Assembly (NCBI GenBank): GCA_965178125.1
Contig: OZ237739.1
Span: 1,116,001 to 1,180,000 of the forward strand
Length of the DNA stretch: 64,000 bases
Reading direction: 5' to 3'
Source: Bilabrum cf. latius
Lineage: Eukaryota
Shown: positions 1 to 64,000 of the stretch, one piece after another
Position numbering within the stretch: position 1 is the stretch's first letter
Layout: every line of letters starts with the position of its first letter
Translations under genes and position numbers: made by a program
The notes under the pieces: generated by a model
What the model saw: only the letters and a program-made list of their open reading frames with translations
What the model was told of the DNA's origin: nothing
Databases searched by the model: none

Positions 1-1
1 C

Positions 2-415
2 GACGAGGACGAGGATGACCCGTTAGAAGGCCTCTCAGGTGCCGAGAGGCGGAAGGCAAGGTAGAAGCTTCGGAAGAGGGCCAGAAAGAAGCAGCGTGGT
101 CGCAGCAAGACCTCTCGTCTCGCTGCCAAGAGGCAGGGCAATATCTGGGATGAAAACAAAGCCAAGCTCAGGCAGGAGAGGCAGCGGAAGGAAGCCGAGA
201 AGAAAGCCAGGGATGAAGCCAAGGCAGCATCCATCGAGAAAGCCAGGGCGAAAATCAAGGCGCAGCGGGATGCAGCGGTGGCAGCAGCTGGTGGGAGCGA
301 GGCCATGGGCCCGTCTTCGACAAAAGCAACTGCTCGGATGGTGGATACGAGCACTGCATTGGCTCGTTTTGCCAAGGAAAAGCAGCCCGTGTACCTTGGT
401 AGGCAAGGGAAATAA
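2..415 (+). CDS. UTP7: 3' end of a probable WDR46/Utp7 (BING4) SSU-processome protein; the 5' part lies outside the window
   Basis: Frame from nt 2 reads DEDEDDPLEGLSGAERRKAR[TAG 62-64]KLRKRARKKQRGRSKTSRLAAKRQGNIWDENKAKLRQERQRKEAEKK...STALARFAKEKQPVYLGRQGK-TAA(413-415). The 'RGRS...D E.. ...ALxRF' tail resembles the WDR46/Utp7 C-terminus as I recall it. Confidence 0.6.
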
Positions 416-475
416 ATAATTACCACGAACTTCTATGTATTTCCACCTGTTCATCCTGTGCACCGCCAGCAAGGA

Positions 476-3400
476 TCACTCGCGACCACCCAACTGCCGC
501 TCTTCGCTAGCATCGTCCTGCGAAGTTGCCTGGCCAGCCACAACTTCATGGCACCGCTGGCAAATCGGTACCAGGGAATCCGCCCCTTCCGCTTGCGCTT
601 GGCTGTCGTCGGACAGGGGCACAACGGTTGGCTCGTACCGCCAGCATCGACCGCATCGGTGACCGTCTGCCGAGGCCAGCTGCACCGATATCTGCACGCT
701 ACCGAGCGCACCCTATCTCTTGGAAACAGTCTTGAATGATGCGTCAAGGTGTAGCTCAGACAAGGGGTCCGCTGTTGCCGGATCCTTTCCGTCGCCCAGC
801 AGCAGCTCCTGCTCATCCACAATTCTCACTGTCAAATCCAGCGGATGGTCCATGCGGCCCCCCAAGGAACCCGGCCCTGCCACAGACGCAGACTCCGCCA
901 TGGTTTGCAATGCACCATCGATCTCAGCCGCATCCCCAACGCAAGCCACCTTCACGCCCGACACCTTGAGTGCATCAGACAGGTCGCATCTCCCTCGAGC
1001 CGAGAAGCTCAAGCTACCACTGGTGGCCCCCTGCTCCTAGCCGGCAAACCACGCCAAATATGCCGCCACCGCCGGCGCATCGGTCCCCGAAACGACAATC
1101 CTGGCATCAACCTCTTCGTCCGAGCCCACAAGACCATCGGTCCTGGCCCTCGCACGGAGGCTGTCCACGAGGCCACGCACAGCTCGTACAGCCTCATGCG
1201 CATCCTCGAGGAGCATGCAGCCGTCATTCGGCACACCTAGGGCAGCCGCAAGGGCTGGCACCTCGTGCGGCATCAGAGCTTCCCACCACCCGGGAAAGTC
1301 TGCGTGCGACCAGGACGAATCCATGCTGCTGATGCCGCTGACAAGAGGATCCGCCAGCAGATCCCTGCCCTTGCCGGTTCCAGTGCCTCCTGCGGCAGCA
1401 TCCACAATCTCGATCGAGTGCTGGAATATATCCTCTGCCGTGTAAGGTGCCACCGGTGCCAGGCTGGTGACCATGCCGCGCAAGCTGGCCCACAGCACGG
1501 CTCGGCAGCTCCGGCTCCTGGGATGCTCGAGCGGATCCGCATACAGACGGTCTTTGCACGCGTCCAGATAGCCAGCAGACATGTCTTGCGCCGCAAACTC
1601 GCCGAGCGCGGTGACGGCTCCCTTTGTCCCCAGGCCACCGTACGCAAGCCTTGCCTGATGCGTCATGCGACGCAGCGATGCAAGAGCCACTCTGTCGAGA
1701 GGGGTGTAGGCGGACAGTCCAGAGGGGCCGCCAGATGCGGGTGCGGGAGGCTGCGTCCAACTAGCGATAGCTGCAGCCTCGAGATCACCAGAAGCATCGT
1801 TTGCTACGCCCAGCTCTGCCGCGGTGCTTCCTTCGAGTGCTCCCAGGATAAACCGAGCGGTATTGCGCAACCTCCTCAGCTGCTCGAACGACTGCGCCAC
1901 GGAATCCTGCGAGATGGCCACGTCCGATTTCCAATCACTGCTAGCCACCCACATGCGCGCCACGTCCACTCCGTACGCTGGCGAGCCTTTGGCGCCGCCC
2001 TGCTTGCTTCCTTTGGGTGCTTTCGCGCCCTGTTGGTTCGTGCTGATACCGGCCTTGGCAAGCTCCGCGGCCCGTTTGGCCTTCTTCTCTGCCTGCAGCT
2101 TGCGCTTCTTCTCGCGCTTGAGCTGGCTCTTGCTCTTTGGCTTGGATGGCTCGGTGCTTTCCTGAGACTTAGCGTCGATCGTGGCTTCCGGCGAAGTCTG
2201 GGGAAGCTCTGGCTCTAAATTCTGGCTCTGAGGTGCAGCTCCAATGGGCGTGTCGCTGCCTTCAATAATCTCGCTAGGCTCGACTCCGTTCCCGAGGCTT
2301 TTGCTCATCTTCCTGCCCTAGCCATCCGTGATGAAGCCATGCGTCACTACCGCACGATAAGGAGCCCGACCCGCGGACAGCACGCTCGTCAGCAAGGAGG
2401 ACTGGAACCAGCCCCGGTGCTGGTCGGAGCCCTCAAGCACAACGTGGCTGGCGGGCGGAGCGCCTTCAAGCCATTCCTTGCCCTGTGCCTCGCCAGTGAA
2501 TGCTATGCCTGATTCGTCCGTGGCACCTTCCGCCATGTCGGCCCGCAGGTTTCCCTTTCCGGCCCATGCCGCTGTCCAGCTCGACCCAGAGTCGAACCAC
2601 ACGTCCAGCGTGTCTGTGCTCTTGGCCCACCACCTGCCCTCTGCGTCCCGCACGCACTCCCGCCCCTCCGTGTCCACGCCCCTCTGCTCCACCCCGAGAT
2701 CGGACACGCGCCATTCCTCGGGTAGCCAGTCTGCTGCGTGCCTTTCGAACCAAACGCCAGTACCATGCTCCTTGACCGCCTCGATCACCCCGGACAGCCA
2801 GCTCTGCCCCATGAACGCCGCGCCGCGACCGCTCTCCAAGTCGCCCTCGTGCGCCTGATCGGTGTGAAAACCTCGGTCCGAGCCTCCCACAGCAGATTCG
2901 GACGCGGGACCACTGGACCGTAGCAGTACCGGGATGGGAACCCCCCACGACCTCTGCCTGCTGATGCACCACCTGGGCCTCGAGCCGACCATCGACTCCA
3001 GGCGGTTGCGAGAAGCAGGGGGTTCCATCTGCACGCTCTGCAAGGCCTTCAGAGAACGTTCCCTGACATCGGAAGGAAGCTCAGCAAACCACTGCGGCGT
3101 GGTCCGGATGATAACGGGCTGCTTGGCTCGCCAGTCGTATGGGTACCTGTGCCTGTGCTCCTCCTCAAGCAACAGGGTCCCTCGTGATACCAAGTCGTCG
3201 ATCACAGCCGCTGTGCCTGCGCTGAAAATCTCCTTGCCAGCGTATTTGGCTCCAGCATCTGCCGTGAAGATGCCCTTGCCATCCACGGGGCAGAGATTGG
3301 TGCGGAGCGGCACAGCCCCCTCACCCTGGTTGAGCTGGCTGATGGCATCGAAGTCCTCTTGGCCGTGTCCTGGAGCCGTGTGCACGATCCCAGTGCCGCT

Positions 3401-4612
3401 ATCAGCCGTGACGTGGTCGCCGGTCACCACCACAGACAGGCGTGGTGCTGCTGCCAGACTAGCGCTGCTGGTGCTGCTGGCAGAATGCCCACCAGCATCT
3501 ACAGTGCCTCGCGTCACACTCGAAGGCACATTATCTCCCAACGGGTGCTCGAACAAAAGGCCTTTCAATCCTTCACCCTTCACCTCCTCAAGCACTCTAA
3601 ACTCTACCGAACTAGCTGCTGCTGGTGCCTCCTCCACGCCTACCGACCGAGCTCGCGCTGCCTCAGCTAGCACCCTACCTAGGTCACCCATCCGCTCTTT
3701 TGCGACCAGCAGGGGTGGGCCCGCACCTCCATCGCCCCCTGTCTGCGGCTAAACGATGCAGTACTCCATCTTCGGCCCCACAGCAAGAGCCACGTTGCCA
3801 GGCAGGGTCCAAGGCGTGGTCGTCCACACGGCCGCAACCAGATCGGGATACGAGGCAGCGAGGGATTGGGCCCGCGCGGAGGCCGGGGCGGATGAAGACC
3901 CAGTCGCGTGGAGCTTGAATCCTACATAAATCGATCTAGAAACGTGGTCGTCGGCGTATTCCAGTTCCGCTTCGGCGAGGGCTGTCTGCGTGGCGGGCGA
4001 CCAGTAGACCGGCTGCTCTCCGCGCTTCAAGCAGCCACTGCGAGCAAGATGGGCAAACATGCGGAGCTGCTCTGCCTCGTACGCTGGATCTAAGGTGCGA
4101 TATGACGCTTGGATTGCATCGGCCCCGGCACAAGCCTCCCAGTCTGCCATGGCGCCCCACCGCACCATGTCCGCCATCTGGGCCTTGATCGCGTCCTTGG
4201 CGCATGCCTCGGCCACATTGCGCACTTCTGCCGGACTCCGTGCACCAGTCAATTGTAATTTCAACGCCTTGAGCTCAATGGGAAGCCCATGGCAATCCCA
4301 ACCTGGGACAAAGACGGCGCGCCTTCCTCGCAGAGTATGAAATCGATTGAATGTGTCTTTTACAACTCTGTTGACGAAGTGACCGAGGTGCAAGTTGCCG
4401 TTTGCGTACGGTGGTCCATCGTGCAGTACAAAATCCGCAGATTTGCCTTTTCGACGCTCCAGCTGCTTTCTGTATGCGTGTGTTGTAATTCGGTCGGTAG
4501 CTACGGGCTCCCTCTCAGCCGCTCTCGACCGCATTGGGAACCTTGGCTTCGGCAGCAGGAGCGACAACTTCGCTGCAGACTTTGAAATCACCCGACTGGT
4601 CGCAGAAGACAT
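476..4612 (-). CDS. IARS2: Isoleucyl-tRNA synthetase, bacterial/organellar (IleRS1) type, probably mitochondrial; intronless, about 1378 aa when TAG is read through
   Basis: Five collinear in-frame ORFs joined by TAG at 3749, 2318, 1037 and 713. Motifs: FVLHDGPPYANGNLHLGH (HIGH), PGWDCHGLPIE, WTTTPWTLPGN, GTGIVHTAPGHG, WCISRQRSWGVPIP, DTLDVWFDSG, EGSDQHRGWFQSSL, HGFITDG[TAG]GRKMSKSLGN and a C-terminal Zn knuckle CGRCWRY...CQRC. Ends in TGA. The start ATG at 4612 is inferred. Confidence 0.95.
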
Positions 4613-4814
4613 ACTAGTGCCTTGTATTAGGTGAAATAATAGAACAGGTGCGATTCCTCTGTAGGTTCCGCTGATGGTCCCGCGTCGATGCGCGGCGCCT
4701 TTGCACATCGGACCTGGGAGGTACCATTGCAGTGAATCAGCACCAAAGTTGACGTGCCGTATGATACGGTGCCACAATACGGTTGCGTCCTCCCTGTGAT
4801 ATATGCCTCGATCA

Positions 4815-4881
4815 ATCCGGAGACGAGACGTGGTACTACACAGGGCTGCGGCAACAGGCATCCGGAGACGAGACGTGGTAC
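4815..4881. repeat. 22-bp perfect direct repeat (ATCCGGAGACGAGACGTGGTAC x2) in a divergent intergenic region
   Basis: Copies at 4815-4836 and 4860-4881, between the IleRS start (-) and the membrane-protein start (+). Confidence 0.85.
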
Positions 4882-5256
4882 ATGGTGCAACCGGAAAGTA
4901 ACTGTGTGTGGATGGGAGGGGTGAGTGGCTGTCGTGTTGCCCCATCGGTCAGCAGCCGTGTGACCTAGGTATCTGGCAATGATCCGGATCCGATCCACAC
5001 GGCAGTGCCGCAGTGCGATGGATTCCCGGAGAGCTCCAACAATGCCCGCCTGACATATTCCAACAGCCCGAGCCTGGATACAAATTGGTTTAATTGCTAG
5101 TTTTGGGTGCCAAACGCCCCAGCTGGGAGCAAAACTGTCCCTGGTGCCCCTCGTCAAGCCAAGCAAGCAAATCAACCGCATTTGCGACCAGTCTTGAGCC
5201 CGCTGTGGGCTTCAAGCTCTCGGCACAACGGCCCCGCTAAGGGAAAGTGCCTATTA

Positions 5257-8200
5257 ATGCGTCACCAAGCATGGCAGATGGGTGTATTAGTGCTCATTCT
5301 TGCATCTCCTCTCGGAAGAGCCGGTGAAATCCTAATGAGTGCGGATCATGAGCAGCGATACGGGCTCCTAGACAGCGGGCTGCTGATCAACGAACGTGCA
5401 TGGCCCATATCGGATAATTTTTCTGAACTTTCGGCGGGTAAAGATGATTTTGTGCACAATGTGGTGGACAGGGCCATAGAGTAGGCAGATCTGGAGCTGG
5501 GCCAAGCCTCCATCACGTTTCGGTAGGGGGATGGACACGGATCTCGTCGAAACGAGTTTTCCGCTGATTCAATAAATGGCAGCATGATTGCAATGCTAGA
5601 ATCTTCTGAAATGGCTCCTGCTCCGATTGTTGGGGCTACGTAGGGTAAGTCACGCCGTGGAAGTTTGGGGAATAGGCTGGTCACCGCTGACGTCGGGCCT
5701 TTGATACGTGTCTGCACCCTACCTGTCTCTTCTGCATCGCAGGTGGTGGTACTGCTGTAGGTATGGTTGGAATCCACCCTATTCTGCGGTCTTTGCTGTC
5801 TGAAGGAGAGAATCTGCAAGCGATGTGGCCTTTCACGGAGGTTTCGGCCAAACTAAACTACAGTGAGAATGGCGGTATAAGGGGACTGACTTGCTGCTGG
5901 TTGCTTTGATTGTTTGCATTGATTGCAGTCTCAGCTGTAGGGATGTTGGCTTGTTCGTGGGCCTCCCGCCTACCTCGCTCTAGCTTTTCCTGTGTTCTCG
6001 TCTGCAGACAGTTCACTGGTTGCGCCGAATTACCTTGCAATTTTGCCTGCTACCTCTATTACACCCCATTTATTTGTAGGTGGCTTTGGTATGCGACGGA
6101 GCCTCACGGCCCAGGACATGAGCCGAAGCAACCCAGGGCTGAACCGGCCGTGCGGACTCGGCAATTCCTAGCCGGCTACGGGCTCCGTGAGCGCTCAGGC
6201 TGGCATGGGCTGGGGCCTGGGATCGGTACTATTCGAGCCAAAGTCTGCAGTGCACGTCAGGCCAGTGCAGTCCGGCATGGACGGCTGGGTGTCACCACTC
6301 GACGACGGGCGGTACAACCCCCAACTTGACGACGCCGAGACGCCCGAGGTGCAGATCGAGATGTGGATGCTTCGGCTCCGCAACTCGCTGGTCTCATCCA
6401 CTCCGTTCAACATGGCCTGCGGATACATGGGCCTCCCGTCTTCTGGGCAGCCCTCGGGCCAGCAGGTCGGGTGGTCCGAGGCCATGCTCACCTTTTTCCT
6501 CCCAAGCTGCATCCGGCAGAACTTCGACCTCAATGTCTCCACTACGTTCCAGCCGATCCCGCACCAGGACGTGACCACCTACGAACAAGCCGAAGTGGCC
6601 AGGCTGCCGCCGCAGCAGCAGCACTACATCAAAACTTCGTGCGAGGTACAGGTGTGCGACTCGTCTCTCTCCGCCCTCAAGTGGCACCACGTTCTCTTCT
6701 GGCAAAACAAGAGAACGACCATGCCGTAGATCCTCCTAGACTCGAATCTGTGAGAACTGAACAAACGCACACAGGCTCATATTCAGTGTGCTTCCCCGTT
6801 CCATGCAGCACATCACGTGCTCACTACAGGCAAGTCAGGGGAAGTCGGGGGTCAACGGCCGCTTGGCAAGCGCAACCACACTGTCCATGTTATTTTGTTC
6901 ATTGTATCTCTTGTTCCGCAGGGGTGCTGGGTGGAACGGCTCCGACTGCATGCATTGCAGGTGCCCGGACTTTCCCTCCTCTGTGCAGCAGGGTCAGTGC
7001 GGGCGATGCACGCACGACACACGCATCAGACCCAACAAGCTGCAGACCCTCAAGCCGGAGAGCGGGCTGGTTTTTGGAGGCACGTTCAACCAAGTCGCCT
7101 TCGGCGCCTTTTAGTTCGTCTCTGTCCTCAAGAAGACTTCCCCCAGGCGGCTCGGCCCCCAGTTCGCCCCTCGTCTCCCTCCCGTCGACCAGGGCCACTG
7201 GGTCATCCGCAACACGAGCCTTGAAGGATACTTTGAGGGCAGAGCCACTGCGTACGCCAGGTGCGACCACCCCGGTCTCGTGGCCGTGGGCACGCCCGGC
7301 GGCCGCACCTGGCTGGGTTCTTGGAGCGGCCCTCCATGGGAGGGAACCCCGGAGCAAGATGCTGACAGGGCGGTCGTGTCAGACATGCGCCGCCGGGCCG
7401 CCACAGCGGGATAGGGCCTGCCCCTCCGGTACCGGTACCTCCCATCCTACCTTGAAGATGCCCGCGGCAAGTTCGACCCGGACCGGTCGGGGCGGCTCGA
7501 CGGCAGCGAGTCCGCCGGCGACCCGAGCAAGCTGGAGGAGGCAAAGCAGACCGGCTTTGCTGCGGGCGACTACGCCGAGACGTATCGCCTGCCATGGGCG
7601 ATTCCTCGCTGCGTTGAGCCCTGGGGCTCCGAGTCGCCCTACCGCGAGATCTTCCACCGCCACGGGGCCTACGCGTGGGACAAGACGCACGAGGAGTAGG
7701 CCGTGGTGACGCTCACGCTGCAGGTGGACCCGGCCCAGTTCCCTCCGGGGAGCCCGCAGGGAGACACGCTCGCCAACAAGCTCAGGGTAGAGCTGGTCGA
7801 CCTGATCGCACAGATCGAGTCCTCACGCATCGCCGTTTTCCTCGAGCGATCCTCGGAGCTGCAGAAGCGAAGCCCTCCGGGGATGCTAGCCATCGTGCAC
7901 ATCTACCCCTCTAATCAGCCGGCCCCGGCCAGCGGCGCTCTGGGTGAGGACGACGACCTGCCGGTGGTGTACGACGATGACGCCGGACGCATCACGGCGG
8001 AAGGTGGCGCCACGGTGCAGAACAGCCCCCGCATCGTAGCCTACCAGATTATCGACCTGTTCGCGTCTCCAAGCGACGCCGTGCTGGCAGACACGCTCGC
8101 TCTCGCGCAACGGTATCCGCAGGACGAGCCCCGGCCCACGCTGGAGCTGCTTCCCCGCTGCAAGGACGGGAGCTTCGCGAGGATCTGCTCCGCGACGTGG

Positions 8201-10285
8201 TTCTTCTCTCGCGGGTTCATCGGGCTCGTGTGCTTCTTCGCTCTGTCCTGGGGCACCGTGTTCCTTGGGAGGTGCTGCATCGATGACAGCGGGATCATCC
8301 CCGAGACGAGTGCCCAGCAAAAGATGCGGCTGGAGTCCCGCGAGACGACTCGAAGCGGCACCAAGTCGGCCCGCGACTCAGAGGCATCGACGGGAGGAGC
8401 GGCCGCGCACGCCGCCAGCAGCTCCAACCGGTCCGAATCGCATGGACCCAAGGTCAACTACGACGACGAGGAGGACGAAGTGACGGGCAGTAGCTGGGGC
8501 TCTGGAGGTCATGACAAGCCCGGCGGCCGGCACGTGCTGGCTGGTTACAGCCTAGATGTGGATGAGGAGGGCGGAGCATCTGGCGGATCCAGCGGTGCGG
8601 GGAAGCGCTCGGAAGGAGGCATCGCGGCGAGCGGCTCCAGAATCTCGACGAGTTCTGCCCGCACAGGGATGCGCCAGGCAGCTGTCAAACCTCCGACCAT
8701 GCCCATGGATCAGGAGATGCCGGGAGACTACCTTGATTCCTCCAGCGGGAACGGGGTGGGCATCACTGGATCCGATTCATTGGGCGGGATCGAGCTCCCT
8801 TCCGCTGACTCGGGCCTGCCCCCGCTCACCGGCAGCTTGAACTCATCCCCCGCGCAGGAGAACGTGCTGCATGGCGGGACGCTCTCGCAGAGCGGTGATC
8901 TCGGCAGCATCAACAGCTCAATGTGGAGGGTGGCCGGCGACAGCGGCAGCACCTCTGGCGGCTCCTCCCAGGACACTGCCAATCGGCTCATTATGCTGAG
9001 GTCGCGCCCACTGACCAGGACATCCAACATCCTGGTCCCAGCCTTTGGCGTGGTGTCAATGGGCTGCGTGTACCTGCAGCTGATCGTTCTCGTGCTGGAG
9101 AAGCAGCACCCCGCCTGGATCACCATCCTCGCTGCCCTGTGCGTGTTTGCGGCCGAGAACATCTGGTATGCCACAGTGCGGCACTACATCCTCGTGGTGG
9201 AAGACACTTCCAAAGACGCCAGGCTTAGCAAGTGGTACGCCGAGTCTATTGCCAACCGCGTCACCTACTGGGTCATCACTGCGCTGTCCATCTTCTTCGG
9301 CCCGACCACCTGCATGCTCCTGCAGTGCTACTGGAGGCGGTGGGAGGTCTTCAGCATGCCGCTGACTATGAGCAGGAACGCCCCCGAGGCGTACCCCGAC
9401 GTGCTGAGGAGGCACTCAAGCATACCTGCCATCACCGTGGTGGGTCCCACGTTCGTGGTGATCACCCTGCGCGTGATCGGCGTGTTCCCGCCTCCCCCAC
9501 CCGGCTGGCCCGCCATGGTCACGCTGGCCGTGCTGTTCCTGTACTTTGTGTTCACCATCGTGAGCGCGTACCTGGCCCGGCTGGACCTCCGTCTGGACGA
9601 GCAGTTCGATGCCGACAGGCGCGAGATGACGCAGGGCTTCGCGAGGTATGTGTCGGAGGACTCCAACATGCGGAGCAGACTCAGCGACGGGACACCGCCA
9701 CAGAGCGGGTCGAGGCAGATGGCTCCCGACCTGGGCCCCACCCTCCCCGCGGCGCAGGAGCGGCCGATGGGCAGCGGCGCGACCCCTCCGGACCCGCTGG
9801 GATACGGGGACTCGGAGGGGCCTCCCGTGTCAGAGAGCGACGGCGCCATTGGAGAGACGGCGGCGGTGGGTGTGCGGCCGGACGACAGCGCCGAGCCAGG
9901 GTATGACGCTCCGAGACCTGGAGGTCGGCGCGCGGAGCATCACGGGCACAACGGGAGGAGCAGCGCGGGCGCGGCGGGGCAGTCGTACAGCACGCCTGGT
10001 CTGAGCTACGCCCCGCAGTCGGACGGCACGTCTGCCTATGACAGGAGCGAGGCGGCGGGGAGGTCCACGTCCGGGGGTGGCGGCGGGAGGCAGGGACAGG
10101 GGCGTGGGCGTGAGCAAGGGCAGGAGCGCGGCAGGGGTCGTGTGGAGGACGATGGCTTCATGGTGCAGCAGGTGTACACGTCTGGGTCGGACGGGCGGCA
10201 GTCTGAAGTCGTGGGCGGGGCAGGGCGGGCGGGCCGTCCTGCTGTACGGGAGGACAGCCGGGACCCCGATGAGCCCGAGATCTGA
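5257..10285 (+). CDS. Large multi-exon membrane protein: signal peptide, Cys-containing ectodomain (LamG/ConA-like 'IEMW...KWHHV' segment), TM helix, low-complexity loop and a C-terminal multi-pass TM region
   Basis: Hydrophobic N-terminus MGVLVLILASPLG. Frame-consistent introns at about 5645-5742, 5863-6079, 6750-6829 and a GC-AG intron at 6866-6921. About 8 in-frame TAGs (e.g. 5482, 5641, 6727, 7112) link the pieces to ORF 7703-10285, which has several hydrophobic helices. Ends in TGA. Confidence 0.7.
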
Positions 10286-10536
10286 TGAGGGGTTTGGTTG
10301 CTGATGATTTGCTGCTCACTAGCATGTATTGTGCTGGTCTGGTTGAGCGATTGAGTCGGATTCAATCACGGCTTGTCATCTGGCTGGGTGTGGAGTGCTG
10401 TTTGTGCGTTTTGAGGCGAACCCCATCCACCGAATTACCCACCGAAAAAAGGTTCCGTTCATGCGCGGCGACTTAGAACCGAACAGGGCGGCGATATTGA
10501 GGCAAAAACGATCTCCTTGATTCGAATCAAAGCTTC

Positions 10537-13500
10537 ATGTAAGGACTATCGATTGGCGGGATGGCAAGATGGGGTTTTACAACGCACACCCTATCAAATA
10601 CAGCTTGAGTTGAACAAGATGTCCTTTTGGACTAAATTTTTGTCTTTTGATTGCTTGTTTTGGTCGCAGGCCCCTGTCCCGTTTGGCGGAGGAGCTGCAT
10701 ACCGCTCTACCCTATGTCGACAAGCTGGCCGAGCTCCTTGCACGTCGGCGAGATGATGTAGTCGCAGTGCTCGAGGAGCAGGACACTACCGATCCCGACG
10801 ATGCGAGTTGAGTTGAAGAGCCGCCTTCGAGTATTCGATGGGCAACACGGCCATGCTGGACGCGCAACTACGAAACATATTTTGTTATTCACTTACTGCA
10901 GCACAATTACACTGCTCTGAGTAAAGCTGCTGCGAACGGATGGAAGCCCTCGTGCGAGTTGCTGCTGTCAAAAGGTGCGCTGATCGAGGCCGAGGACGCC
11001 GTGAGTCGGAATTCGAGCACTACAAAGGTACCTGCCTTTGTCTCTTACGTTACGCATACCATAACTGCCACGCCCATTCAATTAAATAGGCTGTCAGGAG
11101 CGTTCATCGCACTAGCTTGTTGCACGGCTGGTGCGTCCATGCCGATCCAGATATCCTATGGATAAAGTTTTGTGATAGGTGGGCTTCCTACTCGACTTTC
11201 ATCACGCAAGCAACCCACTAACACGGGCACCTTATAGTTGCCATCCGTCCTTGTGCGAGCGGCTGCTGTCGAAAGGGGGCCCAACTGGAGGCAATGAGCA
11301 AGGTCGTTTGAGAACACTGGAATCGAAACCAAATAGGGCCAGTATTAATTCGAGACCGCATACAATTAAGACAACCTTGCTCCTGTTCAGAATACTCCTT
11401 TTCCAGCTTGGACTCACGCCACTTGGACTGGCAGCTGAGAATGGCCATACCGCTGTGTGCGAGCTGCTGCTGTCGAAAGGGGCGCTAACCGAGGTCGAGG
11501 ACCCAGAGGTGAGTTGGGTTCGAGTGCGCGTGTGATTCTCCTGGCGATATACCTACGAAGGATTCGGCATGTTGGTCTTACTGGATGCTAGCTTTGGGTG
11601 CCCATGCTTGTGTAGCCATAGGGTTCGGATGCATCTTGGGATTTGCTTGTAGCAATGTCTGCACCCATGTCCGATGGCATATTCCCAGTGGAATTAAGGA
11701 GACAGAGTCTGATTCGTTGCTAACTTCAAAGGAGATGGTAAGCGTCTGAGCGATCCGGATGCGATGCGAAGAAGGAGATCGCGGCAACACATTGTCCGTA
11801 GGTGGGCCGAGGAATTGTTGCATTTGGCCTAGACTAGGAGAGACATCGTAATCGGATCCGGATTCCGGAATTATGGAAGAGGGCGGGCCACGAAGAGTGG
11901 AGGTAGGCATCTCTCCAGTCTATCGCCTCCATTCGGAGTGAAAGAGCTCAGGACTGACAGATTTATGCAGGCTCGCGCTGTGGCGACCTATTGCTGCTGG
12001 TTGTATATGGTGGGAGGCATTGCACTCAGCTGTGCTCTGTCGCGTGTGTGCATATATGTATGCGCCTCGCAGGAAGGAGACACGCCGCTTGGACTGGCAG
12101 CTGAGAATGGCCATACCGCTGTGTGCGAGCTGCTACTGTCGAAAGGGGCGCTGACCGAAATCAAGGACGCGGTGAGTTGGGTACGGGTGCACGTGTGAAT
12201 CTTGGGGTGATGTGGTTAGCGAGGATCCGGCATGTTGGTCTCACTTAATACTAGTGCGGCGTGTGGTGCTCATGCTTGTGTAGCCATAGGGTTCGGATGC
12301 ATCTTGGGATTTGCCAGTGGCATTGCCTGCACCCGTGTCCGGTGGCATATGTGTCAGAGCTGATGCATGACGCTGGCTCGCGTTGTGGTGGCCTGTTGGT
12401 GCTTGTTGTATATGTTGAGTAGAGTTGCACTCAGCGCTCCGTCGTACGTGTGCATATTTGCATGCGCCTCGCAGACTGGAACTACGCCGCTTGGATGGGC
12501 CGCCTACAATGGCCATACCGCTGTATGCGAGCTGCTGCTGTCGAAAGGGGCGCTGATCGAAGTCAGGGGCTATGTGAGTTTGCGACGAGCATTGCGCCTT
12601 GCGATGATCCGGGGTGGGCGTCGCACTGGACACGAGGTGGGGCGGTCATGCTTGTGTAGCCATTGGCTGGGACGTGTATTTGATTTGCTCGTGGCGTGAC
12701 ATTGCCTGCACCCGTGTTGGATGGCATCTGTGTTTGAGCTGATGCAAGATACAGGTTCGCGCTGTGGGGACTAGGAGTTGATTGGATATGGGTGGCATTG
12801 CACTCAGCTGTGCTCTGTCGCATGTGTGTATCTATTCATGCGCCTCGCAGGATGGACTCACGCCGCTTGGAGTGGCAGCTGAGAATGGCCATACCTCTGT
12901 ATGCGAGCTGCTGCTGTCGAAAGGGGCGCTGGTTTAGGCTGCGAACACTGTGAGTTTGTGACGCGCGTTGAAGAGCTGATTGTATACGGAAGGCATTGCA
13001 CTCAGTTGTGCTCTATCGCATGTGTGCATATATTTATGCACCTCGCAGGATGGAGACACGCCGCTTGGAATGGCAGCTGGGAATGGCCATGCCTCTATAT
13101 GCGAGCTGCTGCTGTCGAAAGGGGCAATTATTTGGCCCAAGTGCAGAGTGAGTTTGTGGTGTTGAGAGCGATCGGCATAGACTGGGTCCCACTGGATATG
13201 CTCGGGATGGTCTGTTGATTTGTACATTGTGCCGATATTTCGCATAGGCTCCTCTTGGATTGCCTGGCAGGAGCAATTAGCTGTTCGTGACGGTAGTGCC
13301 TCATCATCTTGAGTCGAAACCGAGAGCCCGTGTTCACTCCGTTTGCTTTGTTCCAGCTCGGAGATGAGTCACTGGTACCGAATTGGCAGAATGGAAAGAA
13401 TCGCTCGCCATTGACATGAATACCCGACATGCAGCAGCATACTAACTACTAGTTATGATAAAAGTTTCGCTTTCAACCGTAGAATGGCGCACCAGCATAT

Positions 13501-13815
13501 TGGGCCTGGAGAAATGGCCACCACAGCCTCGCCCGCTTGATCGAAACATACACTCCACGATGGGGCCACATGACTAGGTGGAGGAGGGCAGTGGAGGCCA
13601 AGAGGGACGCGGGAAGGGTGTTCCGAGCGGCGAGCGAGGGCAGGCCTCTGGAGCTGGCCAAGCGGCTGAGGCTGGGCAAGCTGGCAGGCGGGCTGGTGAT
13701 GAGCGGGGAGGTGGAAGATGGGGCGGGCGAGACCAGAGTGGTCGGTCCGCTGCAGGCAGCGAGGCTGGGAGGACATGAGGAGTGCGTGAAGCTCCTAGAG
13801 GGAGTGCTGGGTTGA
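10537..13815 (+). CDS. Ankyrin-repeat protein with one 33-34 aa repeat per exon and a family-specific C-terminal module
   Basis: Exons: 10537-38 (AT of a split ATG), 10670-10802, 10902-11000, 11407-11508, 12073-12171, 12475-12573, 12851-12949, 13049-13147, 13483-13815. Repeats read G.TPLG.AAENGHTAVCELLLSKGA, flanked by (C)AG acceptors and GTGAGT donors in phase 0. One in-frame TAG (12935-37). Ends in TGA. Confidence 0.85.
11205..11305 (+). pseudogene. Degenerate ankyrin pseudo-exon inside an intron of the ankyrin gene
   Basis: Reads SNPLTRAPYSCHPSLCERLLSKGG. It is homologous to the neighbouring exons but has an extra G in the AAAGGGGG run and lacks clean splice sites. Confidence 0.55.
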
Positions 13816-14037
13816 GTTCGGTGTCCACTGGCTTTCGGCCTGCTGAAGGATGTGGACGGGTGGTATCCGTGACATCAATCCAAAACAGATGGCAAGCTCG
13901 ACGGGTTCTGTGAAAGAGACCTGCAGGTGAACCCGCAGCCTATGGTCCCACGAGGGCGCTTTCATGCGGTGCTGCCATCGCTTTCAAGTGAAATATTTTT
14001 AAGTGCATACTCATCCGGATTGAGTTCAAGTCTACTC

Positions 14038-17000
14038 TCAGGCTGTGCCCTCGTCATCCTCTTCTTCAATTTCTTGAAAATCCCTGTCGGAGAGCAAAGA
14101 CTTGCCACCGTGCATGATTGCACCCGCATCACCCTTCCTCGCTGCCATTGACAGCCGTTTCTTGGTCTCCTTCGGAACTGCTGGACTCAGCCAGCTAAGC
14201 TTCTTGGTTAGCTTCGGGGCAGGCGCAGGCATTGAAGCGGCCTGCAGTTGCTACTGAGGTCCTAGCGGCGGTGGAGCAGGAGCTGCCTCGCCTGCTACAG
14301 ACCCACGGTCCCTCGCAGGGGTCGGTGGTCCCACAGAGGATGCCGGTTCCGACAGGGCCACTGTCGGAGGTGGGGGTGGCGTCTCTGCTCGCCCTGCACC
14401 CGGCTGACCGAGACCTGCTGCAAGCTCATCCTCGCCTGTGACGTCAGTGTACTCGGATCCGGAGTCTGTCTCGTACTCCGAGTCCGTCTCTTCTTCAAGC
14501 TCGGCCTGCACGCCGACGGTCACCCGCTCCACCTCGCTCTTGCGCACGTGCCTCTCCAGCTCAACCACAGCCCGCTGCAGCGCAGACCTGAGGGAAGCCT
14601 CTCTGTCGCGACGGAGCTGAGCCGCCACCTTTGCGCGCGCAAGAGACTGTGCTATCTCCTGGGAGCGAGCCGTCTCGTCTTTGGCCTTCTCCTCCAAGGC
14701 GGCCGCCGCCTGCTTTGCCTCCTCTGATTGAGCCGCAGCAGCTTGCGCGGCCTCCTCTGCAGCTGCGATCCTCAAAACTGCATCATCCCTCTCTTGCTAT
14801 GCACGCTTCTCTGCCTCCAGCGCTGCATTCCTCTCAGAGACCACATGCAGAGCGGCGTCGGACCACGGCAGGATTGGCCTGCCGACGGCCAGAGTTCGCT
14901 GTGTCCCGGCGCCGTCTTCCAATCGCGGTCGCATTCCACGGGCAGCCACGTGCGCTGAGAGAAGCAAGCTGGCCTGTGCTTTCCTCGCCCATTGAAGCGC
15001 CAGCTTCTGCTGTTGCATCTCGCGCCTTGCCTCCTCCGTGCGAGCCTGCTCTTGCAGCAGCCTGAATCGCTCCACGGAGTCGTCCTTGGTCGGAGAAGGA
15101 GGTACGGAGGTGATACTGAGCCTTGGGTCCGGCGCGCGCAGTCGCAGCTTCATCTCGGACTTGGAGCGCGTGATCTAGTGCGCCTGCGACTCGCTGCTGA
15201 GCTCGCTGTCCAGCTTAGCCAGTTTCTCCTTCAGCCTGGCGACGTGTCCGTCCAGATCTGCGATCTGGCGTGCTGCAGCCTCCGCGTCCAGCTTGGCTTT
15301 GTGCTAGTCAGTTTCCCGGGCGAGTTTCTCTGCCCTTAAGACGTCGTCATTGGCTGCAAGTAGTCGCTTTTTCTCGTCCTCGAACTGCTACTTGGCATCT
15401 AGCAAGGCCTGCTTGGACTGAGCCTCGGCATCTTCAAGGGCCCTCTGCGCCTTGGCCTGCTCATGTTCAACATCCTTGCTGCAGCGAGCCCGCCATTTCT
15501 CGAGTGCCGCCTCGTGTGCCTCCCGCATCTTGCGCGTCTCTGCGTGGTGCGCCGACCGCACTGCGTCCACCTCTTTGCCTGAGTTCTCGACAAGCCTTGC
15601 AATTTCATCTGCCATATTTTTCTCCGCCGCCTCCATCTCAGCCTTGTGCCGGCGCTCTGCTGAAATGCGGGCCTGGATCGCTTCGCGCTTTGTCGCCTTG
15701 ACAGCATCCTTGCCGTCTTCCACGGCCTTGCCAACCTGCTCGGCTGCCTGATCACGCTCTGCCTGCAGCCGCTTCTCCATTGCCTCCTCGATCTCCTGCA
15801 TTTTGGCAACATGAGACTCCTCCATTGATCTCACGGCATCAGCTTGCTGCTTCAGCGCATCAGCCACGAGCTCCTCTCCGCGTGCTCTCGCCTACTCCAT
15901 CTCTTCGCCGTGCCTTTCCTTCAGCGCCTCTACCTTGCGCTCAAAATCTGCTCGGAGAGAAGCAACGCTCTCCTCGTGTTGCTTCTCGAGAGCCTCCAAC
16001 CGCGCGTCACCGGCCGCGCGCTCCTTTGCTACCGCAGCTTCCACAGCATCCCTGGACTGCTACTCTGCTGCTATGCCTGCCTCTTCGGACTGCAGCTCCA
16101 GCGCCTGCTGGCGAGACTTCCGGAATGCGCCCGCGACGCAGCCCGTCCACGATGCCACCAGGCAGCGTGTGTTGCGCTCGAAAGCCGCTCGCCTCGCCCA
16201 GTTGCGTCGCACGGCATCGGCTGCCTTCCCAGTCGCGTCTCTCTTTGCCAACATCGCGGCGGTCGATGCCGCCTTGCCCACCCTCTGGCTCTGCACAAGG
16301 AGGGCAGTGCTCGCAACGAGACATGCCTGCTGCTTTGGCCTGTGCTCCGCGAGTCCGCGCAATCGTTCCAAGTACTCCCGCTGCCTCGCATCTTCTTCCC
16401 GCCTGTGCTGCTCCTGAGCCTCCCGGTGAGCCTTCGCCTGCATCTGGATCGCCTCGACTGCTTCGTCTCTCTCCTGCTGAGCCCGAGCCACGGAAGCATC
16501 GCAAGCAACTTGCAACTCGTCCAGCCGTGTCTGCATGGCATCCGCTATTTTGGCATGTGTCTCCCGCTCTCGTGACAATTGGGCGAGCAGTCCAGCCTGC
16601 ACCAACGATGTGCTGCTCCTACCTCGGGTCAACGCCGTTCGTGTTGCGAGGTGGGCCTCCTCAAGCTGTGACCTCAGGGCTGACGCAGCCTCCTCGTGGC
16701 GATACTATTCGTCTGCGAGCGCTTGTTCGGTCCTCTGTAAATCGCCGGAGAGGCCTGCTGCCTGTCGCTCTGCTGTTTCCGCTCTGGCTCTCTGACCGCT
16801 CGCCTCAGCTAGGGCTTCGTCCACTTCGGATTGCAGCCTGCGCTTCACGAGCGCAGCCCCAGCCATGTGCAACGATGACACCTGGCGTGCCTTGCGTGCC
16901 GTCGCAAGCGTGTGTTCCTTCTGCACCTGCAGCTCAGCCGCCCACTTCTCCTGCGCCTCTGCATGAGTTGCCCTGATACCGGCGATCGCCATGTTGCTGG

Positions 17001-20000
17001 CCGCCTTGAGTTGCGCCACTGCCTGCTGTGCGGCCGCTTTGTCCGCTCCCCGCGCTTGCTCTGCGTCGCGCTTTTGCTGCTCTAGAGCCGCACGCGCCTG
17101 CTCGAGCTCAATCTCAGTCGCTTCCTTGGCAGCCTTCTGCTCGCTGGCTGCGGCTGCCAGTCGGGTAATCGCAGCGGCAGCGGTGGCATCTGCTTCGGCG
17201 TGAGCCCCGGTGAGGGACCCGGCCCGCCGCACTAGCGGGGCAGCCGAAGAGCGTATCCTGTCAGCGGCTGCCGCGATTCGCTGGCCAAGTGCGACGATGA
17301 GACCGCTTGCTGGGGATGAGTTCGCGTTGTTGGTGTTGCTGCCATCCTCGTTGTCTGCCTTCTCGCCAGACTCGGCTGGAGATCCTGGACTGGCTTGCCC
17401 TGCAGCCTCGGTGCGGGCTTGCTGTGACTTGGACACGGCAGCAGCAATTTTTTGCAGAGACTCCTTGATCTCATGGGGCACCCATTCTCGCACCTTCTCA
17501 TCCTGCGTGGACGCCAGGCACGACTGACCGGGAGTGTATCGGTTGTCAGCCTCGCCGTTGCCTCCATCAGTCGCACCGCCCATTCTAACACCAGCGGCCT
17601 CGTGTAAGTCTCGTCTGGTCTCGTCCCACGCAGCAAGCAGAAGCTCAACGCTGCCATCTAGCTGCTTGACCTGCTCGGCATCGCTCTACCAAGCTGTCGT
17701 TTGGGCCTCCAATCTCGCCTCAAGACCTTCCGCGCGGGCTTTCCACGCTTCAGCCACTGCATTCGCCTCCGTTTTCTTGCGCAGAGCCTCTTCTGCAGCG
17801 CTGCTTGCCTGACTTGCTTGCGCGAGAGCATCTTGCTCCCGCTTAAGAGCCGCATCGGAAGCAGCCCTGGCTGCTTCTTTGGACTCCTCCGCCCGAGCCT
17901 GGGCTGCCTGGGCTGCAGACTCTCTGGATAGCGCCTGCTCTTTTGCCTCCTTGGCTACCTCTGCCAGCTGCCTCTCGTCGGCTGCAAGCTGCTTGGCCTC
18001 GGCTTCGGCCTACTGGCACCGCTTGGCTTGGGCCTCGGCTCCTAGCCTGCCCCGCTGCTCCAGCTCCAGATCCCGCGCGGCCTGCTCTGCGGCGTCTGCA
18101 GCCTACTCCGCCGCTGCTCTGGCTTTGTCCCTCTGCTGCTGCATCGCTGCGAGCCTCTCTTCGTGGAGCTTCTGGGCTTGCTCAAGCTCGGCCCGAGCAT
18201 TCGCCTGCTCCTGCTCTGCCTGCGAGCGCGCCGATTCGAGAGCCTCCTAAGCTGCCCTCGCCTCTTCGGAACGCCTAGCCTCCAGCTTCATGAGCTGCCG
18301 ATCCAGGCCCTTCTTCTCTCGCAGGCGATCGTCCGCCACCTTCCTCGATGCTTCCAGCTTGCCCTCTACATCACGCAGCTGCTGCTCAGCTGCCACGAGC
18401 CGCCTTCGGGTCTGACTCAGGTCCTCCCTGAGATCCTTGGAGGCCTGCTCCCATTGCTCGCGCTCCTCGCCAACGGCAGACCTGAGGTCATCCGCCCTCT
18501 TGATCGCCAGCTCTTCCTGCTCCGAGGCCTGTCTCTGGGCGTCACGAGCGGTATCCAAGGCCTCCTCCGCGGCTTCGGCGCGGCGACGGAACGCGCGCAC
18601 GTTTTCGAGAGCAGCCCGCAAGTCATCCACAGTCCCACCGTGCAAACTGTCACTGCCGGACGAGGGAACTATCGCGTCCGTCTCCTTGCCTTCCGCAGCC
18701 CCATGACTGGCAGCTGGTGCCAGTGCGAAGGCCTCGCCACGAGCCGCTGCTAGCGCCTTGTCAGTGTTTGCTGCAGCCTGCCTCTGCTGGTCGGATAGGT
18801 CCTGCTCCAGCTGTCGCACCTACGCCTTTAGCTGGGCCACCTGCTCTGCAACCCGTTGCGCTCTCCGCTCCGCGTCTGCTCTCTGCGCCTCCACAGCGCG
18901 CACCTGCCCCTGCGAGAGCTCGAGCTGCTTCTTCCCCTGCTTGATCTCCTATCGAAGACGTGCTCTTTCCTGCTCATAGGCAGTCTGCACCGCATGACCC
19001 TTCAGTAGCGATGCAGCTTCCTGGGCCTCGTCTTCGCCCTGGATTTGCGCCCTGTCAGCCGCTCCGCCAGCGGCACCGGAGCCCACGGGGCCTCCGAAGT
19101 CGTCAGGCCTCGATGAAATAGCATCATCGTCACCAGAGCCAGAGGCCTCACCTCGCTGAGCCAATGAAAAACTGGCTCGCTCTAGCTCCCTGGCCATCGC
19201 CAGCCGCTACCGCTCGGAGTCGGCCGCCAGCTGCTCTGCATCTGCAGCCCTTCGCTCCGCTGCAAGGCACCTCTTCCTCAGCTAGTCCACCAGCTGGCCC
19301 TGCGCCTGCAGCAGGTTTTCCCTATCTTCTTGCAGCTGAGCGTGGGCCGCACGGATGCGTGCCACCTCTCGTGTTGCGTCCTCCTGGGCAATGGCAGCTC
19401 GCCTGGTAGCCTCGTCTGCTCGTGCCTGCGCTTCCTCAGCAACGGCCCGCTCGTGCACGGCCCGCGATGTCAGCATCCTAGCGCCGTCCTTGGCCTCATC
19501 CATGATGGCGCGACCCGCCTCTGCCTGCAGATCCACCGCCCTCCGCAGCCGCACCAGCTCCTGGTCCTTGGCTGCCATCTCCCTCGACCTCCGAGCCTCG
19601 ATGTCCGCGTGCCTCTCGTGCAGGTCGTGCAGCGCGTGCACCACTGCCGCCAGCTGTGCCTCCACCGCCCTCCTCCCCGCTAGACTCTCACCTGCCACCC
19701 TCCTGGCAGCCTCCTCCGCCTCCGAGTGCCTCTCGATCGCGTCTTCTAAGGCACCTTGCAGAGAGCCGAGGTCGTTCGCAGCTGCACGAATGAGCTCCCA
19801 CGGACGGGGCCTGCCTTGGCGCACCGATCCAACGGGGGCCGGGGCTCTTCTTGACGTGCTCGCGCCTGCACTGCCCGCCTCTGCCTGCTCCTAGGCAGCC
19901 TCCTAGGCAGCCTGATCCGCCGCCTCGATCAGCGTGTCTTTGAGCCTTCTGATGCCCCTAAGCACCTGCTGCCTGTGCGCTTTGGCTGCATCGCTGGCGG

Positions 20001-21063
20001 CCTGCCCTGCTGCATCCAGGGGATCTGCGGGTCGCGCGCCCGGCCGCATAGAGAGGCCAGTGCTGGCACCATGCCTCTCGCCCCGCTGCACGCTAGAATC
20101 CATGACAGGCACGATGGCGAGACCCGCGCGCTCCCCCACGGGAGATGCTCCCTTGCTTGCCATGGCTGCATCCGCTGGGGATGCAGCATCCTTGAGGCTG
20201 AGCGGGGGCCCTCCAGCGAGGGTGTCTGCTGTGAAGGTGGAGGCCGGGGTTCCCTGCGCTGAAGGTGCAGCTTGCTGCGATGGAGGCTGTCCCCTTGGCG
20301 GGGGCGGGGGAGGTGCCTCGAGCTTGTGCTCGTGCTTGTGCTCGCCTTGGCCGCGGGGCGAATGCGCCATCGTGCCCGTGGGGCTCAGCAGCTGTCCGGG
20401 CTGAATGGATCTAGAAGTAACATTGAAATCGTTGGGCAATCTGTCGTCGTGATCGTCCCCGTGACGCTGGCCAAGGACTTGCTCGCGCAGTCGCCTCGCT
20501 TGCTCCCTCGCCCGTTCGTCTTCGCTCGGACCGCCTGTCGCAAAACGGCCCGTGTGCACCGATGAAGGGGACATCATGAGCATACCCCCACTAGCTTGAG
20601 CTGCAGCAGCCTCTATGCGAACCTGCTCATCAAACTCTGCCTGCGCACGATCTTCTTCATCCTGCGCAGCCTTGGCTCCGCTACGATCGCTCTTGGACAG
20701 AAAGCTCGTGACGTCCATCACTCTGCCGTGATTTGGCGCTCTGGCATCGTTCGCCTAGGAGAAGTATGGGACAGGGCCGGCTTCCAGCCTGGCGGCAATC
20801 CAGGTGTCCACTGCAGCGTCCTGCTCGTCCCGAATGCCTTGCTATCTCTGCTACTTCGACACGGGAGGGCTGCGCGCTGCGCCGGGGCTTCTTGTACGGG
20901 CTTCTGGGTTGCGCTACATTCTAGACGACGTCCAAGCACGTGCTGGACTGGATGGTCTTCGCAGGGCTTCACGCCGCTGTTGCAACTAGATTGCTGCATC
21001 GAGAGAAGCGGCATCACGGGCCCCTGTCGGCCGTCTCTGCGACCTAATACCTTTGCCGCTCAT
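14038..21063 (-). CDS. Giant intronless coiled-coil protein (about 2340 aa) of unknown family, possibly centrosomal or cytoskeletal
   Basis: ORFs ending at 14251, 14797, 15388, 16060, 16705, 18247, 18949, 19282 and 19903 share one frame and are separated only by TAG. A/E/R/Q/K-rich heptad composition. The first ATG after an in-frame TGA is at 21063. Ends in TGA at 14038. Confidence 0.8.
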
Positions 21064-21238
21064 ATCGTCCCCTTGACAGCTCCGCAGCAGCTGAGTGGGC
21101 TCGACTGGTCGATTTTCAGGGTAGGATTGACGCCTTGGGTCGCAGGGAGGTTCCGTTCAGGCGCCTTTGGTCGCAATATCGTACGTGCACGCAACTTTGC
21201 AATGACGCGCAGGCTAACATGTCCTTTACTTTACCACC

Positions 21239-23534
21239 ATGCGAGTCATTGGCTCGGTTCTCTTCTTGTTGTCATCGTTTTGTGTTCATGATGCCATTGC
21301 AGGGGCGAAGGATAAACCCACAATTGTGTAAGAGTTCGCGTGATACGCATGTCTTCAACTGCAACTAGCTCGCTATTCGTTCCCATCGAATCAATCGAAT
21401 GGCATTATGCACACGTTTTTTTGTACTGCAGGCTGATTCATGGTAAGAGGTCAGCACCAACTATTGATGTCATGTCCACGTGCTGGCAGGATCTATTGGA
21501 GCTGTCTGCAGATTCATTTCAATGCCAACACCACAGCTGACGACTTTGGATACGGTGACTTGACTGCAAACGAGCAGCCCTGCGCGCTGGGGAAGCTCTT
21601 CAATGGCACGTGCCCCAACCCGAAGACCACGAATTTGGATACTCTGGCGGCCAACGGAATCAGGTTCACTGATTGGTACGCACCGCACCCGGTGTGCACC
21701 CCTTCCCGGGCTGGTAAGATCGTAACAAAACGATTACGATAGCATGCCCCCACTAGCTGCAACAAATTTGACGTGGATTTCGATTCTACTGTGCTTGTTG
21801 CGCTGCCCTCTCCTTTGTACGCAGGGCTGCACACCGGGAGGTACCCCATTCGGACGGGCGCATTCCCAGGAGTGTTTAACCCATCGTCCTAGAACGGATT
21901 ACCAGGATCCGAGGTGATGCTCCCTAGCCTCCTCAAGGAGCAGGGGTACGCCACTTTCATGGTCGGCAAGTAAGCAGGCAAGGCTAGACTAGATTAGACT
22001 AGTCTCTGGTGCATGCAGCTGGCTTGGATCCCGAGCGCACACTCGCCGCCCAGTGACCCCTATGGCGCCGCATGTATCCCCATCTCTCTACTTCCTTGCC
22101 TTGTGACTCACCCCGCCTCAATGCAGGTGGCACCTGGGCCACGTCAGGAACCCCTACAACGGCGGATACAGGTCCTTCCTTCCCGTGGACAGGGGCTATG
22201 ACTCGTGGAACGGGTTGGCCTTCTCGCACGACTTCTGCCCGTGCCCCGCCAACCTCACGCTGACGGACGATCACACCTGCCGCCCGTCGGATCCCCCGTG
22301 CGCACTGTACGGCGACTACCAGGTCAACCAGCAGCCGGCAGAGCTGTACAACCTCGACAAGATGTACGGCGATTATGCCACTGGCTACATTGACCGTGCG
22401 ATCGCGGAGGACAAGCCGCTCTTCCTCTACCTCGCCCCCCAGCACACCCACCACCCCCAGTTCAGATCGCGCGACGACATCAACGCGTCGGCGCGGATCG
22501 GGGCGCGGCCGGATGCCTTCGGTGACTCGGTGTACGAGATGGACACGATGCTGGGCAAGGTGATCGATCACCTTACCAAGCGGGGTGACCAGCTGGGCGA
22601 CATCCACGTGTTTGCCACATCGGACAACGGGCCTTCTCTGATCAGGCACCAGAACGGCGGCAATCCGGGCTCGCTCAAGTGCGGGAAGGGCACCACTTGG
22701 GAGGGGGGCCAGCGCGTCATGGGGATCTACTGGTCGCACAACGTGCCCAACGCCAGGAAGGGCGTCGTGGAGAACTCCATCGCCTCCACGATCGACCTGC
22801 TCCCGACTGTGTGCAGCATCGTCGGCTGCAAAACGCCGCAGGATCGCCCCATCGACGGCGTGGACCTGTCCCCTCTCCTGTTCACCGGAGACTCTGCCAG
22901 CACGCAGGCGTAGTCCGGCTCAGGGGCAGCTGCCCCTCGCGACCACTTCTTCTACTACGGATTGTCTGGCACGATGCAGGCGGCACGGGTGAGCAAGTAC
23001 AAGGCGCACTTCTTCACGTCCATCTGGGGCACGTCGCCGCCGGAGCTATGCACGCTGGAGGGCTACAAGTTCGGGAACTACAGCGACAGCCCGATCTTGT
23101 TCAACCTGGAGACCGACATCGGGGAGAACCACCCGATCGACAACACCACGCAGGAGTACAAAGAGGCACTTGCCACCATTATGGAAAGGGTCAACAAGCA
23201 CAACTGCTTCAGCCAGAGCGACAGCTGCGCTGGCACGCTCACGGACTACTGCACCGGCCAGGCAGAGACGTGGCCACCCAAGGTGTTCCACCCCTGGACA
23301 CCCAAGTGCCCGCCCGGTCCCAACGATACCCACCACAACTCTGCGGGCCTGCTAGGACAGCGCCAGGCGGTGCTGATCGGCGCCCAGGGCGAGGACGACA
23401 CGCCCCCCACGTGGGGTCCTTCACCGGAGCAGGCCGCTAACCTGCCGGCCTCCGCGGTGATGGCGTTCGCCGAAGTGGATGCGCAGCGGAACGAGGAGCT
23501 CTCACTTCCTCTCAGCCCCTATGCCTTCATGTAA
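21239..23534 (+). CDS. Secreted or lysosomal arylsulfatase (S1 family, ARSA/GALNS-like)
   Basis: Signal peptide [22 protein letters not shown]. Splicing gives [17 protein letters not shown], the formylglycine motif [43 protein letters not shown] and DLLPT. Exons 21239-21327, 21432-21442, 21537-21713, about 21825-21969 and about 22128-23534. TAGs at 21890 and 22911. Ends in TAA. Confidence 0.9.
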
Positions 23535-23720
23535 ATGGGTTATTTAGCTGCGACTGCGCAGGGTTTGAGGCGGGACGTGCGTCCGCGGTTGCGGCGGGGC
23601 CGCGAAGTCGAGAGACCCGCACCAGGATGCCTAGAGCCTACCCCAGATCTTGCCCGTGATTTACACCCCACTGCAGTTTATGGGACTGAAAACACTCCGG
23701 TTACCCCGCATATCCTTGTA

Positions 23721-25226
23721 TTATCCGCATGGCACAGCGGAGTGCTGCTCGCTTGCTGCCCCTTCGAGCAGGTGGATGACCAGGCCCTGCAGCCTGTGCC
23801 TGTTGGTCCCGAAATCCTAGAGGCCGATGCGCTGCTCGGACTGAAACTCCACCGACGTGCGCCCCTGGTAGCAAAACCACCGTATGTGCATGTCGTCGGG
23901 AAAGCCGAGCGTCATGGTCAGTATCTCCACCTGCATGTATCCCTCTCTCTCCTCTAGGATTGTCGCTTGGTACTTGCCCTGCACCCAACTCTACAGGGCC
24001 TCTCGTAGCTGCCATGGGGACCCTGGATACTGCAGCGTGGCAAACCCGCGCTGTCCAAGCCAAACTGGATCTGGGGCGGTCATTACGTCTGAACTGCTGC
24101 TGCTGGCCCCGGCCGCTCGAACCAGCGCCGCTTGCCACCCGTTCGACGTGAGGTCAATGGAGGAGCCTCTGCCTTGCTCACCTCTGCTTTGCTCCCCGCC
24201 GTCACGGGCCGGACATACCTGTCGTTCGGGTCCACCCGCAGCCGTACTGAGTGCCCACCACGCTGCGAGATCCGGCGGCCACACGCTGGCAGGCGCGCTG
24301 TGTCCGCCGATGAATTGGTACAGCTTTTCGTGCAGGGTCTCCGCCTCGGCGCTTCGGTTTTCTCCTGCAACGGTGTTCCCTGGCCCTTCCTCCTCGCTGG
24401 CACTAGCACCAGACATAGCAGCTTGCGTTCCTCTGCCAAAGAATCGCTGGCCGTCTGGCAGCTGCTTGGCCCTCGGCTCCCCACCTCCAGGCTGTGACGG
24501 GGGTCCACCTCGCAGCAGAAGGAGAGCGCGCTGGCCAGCGTCAGTCGAGCCGGACTCCGTCGCAAGAGGCCCCTCAGGCTGAGTCCCGCCATGGTCGCAA
24601 TCGGCTTCATGCAGTGCCGAGGTGGCGAGGTACCATGCGTACTGCGACCATTCTTCGGGGGTTCTCTGCAGGAATGCAGTAGCCGGCTGTGCTAGGGCTG
24701 CCTCCGTCCACGTCGCATTGCCGAGAGACAGCCTGGCGCAGCCGCTCAGCACAGTGCACCCGTCCGGGAACCTGCCCTAGGATGGCGCATGCGGCAAGCT
24801 CAAGAGTACATGCATTCGAACTGCCGTCATGAGCAGACAGAGCGTTGTCGCTAGTGAAACACACGTCCATAGCCCGCCTTGTACACAAATGTGCAACGGC
24901 AGCCCCGTGCGAGCAATCCGTTGTTGTGCAGCAGCAAAGGTGCACATCATAAACCCAAGAATAACTCCAGTATAGAATCTGGACGCAGCAGAGAGAGCCA
25001 GGCACACAGCTCCAGCTATAGCCGTGATTAGAAACACCGAGCTCATATGAAGGCCCGCAACGTTTCTCCATTGCGGGGGATACACCCAAATTTTTGGCCA
25101 TAACTGCTGCATCTAAGAGGTACAAGACTCATTTTCATATTGGTCACCTTGCGTGCTCTGGCGTTCCTGCTCAATATCGTCCGTTCGTCTAGCGGAAACT
25201 CGTCTCAACGAACTGCGGCTGTTCAT
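23721..25226 (-). CDS. Membrane-anchored DUF1499-like protein (about 501 aa)
   Basis: Single frame through TAGs at about 25113, 24777, 23991 and 23817. N-terminal TM helices. The C-terminus YMQVEILTMTLGFPDDMHIRW...EFQSEQRIGL[TAG]DFGTNRHRL resembles the DUF1499 pattern 'GFxDD...SRxGxSDxGxNxxR'. Ends in TAA. Confidence 0.65.
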
Positions 25227-25480
25227 ACACGCTGATGTATCAAATTAAGAAACTTGATCCAATTTAGGGGTACTATAGCCTTAGTATGTGCAAAATTTGC
25301 GCTATGATACCGCTAGCTCTGTAGTGCGAGCGTAAGTCCTCCTGATGTTGGACACGTCGCCGTGACGCTTGGGGATGGGGATCCGAGGTGTGACGAGTGT
25401 CAGTGGTCATTTTATGAAGATGAAGATAATAATATACAGGCGCTCGCCTCCGCCCCAAAAAAGCATATTCAAGCCGTGAC

Positions 25481-26758
25481 ATGTCGTTGGATGCCACACT
25501 CAGCCGTATTGAAGGGCATGAACTAGGAATTTCAACAACATATCTGGCTTATAGCGCGACACGACACCTGAGAGCGCGTATACACTCCGAGGAAAAGCGG
25601 CTGCAGTACGGCCAATCGAGATAGAGGGTACTTCGGCTGCGGTCCCGCTCAGAGGAAAGCAGATAGCAGGCGGTTAGTATTACTATGGATGTTGCACAAG
25701 CTCGCCGGCGGTAGGCCCGGCGGTAGCGATACCAGCTATTCCACCAGAAGAAAGCAGCTAAGGCTGTGGGGAAGCGCGGCAGAACTGTGCGCATCAGGAT
25801 CAAAAGAGCAGAGCAGCAGCTGCAGCATTCTATAGCGCTAGCGAACGAACGAGGGGTTTTGCAGACTGGCCTGCACGTGGAGCAGGCAGAGGTTCCGATT
25901 CAGCGCTTGCGCTAGCGCCTCGATGTACTCAAGAGCTCCGCGAGCTACATCGAGTAGAAGCGCTCTAGTAGCCAGTTGAGAAGTTTGGATGCAATTAAAA
26001 CTTTATCAACGTTCAGGTTGTATACGCTGCCCCAAATTCCTCTAGAAAAGGCAGGAGAGAGGAGTGGTTGGCAGAGCAGCCCTGGCTGGCCCACACGCTC
26101 AATGAAGGGAGTGTCCCGAGTGGCGATGCCAGAGGGATCAATAAGAGATAATAAATGGCATGCGCTCAGCATGGACCCTGTATATCATGGTCAGCGTTGG
26201 CCGGAGCAAGGATCCATAGGAGCAGACAGGCAGCGAGGAGGCCAGGAACTCTAGCTCAGTCGACCACCAGAGCCTCGGGGCTTAGCAGGAGCACTTAAAG
26301 CCAACAATGACTCAATTGTGCCAAAAAAGCCTGGAATAGGAGGTTTATTATGGTCCCGATCTACCCCAAGCCCTGGCTCTGCGTCGTCACCATCTGGTTC
26401 CGACGACCAAGCGGATGGCGCTCTCGGCCCTTTCGAATTGCCACGCATTACGCCACGAAGTGGCGGTGCAGCGAGCGTTCATCACCATCACGGCGACAGA
26501 AAAACGAAGTAGCTACATGATACAACTCTAGGGAGCTCTGCAGAGGTCGATCGCGCAAAGCTCTGGGAGCCAAAGCAGCCGCCTGAAGTAGCCTACCGAG
26601 TGCCACATCGGGCTGACTCGAAGGCAGGTGGTGGAAGTACAAAATACGGCGCACGGCAGGGACTGCAGCCCATCCGGATGTTAAGTCCCATCAAATCTCG
26701 GAATGGCTCGGCGAGCTCGCGCCAGCTCCTCGCCAGCATTGGTCAACAGGGACGATGA
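25481..26758 (+). CDS. Hypothetical basic, partly coiled-coil protein (425 aa), visible only when TAG is a sense codon
   Basis: Open from ATG 25481 to TGA 26756-58 with no TAA or TGA and 8 internal TAGs. Incorporates track ORFs 25976-26254 and 26318-26512 in the same frame. Confidence 0.65.
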
Positions 26759-26872
26759 TGCCAGCAGTGGTCGACAGGGACGATGATGCGGGTCAGATCT
26801 TGAGGGCTTTGTGCCATAGCTAGCGACTGCGATTGTACGAATCAATTGGTGATGAAAATTCAGAAGCACGCA

Positions 26873-29800
26873 TCAATGCACTCCACCGGATTCCCCACCA
26901 CCACGCTTGCTACCCTCCGACTGCACGGGTAACTCGTCCGGGGCTCGCTGCCGCCGCACAGTCCTCGGCAGAGTCATGCTCAGCAGCCGCCTTCGCCTGT
27001 CTTCTTGCACGCCGCTCCAGTGGTCAAAGGGCAGCGTCACAAGATCCCATCCCGAAGCTCTGAGCACGTCGTGCCTCAGCCGAGCGGCCGGCAGAGCGAA
27101 CCGGTCTCTCTGCCTGAGGTAGGCTTCCTCCTCTTTCGACATGCCGCCGTCCCGGGACCATATGCGCAGCAGAGCAGGTGGCAGTGCCGATCCACTGGCA
27201 TCTTGCTGCAGGGCTTGCACAGCTCTGTGCTCATCGGCTAGGGCAGTCGCCAGCTTTTCCTGGGCCTCAGCTACCACCATTGCGGGTGCCTTGGCTGTCT
27301 AGATCGTCTCAAGTGGCAGCCGAGGCACCAGCAACTCGCCGCTGAACTCGTCAGACTTTGGGCCGTCCGGACCGAGGGAGCCTGCCACGAGAGATCTGTG
27401 GACCTGGACAGCAGAGGCCCTTGATTTGCCTGCATGTCTGCCTCGCGCACCGCCTGTCCAGGAGTCATGGGAGACTGCAGGACTAGGTTCAGGCCCAGAG
27501 CTGGCTGTAGCGCCAACAGCCGAACTCTCTCCAGCTGTACTGCCGACGCTTTCAAGAGCATGCATGAGCGAGTTTCTGCCGTTGCTTTCGATTGAGGTGC
27601 CATCAGCTCCAGCGGCCTCGAGCCGCAGCTGCTGAGATCGCTGGTCTGGGGGCAGCTGGAACACGTCGGCAGTGTCCAGGGACTGCTCCTCGAGCGGAAT
27701 TGGGGGCTCTTCCAGCAGCTTGCTGTCGCGGGCCGGTAACTCCAACGTCTCATCGTACTCCCCATCCACGGGCTGGTCCAGCTGCCAAAGCTGCCTATGC
27801 TCGGGAAGCCGGTCCGGAGTGCCTAACATGAGATTCTGGCTGCCTGCAGCCGATACCAGCCCACCGCTGGACCTGTCGAGCTCGCGCACGCTTGCAGAGT
27901 ACTCCTCAGCCTCCTTGGCCACAGTCGCATCGATCGGTCCACCAGGCACCGGCATGGACAGTGGCACGCCAGCTGTCCCCTCTACAACGCGAGAGTGGCC
28001 TCCTTGCATTAGTGCACCCCCTTTCTTGCTTGCTGATCCGGCAGGAATTCCAAGCTGCACACCCAATGCCGGCAGCAGCACGGGAGAGCCCTTCCTTGAG
28101 CCCGGCCTCAGCTGCCTGCCAACAGGAAGGAACTGCATTTTCCCACGAATGGGTGCATTCACCGGCAGCAGGCCGATGTCCTCGGCTCGCCTGGATGCAG
28201 AGTTGCCTAGCAACTGCCGCAGCTGCTCGCTAGCCGCTACAACCCGCTCCCTGGCTTCCCGAACCGCGCTGGCCAGCAGGCGCGCGGTATCGGGTACCCG
28301 AGGGACAGGCACAAACGTACCGTCTCGTATGCTCAGTGAAGAATGGCCAGCCTCTCTGGCCTATCTAGGCTTGCGAACTACGTACGACCCCCCCAGCAGG
28401 GGCATGTGCCGGTCGGTGCTCAATGCACTTGCCAGCTCGGGCGCACCGGCCTTGGCAGGTTTGCCCCTGCGCACAACTGCGGGCAACTCGGTACCGCCAT
28501 CCCTAGATGAGGTATACCTCGGTCGCCGCCTGCCACGCCTACTTGCACTCATTGCGCGCTCCGTTGCCACAACGAGGTCATCGTCCCCGCCAGAGGCAAG
28601 GGCCCGAAGGAGCGAGCCCTCAGGTGTGTGGATCACGGCCCCGCCTCGGCCTACCCTACCCTCAAAGGACCCGCCGTCGACGCTGCCGGTGCGGACCGAC
28701 TGTGCGCGTACAGGTAGCGTAAGAATGTCTCGGATTTTCTTGGAGACACCAGGTATGGGATCACTGGCTTGACGATTTCTGCGCCCCTTGGGTGCCCTCG
28801 TGATGCCCGACTGACTTGAAGTTGCATCACCCGTTGTGGATGAGCTTCCCGCTGACAGTCGGGCATGAGTGTATGCTTCAGCCAGTGCTCGACCCGCTGC
28901 AGCTTCCAGACCGCCGCCCGCTGCAGACTTGACGCGAGCAGGGCCCAGGGCCTTGACGAGCTGGGCCAGTCGCCTGTCAAAGTCGCGCTCTAGTGCAGTG
29001 GTCATGCGGCGGCCCTCTGCCGCTCCGGCCGTCCAGTCCAGGTTCGCGCCCGCCTGCGTCGGCCTTAGCAGCTCTGCTTGACTCAGTATGTCTAGGCCAG
29101 CCTTCACTTCAGGCCAGGCAGCTGCCACTGGCAGTCCAGTATCACGCACCACTAGATCCACGATGGGAGTCATGAGACCGCTGTCCTCGACCGCGTCGCG
29201 CACAGCTACGTACTTGCTCCTGGAAGTGCGTCGCTGGGCGTGTTTCGCAACAAACGCTGATTTGCAGGCGCTCGCAGGGAGAGCCGTGTCTAGCAGCGCG
29301 GCCTGGGGGGCAAGCGGGGACAGGCGTGCCAGAGCGAGGTGCGCTAAGTGGGCAAGCGACAGTGCCTAGAGCTTGGCCTCGGCATCTGCTTCCATCCAAC
29401 CTTTCTAAAGCTGGGCCAGCGATTCACCACGTAAAGAGGCAGGCTCAGATTCCGGGCGGATTCCAGCGAAACGTAGGCTGGATTTTCCACTGAGAGAGTG
29501 AAAGATAGAGTGTCTTGGGTGCGACTGCATGCCTGCGCTTCCCTCGCTCGACAGCCCATCCCGGGGCAGCCCCACGTTCGACTGATACGTGGCAAACAGG
29601 CGTTTCTCTATCTCTGGTCTGCCCAGGCTTCTCCAGTCCACGGGGTGTGAATCCACGATCGCCTGATCAAGCAAACTCTGCGGACCAGAGTCCTTGCCTA
29701 AACCCTCGTGCTCCTGCTCATCGAGCACATCTGACAATCTCTTTGAGTGCTCCAGCCCCTCTCGCACCTTGCGGGCCGTGTCCACCCTGGACGACTCGGG

Positions 29801-31750
29801 GACGTCCATCTCCTCGTAGAATACCCTCTCCAAGTGCCCCTCAAACACAGGAGGATCCACAGCGATCCACTCTGCGTCGTCGCTCGAGTCATCCAAATCA
29901 TCACGGCCAGCGTGCTTGTCCAGGGAGCCCTCTGCGACAGGCATACTGCTGATTCTTGCCTAGGCAGGGTCCAAATCGGCTTGCTAACGGAATGAGGCTG
30001 GCAGCGCCGACTTGAATTCATCTCGCTAAGTAGCTTCTGAACTATTTTGCTGCTATACTGCGACCGCGATTGCGCGGACCACCTCCGATGGATGAAGGGG
30101 TCGCACACGAGGCACAGCAGGGGCCGAGGCAGCCACGCCAGCGGCACGACCAATTGCGGTCCAAAGCTTTCCCTGACCGTCGCCGCACCATCTTGCCATC
30201 GAAAAGGACCGCGACAAACTAGCAATGCAACTCAATGGCGCAGCTACCAGCGCACTTGTCGTGCCCTTGGGCAGCAATGGAGCGTCCAAGGACTGATGCA
30301 AGGCTGCAACTGCGTCCATCGTATCACCAGGCGAAGCGACTGCATCGATGCTAGCCCCCTAGGGCAAAGTCCCTCCTCCATCAGGCACACCAATGGCGCC
30401 GAGTGTCGCTTCAATAGATACCCTGGCTCGCTGTGTAACTTTAGAAGGAGTAATCGCTTGTTTGGACCCGATTGGATCGGTCCTCGCATGCGCTCGCAAT
30501 ACCTTGGCAGGGCTGGGACAGGCCGCGACCGCCGTGCTGAGCTCTCTAGGCAATGCAGCTCTGAGACGGGGGTCCAGGCACATGCCTTGCAGCTCTTTGA
30601 GAAGAGCGTGAGAGTGCATGTCGCTGTCTACAAGAATCCTAACAGCGTCGGCAAGCCGTACCATGCATGCGTCCACCGCCCGAATGCCGTCCAGAATCGG
30701 CAGCAGTACCCTCGATGCCCACGCGGGATCGTGCCTTGCCATCAATACAAGCGCTCCAAGTGGTCCCCTGGTGGTTGCAGCCCCGCGGCCGGACTCGATG
30801 GCGATTGCCGGCACGTCTGCCGCTGCAGCCTCCAGGGACTGCAGCTGTGCCGCTACTGTCGGCAGCACAGACGCATTGCGCAGGCACCGCACGGCTCCGA
30901 TGACGATGTCGTTGCTTCTCTTGTACAGCCTCGCGTCCTGATTTGAGATAGAGGGCGACGAGTCTAGTCCCCTGGTGACACACGCGGCGGCTCGCAACAG
31001 AGCCTCGCTCTGCTGCGCCGCTCTTGTCAACACGGCCGGGCCCGGCAACGGCTGCGAAGAAGCGTGCCCCGCATCTACGGACATCTGCAGTCGCCTCGCG
31101 TGGCGCCTATCCAGTCGAGCCAGCTCGGCGGTGCATGCGTTCAGCAAGGCCTCCACGTGGTCGCCCAGCTCCCTGGCTCCTTGGAGCGAGCCTGCGTGCC
31201 CCCTGGCGTGTATGCGGGCGGCAGAGAACGCCAAACTGGCGTCCATGAGCCTAAACCCTTTGGGTCCAAGAGATTTCCACGCGTCTAAGGCAGCTTCAGC
31301 TGGTCTTGCGTCCACCAAGACCCGCGAGAGCAGCTGCGCAGCTGGGGAATCGATTTCGGGATCCGAACCAGAGCTGCCTGAAACATCAAGGAGAGGGGCT
31401 ATACGCTCGTCAAATGCAAGTACAGCCCGTAGTGATACGCTGTCTACCTATGCTGACGGTACGACCGCTTGCTTCGTAGCTCTGGAGCCGTGCCACCGAA
31501 CGGAACGTCTCATCGGCACACTTCGCAGAGCGCGAGAGGGGCCCCCTTTCAGCTAGTCACCCGACAATACGGCTCTCATACTAATAAACTATCGAAGAGC
31601 CTAGCAGTGGATGCATCGACCCATCTGCGTTAGTCTACTCGCCTGTAGCTAGCTGTAGTTGCCTTTCGCAGAGTTCCTTGGCTTCACATATCCTAAATGT
31701 CGCAGCGTGCGCAGCAAGCTGCCAGCCTCAACAGCACACGATCGGTACAT
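26873..31750 (-). CDS. RAP-domain (FASTK-like) organellar RNA-binding protein, about 1625 aa
   Basis: ORFs ending at 27299, 28361, 29405, 30053 and 30359 are in one frame and joined by TAG. The N-terminus is R/S/L-rich and presequence-like (MYRSCAVEAGSLLRTLRHLG). The C-terminus ARLRHDVLRASGWDLVTLPFDHW matches the RAP pattern 'LKxRxLxxxGWxVvxvPyxeW'. Ends in TGA. Confidence 0.7.
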
Positions 31751-32037
31751 AATAAATATTCGTTGGCAAAATAACCGACTTCACTGCACAGAGCTGGCAT
31801 AGGCGGGAAACGAAAATTGCGTCTAGTTTCATTCGTCACATGGTGGCTTGCTCGGCCGTTTCGTTCGTTCAAATTACAACCATTAACAAGAGCTTTTGGG
31901 GAGGTTATTGATACTCTTACTGGTACTGCGTAACTATTGACTCTGTTGTCTAAGTAGTCTCGGGTTGAGACTAGAATTTTGGTGCGAGCAGTTTGAATAC
32001 AAGCAACCAGTTGCGTAGCTCCGCTGACTCGTGCGAT

Positions 32038-35000
32038 ATGGATATTTCGCAAGGGTCCATGCGGCCAACGCAGCTACGCGTTCACCGCGGCGGATCTATA
32101 GACGTTTCGTTTGAGTCTGGCGCTGGCGAACCTGGCTAGGCTTCCGTACTGTCGACATCTGGCGTTGGTGGTGCGCTTGCCAGCTATGGCGGTAGAGCGG
32201 CCGTGCGCCAAACGGTTCGAACTGCAGGCCGGGCAGCTCCAGTTGGAGACCTCAATAGGAGCCGCTTGTCTATCGGAGACCTCAGTGCATCAGCGCGAGA
32301 TCCGCGGTCAGTGTATGCCCGGCCGAGCACCAATCCCGCGGGACAGGCGGCAACTACGGCTGCAGCTAGGTCACTCATCGGGTCGTCGGCCACCGCGGCT
32401 CGCTTTGCAAGAGACTCCGAAGTTCGCAGAACGGGAGCAGCATTGGCTGGCGCGGCGTACGGAGCGGCCGCGAACTGGGCGGGCGTCGCTGAGGGCGGTG
32501 CTTCCCGGCTCGGGGAGCCCGGCCCCCGTGCTGCGTCTAGGTTCGGGGGCTAGCCCGGGCGGTCCTTTGCGGCGTACGGCAGTAAAAGCATGGCAGCGGT
32601 AACAGGGCTGGCCGCAGGGCGGGATCTAGGCAGGATGGTGGCAGAGTCGTACGATCTGGCGGCGTCTGGCAGGGGCAGGCCGGGGGCAGGTGCTGGTGCC
32701 AGTGCCGGTGCCAGTGCCAGTGCTGGTGCTGGTGCCGGTGCTGGTGCTGGTGCTGGTGCCGGTGTTGGTGCTTTCGGTGGGACGGGCATAGATGCTGCCA
32801 GGGCGGTTGGATATACCCAGGGCTACAAGATTGGATCGCTGGGGTCAAGTGCCTCGGGTGGCCGTGCTGGGACCAGCACCAGCAGTACCTCTGGCGGTGG
32901 CGCTGGTGCTGGTGCCGGGGGCGGTGCCATGCCCAGCGCCGGTGTGTCCGAGGCTGCTAGGAGGCTGCTGGCTCGCGTGGACTCGTCGACCGCCCGACTT
33001 AGGATGAAACAAACCGCAGACGCTGCTCGACGGAAGGGGCAGGCCAGCTGGGCGGCGGAGTCGTTGCGTGTGTCAGGTATGAGGGCGGACGTGGGTGTGC
33101 AGAGCCCCGACCCAGCAGCGAGAGGCAGCGGACATGGGGGCAGCGCAGTGGACAGAGGACTAGTGGCTTTGGCTAGTACTCGTGGGGATGGTGTTGAAGA
33201 GGCCAGTAGTTATGTCGATCGCAGCGCGCAGCAGCACGGTGAGTCGGGTGCTCCTGGTCCTGGCGGCAATGGCGACGAGGCCGCAGGGGCCGAGTCAGCT
33301 GCGGCAACGCGAGGCACGGCGGGGATGACGCGGTCGGGCAGCACGCCAAAGGACGGAACACTGCACGTACCGATTCCTACTGAAGACAGCAGGTAGCCGA
33401 AGGAGCCTGGCACGCGTAGCGATCGGGAAAAAGACCGCCCGCGTCACGACCAGGAGCAGGAGCAGGAGAAGGAACAGGGTCGTGGCGTCTCGCCTTCACG
33501 CGAAGCCCCTGGCGCACGCGGGTCGGCCTCATCCGAGGCAGCCGCTGCTGCAGCCTCCACGTTTGCGTCCTTCGATCCCGATGCTCTCGCATCCATGGCA
33601 GGCACGCTTGCTGAGCACGATGGTGGCTTGCATGGCGGAGACGACAACGACGCGCTGGCAGCCGCGCTCGCCGACGTTGGCCGCATTGCCAGAGGTGGGG
33701 CTGACAGGGGCAAGGAAGCGGGGCCGCAGGATGGCGGCGGTGACAGGAGCAGCAAGGGACTGCTGCCAGTGGACGACGATGAAACCGGCTCGATGGCCTA
33801 CCATGACCATGGACTGGGAGAACGGGAGGATGGACGCGGTACGGACCGGCACCAGCATGAAGCCGGCAGCCCGGGGCCTGCAGGTGGCCACCAGGCGAAA
33901 TTAAAGGCGTCCACAGGCGAGCTGCATGGCGACAGCGAGCGGCTCCGAGCCGAGTTGCGGAAAGAATCGGCCAAGTCGGAGAGGCTGGCGCAGCAGATGC
34001 AGCAGCAGCACGATGATTTCTAGGAACAGCTGAAGCAACAAGCGGCAGATCTGGGCGGCAAGCACGCCGAGGAGCTCAAGGCCGCCCAGGCCAGCTTGCG
34101 GGAGGTGCAAGGCGAATTGGCGCACATCCGGCTCAAACGAGAGGAGGACCTGGAGAGGTTCGAGGACGAGAAGAGGCAGCTGAGGGACGAGCTGCAGGAG
34201 GTGAGGGAGGGCGTGTCGTCCGAGGTCAGCAGTGCGATGGCCCAGGCCCAGGCAGCCCAAGTGCGCGCAGTCGCAGAGGCAGAGAGGGCGGCAAGGAAGA
34301 GGGGAAAGGCCGATGGTGCGGCGGAAGCCAAGAGGCAGGCTGGCGCTGACCTGGAGGTAGTCAAAGCCGAGGCCGAGCGCAGGGAGGGCGAGCTGCAGCG
34401 GCTGCTGGAGGAAGCCCGGGAGGAGGTGCTAGAGGCGGAGCGCAGACAGGAGGAGGTGCTGGGCAGGACTAAAGAAGAAGCTGGCCGGGTGGCGGGCGAG
34501 CGGATTGCGGCGCTGGAGCATGAGTTGCAGGAAGCGCAGGAAGATGCCAAGGCTATTGAGGCAGAGCGCGACGAGGCGAAAAAGCAGGCCGGCGAGGCGC
34601 GGCGCTTGGCCGAATCGGCGGTCAAGGCGTTTCGAGAGAAGGAGAAGGAGAGCCGGTCCGCTCGCGAGGAGGCGGAGTCCCGAGCCAGTCGCGCAGAGGC
34701 GGCTCTGGAATCGCTCCGACGGTCGACTGCAGAGAAGTCCACCGCCGTGGAGGAGAGCCGAGTCGCGGTGCGGGCGGCGCACGACGAGAGGGAAGCCGCC
34801 CTGAGAGAGAAGCTGGCCCTGGAGGCGGTGCTAGAGTCTGTGCGAGCCGATGCTGACCGGCAGCATGGGGAATGGAAGGAACGGTCCGAGCGCCTCGAGT
34901 CGCAGATCGAGGACCTTGATTTGCAGCTTACAGCTTCGCACAAGGAGACGGGCTCCCTGCACGAGCAGCTGGATGGGGCAGCCAAGAGGGAGAAGGATCT

Positions 35001-38000
35001 GAACCACTCCTTGCAGCTGGCGCAGGACGAACTCAAGGCGAAGGAACAGGAGCTGGAAGCAGCCAATGAGGAGGCCAAGAGGAGGCTCGAGGACGCCACC
35101 GATGAGTAGAAGAGACTGGCAATTCTGCGGCATGAGACGCTGCAAGCGCAGGCCGAGGCAGCTTCGCTCAAGGAGGAGTTGCAGGCCGCGCGCAGCGAGG
35201 CAGAGCAGCTGCGGCGGCGGGTGGGAGCAGCCGAGGCATCGGAGAAGCAGGTCAGGGCCAGGATCAACGACGCCGAGGAGCACCGAGCCAAGGCAGAGCG
35301 GCAGGCTGCGGACCTCAGTCGTAAGCTGGACGCGGCCAGCAGCCTGGCGGAACGTGAGACTGGCAGGTCAGACGAAGCCACTCGGTAGGCTTCAGCGCTC
35401 GAGGAAGCGAGGGTGACGATCGCCGCGGAGCTCCAAAGCACAAAGGACCGGCTGAATGAGACACGGGATAGGCTCCAGGCGTCGGAGGAGGCGAGGGCGG
35501 CAGCGGATCAGGCAAGTGAGGGCGAGAGGAGGGCCAGGTAGGAGGCCGAAGGGGCTCGTGATCTACTCGCGGCATGCAAGCAGAAGCAGGACGATGCTCT
35601 GGCTGAGCTGCAGCAGAGGCTGGGGCAGCTGTAGGCGGCTCTCAAGCTGGCAGAGGCAGCCAGGGACGATGCGCTCGAGGGAGTGAGAGAGCTGCAGCAG
35701 GCCAAAGACGAGAGCGAGGCACGTGCAGAGGAGCTGCACAAGGCCGTAGACTAGGCTGAGGACACGGTGGTGCAGCTCAGGGCAGAGCTTGATGAGATGT
35801 AGAAGGGGCACAATGCCGTATAGGCTCGAGCTGACGAGCTGACTGGAGAGCTGCAGGCGGCCACTAGGAGAGCTGAGGCTGCCGAGGGCCAGCTGGGGCC
35901 CTTGGAGGAGGCTCGTAGCGAGGCAGCAAGCAAGCTGAAAGATGCTGTGAGTGAGGTGGTCGAGCTGCAGCAGCGGTGCGACGCCCTAGACGAGGCAAGT
36001 CAACAGCTGGAGGCTGAACTGGGCACGGTAAAGGGGGAGCGCGATGAATTTCGATCTTCCGCAGAAAACACGGGCAAACAACTACAGCAGCTATAGATCG
36101 AATCCAGACGGCACGCTGCAGAGGCCGAAGCGGCCACGCGGGAGCTCGCTGCACGGGAAGCCGACCTTGCGGAGCAGGGCAGGGAGGACGTGGCAGCCGC
36201 CAAGGAAGCCAGGCGATAGCGAGAGATGGCGATCTAGGAGGCCGTCCGCAGGGCGAGAGTCGAGTGGGCCGATGAGGCTGACAGGCACGTCAAGCAAGCC
36301 AGGCAAGCGGGTGCCCATGAGGCCAACACACAGGCTGCGGCTGAAGCGGCTCGGCTACTGCAAGATATTCGTCGAGCGGCCGGCCTTGCCGCGGCATCGC
36401 TGCATAGCGAGGCGGAAGCCATCCAAGAAGGTGCGGGCGGCCATGGTGCTGATCCTGATAGTGCACAGGTCCAGGGCGAAGAGCTCAGTTTCGTATAGGA
36501 GGCCAGGCGCGTGCTGGATACAGGCGACCGGGCTGATGGAGGCGAGGATGGCCCTCGGCTCGAAACTGACCCCCTGGACGGAGACGCTTCGTCTGACGGC
36601 AGCGGAGCCTTTGATGCAGGTAATACAAAGAGCAAGGGCGGTGGCGCGGGCAGGTCCGGCGTGGAGGGGACACCGCTGCGGCTTCATGTGGTTGATGATG
36701 ACGACGGGGAGGAATCTGAGGGGCGGCGGTAGGGCGCATCTAGCCCCATCAGAGAACGTGATGGTGATGACGCGCAGGGCTCCGTTGACATGTCGTTGCG
36801 GCTGTCTGCGGTGTCACTTCCTGAGGGCATCGGGGCCATGGTGGCAAGGACTTCCGTGAATGCGCCGGGGGTATCCGGCGCAGGACCTTCCTCGGTGAGT
36901 GCGCCCAACTGGCGCGCACTGTTTTCTGCTGTCAGGGCGCTCTCAGCCTCGTGGCATAGAGCTGCCGCGGGCAGGGAGGAGCGGTGGGCCAGCGTGGTGG
37001 CCAGGGCCCGGCGGGAGGAAGCGGAAGTGTGGCAGGACAAGGTACGTCGGGAGCGAGAGTAGCTCGAGGCAGCAAGCGTGGGGGTGGCCAAACGGGCCGT
37101 GGAGCAGGCCAAGCAGGCGGCAGAGCAGGAGCAGATGGAGCGAGTGCAGGCTGCGGCTGATGCAGCTGCAGAGCACGCCAGGCAAACCGCCCGGGCCGAG
37201 GCCAGGGAACAATTCTCTACCGCGCTTGCCGAGGCAAGGACATTGCTGGAACGAGCAGAGCAGGAGTCAGCCGCTAACCAGCGGGACAGGGACGATGCAT
37301 TGGAGGCGAAGCGCAGCGCCGAGAAGGAGCGAAACGCCGCCCGTGACGCCGCGAAAGCCGCCGAAACGAGCCGGGACGAGCTCCTAGCAGAGCTGGCAGA
37401 GCTCCGGAAAGACTTGCAAAGAGTGCAGTCCGCCGCTGACTCGGCCAATGGGTAGCTGCAGGAGGCGAGGAGCCAGGCACGCAGGGCCATGGCCGCGGCG
37501 GAGGCAGCAGATGCCCGCGCACAGCTATCAGAACGGTCAAAGGCAGACGCGGAGGAAAAGGCGACTCGTCGAGCTCAGGCGATCCGGCGACTCGAAGGCG
37601 AGCTTGACAGTGCGGTCATGCGAGGATTGGCATCCCCGGCAGGCAAAGGGGTAGGAGCTGGGGCTGCCGCGCAGTCCAGTATGGATGGAGCAGGTGCTGC
37701 TGCATTCACGCCTTCGAAACAGGTTCAAGCACCCCAAGGTGGCTCTGCTGCAAGCGCTGAAGACGCCGAAAGTCCGTCGGCTGCCCTGGATGCCTCACGG
37801 TCCGCCATTTTGGCTCTCCGTGCCGCCGTTGATACCCATAGGCGCGAGGCGGAGGACTTGCGATCGGAGCTGGAAGCACTGCGACAGCAGGCCATGCGGC
37901 GAGGGCTGAGCGCCAACCCAGCCTTTGCCATGACCGGTGGGTCCACTATTGTGGAGGAGGACGATGTCCTGCAGGCAGTCGGCAATGCGCGGGAGGCCTT

Positions 38001-41000
38001 GGAGCGTCTACGCAGGTCCATCCGAGGCGCGGCTGCTGCCGTCGGAGAGATGACTTCAGGCTCGAACGACGACGATGGCGGCCCCTCGGACGGTGCATTC
38101 AAGGCGTCAGCATCCTCGCTCGGCCGCGTAAACCCAGATGTGGCGTCTGCGCTACAGCCTCATCTCCAGCACGCACTCAACGCATCACAGGGTCCACGCG
38201 GCGCGAGCAGCCAGAGCAATTTGCAGCCACACTCCCGTGGTGCTGGCGGCAGCGGCAGGGTCGATGGGCAGTCTGGAGGCAGAGACAGCGATCCCACAGA
38301 TAGGCAGGAGAACCTGCTGGCCCAGCTTGTGGAGCACGCGCGCGCACTGTCGACTGCAGCGCAGGCAGCCGGTCCTGCCCTGGCGGCAGCTGTGGCAGCA
38401 CTCCCTAGGGCAGCAGCCGCGGAGCGAAGGCACCGAGATGGCAGTGACGGGCTTGTTGACGCCATGCGGGAGGATGGTGACGCGCGCGAAGCGCTCCGAC
38501 AGAAAGTCCTTGAGCTCTCCAGTGACCTGGATCGAGCCAGGAGGCTCGCAGAGGAGGGTCAGGCGGCTCGAGATGGGTTCCAGGCAGCCAATGCCCGGGC
38601 GCGAGAGCTCGAGGCACAGCTGGCACCCCTGCGCTCCGCAGGCCTGACTCACGACGAGATCAGAGACCTCGCCCCTGCCATCCGCAGGCTGGCGCGAGAG
38701 CTTCGTGAGGAGCGCGCAAGGGAGTCACAGTCGCGGTCGCGCGGGCGCCGTGTCTCTCGCAATAGAGTCAAGGGCAAGGGTAAGGGCAAGGGTGCTAGGA
38801 GCACGGAGGGTGGCGCAGGTGCCGCCGAGTCAGACAGGAGCAGCACTTCCCACAAGTCTGCCAGCCACGGCGACGATAGATCCAGGGGTCACTCCACGGG
38901 CAGCGACCATCACTCCCGCGGCTCGGCTAGGAGCTCAAGCAGAAGGTCGGGCCGCAGCTCCGGCTATGTAAGAGCAGAAAGCGTCGAGCGCGACACGAAC
39001 GGGCTGGGGCTTGGAGGGCCGGGTTCCGAACCCACGCCGCTGGCTGGATTCCTAGGCCAGGTGGGCAAGGCCATCGCAAAGGCAGCCAGCGAGGCAGCCT
39101 CCAAGGCCGCCAAGGAGGCCGGCAAGGCGGCTCGTCGCAGCTTGAGCCGGGGGAGGGCCAGCAAGAAAAAGAGCAAGGCCAAGAGCAAAGGAAAGGAAAA
39201 GTCAGTGGGCAAGGGGAAAACCAAGCCGAAGATCAGCCGAAGCAAGAGTCGCCGCGGCAGGAAGGGTCCCCCTGTCTCGCGGCGACTCCCTCCTCGCTCC
39301 TCAATAAAAGGCAAGGGCAGCGCGAGCAGGAGGCCTTCAGGACCCTTGCGTTCGGCAAGCCGCGAGAGGGGTGTCACATCCAGGTACCCTCGGCGCGGGA
39401 GGTCGCCGGCGGCCAGCTCCCGGCGCAAAGGAAGCAACGGTGGCAGCTGGGGCAAGGGACGGGGCAGGCCAAGGACTTTGTCAAGGGACAGCCGCGTCTC
39501 ACTGCCTCGCGTGACCAGATCGCTGGACCGACACCCGCTGGGGGCCAGGGGCGGCGAGCGAGGCAACGGCTCTCGGCGGCGGGCCGGCAGGGCACTTTAC
39601 GGGCACTTGCCCCCGCTGCATACCGCAGATCGGGCAGTGGCGTGGGTGCTCCGCGACAGACACCCGGGTGCACCTGCAGAGGCGTACAGCCAGCGGCAGC
39701 TGGCAGACTGGCTGCGCGACATCGCGCGCACCCGTCCTGGCCCTCTGTTTTGCGTGGACGACGATCCAGCGATCGAGCCTGTCTTGCACGTGCCCGGCCA
39801 GGAGACCGAGGCCGCTGCAAGTCGCAGGGACGAAGAGCAGGAGTCCAAAGAGGACCACCCCGTCTGGCTTCCCGTTGGTCGCCCGTTAACCACGGCGCAT
39901 GCCAGGCTTGACCACGACCAAGTGAATGCGAATGTGTACGATGGGCATGCAGTTGATGGGCACGGTGTTGGTGTGCGCGATCAGGAAGCACGCGGTGCCT
40001 GGCAAGGCGGTCGCACCCACAGACAGTCCGTCCGGTCTCCTGCAAGACGAGGAGCACCCGTCAAGTGGACCCCGGATAGGCACACGGGCCTAGCTCGCAC
40101 GGCAGCTGCCACAGCAAGCCCAGCACGGTCACCCGCGGACCCAAGGCTGGATGAATGGACACCAGGAGGCACCAAGCGGTGGCCACCACCGGCATGGCCA
40201 CCGGCGCCGGGTGCTGTGTCCAGCGCTCGCGCAAGCCCTGCCCGCCCGCGTGCGGCTGCTGGCAGAAGCAGGCAAGGCCGGCGCTTCAGCGCTCCCTCGG
40301 CGGGTCCTGAGTGGGAATCAATGCATCGCACTGCAAGACTCAAGCAGTCCGAGACGTACATGTCCGCGCGAGGTGGTGATCGGACTGCCGAACCTGTTGC
40401 CGAGTTGTTTGGTGCTGACTCTGCAGACATGACGAGTGGCAGCGGCAGCAAAAGCGGTGGCAGTATCGTTGACGTTGACCCTGCTGCAGTCGAGGTGGTG
40501 GGCCGGCTGAGAGGGAGGAAGCTGGCCAGCCCGCCCACTCGGAGGAATCGTAGCCCTGGAAATGGCGGGCAAGATGAGGATGGTGATGATGCCAACCAAG
40601 ATTTAGCTATATCATTCCGCGGCTGGGAGGCATCTCTAGAGGAGCCGTCCTCGGATGAATCAGGCATCCGGCTGGATGACTCGGCGGGGGCCGCTGCAGC
40701 TGCTGCCTTGCGACGGGCTGGCGGTGAACCCCACAGGGAGATCCATGGTACTGGTCCTGCAGGTAAAAACGAAGAGCCGACAGGCTCTGGTGCTCGAGCG
40801 GCCAATAAAAGCAGGGCCAGCAAGCAAGCGAAGGGAAGCAAGGGAGCTCGAAGGAGTGGGTCCAGGTCCAGGGGCAGGTCCAGGGGCAGACGAGAGGATA
40901 GCAACCACAGCAAAGGCGTGGCAGCTCGCAGGAATGGAGGTCACAACCGTGGCGGGCAGTTGCCGGCCAGACGATTGGAGCCCTACGCCGAGGATGCTGT

Positions 41001-41514
41001 GCAGCTGCCCCTGCCCGAGGACTGGGAGGGTCCGGGCAGCGAGCTTCTTGAGGACCTGTCGCAGAGATGGGACGTGGCTGGTGGTACGCCCAGCAGAGGA
41101 AATCCGAGGCGCGGTGCCAGCGAAAGCAAAGCAGAGGAAGGACAGGCAGTTGCAGCTACGTTGGACCAGCGGTAGTCTAGGCGATCGCAAGCCAGGGCAC
41201 CGGCTCCAGATGGCAGCTCCATCGCGATGTCTCTGTCTCCTGAATCGGACAGTGTGCAGGAAAATGAGCCCGGGCTTGGTTCTGGGGCATTGCTCGGTCA
41301 GGAAGGGCGCACTGCACGGAGGGTCATCAGGGGGAGGGGTTCGCGGGCGGGGGCAGCGCAGCCAGGGAGGGGCCGGGGGGTTGGCTTGGAGGCTATGTCG
41401 GGGGTCCGCGCGGCCCGTCCGTCTGTGCAGGTGCCTGCGGGGCAGGACTTGACAGAGATGGCGTCCAGCGTGCTGGATACGCTTGGATTGCTTGAGGGGG
41501 ATGAGACCGAGTGA
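32038..41514 (+). CDS. Giant intronless protein (about 3158 aa): Gly/Ala-rich N-terminus, long central coiled coil and an R/S/K-rich disordered C-terminal third
   Basis: Track ORFs starting at 32203, 32590, 33595, 34096, 35179, 35902, 36511, 36790, 37078, 37489 and 41227 all share one frame and are interrupted only by TAG, often in Q/E-rich context (QQQHDDF[TAG]EQLKQQ). Ends in TGA. Confidence 0.8.
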
Positions 41515-41714
41515 ATCGTCGCAGGCATCTCGAATTGTGCCCCACCTGCCAACTGATGCAGTCCACCGGAATTATTGTGATGATACACAATGGAAGATTT
41601 TGCTCATGTTGCAACAGATGGTACTTCAACGGTCCCACCGCGATTGAGTCCTCGCTATCGTAACGTAGGTACTGACCTCAGCGATCTAGACCATGCAACC
41701 TACATCCTTGCGGT

Positions 41715-42656
41715 TCACTTGTCCTGCATCAGCTTGCTCACAACGTCCCTCCAGTCGCTGACGAACCAGTCGGCGTGCCTCTCGACCTTATCTCTCACGG
41801 CGATCCCGCCGTATCCAATGAAGCAGTGGGCAGGCGGTCGCGCCTCCAGGTCAGTGGCACCGTCCCCAACCATGACCATGCACTTGTACCCGTGCATGCG
41901 CTGCTGCTCCGACAGGACCTTCGCCTTGCCGCCACTCCTCGATGTGGGGGCCTCCTCCCTGAACCCGTCATACTCACCCGAGGGCTTGAACAGGATCCTG
42001 TTTGCAAACACCCTGTCTCGCGGTATGCTGAGCGAGTCCGCCACCGGGTATATCATCTGCTCGAAGCCCCCAGAGACGAGGTACACGTGAGTGCCCCGCC
42101 CGTGCAGCAGGTCCACGAGGTCCCGCATGCCAGGGGTCAAACTTAGCGGGTCTTGCTGCATGAGGCCATCCACCGCCTGCTTTGTGGGCTGCATTAGGCC
42201 AAGCCTGGCGCTGAGAGCATCCCGAAAGTCTGCGTCGCCCTTCATGGCTCTGCGAGGGTGATAGACGGAAACGAGCCGTCTTGCCAATTGAGCTGTGCAC
42301 AGCAATGCTTGGGCAAGGAACTTTTTGGTCATACAGAACGTATTTCCTTCGCGTGTTCATGAGGCTCACCCGGCGGTCAGTGCAGCTACGGCATCTCCAA
42401 CACCGAGGTGCGCCGCTAACACATCGATCCCCTCTCCATCAAGCACTGTGCTGTCAACATCAAAGAATACGGCATCAGCCCTACTTAAGCACTACAAAGC
42501 ATCGATCGGTTGCATCGTCGGCCCGACCGCAGCGCTGCTAGACATCGCCGCCGCTCCAGTAGCCAGTATCCTCTGCATTCGTCCAAACGCAGATATTCGT
42601 TTCATTGAAGCAATACCAACAGCCCTAGGCGCACAACTATAGGAAATTCTATTCAT
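41715..42656 (-). CDS. PSPH: Phosphoserine phosphatase (HAD superfamily) with an N-terminal extension that may be an organellar targeting peptide
   Basis: Exon 1 (42656-42370) reads ...DAL[TAG 42492]CLSRADAVFFDVDSTVLDGEGIDVLA (DxDST motif). GT-AG intron 42369-42250. Exon 2 has AMKGD, LVSGGF, FANRI, SGGKAKV and MVGDGATDLEA. Ends in TGA. Confidence 0.93.
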
Positions 42657-42846
42657 GTTGACAGAGAAATCGAGGCCACTCCTGTACTGTTCCAGCCTAA
42701 TTTGGCATTGAAAACAAATCTCGCTAAAGGTTTATACTCCGAATTGATGTTTTGGTGTGACGAGTACGGACCTTCCGCGGATCTAGATGGTGATAAGTCG
42801 TGATTTCACGCTAAAAAATCGGCACTGGATTCCTTGTAGTGCCGCA

Positions 42847-45800
42847 ATGTCGTTGCTATCAGATGCATCGATCCAGTAGCGCCCAACCTGTCTCCGTATG
42901 GTCGGAGTTAGGCCGGGGCAAGAGCCACAGCTGGTGCCTCTTCTCGGGATGCAAGTCAAGGTAGACCTTCAGATTGCCGTCGGGTGAGAAAATTTTTGGG
43001 CAATTAATAAGTTGACTAGTTTGATACTAGTTTTGCGGCTTCGGTGGGTCGTCATGAAGTAGAGTCAGGGCATTTCCTGAGGTTGCTTGGGTGGATTCGT
43101 TTAGCTTGCACGTGCCACCCTGCCGCCAGCGATGACTGGGACTGCTGGGAGGTAGCATCTCGCTCACAACTGAATAATGCTTTGCACAGCATTACGTTGA
43201 CTCTATCAAGGCTGTTCACGGCCGACATGGTTTGCCCAAGGTTGTGGCTGGCATACTGACAAGCGCTCTGCTCAGGTTCCGTTGCACACGATTAACCTTC
43301 TGCGGCCTGGAATTGTACGGAAACGATGCATTGCGCGTCAGAGTGACATAGCTCGTGTCTCTCAACCCTATTTGTCGATCCAACCGTGTCGTGCTTCCAC
43401 CATCCGTCCCATTCTCGTCCGGTCCGAGCAGGCTTGTCAACATCCGAGCGCGCTTTGCGAACCCGCTGTCATCCCCCATCGACGTCGTGATTGAAGTACC
43501 CACACAGGAGCGCAACACCACGATCTCGAGCGCCACCGCCTACCTCGCTGATGGTCGCGCCGTGGACACTCAGGTCGTGGACACGAGCGAAGCCGCCCAG
43601 CATGCGCCCAACGAGGACATGATCCGCACAGCCAAGGAATTCAGCCCGGATCAAGCCACCGCGTACAACCCCAATTCCTTCCGGCTGCCTGTGGCAGGCG
43701 TGCCTGCCGAGTCAGAGGTAGCCGTTGACGTCAGCTACTTCCAGACGCTCGATTTCGACAATGGCGAGTACAAGATCGTCGTGCCGACCCAGCTGCCGCA
43801 CGCCTACATGCCAGCATCCGGAAACGCCATGGAGGTGCTCCGTGTGGACGCCGCCGTGAACGCAGGCACCTCAGAGGCCTCTTGGGGCTGCGCCTCGCAC
43901 CCGATGCAAACCAAGGCAGGGCCGCCCCCCGCGCCCGTGGGCACGTTCGTCAAGCCCGCCTACACCACCACAGTGCAGCTGAACGGACAAACGGTGACGG
44001 TGCAGATCCCCGAGGAGACCTTCAGGCATGCCGCGGCCGAGAAACGAATGGACGTGGGTGTGCCTGGGTTTATCGGAGGGGGCGGCGGAGACGCTGGTGC
44101 TGCACCGCAAGGCGCTGCAGGCTCGCCCTCGGCGCACCCTGGATTCGGCGGGGGCGCGCCTGCTCCTGCCCCCGCCCCATCTGCCCCTTCTCCCGCGGTG
44201 CAGCGGCAGCAGCAGCTGGCCCAGGAACTGGCGATGCAGGGCAAGGCCGGCCCGGTGCGGTTCGAGCTGGAGCCCAGCCTCGGCCGGCAGTGGGCGAACC
44301 AAGACTTCGTGCTGTCGTACAAGGCCTGGTCCCGTGACATTCTGTGCAACGCCGTACTGGAGCCTGACAGGGATGAGCGAGGCATGGCCAAGAAAGAAGA
44401 CGGGTCCTTCGTTATGTTCATCGCACCTCCTGCTACGGGCTCGGGCGAGACGGCACCTCGAGACGTCGTCTTCTTGATCGACAACTCGTATAGCATGCAT
44501 GGGTCTGCCATGCGACTGGCCAAACAGGCCCTGCAAGAGTGCCTGAAGCTGCTGGCCCCAACCGACAGGTTTTCCATTGGAGTTTTCAACCATCGCATGC
44601 AGTGGTGGAACGGATCGCAGACGCGGTACAACAAGGCTTGGGATGAGGCGAAATCGGGCCAAGAAGGGGGCGAAGGCAAGTTTTTCGGCGCTGACAAACG
44701 AAGTGCCGCGCACCAGTTCGTGGGCTCGATCGAGACGAACGGCGGCACCAACATCATGAGGCCGATGATGTCCGCGCTCGACATGCAGCAAAAGGTGCAG
44801 GGGTATGTCTAGGGCCGAGCAGACGCCCAGCAGCGCGTACCAGTAGTGTTCTTGATCACGGACGGTGCGGTGGGAAACGACAAGCAGATTTGCAGCCGGG
44901 TCAAGGATAGGAACGACGAGGCGAGGATGAACGGGCAACAGCTCACGAGGGTGTTCACCTTCGGGCTGGGCGCGTTCGTCAACGACCATTTTCTGACCTC
45001 ACTCGCGCAGCTCTCCAGGGGCAAAGCTGAGTTCGCGCTGCAAGAGGAAAGCATCGAGCCGAGCATCGTGCGGCTGATGAAGGCATCGAGTGACCCCGCT
45101 CTTCTCAACATCATGTTCAAGATGCCCAGCAGCATTCGGGAGATCGAATTCTACCCGTACCCCATCCCTGATCTCTACCGAGGGCAGCCCGTCGTCGTGT
45201 CGGGGCGGTACACGGGCCCCCATCCGCACGAAATCAAGGTTCGTGGCACCCTGCCTAGCGGTGGAATCAAGGATATCATCGTGCAGCCCGTGTTCTCTCA
45301 GTCGGTTCCCGTGCGTCGCATGTTTGCCAAGGCGCAGCTGGACCTGCTGATGGCATCCCACTGGCTCATGCCCGGTGGCAGCATAGCGGCCGAGGACCAG
45401 CGCAAGAAGATCGTTTCAGTGAGCAAGAGGCACGAAGTGCCGTGCCCGTACACCACCATGATTGGATACACTGGGAAGACAGGTGATATATACGGCAAGA
45501 GACAGGCGCAGTACCACTCAAACTTCGGGGGCTGGGGGCGTGGCTCAAGCGGTGGCGGCAGCAGCGGGGGAGGGGCAGCCGCTGCGGCCGCGTCTGCTGG
45601 AAGACACGGAGGCAGCGGCGGCGGCCCTTCCGGTGGTTTCAGCGGTGGCGGCGCGGGCGGTTACGCGGCATCTGGCGGGGCCGCGGGCGGAGGCCAGACA
45701 CCGGGCTTCGGCTCCGACGACGGCTGGGGCAGCGTGCCCGGCGCCGGCAAGACCAAGAACTCTGCCTTGCCCAAGCCAGGCTTTGGGGGGACTACGGGCA

Positions 45801-46723
45801 CCACGGCGGGTCTCGGAAAGAGCTCCACAGCCACCGACCCCGCGAATCAGTGGACCGCTGGGAAGACTGCTGCGGTGGCGGGTGGCGTCGTCGCTCTCGG
45901 GGCTACCATCGGGGCGGGAGTGGCTCTGGGGAGCTACGTGGCTGCAGGTGGAACCGCCTCTGGGCTGGTGGGAGGGGCCATCAGCGGGGGCGGGAGTGCG
46001 CTCAGCAGCCTGGGTCAAGCTGCGTCTGGGGGAGTTAACGCGATATTCGGCGGGATCAACTGCGACTGCTTTGGCGTGGACTGCGGTCCCTGCGGCGGCC
46101 TGCCCGGGTGTCTCGACGGACTGCTGGGCGACTTTGGCCACTGCGCGGGGGGCTGCCTGTCGTGCCCCGGCGACTGCATAGGTAAGGTGGGCGAGGGCCT
46201 GGGCGACTGCTGCAAGGACGGTGGAGGCTTCATTCAGGGCGCAGGGTCCATATGCCACGGCGTGGGAGAGTCTTTGGGGACCTGCTTCTCGGGTGCAACG
46301 GACTGTGCGGGGAATGCCTGTGGCAGTATCGGTGCCGTGCTGGCGAACTGCGCGGGGCGAGCAGGTGACTGTTCCCTGGGCGGTGCGTGCAACGGTGAGT
46401 GCATCGGCGGGTGCGTGAACAGCATGCAGAACTGCGTGGGGGGGCTGGGGGGCGCCATCGGTGGCTTGTGCAATGGTGGGTGCGCACCTCTCTCCGGGCT
46501 GGGCGATTGCCTGGGCGGGTGCTGTGGGAGCGTTGTCGGCGTCGCAGGGGAAGGGCTTAAGGCACTTCCTGGCCTGTGCAGTGGGCTGGGAGGGTGCGTG
46601 TCCGGTGTGTGCTCTGGCGCTGGCGGTTGCGTGGGCATGCTAGGTGAGGTCGCGAAGGACATCGGTCCATGCCTCGGCAGCGTTTGCGATGTGCTTGGGG
46701 GCCTTCTTGGAGCACTACGCTGA
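42847..46723 (+). CDS. VIT + von Willebrand A domain protein (VWA5/ITIH-like) with a Gly-rich linker, a hydrophobic segment and a Cys/Gly-rich tail
   Basis: Exon 1 (42847-42983, LVPLLGMQVKVDLQIAVG) splices across intron 42984-43431 to LVNIRARFANP (VIT). MIDAS elements DVVFLIDNSYSM, GGTNI, FLITDG and RVFTFGLG. TAG 44810 lies inside the vWA fold. Ends in TGA. Confidence 0.85.
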
Positions 46724-46867
46724 GTTCATCAGCAGAGACCTACTGCATGTGTCTTGATTTATGGCATTTTATCGCCAGTAGCGAACTGATTTGCTCGACC
46801 GGTTGCAACCAATCGAGTTTGCCGTCCGTTGATCTGGTCCTGTTTAACTCGTGTTTGGCCTGCAGGG

Positions 46868-49800
46868 ATGAGCACGGCGGCCGAATAGCTCATAGAATTT
46901 GGTGAATTGTCTGGGCTTCGACCATCAAGGGGTACTGCGAAGGCATGGCAAGGTTTAGCTGACAAAGTTGACGAGTCGCAACGAACGGCAGCGCTGCCAG
47001 GCTGCTTGTGGGCACTTGCAACCATGCGGTAAGGGTTTCTGTATTGGTGTGGATAGCATAACCGCTTACTCAATTGTACTAGCAGTCTTCATTGAATGAA
47101 TGAACCACCTCGCAGGGCTGGGAGCGCAGACGAAGGCCGCGCTGTCCTGAAAGCCCTAAAGGCTGCACCAGCTACCAAATCAGATCCGCTAGTATGGGTA
47201 TCACTAGCACTACTCGAAGCAGAACAAGGTAAGTACTATTTGTAAGTGATTTTGGAGCCAGCAATTCATGTTTGATGGATATCCAGAGTCTGAGCGCTGC
47301 TGTTTTCTGCGCGCAGGAAAAACATCTTCGGCGCGCATGACCATGCGTCTCGCCAAGATGGGCTGTCCTGAAGCATTGAAGCCGTTGACACTTCTAGAGG
47401 ATGCGATTCGCAGCGGTTGTGGGCTCGGCTCCTTTAACCCATTCGATGTTTGCAAGGGGGATGCCGCACCAGCAGATGCAGCCGGCGCAGCCAAGGCCGC
47501 ATCACACCCGAAGAAAATCGCAGCCATGATGTCCGAGTCTTTAGAAGCTGCCGCCGCTCGTAGAAAACGCACTGGTGGCTCCGCCCGGCTGGGCCTTCCC
47601 CAGCGGGTGCCTGCGTCCCAAGCGAGCACCGATGCGGAAGACGAGCAGCAGACCGGCGAGCAACCCGGAGCAGGAGCAGGAGCTAGCGTAACCAAGATGC
47701 CTAGGCGGCCCGCTGGCGTAAGCACCCTGTCTCCTGTGTAGGAGCAGGGTATGGGCGGGCGCAGGAGCAGCGGAGCCTCTGCCGCTGGGACCAGCTAGCG
47801 GGTAGGTGCCAGACCTGCTGCAGCGGGCGCTGCTGCAGCCAAAGGCAAGGCCAAGTCGGTAGGATTTGCGCTCCCTGACTACATCAAGGAATTTGCGCCT
47901 CGCAAGAAGGCATCAAAATCGTCGAGGTCGTCTTCGTCCTCCTCTGCCTCGTCGTCTGCCATTCGCACAAGCACTGGCTCGGCTGCAGCGGAGCCCCAGG
48001 CGGGAGCACGCAGAAAGGCATCGAGCGCTAGCGTACCAAATCAGGAGCGCCCAGATGGGCAGATAGAGTCGTTTGAGCGCAGATAGTCGAGCCAGTCGCA
48101 GCAGGCCGGCGCAGCAAGCGCCAGGGCGCCGAGCTCCAGCCACCGCAATGAGAGCGCAATCACGCCGGGTCCGGCCCACGGATCCCGCTAGGCAGCGTCC
48201 CAGCCCTCGCCCGATACGATCGGACTGCCCGTTGTGACACCAGCGGCGCGACGGCACTCGGGCGCCGGTCGGCGGCAGGGCGCCAGCATGCCAAGAGGGG
48301 GCGGCGGCGGTCCGGGCCGCGGCACGCAGGAGGACGATGGAGATGATCTCGACCTGGCCAGCCCGGAACCTTTCATGCCACGATCTACTGCTCTGCTCGG
48401 CGGAGAGTGGACCTCGAGCTCACCCGACAAAGAAGAGCTGCCAGCCAGCAGCAGCAGCAAGGCGAAGCCAAGCGATGCCGCATCCAAGTCTGATTTGAAC
48501 GGGGCTGGGAGCAGCCGGAAAAGGCCTAGAAGCGCCACGAAGATTAGCAAAAGCAGCAGCGTAAGTAAGCTTGCTACCGATTAGCCCGCGACTGAGTTAG
48601 CGGCTGAGTCAGCATCTGATGGCAAGCCACCTGAGTCGGCTGCGAAGCGCAGACGCACCGAGAGTGGGAAGGCAGAAGCTTCGTTCGAGCCGAGCTCCAG
48701 CTCCAGCGGCAGCCAGGTCAAGATGAGCGATGTCGACAATGTCGAAGGCGGAGATGATGACGAGGATGAAGATATCGAATTCAACCCTGGACGAGGCAAC
48801 AGGCGAAGCCGAAGCCGCAGTCGCAGCCGGAGTCGTCGGCGCCGTGGCGGAAACAATAGCAGCAGCGGGCTGGCGGCCGGAGCCGGCGTCGAGAATGAGG
48901 ACGGCAGAAAGGGCGCGAGGCAGGCCATCGGAGCCGTTCCTGCGTCGAGTGCAGCGAGGCCTAAAAAAGCTGCGTCGCCTTCGTCGCCGACCGCAGATAT
49001 AAGAGCTGCGTCACCGCCCAGCAGGCGCCGCTCTGGTTCCAGTGCGCCGGGAGCAGTCGATGAAAGCGAGAAGAGAAAAGAAGCCGGCGACTTGGGCGAT
49101 CGAGCCAGCCCCGAATCTCCTACCATCGTGTTCAACAAGAAAAGGAAAGGCGGCGGCAGGGGCAGGCAGACCTCCAGACGGAGGGAAGACCACAGTGACG
49201 GCGAGCGGCCCCATGCATCCTCGGCCGAGCGACCGGGTAGGGCGACCAGCTCCGCAGCTGCTTCTGAAGATCCTGAGACGGCAAGCCATGCTGTGCAGAG
49301 AAAGACATCGGGAAGGTCGGGCGGCAGCCGCTCCGGCGACCGCAAGGTATCGCCATCGGAGGATTCCGGGCCCGTGTCAGTCCTCTTTGGCGGTGCGTCC
49401 GGCAGCCGCTCCGTAATCAAGGTAAACGGAAACCCCTACCTCAGGCTAGACGTGGTGGGCAAAGGCGGCTCCAGCAAGGTCTTCAGGGTGCTCGGGAAAG
49501 ACCTAGGCGTGTACGCCCTCAAGAGGATCCGCCTGTCGAGGATGGACCGGGCCTCGCTCGCCAGCTACACGAACGAGATAGCGCTGCTTCGAAGGCTGCG
49601 GCACGGTCGACACATCGTGCAGCTGCGGGAGGCCCAGGTGGACATCGGGAGCAAGACCATCTACGTGGTGATGGAGCTGGGCGAGACCGACCTTCACGGG
49701 CTGCTGAAGCGAGAGAGGTCGGCGGCCAAGGAGCGCGAGGATGAGCTGGACAAGCTGCGGGCCGGTGCTGCCGGCAAGAGGGGCCGCAGGGGTGCGGGGC

Positions 49801-51353
49801 CCGCCTCGCCGCAGCCTGCGGACAGGGTACCTGCCGAGACGGTGGCCACGGGAGGGCTAGATGAGAACTTCATTCGTCTTGTGTGGCAGCAGATGCTGCT
49901 GGGCGTGCGAGCGATCCACGAGGCGCGCGTGGTGCACGGAGATCTGAAGCCGGCCAACTTCGTCTTCGTGCAAGGTGTGCTGAAGCTCATCGACTTTGGA
50001 ATTGCAAAGGCCATCAGCGCCGATACTACAAACATTTACAGGGAGACGCAGGTGGGGACTATCAACTACATGTCGCCAGAGGCCATTCTCGACACCTCGG
50101 CGCAGGCAGGTGGTGCTGCCGCGGCCGCAAAGCATCGAGGCATGAGGATGCGGGTGGGCCGTGCCTCGGACATCTGGTCGCTGGGCTGCATCCTTTACCT
50201 CATGGTGTACGGCCGGACCCCCTTCGCGGACCTCAGCCTGATCCAGAAGCTCAGATGCATCACGGACGAGTCCTACGAGATCCCCTTCCCGGACCTGCCG
50301 GCCAGGCACGCCCCGCTGATGGACGTCATGAGGGCGTGCCTGCGGAGAGACCCCACGGACCGTCCCACGATCGACGGGAGGTCTGGTCTGCTGGAGCACC
50401 CCTTCCTGCGGCCAGGAGCAGCGACAGATGGCGGCGCCGCCTCATCGCTCCCTGAGGGCACGATTGCCGTGGACCGCAGCACGATCGAGTCGGCCGCACG
50501 AGCCCTCACGCACCCATCCGTGGCCGGGGCCGTGTCTGGGCGCGGCGCGGCCGGAGACGACGCTGTCAAGCGGATCGGGGGTGCCCTGTTCGAGCAGCTC
50601 CGCGGAGCGGTGGATGGGCACGCCATGATCGACCGGCAGCAGATGATGGACGAGGCCGGCGTGCGCCCCCTGCCCTCCTCTTCCTCCTCGTCTTCCTCGT
50701 CGTCCTCTGCTTCTACTTCCTCATCGCCGCCCTCGCTGCCCTCCCAGGCACCCGGGCCAGCAGCCTCTGCATCGTCCCGCGCAGCCTCTCTGCACGGCCA
50801 CTCACCTGTGCATGCCCGAGCAACGGATCCTGCCGGGCACCAGCTCGCTCGACAGAAACTGGCCTTTGCCGAGGAGCTGGGCAGCGTGGCTCTGGGCCGG
50901 GGCACGAAGCGGAGCGGCCGCGGAGGACGGTTTAAGTCGAAGAAGAAGAAGGGACCGTCAGCCTCCGCTGCCTAGCACGGTGGAGAGGACAATACGGGCT
51001 TCGCAGGCGGGCTGGCAGCCGGAATCGCAGCCGCAGCTGGAGCTCGCAGCAAGCGTGTGGAGGAACAGGGCTAGGCCCCCAGCCCGCGGTCCAGGTCCGC
51101 CGCCGCAGCCCCGCGGACCAACGGAGGGAAGCTGGCGGCGGCGCTGCAGGAGAGGTAGGCGAACCTGCGGCACGTGGATCCTGCGTCAGCGGGCGGCAAG
51201 GCCAAGCTTGCGGCGCAGGGCATGGCAGGAGCGAGCGCGATGGGGCAGCTGCTCAAGCAGCGGTTCGCCAAGGTGCAGAGCTCGCTGCCAGCTCACTTGA
51301 AGCGCGCACCGACAGATGGAGAGACTGGGGAGATCTCGTGGATTGATGGATGA
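46868..51353 (+). CDS. MPS1: Mps1/TTK dual-specificity kinase: N-terminal TPR-like region, long disordered linker, kinase domain and WH2/VCA-like tail
   Basis: Kinase motifs GKGGSSKVF, YALKRI, NEIALL, VMELGETDL, HGDLKPANF, LKLIDFGIAKAISADTTNIYRETQVGTINYMSPEAI and SDIWSLGCILYLMVYGRTPF are diagnostic of Mps1. The spliced 5' exons give LVWVSLALLEAEQ|GKTSSAR...PLTLLEDAIR, similar to the TTK TPR region. Multiple in-frame TAGs. Ends in TGA 51351-53. Confidence 0.9.
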
Positions 51354-51477
51354 CGATTCGGAGTGAACTATGTTGGGTGGTTCCGCTGCACCGCGCGGTG
51401 CCGTTCTGCGGGCAAGTGGGGTCTCCAATCGTGTGTACTTTCAATACAACTGGAACATGGCACAAGCAAAACGCAAA

Positions 51478-53136
51478 ATGTCGAAGTGAGAGTTCATGGA
51501 TACCATGCGAATCAGATGAGAATGCACAGACTTGTTTTCATGATGCATTCTGATGTTGTCGTGAAGTCTTGGACTCTGTTTCTCAGACGTGATGCAGATG
51601 GCCTACACCTTATCGGCTACTCTGCATGTCATCATACTGCTGATGAATTAGCGAGTTTGCTAGCTCAGCCAAAGTTCAGGGCTGTGGTAAACTGGTAGCA
51701 TGTAAACTGGGTAAGGGTTAAGACTCCAAGATGCAACCAAATTCAAGATCGTAGCCTCTTGCTCTCATCCTCGTCGAGATTATGTGCGTCGAATGCAAAG
51801 TTGATGACTGTATTACATTCAATGGTTATTAATCTGTTGCTGCCCCGAGCAAGCATGCATCATTGACATGCTAGGTTGCTGCGTGGAAGACTCGATCCAA
51901 ACCCTCTGATGCGCCGACCCTGCGCAGCATCTCCGGCCACCACTGTACGAGGCAGCTTGGTGGAATGAAGCTGCAAAAGTTCGTCTGCTTTGCTAGGCGG
52001 GAGCGTACCCAGATATACGAGAGTCTTCTGTGAGAACGGAGCGCAACTGCAACTGCAGGACGCGTGCCGCAAGTTGCTGTATCCCACGCAATCCGGCCCA
52101 ACTCATCCAAACGAATACAGGGACTGGAAACACCTCTGTATAGTGCTGCGACGAAGCACAATCTGGAGGCAGTCGAAGCGTGCCTTCAATGTGGTGCGGA
52201 CCCCGATGCACCCAACATAGTGAGACTTCTGGCACGCTGCTGGCACGCTGCAGGCCAGGCCTTTGGGAAATGGAACAAAAGTATTCCTTTCTTGTCCGAT
52301 CTGCGTAGTTTCTTATTTAAAGAGCTGCGTTTTTCGCATCGACTTTCCTTTGCTTGCAGTCAGGCGTCACCCCGCTGGTTCACGCACTGAGCCACAACCA
52401 CCTCCCAACCGCGATGCTCCTAGTAGCGTTCGACGCCGACATTTTCCATCCTGACGTTGGACCGCGCTTGGCCGCTCTCGGGTGCCCATTTCCCCAATTC
52501 CCAACTCCTTCCGCTGGATCCGGTGGCGCCGATGGGGACGAGTATTCGCGTGCCTACCGCCGATGGCTCGCCTCTGACTCGGATGACACGCCCCGGGGGG
52601 GGCCTGCAACCGTGAGACGCGCAAAAGAACCGGATGCAGCCGCCGGTGACGCGGCTGGCGCGGGGCCTCAGTCGTCGGTGATGGCCAAGTGGAGCGCCGT
52701 GGAGCACATCTACTTCCGGTTTGTGGCAGCGGCCGACGATGCGACCATGGAGAGGTGCCGTCGCCTGGGCCTGGAGAAACACCGGCCCCGGGGGATGCAG
52801 CTGCTGCGTTTCAGGAGGGCAGTGGAGGCCAAGAGGGACGCGGGGAGGGTGTTCCGAGCAGCCAGCGAGGGCAGGCCCATGGAGCTGGCCAGGAGGCTGA
52901 GGCTGGGCAAGCTGGCGGGCGGCTTGGCCATCAAGGGTGTCGTGGACGGGGACTTGATGTCACCCCAGAAGGCCGCTCGGCTTGGAGGACACAACGAGTG
53001 CGTGAAACTGCTGAATCAGGCAGCGTTCGGTCTCATGGCCCAGGTCGGCAGGGAATCCTCGGGGGTAGAGGGCAGCGGGATGGCGGGCCAGGTGGATGCT
53101 TTGGTGTTTCCGAAGGGAATGTAGGGCGGAAAATAA
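51478..53136 (+). CDS. Ankyrin-repeat protein (copy 1) with the same C-terminal module as the 10.5-13.8 kb gene
   Basis: Exons 51478-85, 51587-51710, 51928-52029 (PPLYEAAWWNEAAKVRLLC[TAG]AGA), 52121-52219 (TPLYSAATKHNLEAVEACLQCGADPD) and 52360-53136 (GVTPLVHAL...). Ends PKGM[TAG]GGK-TAA. Confidence 0.8.
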
Positions 53137-53349
53137 CAAATTGTGCGCTGTGTATGTGCCTGTGTAGACTAGGACGTCCATCGTAGAGCGCAACTCAAAC
53201 GAATATAGCTGTGAAATCTGGCAAAGGGGAGCTGCACACAGACAGCCTAACCGCGACAATGGACTTTCGTCCGTGACCGAATATAGTAGAGAATGCCTTA
53301 GTCACTAGTAGTAGTCTATATCTCCTGCTCCGGGCCTGAGATCCCACTA

Positions 53350-53516
53350 GAGGGGCCCCCCACTTTGGTGGGACTTGCGGGACAGCACTTGCAGGACGCG
53401 CTGACTCGGTGGAGGGAGGAGTCGAGGCGGGCTGGGCGCCCGGGGACTTGTGCCCGGGTCCGGGCTTGGGGGGTGCCGGGTGGGGGGGGGGGGGTATCTG
53501 GAGGGGATGGTGTGAT
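53350..53516 (+). pseudogene. Internally deleted remnant of the Nup107-like fragment
   Basis: Concatenation of three pieces homologous to about 55812-55880, 56685-56735 and 57561-57600. Confidence 0.6.
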
Positions 53517-53972
53517 TGGAAGTCGCATTAGCATGGTCACGGGGCTTAGCATGTGGGCGTCATGGGGATACACATCCATGTGGGCTGGTCTATGCCAGCC
53601 TTGGTATCTGTGCAAACCCTGGATCGACTGCAGCAACAGACTGCGTGCTGGCAGCGCGCGGAGCCCACGTTCCATTGCGGAACCTCGAGGCCAGGAAGGG
53701 TTCACTCTTGGCTAGTCATCGTGCCTATCGAATAGTACGAGAAGTGTCATCGTGCAAATTCAATCTGTCTGTTTAGGCTTCTTCGAGTTGCCATCACTGC
53801 GGCTAGTTGGGCTTCCAGACAAGGCCCCGATATCCCTGACCTAGTGCTGGAGCAGACTCGAAGCCGTGGTGTAGCTCGACTAGTGTGAAATTCGTGTTGA
53901 GTCCGATCAACTTGAAGTGGAGACAAGCTTGTAAGACTGTCCAGGCTTTGCTTGCATCTTGGCGTGTTTTCC

Positions 53973-55613
53973 ATGGCAGGTCCGGATGAGGTGATTGACC
54001 TGGTGAGCAGTGATAGTGAAGAAGAGTTTGAGGGAAACCCCGGCGGAAGCATGGTTGTAAGTGGTCGTGCGGAGGCATCACCTGGACTACTAGGTGCCGT
54101 TGTATCACGGAGTGGGCGAGCTGGGCGAGGCAGCATGGCTGTTGGTCCAGAGTTGTAGTCAGCATCAGGTTCAACAGCTGCATTGATGACATTGGCTTCT
54201 GGAGTCTAGTCAACTGAATCAGTGTCATCTAGTGCTACCAGCACAAGGGCCCGTTTGGGGCAGAAGAGAGTCCGTGAAGACTTCGAGGCTGCCGAAGAAG
54301 GTGGCGATGCAGTGGATGAGCACGGTGCAAGCAACAAGAAGAAGAAGAGGAGGAGAGAGGAGCAGAGTCCAGCGGCAGGGGAACTCACCGGCGATAGTGG
54401 CAAGGGATACGATTGCTCAGTGTGCGGCAAGCGCTTTGGACGCCCAGGCCATCTCACGACGCACATGAGGACTGTGCACCTCGGGGAGCGCAATCACGAG
54501 TGCTCTGTGTGCGGCAAGCGCTTTGGGGTGGCAGGCAATCTCACGAAGCACATGAGGACTGTGCACCTTGGGGAGCGCAATCACGAGTGCTCTGTGTGCG
54601 GCAAGCGCTTTGGACGCCCAGGCCATCTCACGACGCACATGAGGACTGTGCACCTCGGGGAGCGCAATCACGAGTGCTCTGTGTGCGGCAAGCGCTTTGG
54701 GGAGGCAGGCAGTCTCTCGACGCACATGAGGACTGTGCACCTCGGGGAGCGCAATCACGAGTGCTCTGTGTGCGGCAAGCGCTTCGGGGAGGCAGGCAGT
54801 CTCTCGACGCACATGAGGACTGTGCACTATGGGGAGCGCAATCACGAGTGCTCTGTGTGCGGCAAGCGCTTTGGGGTGGCAGGCAATCTCACGACGCACA
54901 TGAGGACTGTGCACCTTGGGGAGCGCAATCACGAGTGCTCTGTGTGCGGCAAGCGCTTTGGACGCCCAGGCCATCTCACGACGCACATGAGGACTGTGCA
55001 CCTCGGGGAGCGCAATCACGAGTGCTCTGTGTGCGGCAAGCGCTTTGGGGTGGCAGGCAGTCTCTCGACGCACATGAGGACTGTGCACCTTGGGGAGCGC
55101 AATCACGAGTGCTCTGTGTGCGGCAAGCGCTTTGGGGAGGCAGGCCATCTCACGACGCACATGAGGACTGTGCACCTTGGGGAGCGCAATCACGAGTGCT
55201 CTGTGTGCGGCAAGCGTTTTGGGCTGGCAGACAGTCTCTCGACGCACATGAGGACTGTGCACCTTGGTGAGCGCAATCACGAGTGCTCTGTGTGCGGCAA
55301 GCGCTTCGGGGTGGCTGGCAGTCTAAAGACGCACATGAGGACTGTGCACTATGGGGAGCGCAATCACAAGTGCTCTGTGTGCGGCAAGCGCTTTGGGAAG
55401 GCAGGCCATCTCACGACGCACATGAGGACTGTGCACCTTGGGGAGCGCAATCACGAGTGCTCTGTGTGCGGCAAGCGCTTTGGGGTGGCAGGCAATCTCA
55501 CGACGCACATGAGGACTGTGCACCTTGAGGAGCGCAATCACGAGTGCTCTGTGTGCGGCAAGCGCTTTGGGAAGGCAGGCAATCTCAAGAAGCACATGAA
55601 TGCAATGCACTGA
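53973..55613 (+). CDS. SIM-like motif + NLS + 14-finger C2H2 zinc-finger array protein (ZF-A)
   Basis: ATG 53973 reads MAGPDEVIDLVSSDSEEEFE, then TAGs at 54156 and 54207, KKKKRRR and 14 x 29-aa CSVCGKRFGxxxxLxxHMRTVH repeats (87 bp). Ends in TGA. Confidence 0.93.
54408..55610 (+). repeat. 87-bp coding minisatellite, 14 units
   Basis: Near-identical units CACGAGTGCTCTGTGTGCGGCAAGCGCTTTGG....ACGCACATGAGGACTGTGCACCTTGGGGAGCGCAAT. Confidence 0.97.
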
Positions 55614-55811
55614 TAGGCTTGGAAACGCACTGTGCATGACGTGTTGAGCAACCCATGCCTGCTGGCACCAGTTGCAAAGGCAATCCTGCCTTTCTGCTTT
55701 ATTGCTGGCGCGGTTTTCTCTCTCGTGGGAAGAATGAGCTGCAGGCGAGGAATTCTGGACAGTCACATCTGGACTTGAGCGGCAATCGAGTGGCGTGGAC
55801 TTGAGCCCCTG

Positions 55812-57600
55812 GAGAGGGCCCCCACTTTGGTGGGACTCGCGGGGCGGCACTGGCAGGCCGCGCTGGGTCGGTGGAGGGAGGGGGCGAGCGGGAAGCACAG
55901 GCGGGCAGAGCTGCTGGCGCTGCGGGCGTGGGCCATGCTGGCGGAGGCAGTGGCGGGCGCAGGGGCCGGGGCCCGCGGGTGGCTGCAGGCACCCATGGAG
56001 GCGGCAGCAGAGGTGGCGGCTGGATGCCGGTCTTTGCCCCAAGAGACAGGGGCGATCGGCTGGGGGGCAAGGCTCGGCGGGGCTTCGGGTGCTGCAGATA
56101 CATCCGGGACCAGCAACAGCAGCAACAGCAACAGCAGCAGCGGTAGGCGAGCGAAGGCCATTCGCACTCGATTGGCAGCGAGAGCCGCTGCTGCCGGAGT
56201 GCTGGGCCCCGAGGACGCTGGCTTGGGAGGACTGGTGCCCGGACGTGCCGACCTGTGCGTGGTGTCCATCCGCTTGCACGCGCAGGTTCCCTCGCGGCCC
56301 ATCTCACGAGACCAGGAGGAGGGCGATGAGGACGAGCGGGTGGAGGCATCGGCAGGGGCAGGGGCAGGGGCAGGGGCAGGGGCAGGGGCAGGGGCAGGGG
56401 CAGGGGCAGGGGCAGGGGCAGGGGCAGGGCGAGGCGGTGAGCGCAGCAAGTAGGTTCCGGTCTTCGTGGCTTGATCAGCCGCAAGTCCTGGTCCGTGCAT
56501 GCACTCGGAATCGGAATAGGTATCGGAATCGGACTCGCTCGGGGAACACGGCGGCGCCTCCGCCGCGCCCGCGCCTTTATCCGCTCGCGAGGTCAGCCAG
56601 GCCATGGCGAGCCTCGAGAGCGACTGGACCCGGCCCCGCGGAGCCAACTGCGGGCCATGGGACGAGGCCGGCCTGGGGCTGGATGCGGGGCGGCTGGGCG
56701 CCCGGGGACTCGCGGCTGGGTCCGGGCATGGGGGGGACACGCCCCCCCTGTGCTGCCGCGTGCCCACCGCCGGCTGGGTGAGACGGGCCGTGGTGCCTCA
56801 GCTGGTCTGGATGATGCACGACGTGATGCATCGCATTGCGGCGTGGGCCATGCCCCTGGTGCGGGGAGAGGCCGTCATGGGAGTGCCCCGGGGCGGCGAG
56901 GGAACAAGCGCGGAGGCGAGCACGAAGCAGGTGCTCGAGCGCATGCTCGCTTTGGCTGGGGACCAGGGCTCCAGAGGGGCTGTCTCGGCGCTGTGCTGTG
57001 CCACTGGAGGTGCAGGTGCAGGTGCATGTGCATGTGCATGTGCATGTGCATGTGCAGGTGGTGGCTCGTTGGGCTCGAGCTTGAATGCAGTGCACTGCAG
57101 CGACAGGGTGTGCGTCCTGCTGCGCCTCGCCATGCGGGTGGGATCGGCTGTTGCAGACCCCTGACGGCATCGGCACCGCAAGCGCTGCTTCCTCTTCCTC
57201 GGGTAGCCCGAGCCCAGTGGCTGTGGGCTCCGTTGGAATCGGCTCAGGGGCCAGGAGGAGGAGGAATAGGAGGAGGAGGCAGGGGGTGTTGCGCCCGCCA
57301 TCTGGGGGTGGGTCTGGCCTGGGCTCGGTGGACGAAGGGGCTGGGTCCGGGAGCGGGGAGGGGGCGGCGATGGTGTTCGGGGGCGGGGAGGGGGTAAGCG
57401 TGGGGGACCGTCAGGGCAAGGGGTGGGCGCTGGGTGTGCCGAGCGCGGGGGTACGGGAGTGCTTCGCCTGTAAGTATGGTCCCCGAGGGAAGGCGACGGA
57501 GAAGAGGGAGGTGAAGCGGCTGCCCACTGCCGTGGCCGAGTCGGCTCGTTTGCTTCTCGAGGTGCCGGGGCGGGGGGGGTATCTGGAGGGGATGGTGTGA
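55812..57600 (+). pseudogene. 5'-truncated, disrupted gene fragment resembling the Nup107/Nup84 C-terminal region
   Basis: Reads RAELLALRAWAMLAEA...VRRAVVPQLVWMMHDVMHR...AMRVGSAVADP...GVRECF...EVKRLPTAVAESARLLLE, which parallels the Nup107 C-terminus as I recall it. In-frame TGA at 56472-74, a frameshift near 57160 and no 5' part. Confidence 0.5.
56352..56430. repeat. (GGGGCA)n microsatellite, about 13 units
   Basis: Perfect hexamer run. A (CATGTG)n run also occurs at about 57024-57055. Confidence 0.95.
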
Positions 57601-58065
57601 TTGGAAATCACCTTGGCATGGTCACGGGGCTTAGCCTGTGGGCGTCATGGGGATACACATCCATGTGGGCTGTTCTATGCCAGCCTTGGTATCTGTGCAA
57701 ACCCTGGATCGACTGCAGCAACAGAACAGACTGCGTGCTGGCAGCGCGCGGAGTCCACGTTCATTGCGGAACCTCGAGGCCAGGAAGGCTTCATTCACTC
57801 TTGGCTAGTCATCGTGCGTATCGAATAGTACGAGACGTGTCATCGTGCAAATTCAATCTGTTTGTATCGGCTTCTTCAAGTTGCCATCACTGTGGCGAGT
57901 TGGGCTTCCAGACGAGGCCCCGATATCCCTGACCTAGTACTGGAGCAGACTCGAAGCCGTGGTGTAGCTCGACTAGTGTGAAATTCGTTTTGAGTCCGAT
58001 CGACCTGAAGTGGAGACAAGCTTGTAAGACTGTCCAGGCTTTGTTTGCATCTTGGCTTGTTTTCC

Positions 58066-59793
58066 ATGGCAGGTCCAAATGAGGTGATTGACCTGGTGAG
58101 CAGTGATAGTGAAGAAGAGTTCGAGGAAAACCCCGGCGGAAGCATGGGTGTAAGTGGTCGTGCGGAGGCATCACCTGAACTACTAGGTGCCGTTGTATCA
58201 CGGAGTGGGCGAGCTGGGCGAGGCAGCATGGCTGTTGGTCCAGAGTTGTAGTCAGCATCAGGTTCAACAGCTGCATTGATGACATTGGCTTCTGGAGTCT
58301 AGTCAACTGAATCAGTGTCATCTAGTGCAACCAGCACAAGGGCCCGTTTGGGGCAGAAGAGAGTCCGTGAAGACTTCGAGGCTGCCGAAGAAGGTGGCGA
58401 TGCAGTGGATGAGCACGGTGCAAGCAACAAGAAGAAGAAGAGGAGGAGGAAGGAGCAGAGTCCAGCGGCAGGGGAACTCACCGGCGATAGTGGCAAGGGA
58501 TACGATTGCTCTGTGTGCGGCAAGCGCTTTGGACGCCAAGACACTCTCAAGACGCACATGAGGACTGTGCACCTCGGGGAGCGCAATCACGAGTGCTCTG
58601 TGTGCGGCAAGCGCTTTGGGGTGGCAGGCCATCTCTCGACGCACATGAGGACTGTGCACCTTGGGGAGCGCAATCACGAGTGCTCTGTGTGCGGCAAGCG
58701 CTTTGGGGTGGCAGGCAGTCTAAAGACGCACATGAGGACTGTGCACCTCGGGGAGCGCAATCACGAGTGCTCTGTGTGCGGCAAGCGCTTTGGACGCCCA
58801 GGCCATCTCACGACGCACATGAGGACTGTGCACTATGGGGAGCGCAATCACGAGTGCTCTGTGTGCGGCAAGCGCTTTGGGGTGGCAGGCAGTCTCTCGA
58901 CGCACATGAGGACTGTGCACCTTGGGGAGCGCAATCACGAGTGCTCTGTGTGCGGCAAGCGCTTCGGGGAGGCAGGCAGTCTCTCGACGCACATGAGGAC
59001 TGTGCACTATGGGGAGCGCAATCACGAGTGCTCTGTGTGCGGCAAGCGCTTCGGGGAGGCAGGCAGTCTCTCGACGCACATGAGGACTGTGCACCTTGGG
59101 GAGCGCAATCACGAGTGCTCTGTGTGCGGCAAGCGCTTCGGGGTGGCTGGCAGTCTAAAGACGCACATGAGGACTGTGCACCTTGGGGAGCGCAATCACG
59201 AGTGCTCTGTGTGCGGCAAGCGCTTTGGGAAGGCAGATCATCTCACGACGCACATGAGGACTGTGCACCTTGGGGAGCGCAATCACGAGTGCTCTGTGTG
59301 CGGCAAGCGCTTTGGGAAGGCAGGCAATCTCACGAAGCACATGAGGACTGTGCACCTTGGGGAGCGCAATCACGAGTGCTCTGTGTGCGGCAAGCGCTTT
59401 GGGGAGGCAGGCAGTCTCTCGACGCACATGAGGACTGTGCACCTTGGGGAGCGCAATCACGAGTGCTCTGTGTGCGGCAAGCGCTTCGGGGTGGCAGACA
59501 GTCTCACGACGCACATGAGGACTGTGCACCTTGGGGAGCGCAATCACGAGTGCTCTGTGTGCGGCAAGCGCTTCGGGAAGGCAGATCATCTCACAAAGCA
59601 CATGAGGACTGTGCACCTTGGGGAGCGCAATCACGAGTGCTCTGTGTGCGGCAAGCGCTTTGGGAAGGCAGGCAATCTCACGACGCACATGAGGACTGTG
59701 CACCTTGGGGAGCGCAATCACGAGTGCTCTGTGTGCGGCAAGCGCTTTGGGGTGGCAGGCAATCTCAAGAAGCACATGAATGCAATGCACTGA
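58066..59793 (+). CDS. SIM-like motif + NLS + 15-finger C2H2 zinc-finger array protein (ZF-B)
   Basis: ATG 58066 reads MAGPNEVIDLVSSDSEEEFEE, with TAGs at 58249 and 58300 and 15 x 87-bp fingers. Ends in TGA. Confidence 0.93.
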
Positions 59794-60065
59794 TAGGCTT
59801 GGAAACGCACTGTGCATGACGTGTTGAGCAACCCATGCCTGCTGGCACCAGTTGCAAAGGCAATCCTGCGTTTCTGCTTCATTGCTGGCGCGGTCTTCTC
59901 CTCGTGGGAAGAATGAGCTGCAGGCGAGGAATTCTGGACAGTCACATCTGGACTTGAGCGGCAATCGAGTGGCGTGGACTCGAGCCCCTGGAGAGGGCCC
60001 CCACTTTGGTGGGACTCGCGGGGCGGCACTGGCAGGCCGCGCTGGGTCGGTGGAGGGAGGGGGCG

Positions 60066-61154
60066 AGAATGGAACTGCAACTGCAGGACGCGTGCCGCAA
60101 GTTGCTGTATCCCACGCAATCCGGCCCAACTCATCCAAACGAATACAGGGACTGGAAACACCTCTGTATAGTGCTGCGACGAAGCACAATCTGGAGGCAG
60201 TCGAGGCGTGCCTTCAATGTGGTGCGGACCCCGATGCACCCAACATAGTGAGACTTCTGGCACGCTGCTGGCACGCTGCAGGCCAGGCCTTTGGAGAAAT
60301 GGAACAAAAGTATTCCTATCTTGTCCGAGCTGCTTAGTTTCGCTGCGTTTTTCGCATCGACTTTCCATTGCTTGCAGTCAGGCGTCACCCCGCTGGTTCA
60401 CGCACTGAGCCACAACCACCTCCCAACCGCGATGCTCCTAGTAGCGTTCGACGCCGACATTTTCCATCCTGACGTTGGACCGCGCTTGGCCGCTCTCGGG
60501 TGCCCATTTCCCCAATTCCCAACTCGTTCCGCTGAATCCGCTGGCGCCGATGGGGACGAGTATTCGCGTGCCTACCGCCGATGGCTCGCCTCTGACTCGG
60601 ATGACACGCCCCGGGGGGGGCCTGCAACCGTGAGACGCGCAAAAGAACCGGATGCAGCCGCCGGTGACGCGGCTGGCGCGGGGCCTCAGTCGTCGGTGAT
60701 GGCCAAGTGGAGCGCCGTGGAGCACATCTACTTCCGGTTTGTGGCAGCGGCCGACGATGCGACCATGGAGAGGTGCCGTCGCCTGGGCCTGGAGAAACAC
60801 CGGCCCCGGGGGATGCAGCTGCTGCGTTTCAGGAGGGCAGTGGAGGCCAAGAGGGACGCAGGGAGGGTGTTCCGAGCGGCGAGCGAGGGCAGGCCTCTGG
60901 AGCTGGCCAGGAGGCTGAGGCTGGGCAAACTGGCGGGCGGCTTGGCCATCAAGGGTGTCGTGGACGGGGACTTGATGTCACCCCAGAAGGCCGCTCGGCT
61001 TGGAGGCCACAGCGAGTGCGTGAAGCTGCTGAATCAGGCAGCATTCGGTCTCATGGCCCAGGTCGGCAGGGAATCCTCGGGGGCAGAGGGCAGCGGGATG
61101 GCGGGCCAGGTGGATGCTTTGGTGTTTCCGAAGGGAATGCAGGGCGGAAAATAA
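60066..61154 (+). pseudogene. Ankyrin-repeat gene copy 2, 5'-truncated (only the last two exons remain)
   Basis: Near-identical to about 52032-53136, but homology begins inside the intron, so exons 1-3 and the ATG are missing. Ends PKGM-CAG-GGK-TAA. Confidence 0.7.
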
Positions 61155-61367
61155 CAAATTGTGCGCTGTACATGTGCCTGTGTAGACTAGGACGTCCATC
61201 GTAGAGCGCAACCTAAACGAATATAGCTATGAAATCTGGTAAAGGGGAGCTGCACACAGACAGCCTGACCGCGAGAATGGACTTTCGTCCGTGACCGAAT
61301 ATAGTAGAGCATGCCTTAGTCACTAGTAGTATATCTCCTGCCAGTGCTCCGGGCCTGAGATCCCACT

Positions 61368-61533
61368 AGAGGGGGCCCCCACTTTGGTGGGACTTGCGGG
61401 GCAGCACTGGCAGGCCGCGCTGACTCGGTGGAGGGAGGAGGCGAGGCGGGCTGGGCGCCCGGGGAGTTGAGCCCGGGTCCGGGCTTGGGGGGTGCCGGGT
61501 GGGGGGGGGGGGTATCTGGAGGGGATGGTGTGA
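61368..61533 (+). pseudogene. Second internally deleted Nup107-like remnant
   Basis: Same tripartite deletion product as 53350-53516. Confidence 0.6.
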
Positions 61534-61989
61534 TTGGAAATCACCTTGGCATGGTCAGGGGGCTTAGCTTGTGGGCGCCATGGGGATACGAATCCATGTG
61601 GGCTGGTCTATGTCAGCCTTGGTATCTGTGCAAACCCTGGATCGACTGCAGCAACAGACTGCATGCTGGCAGCGCGCGGAGTCCACGTTCATTGCGGAAC
61701 CTCGAGGCCAGGAAGGGTTCACTCTTGGCTACTCATCGTGCCTATCGAATAGTACGAGAAGCGTCATCGTGCAAATTCAATCTGTCTGTCTAGGCTTCTT
61801 CAAGTTGCCATCACTGTGGCGAGTTGGGCTTCCAGACAAGGCCCCGATATCCCTGACGTAGTACTGGAGCAGACTCGAAGCCGTGGTGCAGCTCGACTAG
61901 TGTGAAATTCGTTTTGAGTCCGATCAACTTGAAGTGAAGACAAGCTTGTAAGACTGTCCAGGCTTTGCTTGCATCTTGGCGTGTTTTCC

Positions 61990-63282
61990 ATGGCAGGTCC
62001 AAATGAGGTGATTGACCTGGTGAGCAGTGATAGTGAAGGAGAATTTGAGGGAAACCCCGGCGGAAGCATGGGTGTAAGTGGTCGTGCAGAGGCATCATCT
62101 GGAGTGCTGGGTGCCGTTGTATCACGGAGTGGGCGAGCTGGGCGAGGCAGCATGGCATTTGGTCCAGAGTTGTCGTCAGCATCAGGTTCAACAGCTGCAT
62201 TGATGCCATTGGCTTCTGGGGTCTAGTCGACTGAAGGGGTGTCATCTAGTGCAACCAGTACAAGTGCCCGCTTGGGGCAGAAGAGAGTCCGTGAAGACTT
62301 CCAGGCTGCTGCAGAAGGTGGCGATGCAGTGGATGAGCACGGTGCAAGCAACAAGAAGAAGAAGAGGAGGAGAAAGGAGCAGAGTACAGCGGCAGGGGAA
62401 CTCACCGGCGATAGTAGCAAAGAATACGACTGCTCTGTGTGCGGCAAGCGCTTTGGGGAGGCAGACAATCTCACGACGCACATGAGGACTGTGCACCTTG
62501 GGGAGCGCAATCACGAGTGCTCTGTGTGCAGCAAGCGCTTTGGGCAGGCAAGCAATCTCACGAAGCACATGAGGACTGTGCACTATGGGGAGCGCAATCA
62601 CGAGTGCTCTGTGTGCGGCAAGCGCTTTGGATTGGCAAGCAATCTCACGAAGCACATGAGGACTGTGCACCTTGGGGAGCGCAATCACGAGTGCTCTGTG
62701 TGCGGCAAGCGCTTTGGATTGGCAAGCAGTCTCACGACGCACATGAGGACTGTGCACCTTGGGGAGCGCAATCACGAGTGCTCTGTGTGCGGCAAGCGCT
62801 TTGGGGAGGCAGGCCATCTCACGAAGCACATGAGGACTGTGCACCTTGGGGAGCGCAATCACGAGTGCTCTGTGTGCGGCAAGCGCTTTGGGCAGGCAAG
62901 CCATCTCTCGACGCACATGAGGAGTGTGCACCTTGGGGAGCGCAATCACGAGTGCTCTGTGTGCGGCAAGCGCTTTGGGGAGGCAGGCCATCTCACGACG
63001 CACATGAGGACTGTGCACCTTGGGGAGCGCAATCACGAGTGCTCTGTGTGCGGCAAGCGCTTTGGGGAGGCAGGCCATCTCACGACGCACATGAGGACTG
63101 TGCACCTTGGGGAGCGCAATCACGAGTGCTCTGTGTGCGGCAAGCGCTTTGGATTGGCAAGCAGTCTCTCGACGCACATGAGGACTGTGCACCTCGGGGA
63201 GCGCAATCACGAGTGCTCTGTGTGTGGGAAGCGCTTTGGGGTGGCAGGCAATCTTAAGAAGCACATGAATGCGATGCACTGA
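61990..63282 (+). CDS. SIM-like motif + NLS + 10-finger C2H2 zinc-finger array protein (ZF-C)
   Basis: ATG 61990 reads MAGPNEVIDLVSSDSEGEFE, with one TAG at 62224 (the other site is TCG at 62173) and 10 x 87-bp fingers. Ends in TGA. Confidence 0.93.
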
Positions 63283-64000
63283 TAGTCTTGGAAATGCACT
63301 GAGCATGACGTGTTCAGTAACCCATGCCTGCTGGCACCAGTGGGAAAGGCAATCCTGCCTTTCTGCTTCACTGCTGGTGCGGTCGTCTCTCTCGTGGGAA
63401 GGAAGAGCTGTGGTCAGTATCCTGTTATATGTACTCGGACATCAGGACTGAAGCAACGGGGAGCAGAGGCGAGACGGAAGAGGAGGTGGGCGCAGAAGGA
63501 CAGGAGGTGGAGAAGAATAGGGGGGCACCGGCACAGGCGGCGACAGTGCGGTGTCAACAGGGAGAACACAACGGGAGGAATGGGGGCTCCAGGTGCAAGG
63601 CACGAGGGAGACGCGAGTGGCAGCGGACTGCATGGCCAGCAGCACGCAGAGGGCCAACAGGTGGGTGGACAGATGGGGCGCACGGCAGGTCGGCCAGGAC
63701 CGGCGCGTGCAAGCTGAAAGGATAGGGCCAAGGTGGCAATGCAGGGAGCAAAGCACACGGTCCCTAGGGCGGGGAACAGGAACAGGAAGCCATGTGGCGA
63801 CGAGGCCAGTCGGGTGCATGGGGAAAGTGGTGTGTACATTCGTAGTGTCAGATGAATACCGCATTCAGGTGGACCGGTGAAGAACCAGTCGTTCGGGATG
63901 AAGCCCAGTGGGTCCGCGGGACCGGGGGCAGGAATTTTTCTTTTTGGTAACTGCCAACCAGTGGGGATTGCAGCAGCCGTGAAGATGAGCCAATGGGTGT

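Follow-up and report, generated by a model that had tools for sequence, protein, structure and literature searches.

A nuclear code whose UAG codon is probably read as glutamine and UAA and UGA remain terminators

Introduction

Reassignment of UAG alone is a rare kind of change in the genetic code. In Iotanema spirale (Fornicata), UAG encodes glutamine, UAA and UGA are stops, and eRF1 carries T32G in its GTS motif (Panek et al., 2017, PMC5304391). The ciliates Hartmannula sinica, Trochilia petrani and Protocruzia tuzeti are also described as reading only UAG as glutamine, and the corresponding NCBI table 15 is the misnamed ‘Blepharisma’ code (PMC11687900). Codes in which both UAA and UAG (UAR) specify glutamine are known from many ciliates, hexamitin diplomonads, oxymonads, ulvophycean green algae and Amoeboaphelidium (PMC11687900, PMC5304391). 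UAG has been reassigned alone to leucine in the rhizarian exLh and to serine in Scotinosphaera, and the ciliate PL0344 reads UAG as glutamate and UAA as lysine (PMC5304391, PMC11687900, PMC10553269).

The window analyzed here is a 64-kb stretch of one genome, which we take to be nuclear and to come from a GC-rich protist with introns, probably a stramenopile. Its cytoplasmic ribosomes most probably treat UAG as a sense codon for glutamine and retain UAA and UGA as terminators, as in NCBI translation table 15; we put the probability of this reading at about 0.8. Our literature search found no report of a UAG-only reassignment in stramenopiles.

The codon table would be that of Iotanema, with UAG alone reassigned to glutamine and UAA kept as a stop, and the predicted mechanism (a tRNA-Gln(CUA) and a change in eRF1) would also be the same. 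However, Iotanema is an anaerobic metamonad, unrelated to the source of the window and known from a transcriptome, and its primary stop is UAA (PMC5304391), whereas TGA closes 14 of the 19 genes whose ends are listed in the window. The ciliates reported to read only UAG as glutamine likewise share the table, with in-frame UAG at glutamine-conserved positions and no use of UAG as a stop (PMC11687900). They are represented by macronuclear genomes, in contrast to the window with its 58–66% G+C, long genes and GT..AG introns of 87–448 nt, and they differ further in that the isoleucyl-tRNA synthetase (IleRS) of the window groups with stramenopiles. The UAR codes resemble it in turning a stop into glutamine, presumably via suppressor tRNA-Gln derived from normal glutamine tRNAs, but they reassign UAA alongside UAG; TAA accounts for none of 14,212 sense codons in the window and ends five genes. 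Finally, exLh, Scotinosphaera and PL0344 show the same decoupling of UAG from UAA in a nuclear code with a different amino acid, and leucine, serine and glutamate all fall far below glutamine in our likelihood comparison. The origin may be independent of the other UAG-only codes.

Results and Discussion

TAG Codons Lie Within the Long Genes of the Window

In-frame UAG occurs inside essentially every long gene of the window (Table 1). Twelve confident coding segments, which make up the 14,212 sense codons, contain 74 in-frame TAGs and neither a TAA nor a TGA; the off-frames of the same DNA contain 0.67% TAG, 0.18% TAA and 1.73% TGA. The absence of internal TAA and TGA is partly built into the definition of open frames, and frame length provides an independent test. 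The longest open frame grows from 1,239 codons under the standard code to 3,181 once TAG is read through, and with TAA and TGA as the sole stops there are frames of 3,181, 2,372, 1,635, 1,490, 1,367, 1,181 and 1,174 codons. Reading through TAA leaves frame lengths unchanged. The in-frame TAGs are thus confirmed as an observation: the first-pass annotation had claimed dozens of them and no internal TAA or TGA, and both were found as it described, as were the five TAA gene ends and the TGA ends of the remaining listed genes.

Table 1. Genes and exons of the window, with their in-frame TAGs (first bases unless a range or count is given) and stops.
Feature	Position	Strand	Evidence	In-frame TAGs	Gene end
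Last exon, Lys/Arg-rich gene	2–415	+	Open frame, translation; Pfam search found no family	62–64	TAA 413–415
IleRS, bacterial-type (organellar)	476–4948	−	Pfam tRNA-synt_1 (4.7e-86), PDB IleRS (6e-137)	3751, 2320, 1039, 715	TGA 476–478
Membrane-protein-like gene	6761–10285	+	Pfam search found no family	7112, 7412, 7697 (upstream part of frame, possibly not exonic); main exon 7700–10285 has none	TGA
Ankyrin-repeat gene exons	10812–13815	+	Translations; Pfam Ank (5e-06) for 11176–11532		TGA (last exon 13462–13815)
Giant coiled-coil protein, 2,341 codons from first ATG	14038–21156	−		23	TGA
Arylsulfatase A-like gene	21437–23534	+	PDB ARSA (2.6e-42 and 9.5e-16), Pfam Sulfatase and Sulfatase_C	See text	TAA 23532–23534
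DUF1499-domain protein	23721–25244	−	Pfam DUF1499 (7.7e-11, residues 401–489)	25115, 24779, 23993, 23819 (last two within the DUF1499 match)	TAA 23721–23723
1,500–1,600-codon protein (frame 1,635)	26873–31780	−		14 in frame, 9 in confident part	TGA
Giant coiled-coil/low-complexity protein, 3,158 codons from ATG at 32038	31969–41514	+		20 in frame, 19 from that ATG	TGA
HAD-family, phosphoserine-phosphatase-like gene	41715–42689	−	Pfam HAD (2e-12); intron 42250–42369	None in exon examined	TGA 41715–41717
vWA-domain protein, Gly/Cys-rich tail	42804–46723	+	Pfam VWA_3 (5.7e-12)	Two in ORF (see text)	TGA
Mps1/TTK-type kinase	47250–51353	+	Pfam Pkinase (9.3e-44), PDB TTK (1.3e-56)	47739, 47796, 48084, 48189, 48582, 50973, 51072, 51156 (all outside kinase domain)	TGA
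Ankyrin-like gene, copy 1	51485–53136	+	Paralogue alignment, RNA joints; Pfam Ank 0.0023 (weak, below curated cut-off)	53122	TAA 53134–53136
C2H2 zinc-finger gene 1	53916–55613	+	Pfam zf-C2H2 (3.7e-84); 14 fingers, 87-nt period	54156, 54207 (upstream of finger array)	TGA
C2H2 zinc-finger gene 2	58009–59793	+		58249, 58300	TGA
Ankyrin-like gene, copy 2	60252–61154	+	Paralogue alignment		TAA 61152–61154
C2H2 zinc-finger gene 3	61933–63282	+		62224	TGA

Homology and Spliced Transcripts Run Across the TAGs

Conserved proteins continue in one frame across these codons. IleRS aligns with solved IleRS structures before and after two of its TAGs (residues 400 and 877), and a Cys-rich C-terminal motif lies downstream of its last TAG. 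The alignment of the arylsulfatase gene with ARSA runs on past two TAGs, one in the upstream exon (PSS[TAG]NGLP), which aligns with an arginine of human ARSA, and one at 22911 in the main exon, in a loop that separates conserved blocks. The 21437–21973 frame holds another TAG, in a stretch that does not align with ARSA and is probably an intron.

The TAGs are also present in transcripts. Runs X5 and X7, from two studies, yielded spliced contigs with eight GT..AG joints, none of which is present in the DNA run X1. Between 33901 and 53900 there are 26 in-frame TAGs; among the contigs listed, those of X5 span 15 of them and have no differing letter there, and four runs from four studies show no differing letter at any of the 26. 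For example, X5 contigs match the coiled-coil gene at 31969–41514 over 34431–35859, 36815–38443 and 40515–41323 (10 TAGs seen) and the Mps1/TTK gene over 48303–51420, in both cases with no differing letters. The vWA gene is represented by a spliced 4,126-nt contig of X5 that spans 43431–47027 and is equally free of differences. Spliced contigs in both runs cover the HAD-family gene (CT..AC joint 42249>42370) and support four GT..AG introns in copy 1 of the ankyrin-like gene (51486–51586, 51710–51926, 52030–52120 and 52220–52359).

The retention of TAGs in spliced contigs argues against base-calling error, editing and splicing-out, and it bears on the view that the TAGs go untranslated, as base-calling or assembly errors, as products of C-to-T hypermutation in pseudogenes, or through editing to CAG or removal by splicing. 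A little of the data fits this view. The first-pass annotation counted two TAGs in the vWA gene; the one at 44810 is exonic, inside the vWA match, but the one at 43349 falls in an intron (42983–43430) according to the spliced contig, and a few 5′ TAGs of other long frames may be non-coding. Yet all 15 covered TAGs are kept, and hypermutation would predict about 17 TAA and 24 TGA codons, both of which number zero despite 115 CAA and 158 CGA codons; C-to-T hypermutation is therefore excluded. Furthermore, the window has TAG positions in common with a relative whose proteins are about 91% identical, and the view would require housekeeping genes, IleRS and Mps1 among them, all to be dead. This view is highly improbable and already contradicted.

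Relatives Are Interrupted at Matching Places

The relatives were compared as ORFs, whose own stop triplets may not be TAG. In a close relative, the orthologue of the gene at 26873–31780 is split into at least seven ORFs (86–97% identity) on an 8,282-nt contig, and a relative at 54–58% identity has two ORFs on contigs of the same lengths, 3.2–3.7 kb. A relative's fragments of the coiled-coil protein at 14038–21156 (86–98% identity) end at a window TAG (q594, q2271) or CAG (q384). Across 15 such ORF ends, five fall exactly on a window TAG (p ~1e-8) and four on a window CAG (4 of 10 non-shared ends, p ~2.5e-4); one aligns with a window TCA, a triplet that a single change turns into TAA or TGA and that needs two changes to become TAG. 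These comparisons support the interpretation that relatives share the trait, with apparent stops at the places of window TAGs. The frame lengths, the homology across TAGs, the TAG-keeping spliced contigs and the relatives' interruptions at matching places support what the first-pass annotation had proposed, namely that UAG is a sense codon and that TAA and TGA still terminate.

A sense codon can still serve as a stop in places. Condylostoma, karyorelict ciliates and, for UAA, Blastocrithidia have codes in which the place of a codon in the mRNA decides whether it terminates. A code of this kind, with UAG translated within genes and ending some of them, is quite unlikely here. The last TAG lies 4–141 codons before the TGA or TAA in the coiled-coil genes, the gene at 26873–31780, Mps1 and copy 1 of the ankyrin-like gene; in five genes, IleRS aside, the distance is 31–141 codons, and by frame length alone, which cannot show read-through, the gene might really stop at that TAG. 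The transcript evidence consists of contigs, from which 3′ ends cannot be mapped. Against this, none of the 19 gene ends requires TAG as a stop, and IleRS and the DUF1499 protein carry conserved domains after their last TAG. In addition, the CAG-bearing copy of the ankyrin-like gene shares the following four codons and the TAA with the TAG-bearing copy, and TAA and TGA are both used as stops, unlike in codes that have no dedicated stop.

Glutamine Is the Best-Supported Residue

With UAG taken as a sense codon, glutamine is the best-supported residue, on a small sample of few sites. The close relative has Q, E, Q and L at four window TAGs (one of the glutamines at q2089 of the coiled-coil protein at 14038–21156), and distant relatives have H, R, E, T, M and K; for control, Q is retained in 48 of 53 CAG columns and in 13 of 15 CAA columns. 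The twin ankyrin-like genes differ, as previously noted, by TAG (53122, four codons before TAA) in copy 1 and CAG in copy 2. Among the zinc-finger genes, a TAG of genes 1 and 2 corresponds to TCG in gene 3, and the TAG at 62224 recurs in all three next to silent differences. The 12 close-relative and paralogue comparisons together give Q or CAG five times, S-type three times, L twice, and E and K once each. A crude likelihood over all pairs places glutamine first, ahead of lysine by 8.8, histidine by 11.4 and glutamate by 24.9 ln units.

The IleRS motif HGFITDG[TAG]GRKMSKSLGN had been offered as evidence for glutamine. The motif is present, with the TAG at 2320 directly before the Gly-Arg that precedes KMSKS, and 120 homologues have K45, Q37, N16, R13, H4, E3, D1 and A1 in that column. 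The column thus permits glutamine without proving it, and the argument from the motif alone is weak. The other alignable IleRS column has E46, R25, K14 and Q14.

It is unlikely that UAG encodes a different amino acid (lysine, glutamate, histidine, leucine or serine). Other lineages do read UAG as leucine, glutamate or serine, lysine equals or beats glutamine in two of five likelihood subsets and outnumbers it before KMSKS, two of the four TAG columns in the close relative hold E and L, and one paralogue has TCG. The all-pairs likelihood nevertheless favors glutamine, and the polar IleRS columns do not suit hydrophobic or aromatic residues. Furthermore, the ends of the relatives' ORFs coincide with CAG in four cases, with AAG in one and with GAG in none, even though GAG (813) and AAG (426) are similarly common or commoner than CAG (488). 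The earlier assignment of UAG to glutamine therefore stands as the leading one in the all-pairs comparison, with the reservation that the sites are few and mixed.

Organism and Predicted Decoding

A single IleRS tree, which carries a long-branch caveat, suggests that the source is a stramenopile, in agreement with the previous guess of a stramenopile or bicosoecid-like protist. If UAG is glutamine, it is reasonable to expect, from the account of Iotanema (Panek et al., 2017, PMC5304391), that decoding would require a tRNA-Gln(CUA) together with an eRF1 blind to UAG. The tRNA could derive from tRNA-Gln(CUG) and would pair with UAG and not with UAA; no tRNA genes were found within the window. 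The eRF1 would have lost or weakened its recognition of a third-position G. As a third glutamine codon, TAG would account for about 11% of the family in the window (74 TAG, 488 CAG, 115 CAA) and would be supplied mainly by silent CAG-to-TAG transitions.

The ankyrin-repeat gene at 10812–13815 has the repeated unit TPLG.AAENGHTAVCELLLSKGA and a 198-nt tandem unit at 12775–13158.

Stop codons and in-frame TAGs

The window is nuclear, eukaryotic DNA with a G+C content of 58–66%, in which both strands together carry about 19 protein-coding genes; contigs of public sequencing runs delineate GT..AG introns of 87–448 nt. We read its genes with UAG as glutamine and with UAA and UGA as stops, an assignment to which we give a probability of about 0.8. 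The first-pass annotation had drawn this reading from the many in-frame TAGs and the lack of internal TAA and TGA in the genes, and both observations held on counting. The confident coding parts of 12 genes amounted to 14,212 sense codons and contained 74 in-frame TAGs but no TAA or TGA. In the two off-frames of these segments, TAG made up 0.67% of triplets, TAA 0.18% and TGA 1.73%. TAG is therefore about as frequent in frame as out of frame, whereas TAA and TGA are absent in frame.

Frame lengths agree with the counts. The longest stop-to-stop frame under the standard code spans 1,239 codons, and reading through TAG alone opens frames of 3181, 2372, 1635, 1490, 1367, 1181 and 1174 codons. Reading through TGA yields only many frames of about 1,000 codons, as expected of GC-rich DNA, and reading through TAA lengthens none of the longest frames. 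The latter result, the lack of in-frame TAA and the presence of TAA at five of the 19 gene ends, all five where the first-pass annotation had placed them, indicate that UAA is still a terminator. So is UGA, which is missing in frame despite its abundance out of frame and ends the remaining 14 genes.

None of the 19 genes needs TAG as its terminator. In five of them the last TAG lies 4–141 codons from the gene end, a position that cannot by itself judge read-through and that leaves room for a possible, minor dual role of UAG as sense codon and stop in a few genes. The periodicity of G+C at third minus second codon positions averages 0.11 on the upstream side of TAGs and 0.14 on the downstream side, a signal too weak to tell them from true stops. 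Nothing in the window requires such a dual role, however. In the ambiguous codes of Condylostoma and the karyorelicts one codon is both sense and regular stop; the window, by contrast, has dedicated TAA and TGA codons at 19 of 19 ends and neither of them in frame.

Evidence for translation of TAG

TAG is translated, as shown by homology, transcripts, the lack of hypermutation and the genes of relatives. In the isoleucyl-tRNA synthetase (IleRS), solved structures align on either side of the TAG at residue 400 and of that at residue 877, the latter directly preceding the G-R-KMSKS loop, and the Cys-rich C-terminal motif lies beyond the fourth TAG. Similarly, the alignment with human arylsulfatase A spans two TAGs, and the DUF1499 and vWA matches contain TAGs.

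The transcript evidence comes from public runs that match window positions 33901–53900. Contigs of two of them (X5 and X7) have eight introns cleanly removed, and the resulting joints are missing in the evenly covered DNA run X1. None of the listed runs with window sequence is on record as RNA, but we infer from the spliced contigs that X5 and X7 are RNA-derived; the depth of X5 also differs gene by gene. The listed X5 pieces cover 15 of the 26 in-frame TAGs of this region, each with zero differing letters, and no variant row falls on any of the 26 in the four runs examined. The retention of TAGs in spliced contigs and the lack of variants argue against RNA editing, splicing-out and base-calling error, which the first-pass annotation had proposed to look for in reads and transcripts. 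One TAG in the vWA frame (43349) is intronic.

C-to-T hypermutation, which the same annotation had named as a threat to its reading, is excluded. From the CAA (115) and CGA (158) codons present, the process would be expected to generate about 17 TAA and 24 TGA; there are none of either.

Amino acid assigned to UAG

Glutamine is the best answer for the meaning of UAG, on evidence that is modest, mixed and drawn from a small sample. A crude likelihood, based on substitution counts from the same alignments and 22 TAG-versus-relative pairs, ranked Gln first, followed by Lys (-8.8 ln units), His (-11.4) and Glu (-24.9), although Lys equalled or exceeded Gln in two subsets. Two of the four IleRS TAGs are alignable, both at variable polar columns (E46/R25/K14/Q14 and K45/Q37/N16/R13) that allow Gln without singling it out.

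Closer comparisons are also mixed. At the four window TAGs that it spans, a close relative with about 91% protein identity has Q twice, E once and L once; in control columns the relative retains Q for 48 of 53 CAG codons and for 13 of 15 CAA codons. The paralogue comparison confirmed that one codon is TAG in one of the twin ankyrin-like genes and CAG in the other, and the zinc-finger paralogues have TCG in one gene and TAG in the other two. Distant relatives carry H, R, E, T, M and K at window TAG columns. Such a mixture would be expected of fast-evolving proteins at sites chosen for having changed. A classifier based on neighbouring residues placed Gln first as well, but its calibration almost never recovered the residue of known codons and it carries no weight.

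Interrupted genes in relatives

Part of the 1,635-codon gene, which has no known family, was used to query 1.84 billion representative proteins. Fragments at 86–97% identity corresponded to seven ORFs, each on an 8,282-nt contig, and those at 54–58% identity included two ORFs on contigs of the same lengths (3.2–3.7 kb). The presence of several ORFs per orthologous gene indicates that the genes of the relatives are also cut by stops. Five of 15 placeable ORF ends fall exactly on a window TAG (chance ~1e-8); this count leaves out three database proteins, P0131 for its unaligned tail (4 residues) and P0125 and P0135 for ending beyond the query piece. Among the ten ends that are not shared, four fall on a window CAG (p ~2.5e-4) and the others on TCA (2), TCG, TTG, CCG and AAG. 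Two of the CAG events are robust: 5/5 members of one cluster stop at one shared residue, as do 3/3 of another, and their contigs differ in size (700 to 10,315 nt). Judged from these alignments, the internal stops of the relatives are probably TAG. The trait thus appears to be common to the window organism, its relative at about 91% identity and relatives at 54–71% identity in JGI, ENA and Logan assemblies. If true, sharing with distant relatives would make it old enough to study the decoupling of UAG from UAA.

Shorter protein searches that used the coiled-coil genes as queries returned only 4 and 1 matches because low-complexity words filled the candidate list. The nearest full-length homologues of IleRS (P0001, P0002 and P0004, from JGI and Logan) share 43–46% identity with it and have 1,271–1,450 residues uninterrupted under the standard code. 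Hence, the nearest lineages sampled for IleRS have no in-frame stops in this gene.

Host lineage and known codes

A tree of one gene, IleRS, grouped the query with Cafeteria and metagenome proteins in a clade with 99% SH-aLRT support, within which the join of query and Cafeteria was flagged as long branches meeting. Platysulcus is sister to this clade and oomycetes adjoin it. A protein atlas search with the exon of the HAD gene gave no taxonomic help.

Changes to nuclear genetic codes are rare, and those that alter UAG while leaving UAA unchanged are rarer still. The variant in the window is real and of a kind already known from other lineages: its codon table is identical to NCBI table 15 (UAG = Gln; UAA and UGA stop). 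Two reports describe reassignment of UAG alone to Gln in Iotanema spirale, Protocruzia tuzeti and two lineages of phyllopharyngean ciliates, and to Leu, Ser or Glu elsewhere (PMC5304391, PMC11687900). The lineages listed there with UAG changed independently of UAA are Iotanema, a rhizarian, Scotinosphaera and a few ciliates (PMC5304391, PMC11687900). The window organism is none of the lineages reported with these changes. Literature searches, whose coverage left out most subscription journals, returned no report of nuclear UAG reassignment in stramenopiles, and the only labyrinthulid match concerns mitochondria. Because the public runs are from 2025, a description of this code may already exist or be in preparation.

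The variant is probably in a lineage with none known before, and it is apparently common to a small clade. We lean, by a slight margin over even odds, towards UAG alone having been reassigned to Gln, independently and clade-wide, in a free-living, GC-rich stramenopile lineage. This would give stramenopiles their first non-standard nuclear code.

Proposed mechanism and implications

UAG occurs in frame and is transcribed and conserved, and genes end in UAA or UGA only. Following an earlier account (PMC5304391), a tRNA-Gln whose CUA anticodon is a single mutation away from that of tRNA-Gln(CUG) could decode UAG and not UAA, and an altered N-domain of eRF1 would no longer compete at UAG. Searches of the 64-kb window found no tRNA genes, Rfam RNAs or rRNA gene, and the eRF1 gene is absent from it.

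If the reassignment is true, the origin of tRNA-Gln(CUA), the changes in eRF1 and the reasons for the preference of UGA over UAA as main stop could be studied. One more instance, from another supergroup, would serve as an independent replicate for the questions of how eRF1 becomes blind to UAG only and how a Gln tRNA gains a CUA anticodon. The system has a high G+C content, introns of the ordinary kind and very long genes; several public runs already provide DNA and RNA data, and metagenomes contain relatives. Gene callers that use the standard code will fragment almost all long genes in the organism and its relatives, and the fragmentary database proteins that we found show that this has already happened.

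Other features of the window

Annotated features of the window (positions in nucleotides)
Feature	Position	Strand
Organellar-type isoleucyl-tRNA synthetase (IleRS)	476-4948	-
Arylsulfatase A-like enzyme		
DUF1499 protein		
HAD, phosphoserine-phosphatase-like enzyme		
vWA-domain protein		
Gly/Cys-rich tail of vWA protein	45600-46720	
Spliced X5 contig, vWA to Mps1	46723-47337	
Introns removed in this contig	47028-47114, 47227-47314	
Mps1/TTK kinase		
Giant coiled-coil proteins, two		
Ankyrin-repeat genes		
C2H2 zinc-finger genes, three, tandemly duplicated		
Segmental duplication	51400-63300	
Ankyrin-like gene then C2H2 zinc-finger gene, two occurrences	52321-55613, 60252-63282	
Third zinc-finger gene of the duplication region	58009-59793	
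High-depth stretch of ankyrin-like genes	52577-53243 (peak near 52850-52930)	
Same stretch elsewhere	13560-13700, 60870-60950	
Microsatellite (GGTGCT) x14	32689-32772	
Microsatellite (GGCAGG) x13	56351-56429	
Microsatellite (GTGCAT) x8.5	57010-57060	

The IleRS is 1.4–1.5 times the length of bacterial IleRS, with a long N-terminal extension that is perhaps a targeting peptide and several insertions, including a Lys-rich one of about 90 residues right behind KMSKS. The low-complexity tail of the vWA protein (about 350 residues with GGC.G.C motifs) has no family match. Past the TGA of this gene, a spliced X5 contig continues through two small introns into the start of the Mps1 frame, reflecting either overlapping UTRs of two genes or an assembler fusion of neighbouring transcripts.

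The sequence of 33901-53900 is present without differing letters in four runs (X1, X5, X7 and X8) with four organism labels from four studies, and a 'protist metagenome' and an 'algae metagenome' contain small shares of it. Records of the organism may bear several names, or it may accompany other cultures.

The zinc-finger arrays consist of 87-nt tandem units in 9.7–14.7 copies that match at 91–93%. In the ankyrin-like genes, one stretch reaches a DNA-run depth of about 420 versus about 14 elsewhere, with many loose ends, and encodes RAVEAKRDAGRVFRAASEGRP.EL..RLRLGKLAGG; this depth indicates that the RAVEAKRDAGRVFRAASEGRP stretch belongs to a family of some 30 genomic copies. Of the three microsatellites, (GGTGCT) x14 encodes a Gly-Ala run within the second coiled-coil gene.

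Follow-up and report, generated by a model that had tools for sequence, protein, structure and literature searches.

In the window analysed here, a 64,000-nucleotide stretch of DNA, and throughout the sampled genome, the codon TAG stands in frame at glutamine positions, and genes end at TGA or TAA. Very probably TAG is translated as Gln by a single tRNA with a CUA anticodon, in a cell whose release factor eRF1 is predicted to lack recognition of UAG. The codon table is NCBI table 15 (UAG = Gln, UAA and UGA stop). We infer the translation of TAG as Gln from sequence rather than from measurement; that TAG behaves as an ordinary sense codon, open to substitution, has strong support. The organism is likely a bicosoecid flagellate (Stramenopiles), a relative of the marine Cafeteria: in a single-gene dynein tree (FastTree) it groups with Cafeteria as the sister clade with SH-like support of 99, and its dynein is 62% identical to that of Cafeteria.

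TAG is a sense codon across the genome

When TAG was opened as sense in 864 kb, coding-like frames of at least 1000 codons rose from 1 to 17, whereas opening TAA instead gave 1, adding no long frames, and opening TGA gave 3. Of 131 long ORFs, 103 contain TAG in their core, and the codon accounts for about 10% of the Gln codons in the sampled long ORFs (513/4974). In-frame TAG is present in single-copy essential genes, including eRF1, Prp8, isoleucyl-tRNA synthetase (IleRS) and all 19 dyneins, and the interruptions are never TAA or TGA. The 19 dynein heavy-chain frames alone (61,965 codons) hold 270 TAG and no TAA or TGA.

Against 120 outside homologues, 192 of these 270 TAG fall in well-filled columns, with log-likelihoods of +1.3 for Q, -195 for K, -227 for S and -254 for E; the gap from Gln to any other residue is at least about 197 log units. 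At 90%-conserved columns Q faces 25 of 45 TAG, compared with 310 of 489 CAG, and none of the 77 TAG in 70%-conserved columns faces Tyr. The remaining 61 codons have their standard meaning in the same scoring, and UAA is not read as Gln by either dynein scoring or frame opening, as the ciliate-type code 6 (UAA and UAG = Gln) would have it. A profile built from in-genome paralogues likewise gives TAG and CAG the same character (Q at 0.188 and 0.193, respectively).

The initial annotation had proposed that TAG and CAG should interchange among recent paralogues at the synonymous rate, and they do: the exchange frequency is 16/192 (0.083), compared with 38/483 (0.079) for the synonymous control TTG/CTG (p=0.88), and it exceeds that of nonsynonymous first-position T/C exchanges (57/4411, 0.013; p=3e-8). 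CAG is the partner in 16 of 56 TAG exchanges among paralogues, and TAG/TAY exchanges make up none of the 56. Half of the single-base exchanges (16/32) are with non-Gln codons, which we count against the Gln reading. The listed rows of the table of differing letters in read contigs are dominated by paralogues and do not include site 53122; they are not usable for allelic TAG/CAG variation.

Genes and read support in the window

Outside the ankyrin-repeat (ANK) and zinc-finger (ZF) genes, the window contains the following frames:

476..4945, - strand: IleRS gene; four in-frame TAG, stop TGA
14038..21156, - strand: 2372-codon frame; 23 TAG, stop TGA
26873..31780, - strand: 1635-codon frame; 14 TAG, stop TGA
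31969..41514, + strand: 3181-codon frame; 20 TAG, 10 of them inside X5 contigs without a differing letter; stop TGA
43178..46723, + strand: VWA-domain gene; TAG 44810 inside a spliced X5 contig without a differing letter; stop TGA
47250..51353, + strand: protein kinase gene; eight in-frame TAG, stop TGA

One IleRS TAG lies within a conserved block, three codons before the KMSKS motif; the best-matching solved IleRS carries E there instead of Q, a point against the Gln reading. A DNA-type run is identical to the window at every letter over 34500-52266, and 15 TAG are covered by X5 contigs without any difference, one of them in a spliced contig. TAG is unedited in the contigs of the RNA-type runs X5-X7, a class assigned solely from GT..AG joints, no run being recorded as RNA.

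The ankyrin-repeat and zinc-finger copies

51587..53136, + strand: ANK copy 1, exons 2-5, from GT..AG joints in runs X5-X7, the spliced frame and Pfam Ank; stop TAA 53134-36
51486-51586, 51711-51927, 52030-52120 and 52220-52359, + strand: introns of ANK copy 1, with GT..AG joints in X5-X7
51696, 51994 and 53122, + strand: in-frame TAG of ANK copy 1, the spliced frame being open only through TAG
53122..53124, + strand: the last of these TAG, fourth codon before TAA; presumably Gln, given the genome-wide code
60065..61154, + strand: ANK copy 2, a duplicate truncated at its 5' end, its start lying within intron 3; CAG 61140-42, stop TAA 61152-54
53973..55613, + strand: ZF-A, 546 codons, 14 C2H2 fingers; TAG 54156 (derived) and 54207 (family-wide), stop TGA
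58066..59793, + strand: ZF-B, 575 codons; TAG 58249 and 58300, stop TGA
61990..63282, + strand: ZF-C, 430 codons; TCG 62173, TAG 62224, stop TGA

The case for TAG as a sense codon had originally been drawn from these genes, whose labels are confirmed by Pfam (an ankyrin repeat above cut-off in exon 52124-52219; 14 C2H2 fingers in ZF-A). The sequences are as they were described. ANK copy 1 ends TTT CCG AAG GGA ATG TAG GGC GGA AAA TAA (53107-53136), and copy 2 has the same 30 letters at 61125-61154 except for CAG; the ZF genes carry TAG at 54156 and 58249 and TCG at 62173. The conclusion is borne out by the genome-wide tests rather than by these two examples, which are not a valid internal control. 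The ANK TAG proves little, because a TAG four codons before the stop would do almost no harm under the standard code either. Its CAG partner makes a weak control, because copy 2 is truncated: it has no upstream exons, and its alignment with copy 1 begins only at 52032, within intron 3 (local alignment of 52032-53300 with 60065-61318). The last exons differ at 15 codons, one of them TAG/CAG, and a single such difference four codons from the end is within chance expectation. Contigs of RNA-type runs that cover the diagnostic sites 52508, 52517 and 52523 have the letter of copy 1.

At the first ZF site, TAG is found in two and TCG in ten of 12 aligned copies, so that TAG in ZF-A and ZF-B is a single shared, derived Ser-to-Gln change; the TAG/TCG pair is nonsynonymous and uninformative about the residue that TAG gives. 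In nearly all contigs, those of the DNA-type run among them, position 54157 has the TCG form, which reflects paralogue collapse and is no evidence on expression. The paralogue differences first noticed can be viewed as by-products of the code: the TAG/CAG difference is silent, and the TAG/TCG difference replaces Ser with Gln in a loose linker. These genes also hold stronger cases that had been overlooked. TAG 51696 and 51994 lie upstream of the ankyrin repeats in spliced ANK copy 1, and a second in-frame ZF TAG (54207, 58300, 62224) is retained in 12 of 13 copies, nine of these 12 having no in-frame ATG ahead of the first finger.

The putative decoding tRNA and the release factor

The nuclear genome has a single, well-formed tRNA(CUA) gene (G000:C23:907607-907679, 69.8 bits). 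No UUA-anticodon tRNA was found in genome searches with Rfam, which scored 63 of about 780 candidates, or with a pattern search of a kind that would miss intron-bearing tRNAs. Examined for descent from tRNA-Gln(CUG), the tRNA(CUA) is not most similar to the genome's tRNA-Gln: in a comparison that did not include nuclear tRNA-His and tRNA-Leu (not retrieved) or tRNA-Ser (left out), 20/24 positions of its acceptor and anticodon stems agree with tRNA-Tyr and 12/24 with tRNA-Gln(CUG), and over all fixed fields the agreement is 37/53 vs 31/53. For the D stem, Gln(UUG) is the nearest (9/10), yet not above background, and the loop has A37-C38, as in tRNA-Glu. The tRNA also keeps C1-G72, a eukaryotic Tyr identity pair (PMC9976931). 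Because the stems are not Gln-like and C1-G72 is kept, the charging of this tRNA is not predictable from its sequence. We suggest that it probably descends from tRNA-Tyr(GUA), with G34C, A73G and a D stem of Gln type as the changes, and is likely the decoder of UAG, charged with Gln.

The eRF1 gene itself contains two in-frame TAG, at codon 44, a position that is Q in 116 of 118 homologues, and at codon 69, which is L in 117 of 118. GTS, E55, NIKS, S70 and YxCxxxF are intact. Unusual substitutions, G29A, N30D, S60V, L69Q and K130H among those considered, adjoin GTS, NIKS and YxCxxxF; they are the putative cause of a predicted loss of UAG recognition. Q69 as the cause of the code change was rejected as not diagnostic, since 7 of 76 eRF1 sequences from metagenomes also have it, as does one solved plant-type eRF1. 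A metagenome scan with the eRF1 exon returned 79 loci (best identity 73%); none of the 76 readable ones has V at position 60, and the scan thus yielded no further recoded relative.

Termination and alternative readings

In 154 ORFs the terminator is TGA in 133 (about 86%) and TAA in 21; the main terminator is TGA, not TAA. eRF1 and one dynein end with TAA. The earlier description of TAA as the shared terminator holds for the ANK pair only, as the ZF genes end with TGA in 13 of 13 copies. An ambiguous code, in which TAG would be Gln inside genes and a stop near the 3' end (53122 being a real stop with TAA as back-up), or in which late TAG would be fossil stops now read through, seems to us unlikely. 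It is consistent with the 5 ORFs, among 61 of the first sample, that carry TAG at -1 to -4, with the intact core motifs of eRF1, and with the C14 ankyrin family, whose usual end is GCC TAG GGA TGA and another member of which, elsewhere on C14, has a TAA stop directly after the same LLQEA. Pooled, the last four codons contain 5 TAG vs 1.4 expected (p=0.013), but an independent sample, 560 kb that had not been used before, did not repeat the excess (1 seen, 0.84 expected), and AAA, CAT and TCT show a similar excess in the last four codons. Furthermore, a FATC domain ends at TGA with a TAG inside it ten codons before the stop, the coding score drops no more after late TAG than after CAG or CAA (11 cases), and ANK copy 2 has CAG at the matching site with identical downstream codons. 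The first-sample signal not having recurred in the second sample, a dual code based on late-TAG enrichment was set aside as a minor rival.

We consider it more improbable still that TAG encodes another or a mixed residue, be it Tyr, Glu (as in the ciliate PL0344) or Leu (as in the rhizarian exLh). The Tyr-like stems of the tRNA, its Glu-like loop, the E facing 7 of 45 TAG at 90%-conserved columns and the L expected at eRF1 codon 69 point in this direction; the likelihood gap to every non-Gln residue, the empty Tyr columns and the missing TAG/TAY exchanges argue against it, and the in-genome profile gives E a similar rate for CAG (0.113 vs 0.126). A standard code, with TAG as pseudogene nonsense, assembly error, intron sequence or RNA-edited site, has next to no probability. 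The ANK TAG would fit a late nonsense mutation that does no harm, and copy 2 is a truncated duplicate, but single-copy essential genes hold TAG and never TAA or TGA, and the reads reproduce the TAG unchanged; the dynein frames, contig match and homologue scoring had already excluded this explanation.

Relation to known codes and significance

Cafeteria roenbergensis/burkhardae, the nearest named relative, shares mitochondrial code 4 and differs in its apparently standard nuclear code, as judged from a 4208-residue dynein on record whole and from a Cafeteria paper (PMC6972860) that names a non-standard code for the mitochondrion only. UAG = Gln with UAA as stop is described for the nuclear code of Iotanema spirale (Panek et al. 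2017, PMC5304391; Vargova et al. 2022, PMC9161772), likewise a single lineage among standard-code relatives. That organism is a fornicate known from a transcriptome only, with T32G in the GTS of eRF1 and a tRNA predicted to derive from tRNA-Gln(CUG) (PMC5304391), whereas here an assembly has both tRNA and eRF1, with GTS intact and a tRNA that is Tyr-like in two stems. The table 15 ciliates Hartmannula sinica, Trochilia petrani and Protocruzia tuzeti (McGowan et al. 2024, PMC11687900) also have UAG = Gln with UAA and UGA stops, inferred as here from alignments with homologues. They prefer UAA as stop, where TGA ends about 86% of ORFs here; UAG makes up 18.5-31.8% of their Gln codons, compared with about 10%; and their suppressor tRNA was not found, whereas here the gene is located. 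UAG is also uncoupled from UAA in exLh (UAG = Leu), in which eRF1 position 69 is altered too, and in PL0344 (UAG = Glu, UAA = Lys) (PMC5304391, PMC10553269), but in these it gives an amino acid other than Gln, and the PL0344 suppressor tRNAs resemble tRNAs of the residue they carry, in contrast to the Tyr-like stems here.

Outside subscription journals and the supplements of bioRxiv preprints, our literature searches found no non-standard nuclear code in stramenopiles. Those who deposited the assembly may already be aware of its code.

In this organism, annotation under the standard code would break about four-fifths of long genes. To our knowledge, nuclear UAA and UAG are nearly always reassigned together, and the few exceptions described are mostly transcriptomes or incomplete assemblies in which no decoding tRNA was found. 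Here a 48.6-Mb assembly gives code, tRNA and release factor together, beside a well-studied relative with an apparently standard code, and makes two questions testable: which eRF1 changes split UAG from UAA with GTS intact, and what a UAG-reading tRNA originates from. We tentatively propose that this may be the first non-standard nuclear code in a stramenopile, that an amber suppressor derived from tRNA-Tyr and switched to Gln identity could have set the meaning of the codon by re-charging of a Tyr scaffold rather than by mutation of a Gln tRNA, and that a culturable relative of a known giant-virus host might represent a candidate host type for giant viruses with TAG = Gln. Isolated giant viruses are stated to come, all of them, from standard-code hosts, and some viral genomes fit other codes (PMC13524828). 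A table 15 relative of the CroV host may offer a candidate lead on this gap.

Exchange of TAG between paralogues

The initial annotation took the exchange of TAG for CAG between two ankyrin-repeat (ANK) genes (53122-24 and 61140-42), and of TAG for TCG among C2H2 zinc-finger (ZF) genes (54156, 58249 and 62173), as an internal control for the code. All of these codons are present at these positions and both family labels are upheld; taken alone, the two examples are weak. ANK copy 2 aligns with copy 1 only from 52032 on, within a third intron placed by spliced contigs, which makes it a truncated duplicate. Of the 15 codon differences between the last exons, one is the TAG/CAG pair four codons ahead of TAA, where the standard code too would tolerate a TAG. 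Among the 13 ZF copies, spread over two contigs (G000:C5 and C13), 2 carry TAG at the site in question, 10 TCG and 1 a gap, so TAG there represents one derived, nonsynonymous change. TAA, proposed as the shared terminator, holds for the ANK copies but not for the ZF copies, which all (13/13) end in TGA. Better cases are two TAG 5' of the ankyrin repeats in spliced ANK copy 1 and a second in-frame TAG in 12 of 13 ZF copies (GAG in the remaining one); nine of these 12 have no ATG from the last upstream TAG to the first finger.

The test proposed in that annotation, whether TAG and CAG exchange at the synonymous rate among paralogues, was passed. Filtering 778 paralogue alignments by identity (75-99.9%), length and coding signature left 278, with 23,052 codon pairs once redundant pairs were dropped. 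TAG stood on both sides of 68 pairs and on one side of 56, opposite CAG (16, including the ANK pair), GAC (6), AAG (5), GAG (5), TGG (3), CAA (2), TCG (2), TGC (2) and 15 other codons once each; none of the 56 was an exchange with TAC or TAT. Per rarer codon, TAG/CAG exchange (0.083) matched the synonymous control TTG/CTG (0.079; p=0.88) and exceeded nonsynonymous first-position T/C changes (0.013; p=3e-8).

The tandem ZF genes (window 53973-63282; G000:C5 and C13) encode 6-16 near-identical 29-residue fingers each, differing almost solely at DNA-contact positions, and no effector domain was recognised; the array presumably resembles fast-shuffling ones such as those of PRDM9 or KRAB-ZF genes. 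The ZF/ANK duplication junctions (53340-53480, 55800-55890, 59980-60065 and 61360-61510) share a recurrent GC-rich element, and because ANK copy 2 begins immediately after one instance of it, this element may mediate the duplications.

TAG as a sense codon

The window spans G000:C5:1116001-1180000 of a eukaryotic assembly (48.6 Mb, 111 contigs). Opening TAG extended its longest frame from 1239 to 3181 codons; opening TAA gave no gain. In 864 kb of the assembly, coding-like frames of at least 1000 codons numbered 1 under the standard code, 17 with TAG open, 1 with TAA open, 3 with TGA open and 18 with both TAR open. The only stop within 28 dynein AAA matches and a Prp8 match was TAG, and 19 dynein loci (frames of 2403-3333 codons) held 270 TAG, 2262 CAG, 390 CAA and no TAA or TGA. 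Across the coding-like ORFs sampled, TAG made up 513 of 4974 glutamine codons, and 103 of the 131 long ORFs contained it in their core. Assembly error, introns or RNA editing are unlikely sources of these codons, since a DNA-type run showed no differences across 34500-52266 and 15 TAG fall without difference in contigs of the RNA-type run X5, the one at 44810 being covered by a contig that is itself spliced.

TAG use per ~3300 codons varies widely by gene (48, 29 and 31 in L110, L116 and L117; 1 and 3 in L101 and L118) and follows CAA/GAA use, as expected of a non-preferred codon. A spliced intron at 42250-42369 has CT..AC ends, which indicates that a gene on the minus strand is expressed in the interval separating the VWA gene from the 3181-codon one.

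Among 154 coding-like ORFs, 133 stop at TGA and 21 at TAA, although some ends may extend into introns. As a minor possibility, TAG near gene ends might still terminate, under a dual code, or be a fossil stop: a first sample of 61 ORFs included 5, the ANK gene among them, with TAG at -1 to -4, and pooled data without the window gave 5 late TAG against 1.4 expected (p=0.013). However, AAA, CAT and TCT showed a comparable excess in the pooled sample, a separate 560 kb yielded 1 late TAG where 0.84 were expected, and a TAG at -10 sits within a FATC domain that finishes at TGA. Most ends of an ankyrin family on C14, GCC TAG GGA TGA, are compatible with either reading.

We also observed a lineage-wide C-terminal module of ~65 residues, with a partial ankyrin-like helix pair at its end, joined to many unrelated N-termini at 52813-53020 and about 40 or more other places, many on G000:C14. 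A first look gave 264 candidates, and no Pfam family covers it. Its last 86 bases, stop included, form tandem arrays of up to ~20 copies behind several genes (G000:C14:352000-405600).

Identity of the residue

Against 120 outside dyneins, 192 of the 270 TAG lay in columns where 96 or more homologues had a residue; the outside set is mostly one orthologue group, which adds noise for other paralogues. Summed log-likelihoods over these 192 TAG were +1.3 for Q, -195 for K, -227 for S and -254 for E, and the same score recovered the standard meaning of the remaining 61 codons. In 90%-conserved columns, Q was faced by 25/45 TAG, 310/489 CAG and 32/60 CAA, and 7/45 TAG faced E; at 70%-conserved columns Tyr was opposite none of 77 TAG. 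Within the genome's own paralogues the TAG profile equals that of CAG. These comparisons indicate that TAG is glutamine, and TAG = Gln as a real code is well supported by sequence.

A candidate suppressor tRNA and release factor

A pattern search for CUA/UUA anticodons gave seven matches, one of them genuine:

C23:907607-907679, nuclear tRNA(CUA), 69.8 bits, full cloverleaf

The window's ankyrin family also has a member on contig C23. In a comparison with 28 other nuclear tRNA genes, the tRNA(CUA) agreed in its acceptor and anticodon stems with tRNA-Tyr(GUA) at 20/24 bases and with tRNA-Gln(CUG) at 12/24, the maximum among 362 background pairs of different amino acids being 17. Over all fixed fields it matches Tyr at 37/53, a level reached by 11/362 background pairs, so the Tyr signal resides in those two stems; the D stem is nearest Gln(UUG). 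Judged by the table in PMC9976931, it keeps the eukaryotic Tyr identity elements C1-G72 and U35 and lacks A73 and G34; it has the bacterial Gln elements G73, G2-C71, G10, U35 and A37, that table listing no eukaryotic Gln determinants. We consider it more likely than not to be a Tyr-derived suppressor re-charged with Gln.

Elsewhere among the nuclear tRNAs, tRNA-Gln(UUG) and tRNA-Gln(CUG) are as dissimilar as unrelated tRNAs, and the tRNA-Ile genes (L021, L057) have anticodon GAT; the eukaryotic anticodon is normally AAT.

There is a single eRF1 gene, the other search match being, we presume, Pelota-like. With exon bounds set by splice consensus and homology and numbering verified against the human chain, eRF1 retains GTS, E55, NIKS, S70 and YxCxxxF, and has in-frame TAG at human positions 44 (Q in 116/118 homologues) and 69 (L in 117/118). 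Its G29A, N30D, S60V and K130H are absent from all 111-118 homologues; in 76 metagenome eRF1s, S60 is invariant and Q69 occurs in 7. PMC5304391 links L69A to UAG read-through. The substitutions seen here are candidate changes for a predicted loss of UAG recognition.

Phylogenetic context

The best named dynein match is Cafeteria roenbergensis (62%), and a one-gene FastTree tree places the organism sister to a Cafeteria pair (support 99), separate from oomycetes, ochrophytes and Hondaea. Its 18S (1700 nt) lies in a tandem array on C12; a second, distinct eukaryotic 18S (G000:C95:6099-7900, L067; 1802 nt, contig of 17.9 kb) likely comes from a contaminant or co-cultured organism. In the mitochondrial contig (G000:C111, 38.4 kb; L066, L239-L241), TGA is a sense codon and a tRNA(UCA) is present, as PMC6972860 and PMC6723347 describe for Cafeteria and Cafileria. 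The contig carries just 10 tRNA genes by ARAGORN, and its gene-like long ORFs are all on one strand.

The code corresponds to NCBI table 15, given in PMC11687900 for Iotanema spirale, Hartmannula sinica, Trochilia petrani and Protocruzia tuzeti. No nuclear case in stramenopiles appeared in the literature searched, whose coverage was incomplete; as the runs also date only from 2025, a report may already exist. The Iotanema suppressor is predicted by PMC5304391 to originate from tRNA-Gln(CUG), whereas the tRNA(CUA) here has Tyr-like stems; a suppressor gene is found here, in contrast to the two Gln ciliates of PMC11687900, in which none was detected. What is new is the lineage, TGA as chief stop and a suppressor not Gln-like in appearance. 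Database proteins of ten near relatives run to 2811-4373 residues, which suggests that those relatives use standard codes and that the recoding arose on the organism's own branch.

Follow-up and report, generated by a model that had tools for sequence, protein, structure and literature searches.

Do rapidly diversifying poly-zinc-finger families, so far treated as an animal speciality of genome-defence and recombination genes, also occur in a protist, and what might their products bind? The question is raised by three paralogous genes (A, B and C) found in a stretch of 64,000 nt, termed here the window, whose forward-strand numbering is used for all coordinates. All three genes are on the + strand and encode 14, 15 and 10 C2H2 fingers, respectively, every finger being exactly 87 bp. 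On balance, the trio appears to be a nuclear gene cluster that is specific to its lineage, arose by recent duplication and has diversifying DNA-binding, with fast-changing selfish or repeated DNA as the likeliest target. Such a family in a protist, sharing the evolutionary signature but having a different, minimal effector end, would offer a natural test of how general the logic of the arms race is.

Gene models, finger arrays and duplication history

The span 53973-63282 given in the original prediction stands: it starts at the first ATG and ends with the last base of the third stop codon. Gene A (53973-55613, +) runs from ATG to TGA over 546 codons with TAG as sense, gene B (58066-59793, +) has 575 codons and gene C (61990-63282, +) has 430. 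In-frame TAG is found at codons 62 and 79 of A and B and only at codon 79 of C, where codon 62 is TCG (Ser). As TAG is a sense codon here (see below), which the original prediction did not notice and which changes the gene model, the genes are probably single exons from the ATGs at 53973, 58066 and 61990. In an alternative model of gene A, 54057-54209 is an intron of 153 nt.

Each array is a coding minisatellite whose 87-bp unit encodes a canonical C2H2 finger. Array A (54408-55610, +) has 14 units, the terminal finger being shortened by the stop codon; array B (58501-59790, +) has 15 and array C (62425-63279, +) has 10. TRF finds period 87 without indels in each: 13.7 copies with 91% matches (54409-55599), 14.7 copies with 92% (58502-59779) and 9.7 copies with 93% (62426-63268), which together with translation bears out the predicted finger counts. 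The motif C-x2-C-x12-H-x4-H is present in 39/39 translated fingers, and the start-to-start spacing is 29 aa in 36/36 cases. The H-x4-H spacing and the LGERN linker noted earlier are both there in translation (LGERN 30/36, YGERN 5/36, LEERN 1/36). These five-residue linkers are of the TGEKP-like type of Zif268 and KZFP-type arrays and align with TGEKP/TGERP of ZNF568, with a one-residue gap in each finger. The residue preceding the first Cys, the aromatic site, is His in 33/36 fingers.

Membership of the Pfam C2H2 zinc fingers is given by PF00096 (cut-off 25.2), which scores 276.5 bits in A (14 stretches) and 202.5 bits in C (10 stretches), and by PF13465 (zf-H2C2_2) with 304 bits. A single-sequence AlphaFold2 model of gene C displays ten EE-EE-helix units with pLDDT ~62-83, and the fingers are thus predicted to adopt the beta-beta-alpha fold. 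The closest solved chain is ZNF568 (5v3m_C, 3.3e-57), followed by Aart and CTCF, all DNA-bound arrays; PRDM9 chains also match (5v3g_D, 3.3e-25; 5egb_A, 1.7e-20).

Each gene has been duplicated together with a conserved upstream region that begins at a poly-G run (53482-53972, +; copies at 57567-58065 and 61501-61989, pairwise difference 4.7-5.1%). A and B also have a common 3′ flank (55614-55888, +; B copy 59794-60067, 98.2% identical), of which gene C has just the first 128 nt (63283-63410, 89%). An ankyrin-like gene (52045-53481, +) with a GT-AG intron at 52220-52359 was duplicated along with the zinc-finger 5′ part, 52045-54403 matching 60073-62420 at 95.3%, and ankyrin-like duplicates thus alternate with the zinc-finger genes. 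A and B are separated by a unique GC-rich spacer (55889-57566, no strand assigned) that carries (GGCAGG)13 at 56351-56429 and (GTGCAT)8.5 at 57010-57060. No transposon or virus domain is seen in the five large open reading frames of the window that were scanned under a TAG=X reading. The host is indeed a protist, as originally proposed: the adjoining Mps1/TTK kinase is 55-56% identical to that of Cafeteria roenbergensis among named matches, and at most 59% identical to any match.

Protein and contig searches yielded a sole relative, one 136-aa fragment. The distinct contigs that match a 1.1 kb stretch number 680, 115, 67 and 35, from four organisms; their summed depth rises 10- to 100-fold from the 5′ part to the first finger, and loose contig ends carry other finger scaffolds. 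This suggests, as a hint only, that the family has many copies. The short-read contigs break inside the arrays, and none spans an array. Among the nine runs listed, 0/9 are on record as RNA.

Variation and exchange among fingers

Variation was assessed in 36 full fingers, the three truncated terminal fingers being left out. The six most variable amino acid positions are, in order, helix -1, +3, +5, +2, +1 and +6, with -1, +3 and +6 ranking 1st, 2nd and 6th of 29 by entropy. Residues in the 36 fingers are R5/V10/E10/L4/K5/Q2 at -1, G25/D6/S5 at +2, H13/N8/S14/T1 at +3 and T30/K6 at +6. Variable nucleotides make up 15/18 of the six helix codons vs 15/69 of the scaffold (Fisher p = 2.5e-6). By the Nei-Gojobori method, helix codons have pS 0.0995 and pN 0.304, a ratio of 3.06-3.07, vs pS 0.089, pN 0.019 and a ratio of 0.21 for the 23 scaffold codons; the 630 finger pairs are not independent, such that pairwise pN/pS across repeats is pseudo-replicated, and the sample is small (39 fingers in three linked genes). 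Minimum-change counts give 15 N : 4 S in the helix and 7 N : 8 S in the scaffold (p = 0.075).

Amino acid replacements cluster at the helix positions that contact bases, with the scaffold under purifying selection. The predicted concentration at -1, +1, +2, +3, +5 and +6 is therefore seen (pN/pS ~3.1 vs 0.21 for the scaffold). The description of the scaffold as almost invariant even at synonymous sites was, however, overstated: scaffold pS (0.089) is about equal to the helix-codon value and falls inside, not below, the paralogue flank range of 0.038 to 0.133. The N-terminal pN/pS among paralogues is 0.35-0.41, and the genes are therefore constrained.

Single fingers and blocks of several turn up again elsewhere, both at different positions and in different paralogues, and finger number varies by gene. 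Nucleotide-identical fingers are A3=A7, A5=B6, A8=B5 and A9=C7=C8, and larger blocks are nearly identical (A3-A5 vs B4-B6, 98.1%; A2-A5 vs A6-A9, 97.4%). Scaffold identity is 96.5% within genes vs 96.6% between genes. The finger orders quoted in the original prediction agree with the translation and differ in each paralogue. Even A and B, the closest paralogues, keep the same helix in only 2/13 aligned fingers; their difference is 0.137 at helix codons, 0.011 in the scaffold, and their N-terminal pS is 0.038. From these patterns, the arrays might change through unequal exchange or through gene conversion, with positive selection favouring new DNA specificities.

The genes could be ordinary young transcription-factor duplicates whose helix variation reflects relaxed constraint after duplication; the duplication is recent, with flanks 93-95% identical, few fingers were sampled and the minimum-change contrast falls short of significance (p = 0.075). 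Relaxation alone, however, predicts a ratio of ~1, not 3, and no spared scaffold, whereas helix pN (0.30) is three times the pS of the same codons and scaffold pN/pS is 0.21, which renders this explanation improbable. More improbable by far is an assembly artefact in which repeats were collapsed or joined wrongly. Repeats of 87 bp with 96.5% scaffold identity do assemble poorly, and none of the short-read contigs examined spans the stretch, but the three arrays are open and indel-free across 0.86 to 1.29 kb, each has distinct ordered fingers between conserved first (YDC) and last (..NLKKHMNAMH) ones, and the flanks are colinear among copies. The zinc-finger genes probably represent a diversifying nucleic-acid-binding family, as judged from sequence.

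The N-terminus, known systems and possible targets

The 145-aa N-terminus has no match to any Pfam family at E up to 1, and phmmer with 28 N-terminal residues matched no solved chain. The AlphaFold2 model of C gives residues 4-142 pLDDT values under 50, and the region is predicted to be disordered. A SUMO-interaction-like motif, VIDLVSSDSEEE, is present at aa 7-18 of gene A (53991-54026, +); the copies are at 58084-58119 in B and 62008-62043 in C (VIDLVSSDSEGE), its identity as a SUMO-interaction motif being putative and drawn from the motif. SUMO-interaction motifs have the consensus [VIL]-x-[VIL]-[VIL] or [VIL]-[VIL]-x-[VIL] beside an acidic or phosphorylatable stretch, and PIAS proteins carry a tail of acidic residues. 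In 3/3 paralogues VIDLV precedes SSDSEEE, and P0361, the only relative found for the N-terminus, has SIDLVSSDEE; IDLVSSD is kept in 4/4 sequences, including P0361, which is 65% identical. The V-I-D-L core and subsequent Ser/Asp/Glu residues resemble the VIDLT core of the PIAS-type motif as described in the available part of PMC4907222, although in the zinc-finger N-termini the likeness is a motif match only. A working SUMO-interaction motif is possible, if somewhat doubtful. The basic run KKKKRRRE at aa 122-129 (54336-54359 in A, 58429-58452 in B, 62353-62376 in C; +) is nuclear-localisation-like and might have that function.

The term PRDM9-like fits the mode of array evolution; the domains that define PRDM9 are not present. 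As in PRDM9, a homogenised coding minisatellite with variable finger number and order has diversified contact residues, including excess replacement at -1, +3 and +6. PR/SET, KRAB and SSXRD have no Pfam match among the N-terminus or the listed array families, and the trio is a multigene family vs a single PRDM9 gene. In addition, PRDM9 is hypervariable among alleles within populations, whereas the variation described for the trio is between paralogues. The predicted lack of SET and KRAB agrees with the Pfam results: the N-terminus matches 0 families, and the top 25 families listed for the arrays, out of 33 and 35, are all zinc-finger.

Tetrapod KRAB-ZFPs such as ZNF568 share with the trio clustered tandem paralogues, long C2H2 arrays, G-E-K/R linkers and an excess of amino acid change at base-contact positions, a signature tied to transposon arms races by Wells et al. 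(2023, PMC10547256). The trio differs in having no KRAB (PF01352 has no match in the 145-aa N-terminus) and no non-finger Pfam domain among the matches listed, in its H-x4-H fingers of 29 aa and protist host, and in arrays that are far more homogeneous (96.5% scaffold identity). Cyprinid FiNZ-ZNF and insect ZAD-ZnF genes are likewise independent, lineage-specific poly-zinc-finger expansions, each with its own N-terminal module, and positive selection at contact residues is described for FiNZ genes in the available text (PMC10547256). Both belong to animals and start with a folded or conserved domain, whereas the N-terminus of the trio has only a motif of ~12 residues in a region predicted to be disordered. 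ZAD (PF07776) is absent from the N-terminus (0 families) and from the best 25 of 33 and 35 array families, and FiNZ, checked via N-terminal relatives only, does not appear (none but P0361). In polar Bathycoccus clades, C2H2 zinc-finger and ankyrin genes are enriched, which is interpreted as cold adaptation (PMC11409870, available part). Bathycoccus is also a unicellular eukaryote with both families, and the trio is interleaved with ankyrin-like genes; it is, however, an unrelated green alga, and the available part of that source holds no analysis of contact-residue diversification.

Each gene joins an IDLV-plus-acidic-serine motif and a ~125-residue, predictedly disordered linker with a basic run to an unbroken array of 10 to 15 canonical C2H2 fingers that continues up to the stop codon. 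The proteins may bind DNA sequence-specifically in the nucleus, with fast-changing transposons, integrated viruses or satellites as the likeliest targets. That the targets are selfish or repeated DNA is a serious possibility, short of being probable. The N-terminal motif might act as a tether for SUMO-modified chromatin factors and so play the part of KRAB in tetrapods. Taken to its full extent, this would be an independent, non-animal zinc-finger system of adaptive genome defence: a large protist family whose minisatellite arrays gain new, long DNA specificities by finger exchange and selection, and whose minimal N-terminal motif recruits SUMO-dependent chromatin factors to silence transposons or integrated viruses; such a system is rather unlikely. 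If true, it would contradict two views, one that the targeting of transposons by zinc fingers arose as an innovation of animals (PMC10547256), the other that C2H2 fingers outside animals are slow to evolve (PMC5588721).

Other roles are compatible with part of the evidence. The arrays could bind satellites, centromeres or telomeres and track changing tandem repeats in a conflict of the centromere-drive type; the selection signature expected is identical, microsatellites are found inside the cluster, and long arrays with few bases per finger fit periodic targets, although this role is unlikely. By the recognition code, many fingers here would specify few bases, because +6 is T in 30/36 and +2 is G in 25/36. 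The predominance of Thr at +6 and Gly at +2 also fits fingers that read RNA or proteins instead of DNA, as does the 136-bit score for zf-C2H2_jaz, a double-stranded RNA type, yet no single stretch passes; the positions that vary coincide exactly with the canonical DNA contacts, and both the G-E-R linkers and the top-ranked solved relatives belong to the DNA-wrapping type, which makes RNA or protein reading highly unlikely. A role of PRDM9 type, in which the arrays would designate sites of meiotic recombination and turn over under the pressure of hotspot erosion, has in its favour the same mode of evolution (a coding minisatellite that is homogenised yet diversified at the contact residues) and the presence of PRDM9 chains (5v3g_D, 5egb_A) among the solved matches. 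It is very unlikely, and less likely than targeting of selfish or repeated DNA: SET, KRAB and SSXRD are missing among the Pfam matches listed, no folded N-terminal domain is predicted, and at least three paralogues, probably with many more copies, contrast with one polymorphic gene. The very regular 29-residue scaffold with its natural helix variants would also be useful for recognition studies.

Reading of TAG

TAG is a sense codon in this organism, as shown by an isoleucyl-tRNA synthetase and a VWA domain, both of which run on through TAG. This code is important in itself and also for annotators of the genome, as standard-code gene calls will be truncated.

The finger arrays and the sites of their variation

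Three arrays of head-to-tail repeats with a period of 87 bp, without indels according to TRF, are present on the + strand at positions 54409-55599 (array A), 58502-59779 (array B) and 62426-63268 (array C). The frames carrying these arrays end at 55613, 59793 and 63282. Translation yields 14, 15 and 10 fingers of the form HECSVCGKRFG-x4-L-x2-HMRTVHLGERN (C-x2-C-x12-H-x4-H), with a spacing of exactly 29 residues in 36 of 36 cases, and a shortened final finger (..NLKKHMNAMH) directly precedes the stop in each protein. TRF and translation agree in this, and the original prediction of three arrays with these finger numbers, at exactly 87 bp per finger, was correct. Among the matches listed, Pfam searches with proteins A and C detected C2H2 families only; PF00096 matched 14 stretches of A, with a score of 276.5 bits, and 10 stretches of C. 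There are no further zinc-finger arrays in the window, where a six-frame motif scan returned four isolated chance matches.

Variation was analyzed in the full fingers (n = 36), with the 3 truncated terminal fingers excluded. The six positions of highest entropy among the 29 of the finger are helix positions -1, +3, +5, +2, +1 and +6, in that order. Variable nucleotides make up 15 of 18 in the six helix codons vs 15 of 69 in the scaffold, i.e., the other 23 codons (p = 2.5e-6). The ratio pN/pS (Nei-Gojobori) is 3.06 in the helix codons and 0.21 in the scaffold codons over 630 finger pairs, which are non-independent. As pS hardly differs between the two (0.0995 and 0.089, respectively), the helix excess represents replacements and not a difference in mutation rate. 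A conservative minimum-change table, with 15 nonsynonymous to 4 synonymous changes in the helix vs 7 to 8 in the scaffold, gives p = 0.075 only. Concentration of amino acid variation at the helix contact positions, which had been noticed from the sequence, is thus borne out by the entropy ranking, the nucleotide counts and pN/pS, and the diversification is a real pattern, with clear statistical support in a sample that is small and linked. The accompanying claim that the scaffold is almost invariant even at synonymous sites was overstated, since the scaffold pS of 0.089 is within the range of the N-terminal pS between paralogues (0.038 for A-B; 0.13 for A-C and B-C).

Among the 39 fingers, 34 types can be distinguished by nucleotide sequence and 25 by helix. 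Some fingers have exact nucleotide copies elsewhere in the same array or in another gene (A3 = A7, A5 = B6, A8 = B5 and A9 = C7 = C8), and blocks of fingers recur as well: A3-A5 and B4-B6 are 98.1% identical, and A2-A5 and A6-A9 are 97.4% identical. Scaffold identity is 96.5% within genes and 96.6% between genes. The best colinear A-B alignment pairs 13 fingers, of which only 2 share the same helix, and the difference is 0.137 at helix codons vs 0.011 in the scaffold; the N-termini of A and B differ by a pN of 0.015 and a pS of 0.038 only. The recurring fingers and blocks, the equal scaffold identity and the A-B helix turnover suggest that the arrays change as repeats and paralogues undergo unequal exchange or gene conversion with one another, and that alongside this exchange selection would favour new contact residues. 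From the sequences we infer that the three arrays evolve in the PRDM9/KZFP mode. Functional roles of the genes in defence, in relation to satellites or in recombination may be envisaged.

TAG codons and the gene model

The array frames have no ATG upstream of the fingers. ATG codons are found at 53973 (A), 58066 (B) and 61990 (C), but in-frame TAGs lie between them and the array frame. Long frames across the window are likewise broken by TAG only and end in TGA, for example those at 476-4948 (-), 43178-46723 (+), 31969-41514 (+) and 14038-21156 (-). With TAG as a sense codon, open reading frames of 3181, 2372, 1635, 1490 and 1367 residues are obtained, all stopping at TGA; as a control, TGA was taken as sense, and this brought no gain in length (longest frame, 1239). 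TAG constitutes 74 of about 12,400 codons in seven large frames, and all seven end in TGA. When X stands for TAG, the translated frame of an isoleucyl-tRNA synthetase (IleRS) can be aligned with solved IleRS across two TAGs; the KMSKS motif directly follows one of them (THGFITDG-X-GRKMSKSLGN vs SHGFALDGEGRKMSKSLGN). A match to VWA_3 is extended by reading through TAG from profile positions 2-85 of 155 (3.4e-6) to 2-155 of 155 (5.5e-12). Because of the IleRS alignment, the VWA_3 extension, the long TGA-ended frames and the codon tally, TAG is, by the sequence evidence, a sense codon in the window and TGA a stop.

The amino acid is suggested to be Glu or Gln: TAG aligns with Glu at 2 places of bacterial IleRS, and in a duplicated ankyrin-like gene, one copy has a TAG near the C-terminus where its paralogue has CAG (Gln). 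No tRNA genes were found in the window, and a literature search revealed no case of UAG reassignment in stramenopiles among the matches listed.

Under this code, genes A, B and C are probably single exons of 546, 575 and 430 codons. The alternative, an intron of 153 nt (GTAAGT...TAG) at 54057-54209 in place of a reading through TAG, is unlikely. The neighbouring ankyrin-like gene does have a clear intron at 52220-52359 (GT-AG, phase 0, with a pyrimidine tract), which speaks for splicing, but TAG is sense here, the 153 nt stretch keeps the frame and gene C has TCG at the place of the first TAG of A and B. In addition, P0361, a 136-amino-acid fragment and the one outside relative found for the zinc-finger proteins, is open through the whole stretch, with 65% identity over 138 residues and in-frame gaps only. 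These four features make the intron less likely, and divergence of the paralogues in the stretch (0.048) is also no higher than beside it (0.056 and 0.057). Contigs of 4 runs over 53400-54494 contain no junction skipping 54057-54209; these runs are probably DNA, and the result has no bearing on expression. The zinc-finger protein is intact under either the single-exon or the intron model.

Relatives, known systems and the N-terminus

Proteins A, B and C are canonical C2H2 poly-zinc-finger proteins. The closest solved arrays are those of ZNF568, Aart, CTCF, ZBTB24 and PRDM9. The cluster resembles PRDM9 and the KRAB, FiNZ and ZAD zinc-finger clusters in how it evolves, and to this extent the original description as PRDM9-like stands. 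Membership does not: the defining domains of KRAB-ZFP, PRDM9 and ZAD proteins were searched for and are absent, and the three proteins therefore belong to none of these groups. Such diversification is placed in animals only in the portions available of two accounts (PMC5588721, PMC10547256). The nearest protist precedent found is in polar Bathycoccus, where C2H2 and ankyrin families are enriched; the accessible part of that account is without a contact-residue analysis (PMC11409870). Literature searches brought up no account of hypervariable zinc-finger minisatellites in a protist.

Whole-protein searches at near lengths gave animal-type poly-zinc-finger proteins only, with at most 54% identity (best 120 of 2164), and among shorter proteins at most 57% identity over short parts (best 120 of 257). 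Among the matches listed, at near or shorter lengths, there was no family member in 5.8 billion proteins. The N-terminal 66 amino acids gave 1 match in 1.84 billion representatives, P0361, whose source is a single contig of 1131 nt. Pattern searches of metagenome contigs yielded 236 matches and 2 loci, judged unrelated at 23-24% identity; of 2 pattern matches in viral contigs, 0 were confirmed.

Parts of gene A are found in 9 public runs from five organisms, and none of these runs is listed as RNA. In four runs, 680, 115, 67 and 35 distinct contigs fit 53400-54494 at an identity of at least 90%; most are in the 90-95% band and none spans the whole stretch. In the four runs, summed depth rises 10- to 100-fold from the 5′ part to the first finger; this depth does not represent copy number. 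Loose contig ends carry other finger scaffolds, with Cys-x2-Cys variants besides CSVC. There are hints here of a large, diversified zinc-finger family with sub-families in four organisms.

For the N-terminus of 145 residues, Pfam gave no match up to E = 1. This part is predicted to be disordered, with residues 4-142 below pLDDT 50 in a model that displays ten beta-beta-alpha units. Its pN/pS of 0.35-0.41 shows, at the level of sequence, that it is under constraint. VIDLVSSDSE[E/G]E at residues 7-18 and KKKKRRR at 122-128 are found in A, B and C, and P0361 retains IDLVSSD. VIDL with an acidic, Ser-rich stretch may fall within a wider consensus of SUMO-interaction motifs. Its resemblance to the PIAS-type motif, the core of which is given as VIDLT (PMC4907222), provides a lead. 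A phmmer search with 28 N-terminal residues gave 0 matches to solved structures.

Cluster layout and neighbouring genes

The cluster is built of a duplicated unit consisting of the ankyrin-like gene and the zinc-finger 5′ part (52045-54403 vs 60073-62420, 95.3% identity). The 0.9 kb 5′ part is in three copies with 93-95% identity; the 3′ flanks of A and B are 98.2% identical, and only 128 nt are common to C. A unique GC-rich spacer of 1.7 kb (55889-57566) lies between A and B. Perfect (GGCAGG)13 at 56351-56429 and (GTGCAT)8.5 at 57010-57060 are found in it. Gene C is followed by 718 bases up to the end of the window, so the cluster may extend past it. The two ankyrin-like copies (52045-53481 and 60073-61500; weak Pfam Ank match, E about 0.002) are interleaved with the zinc-finger genes.

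A gene for a kinase of the Mps1/TTK type, 1361 codons long, lies upstream at 47268-51353 (+). It has 8 TAGs in frame, none of them within the kinase domain. No database protein is more than 59% identical to the kinase, and the best named matches are from Cafeteria roenbergensis (55-56%), with thraustochytrids, oomycetes and diatoms next. The host is therefore a protist without a close sequenced relative in the searched collection, possibly a stramenopile.

The five large frames read through TAG encode putative giant coiled-coil-like or unassigned proteins and a VWA protein. Those of 3181 (31969-41514, +), 2372 (14038-21156, -) and 1635 residues (26873-31780, -) have no match in Pfam with an E value of 1e-4 or less. 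Domain scans detected no transposon or viral domains in the five large frames, the IleRS fragment or the kinase. Long Glu/Ala/Arg/Gln-rich stretches give the 3181- and 2372-residue frames a coiled-coil-like appearance. Several direct repeats of 150-300 nt, with 78-89% identity, are present in a lower-GC stretch at 11415-13125.
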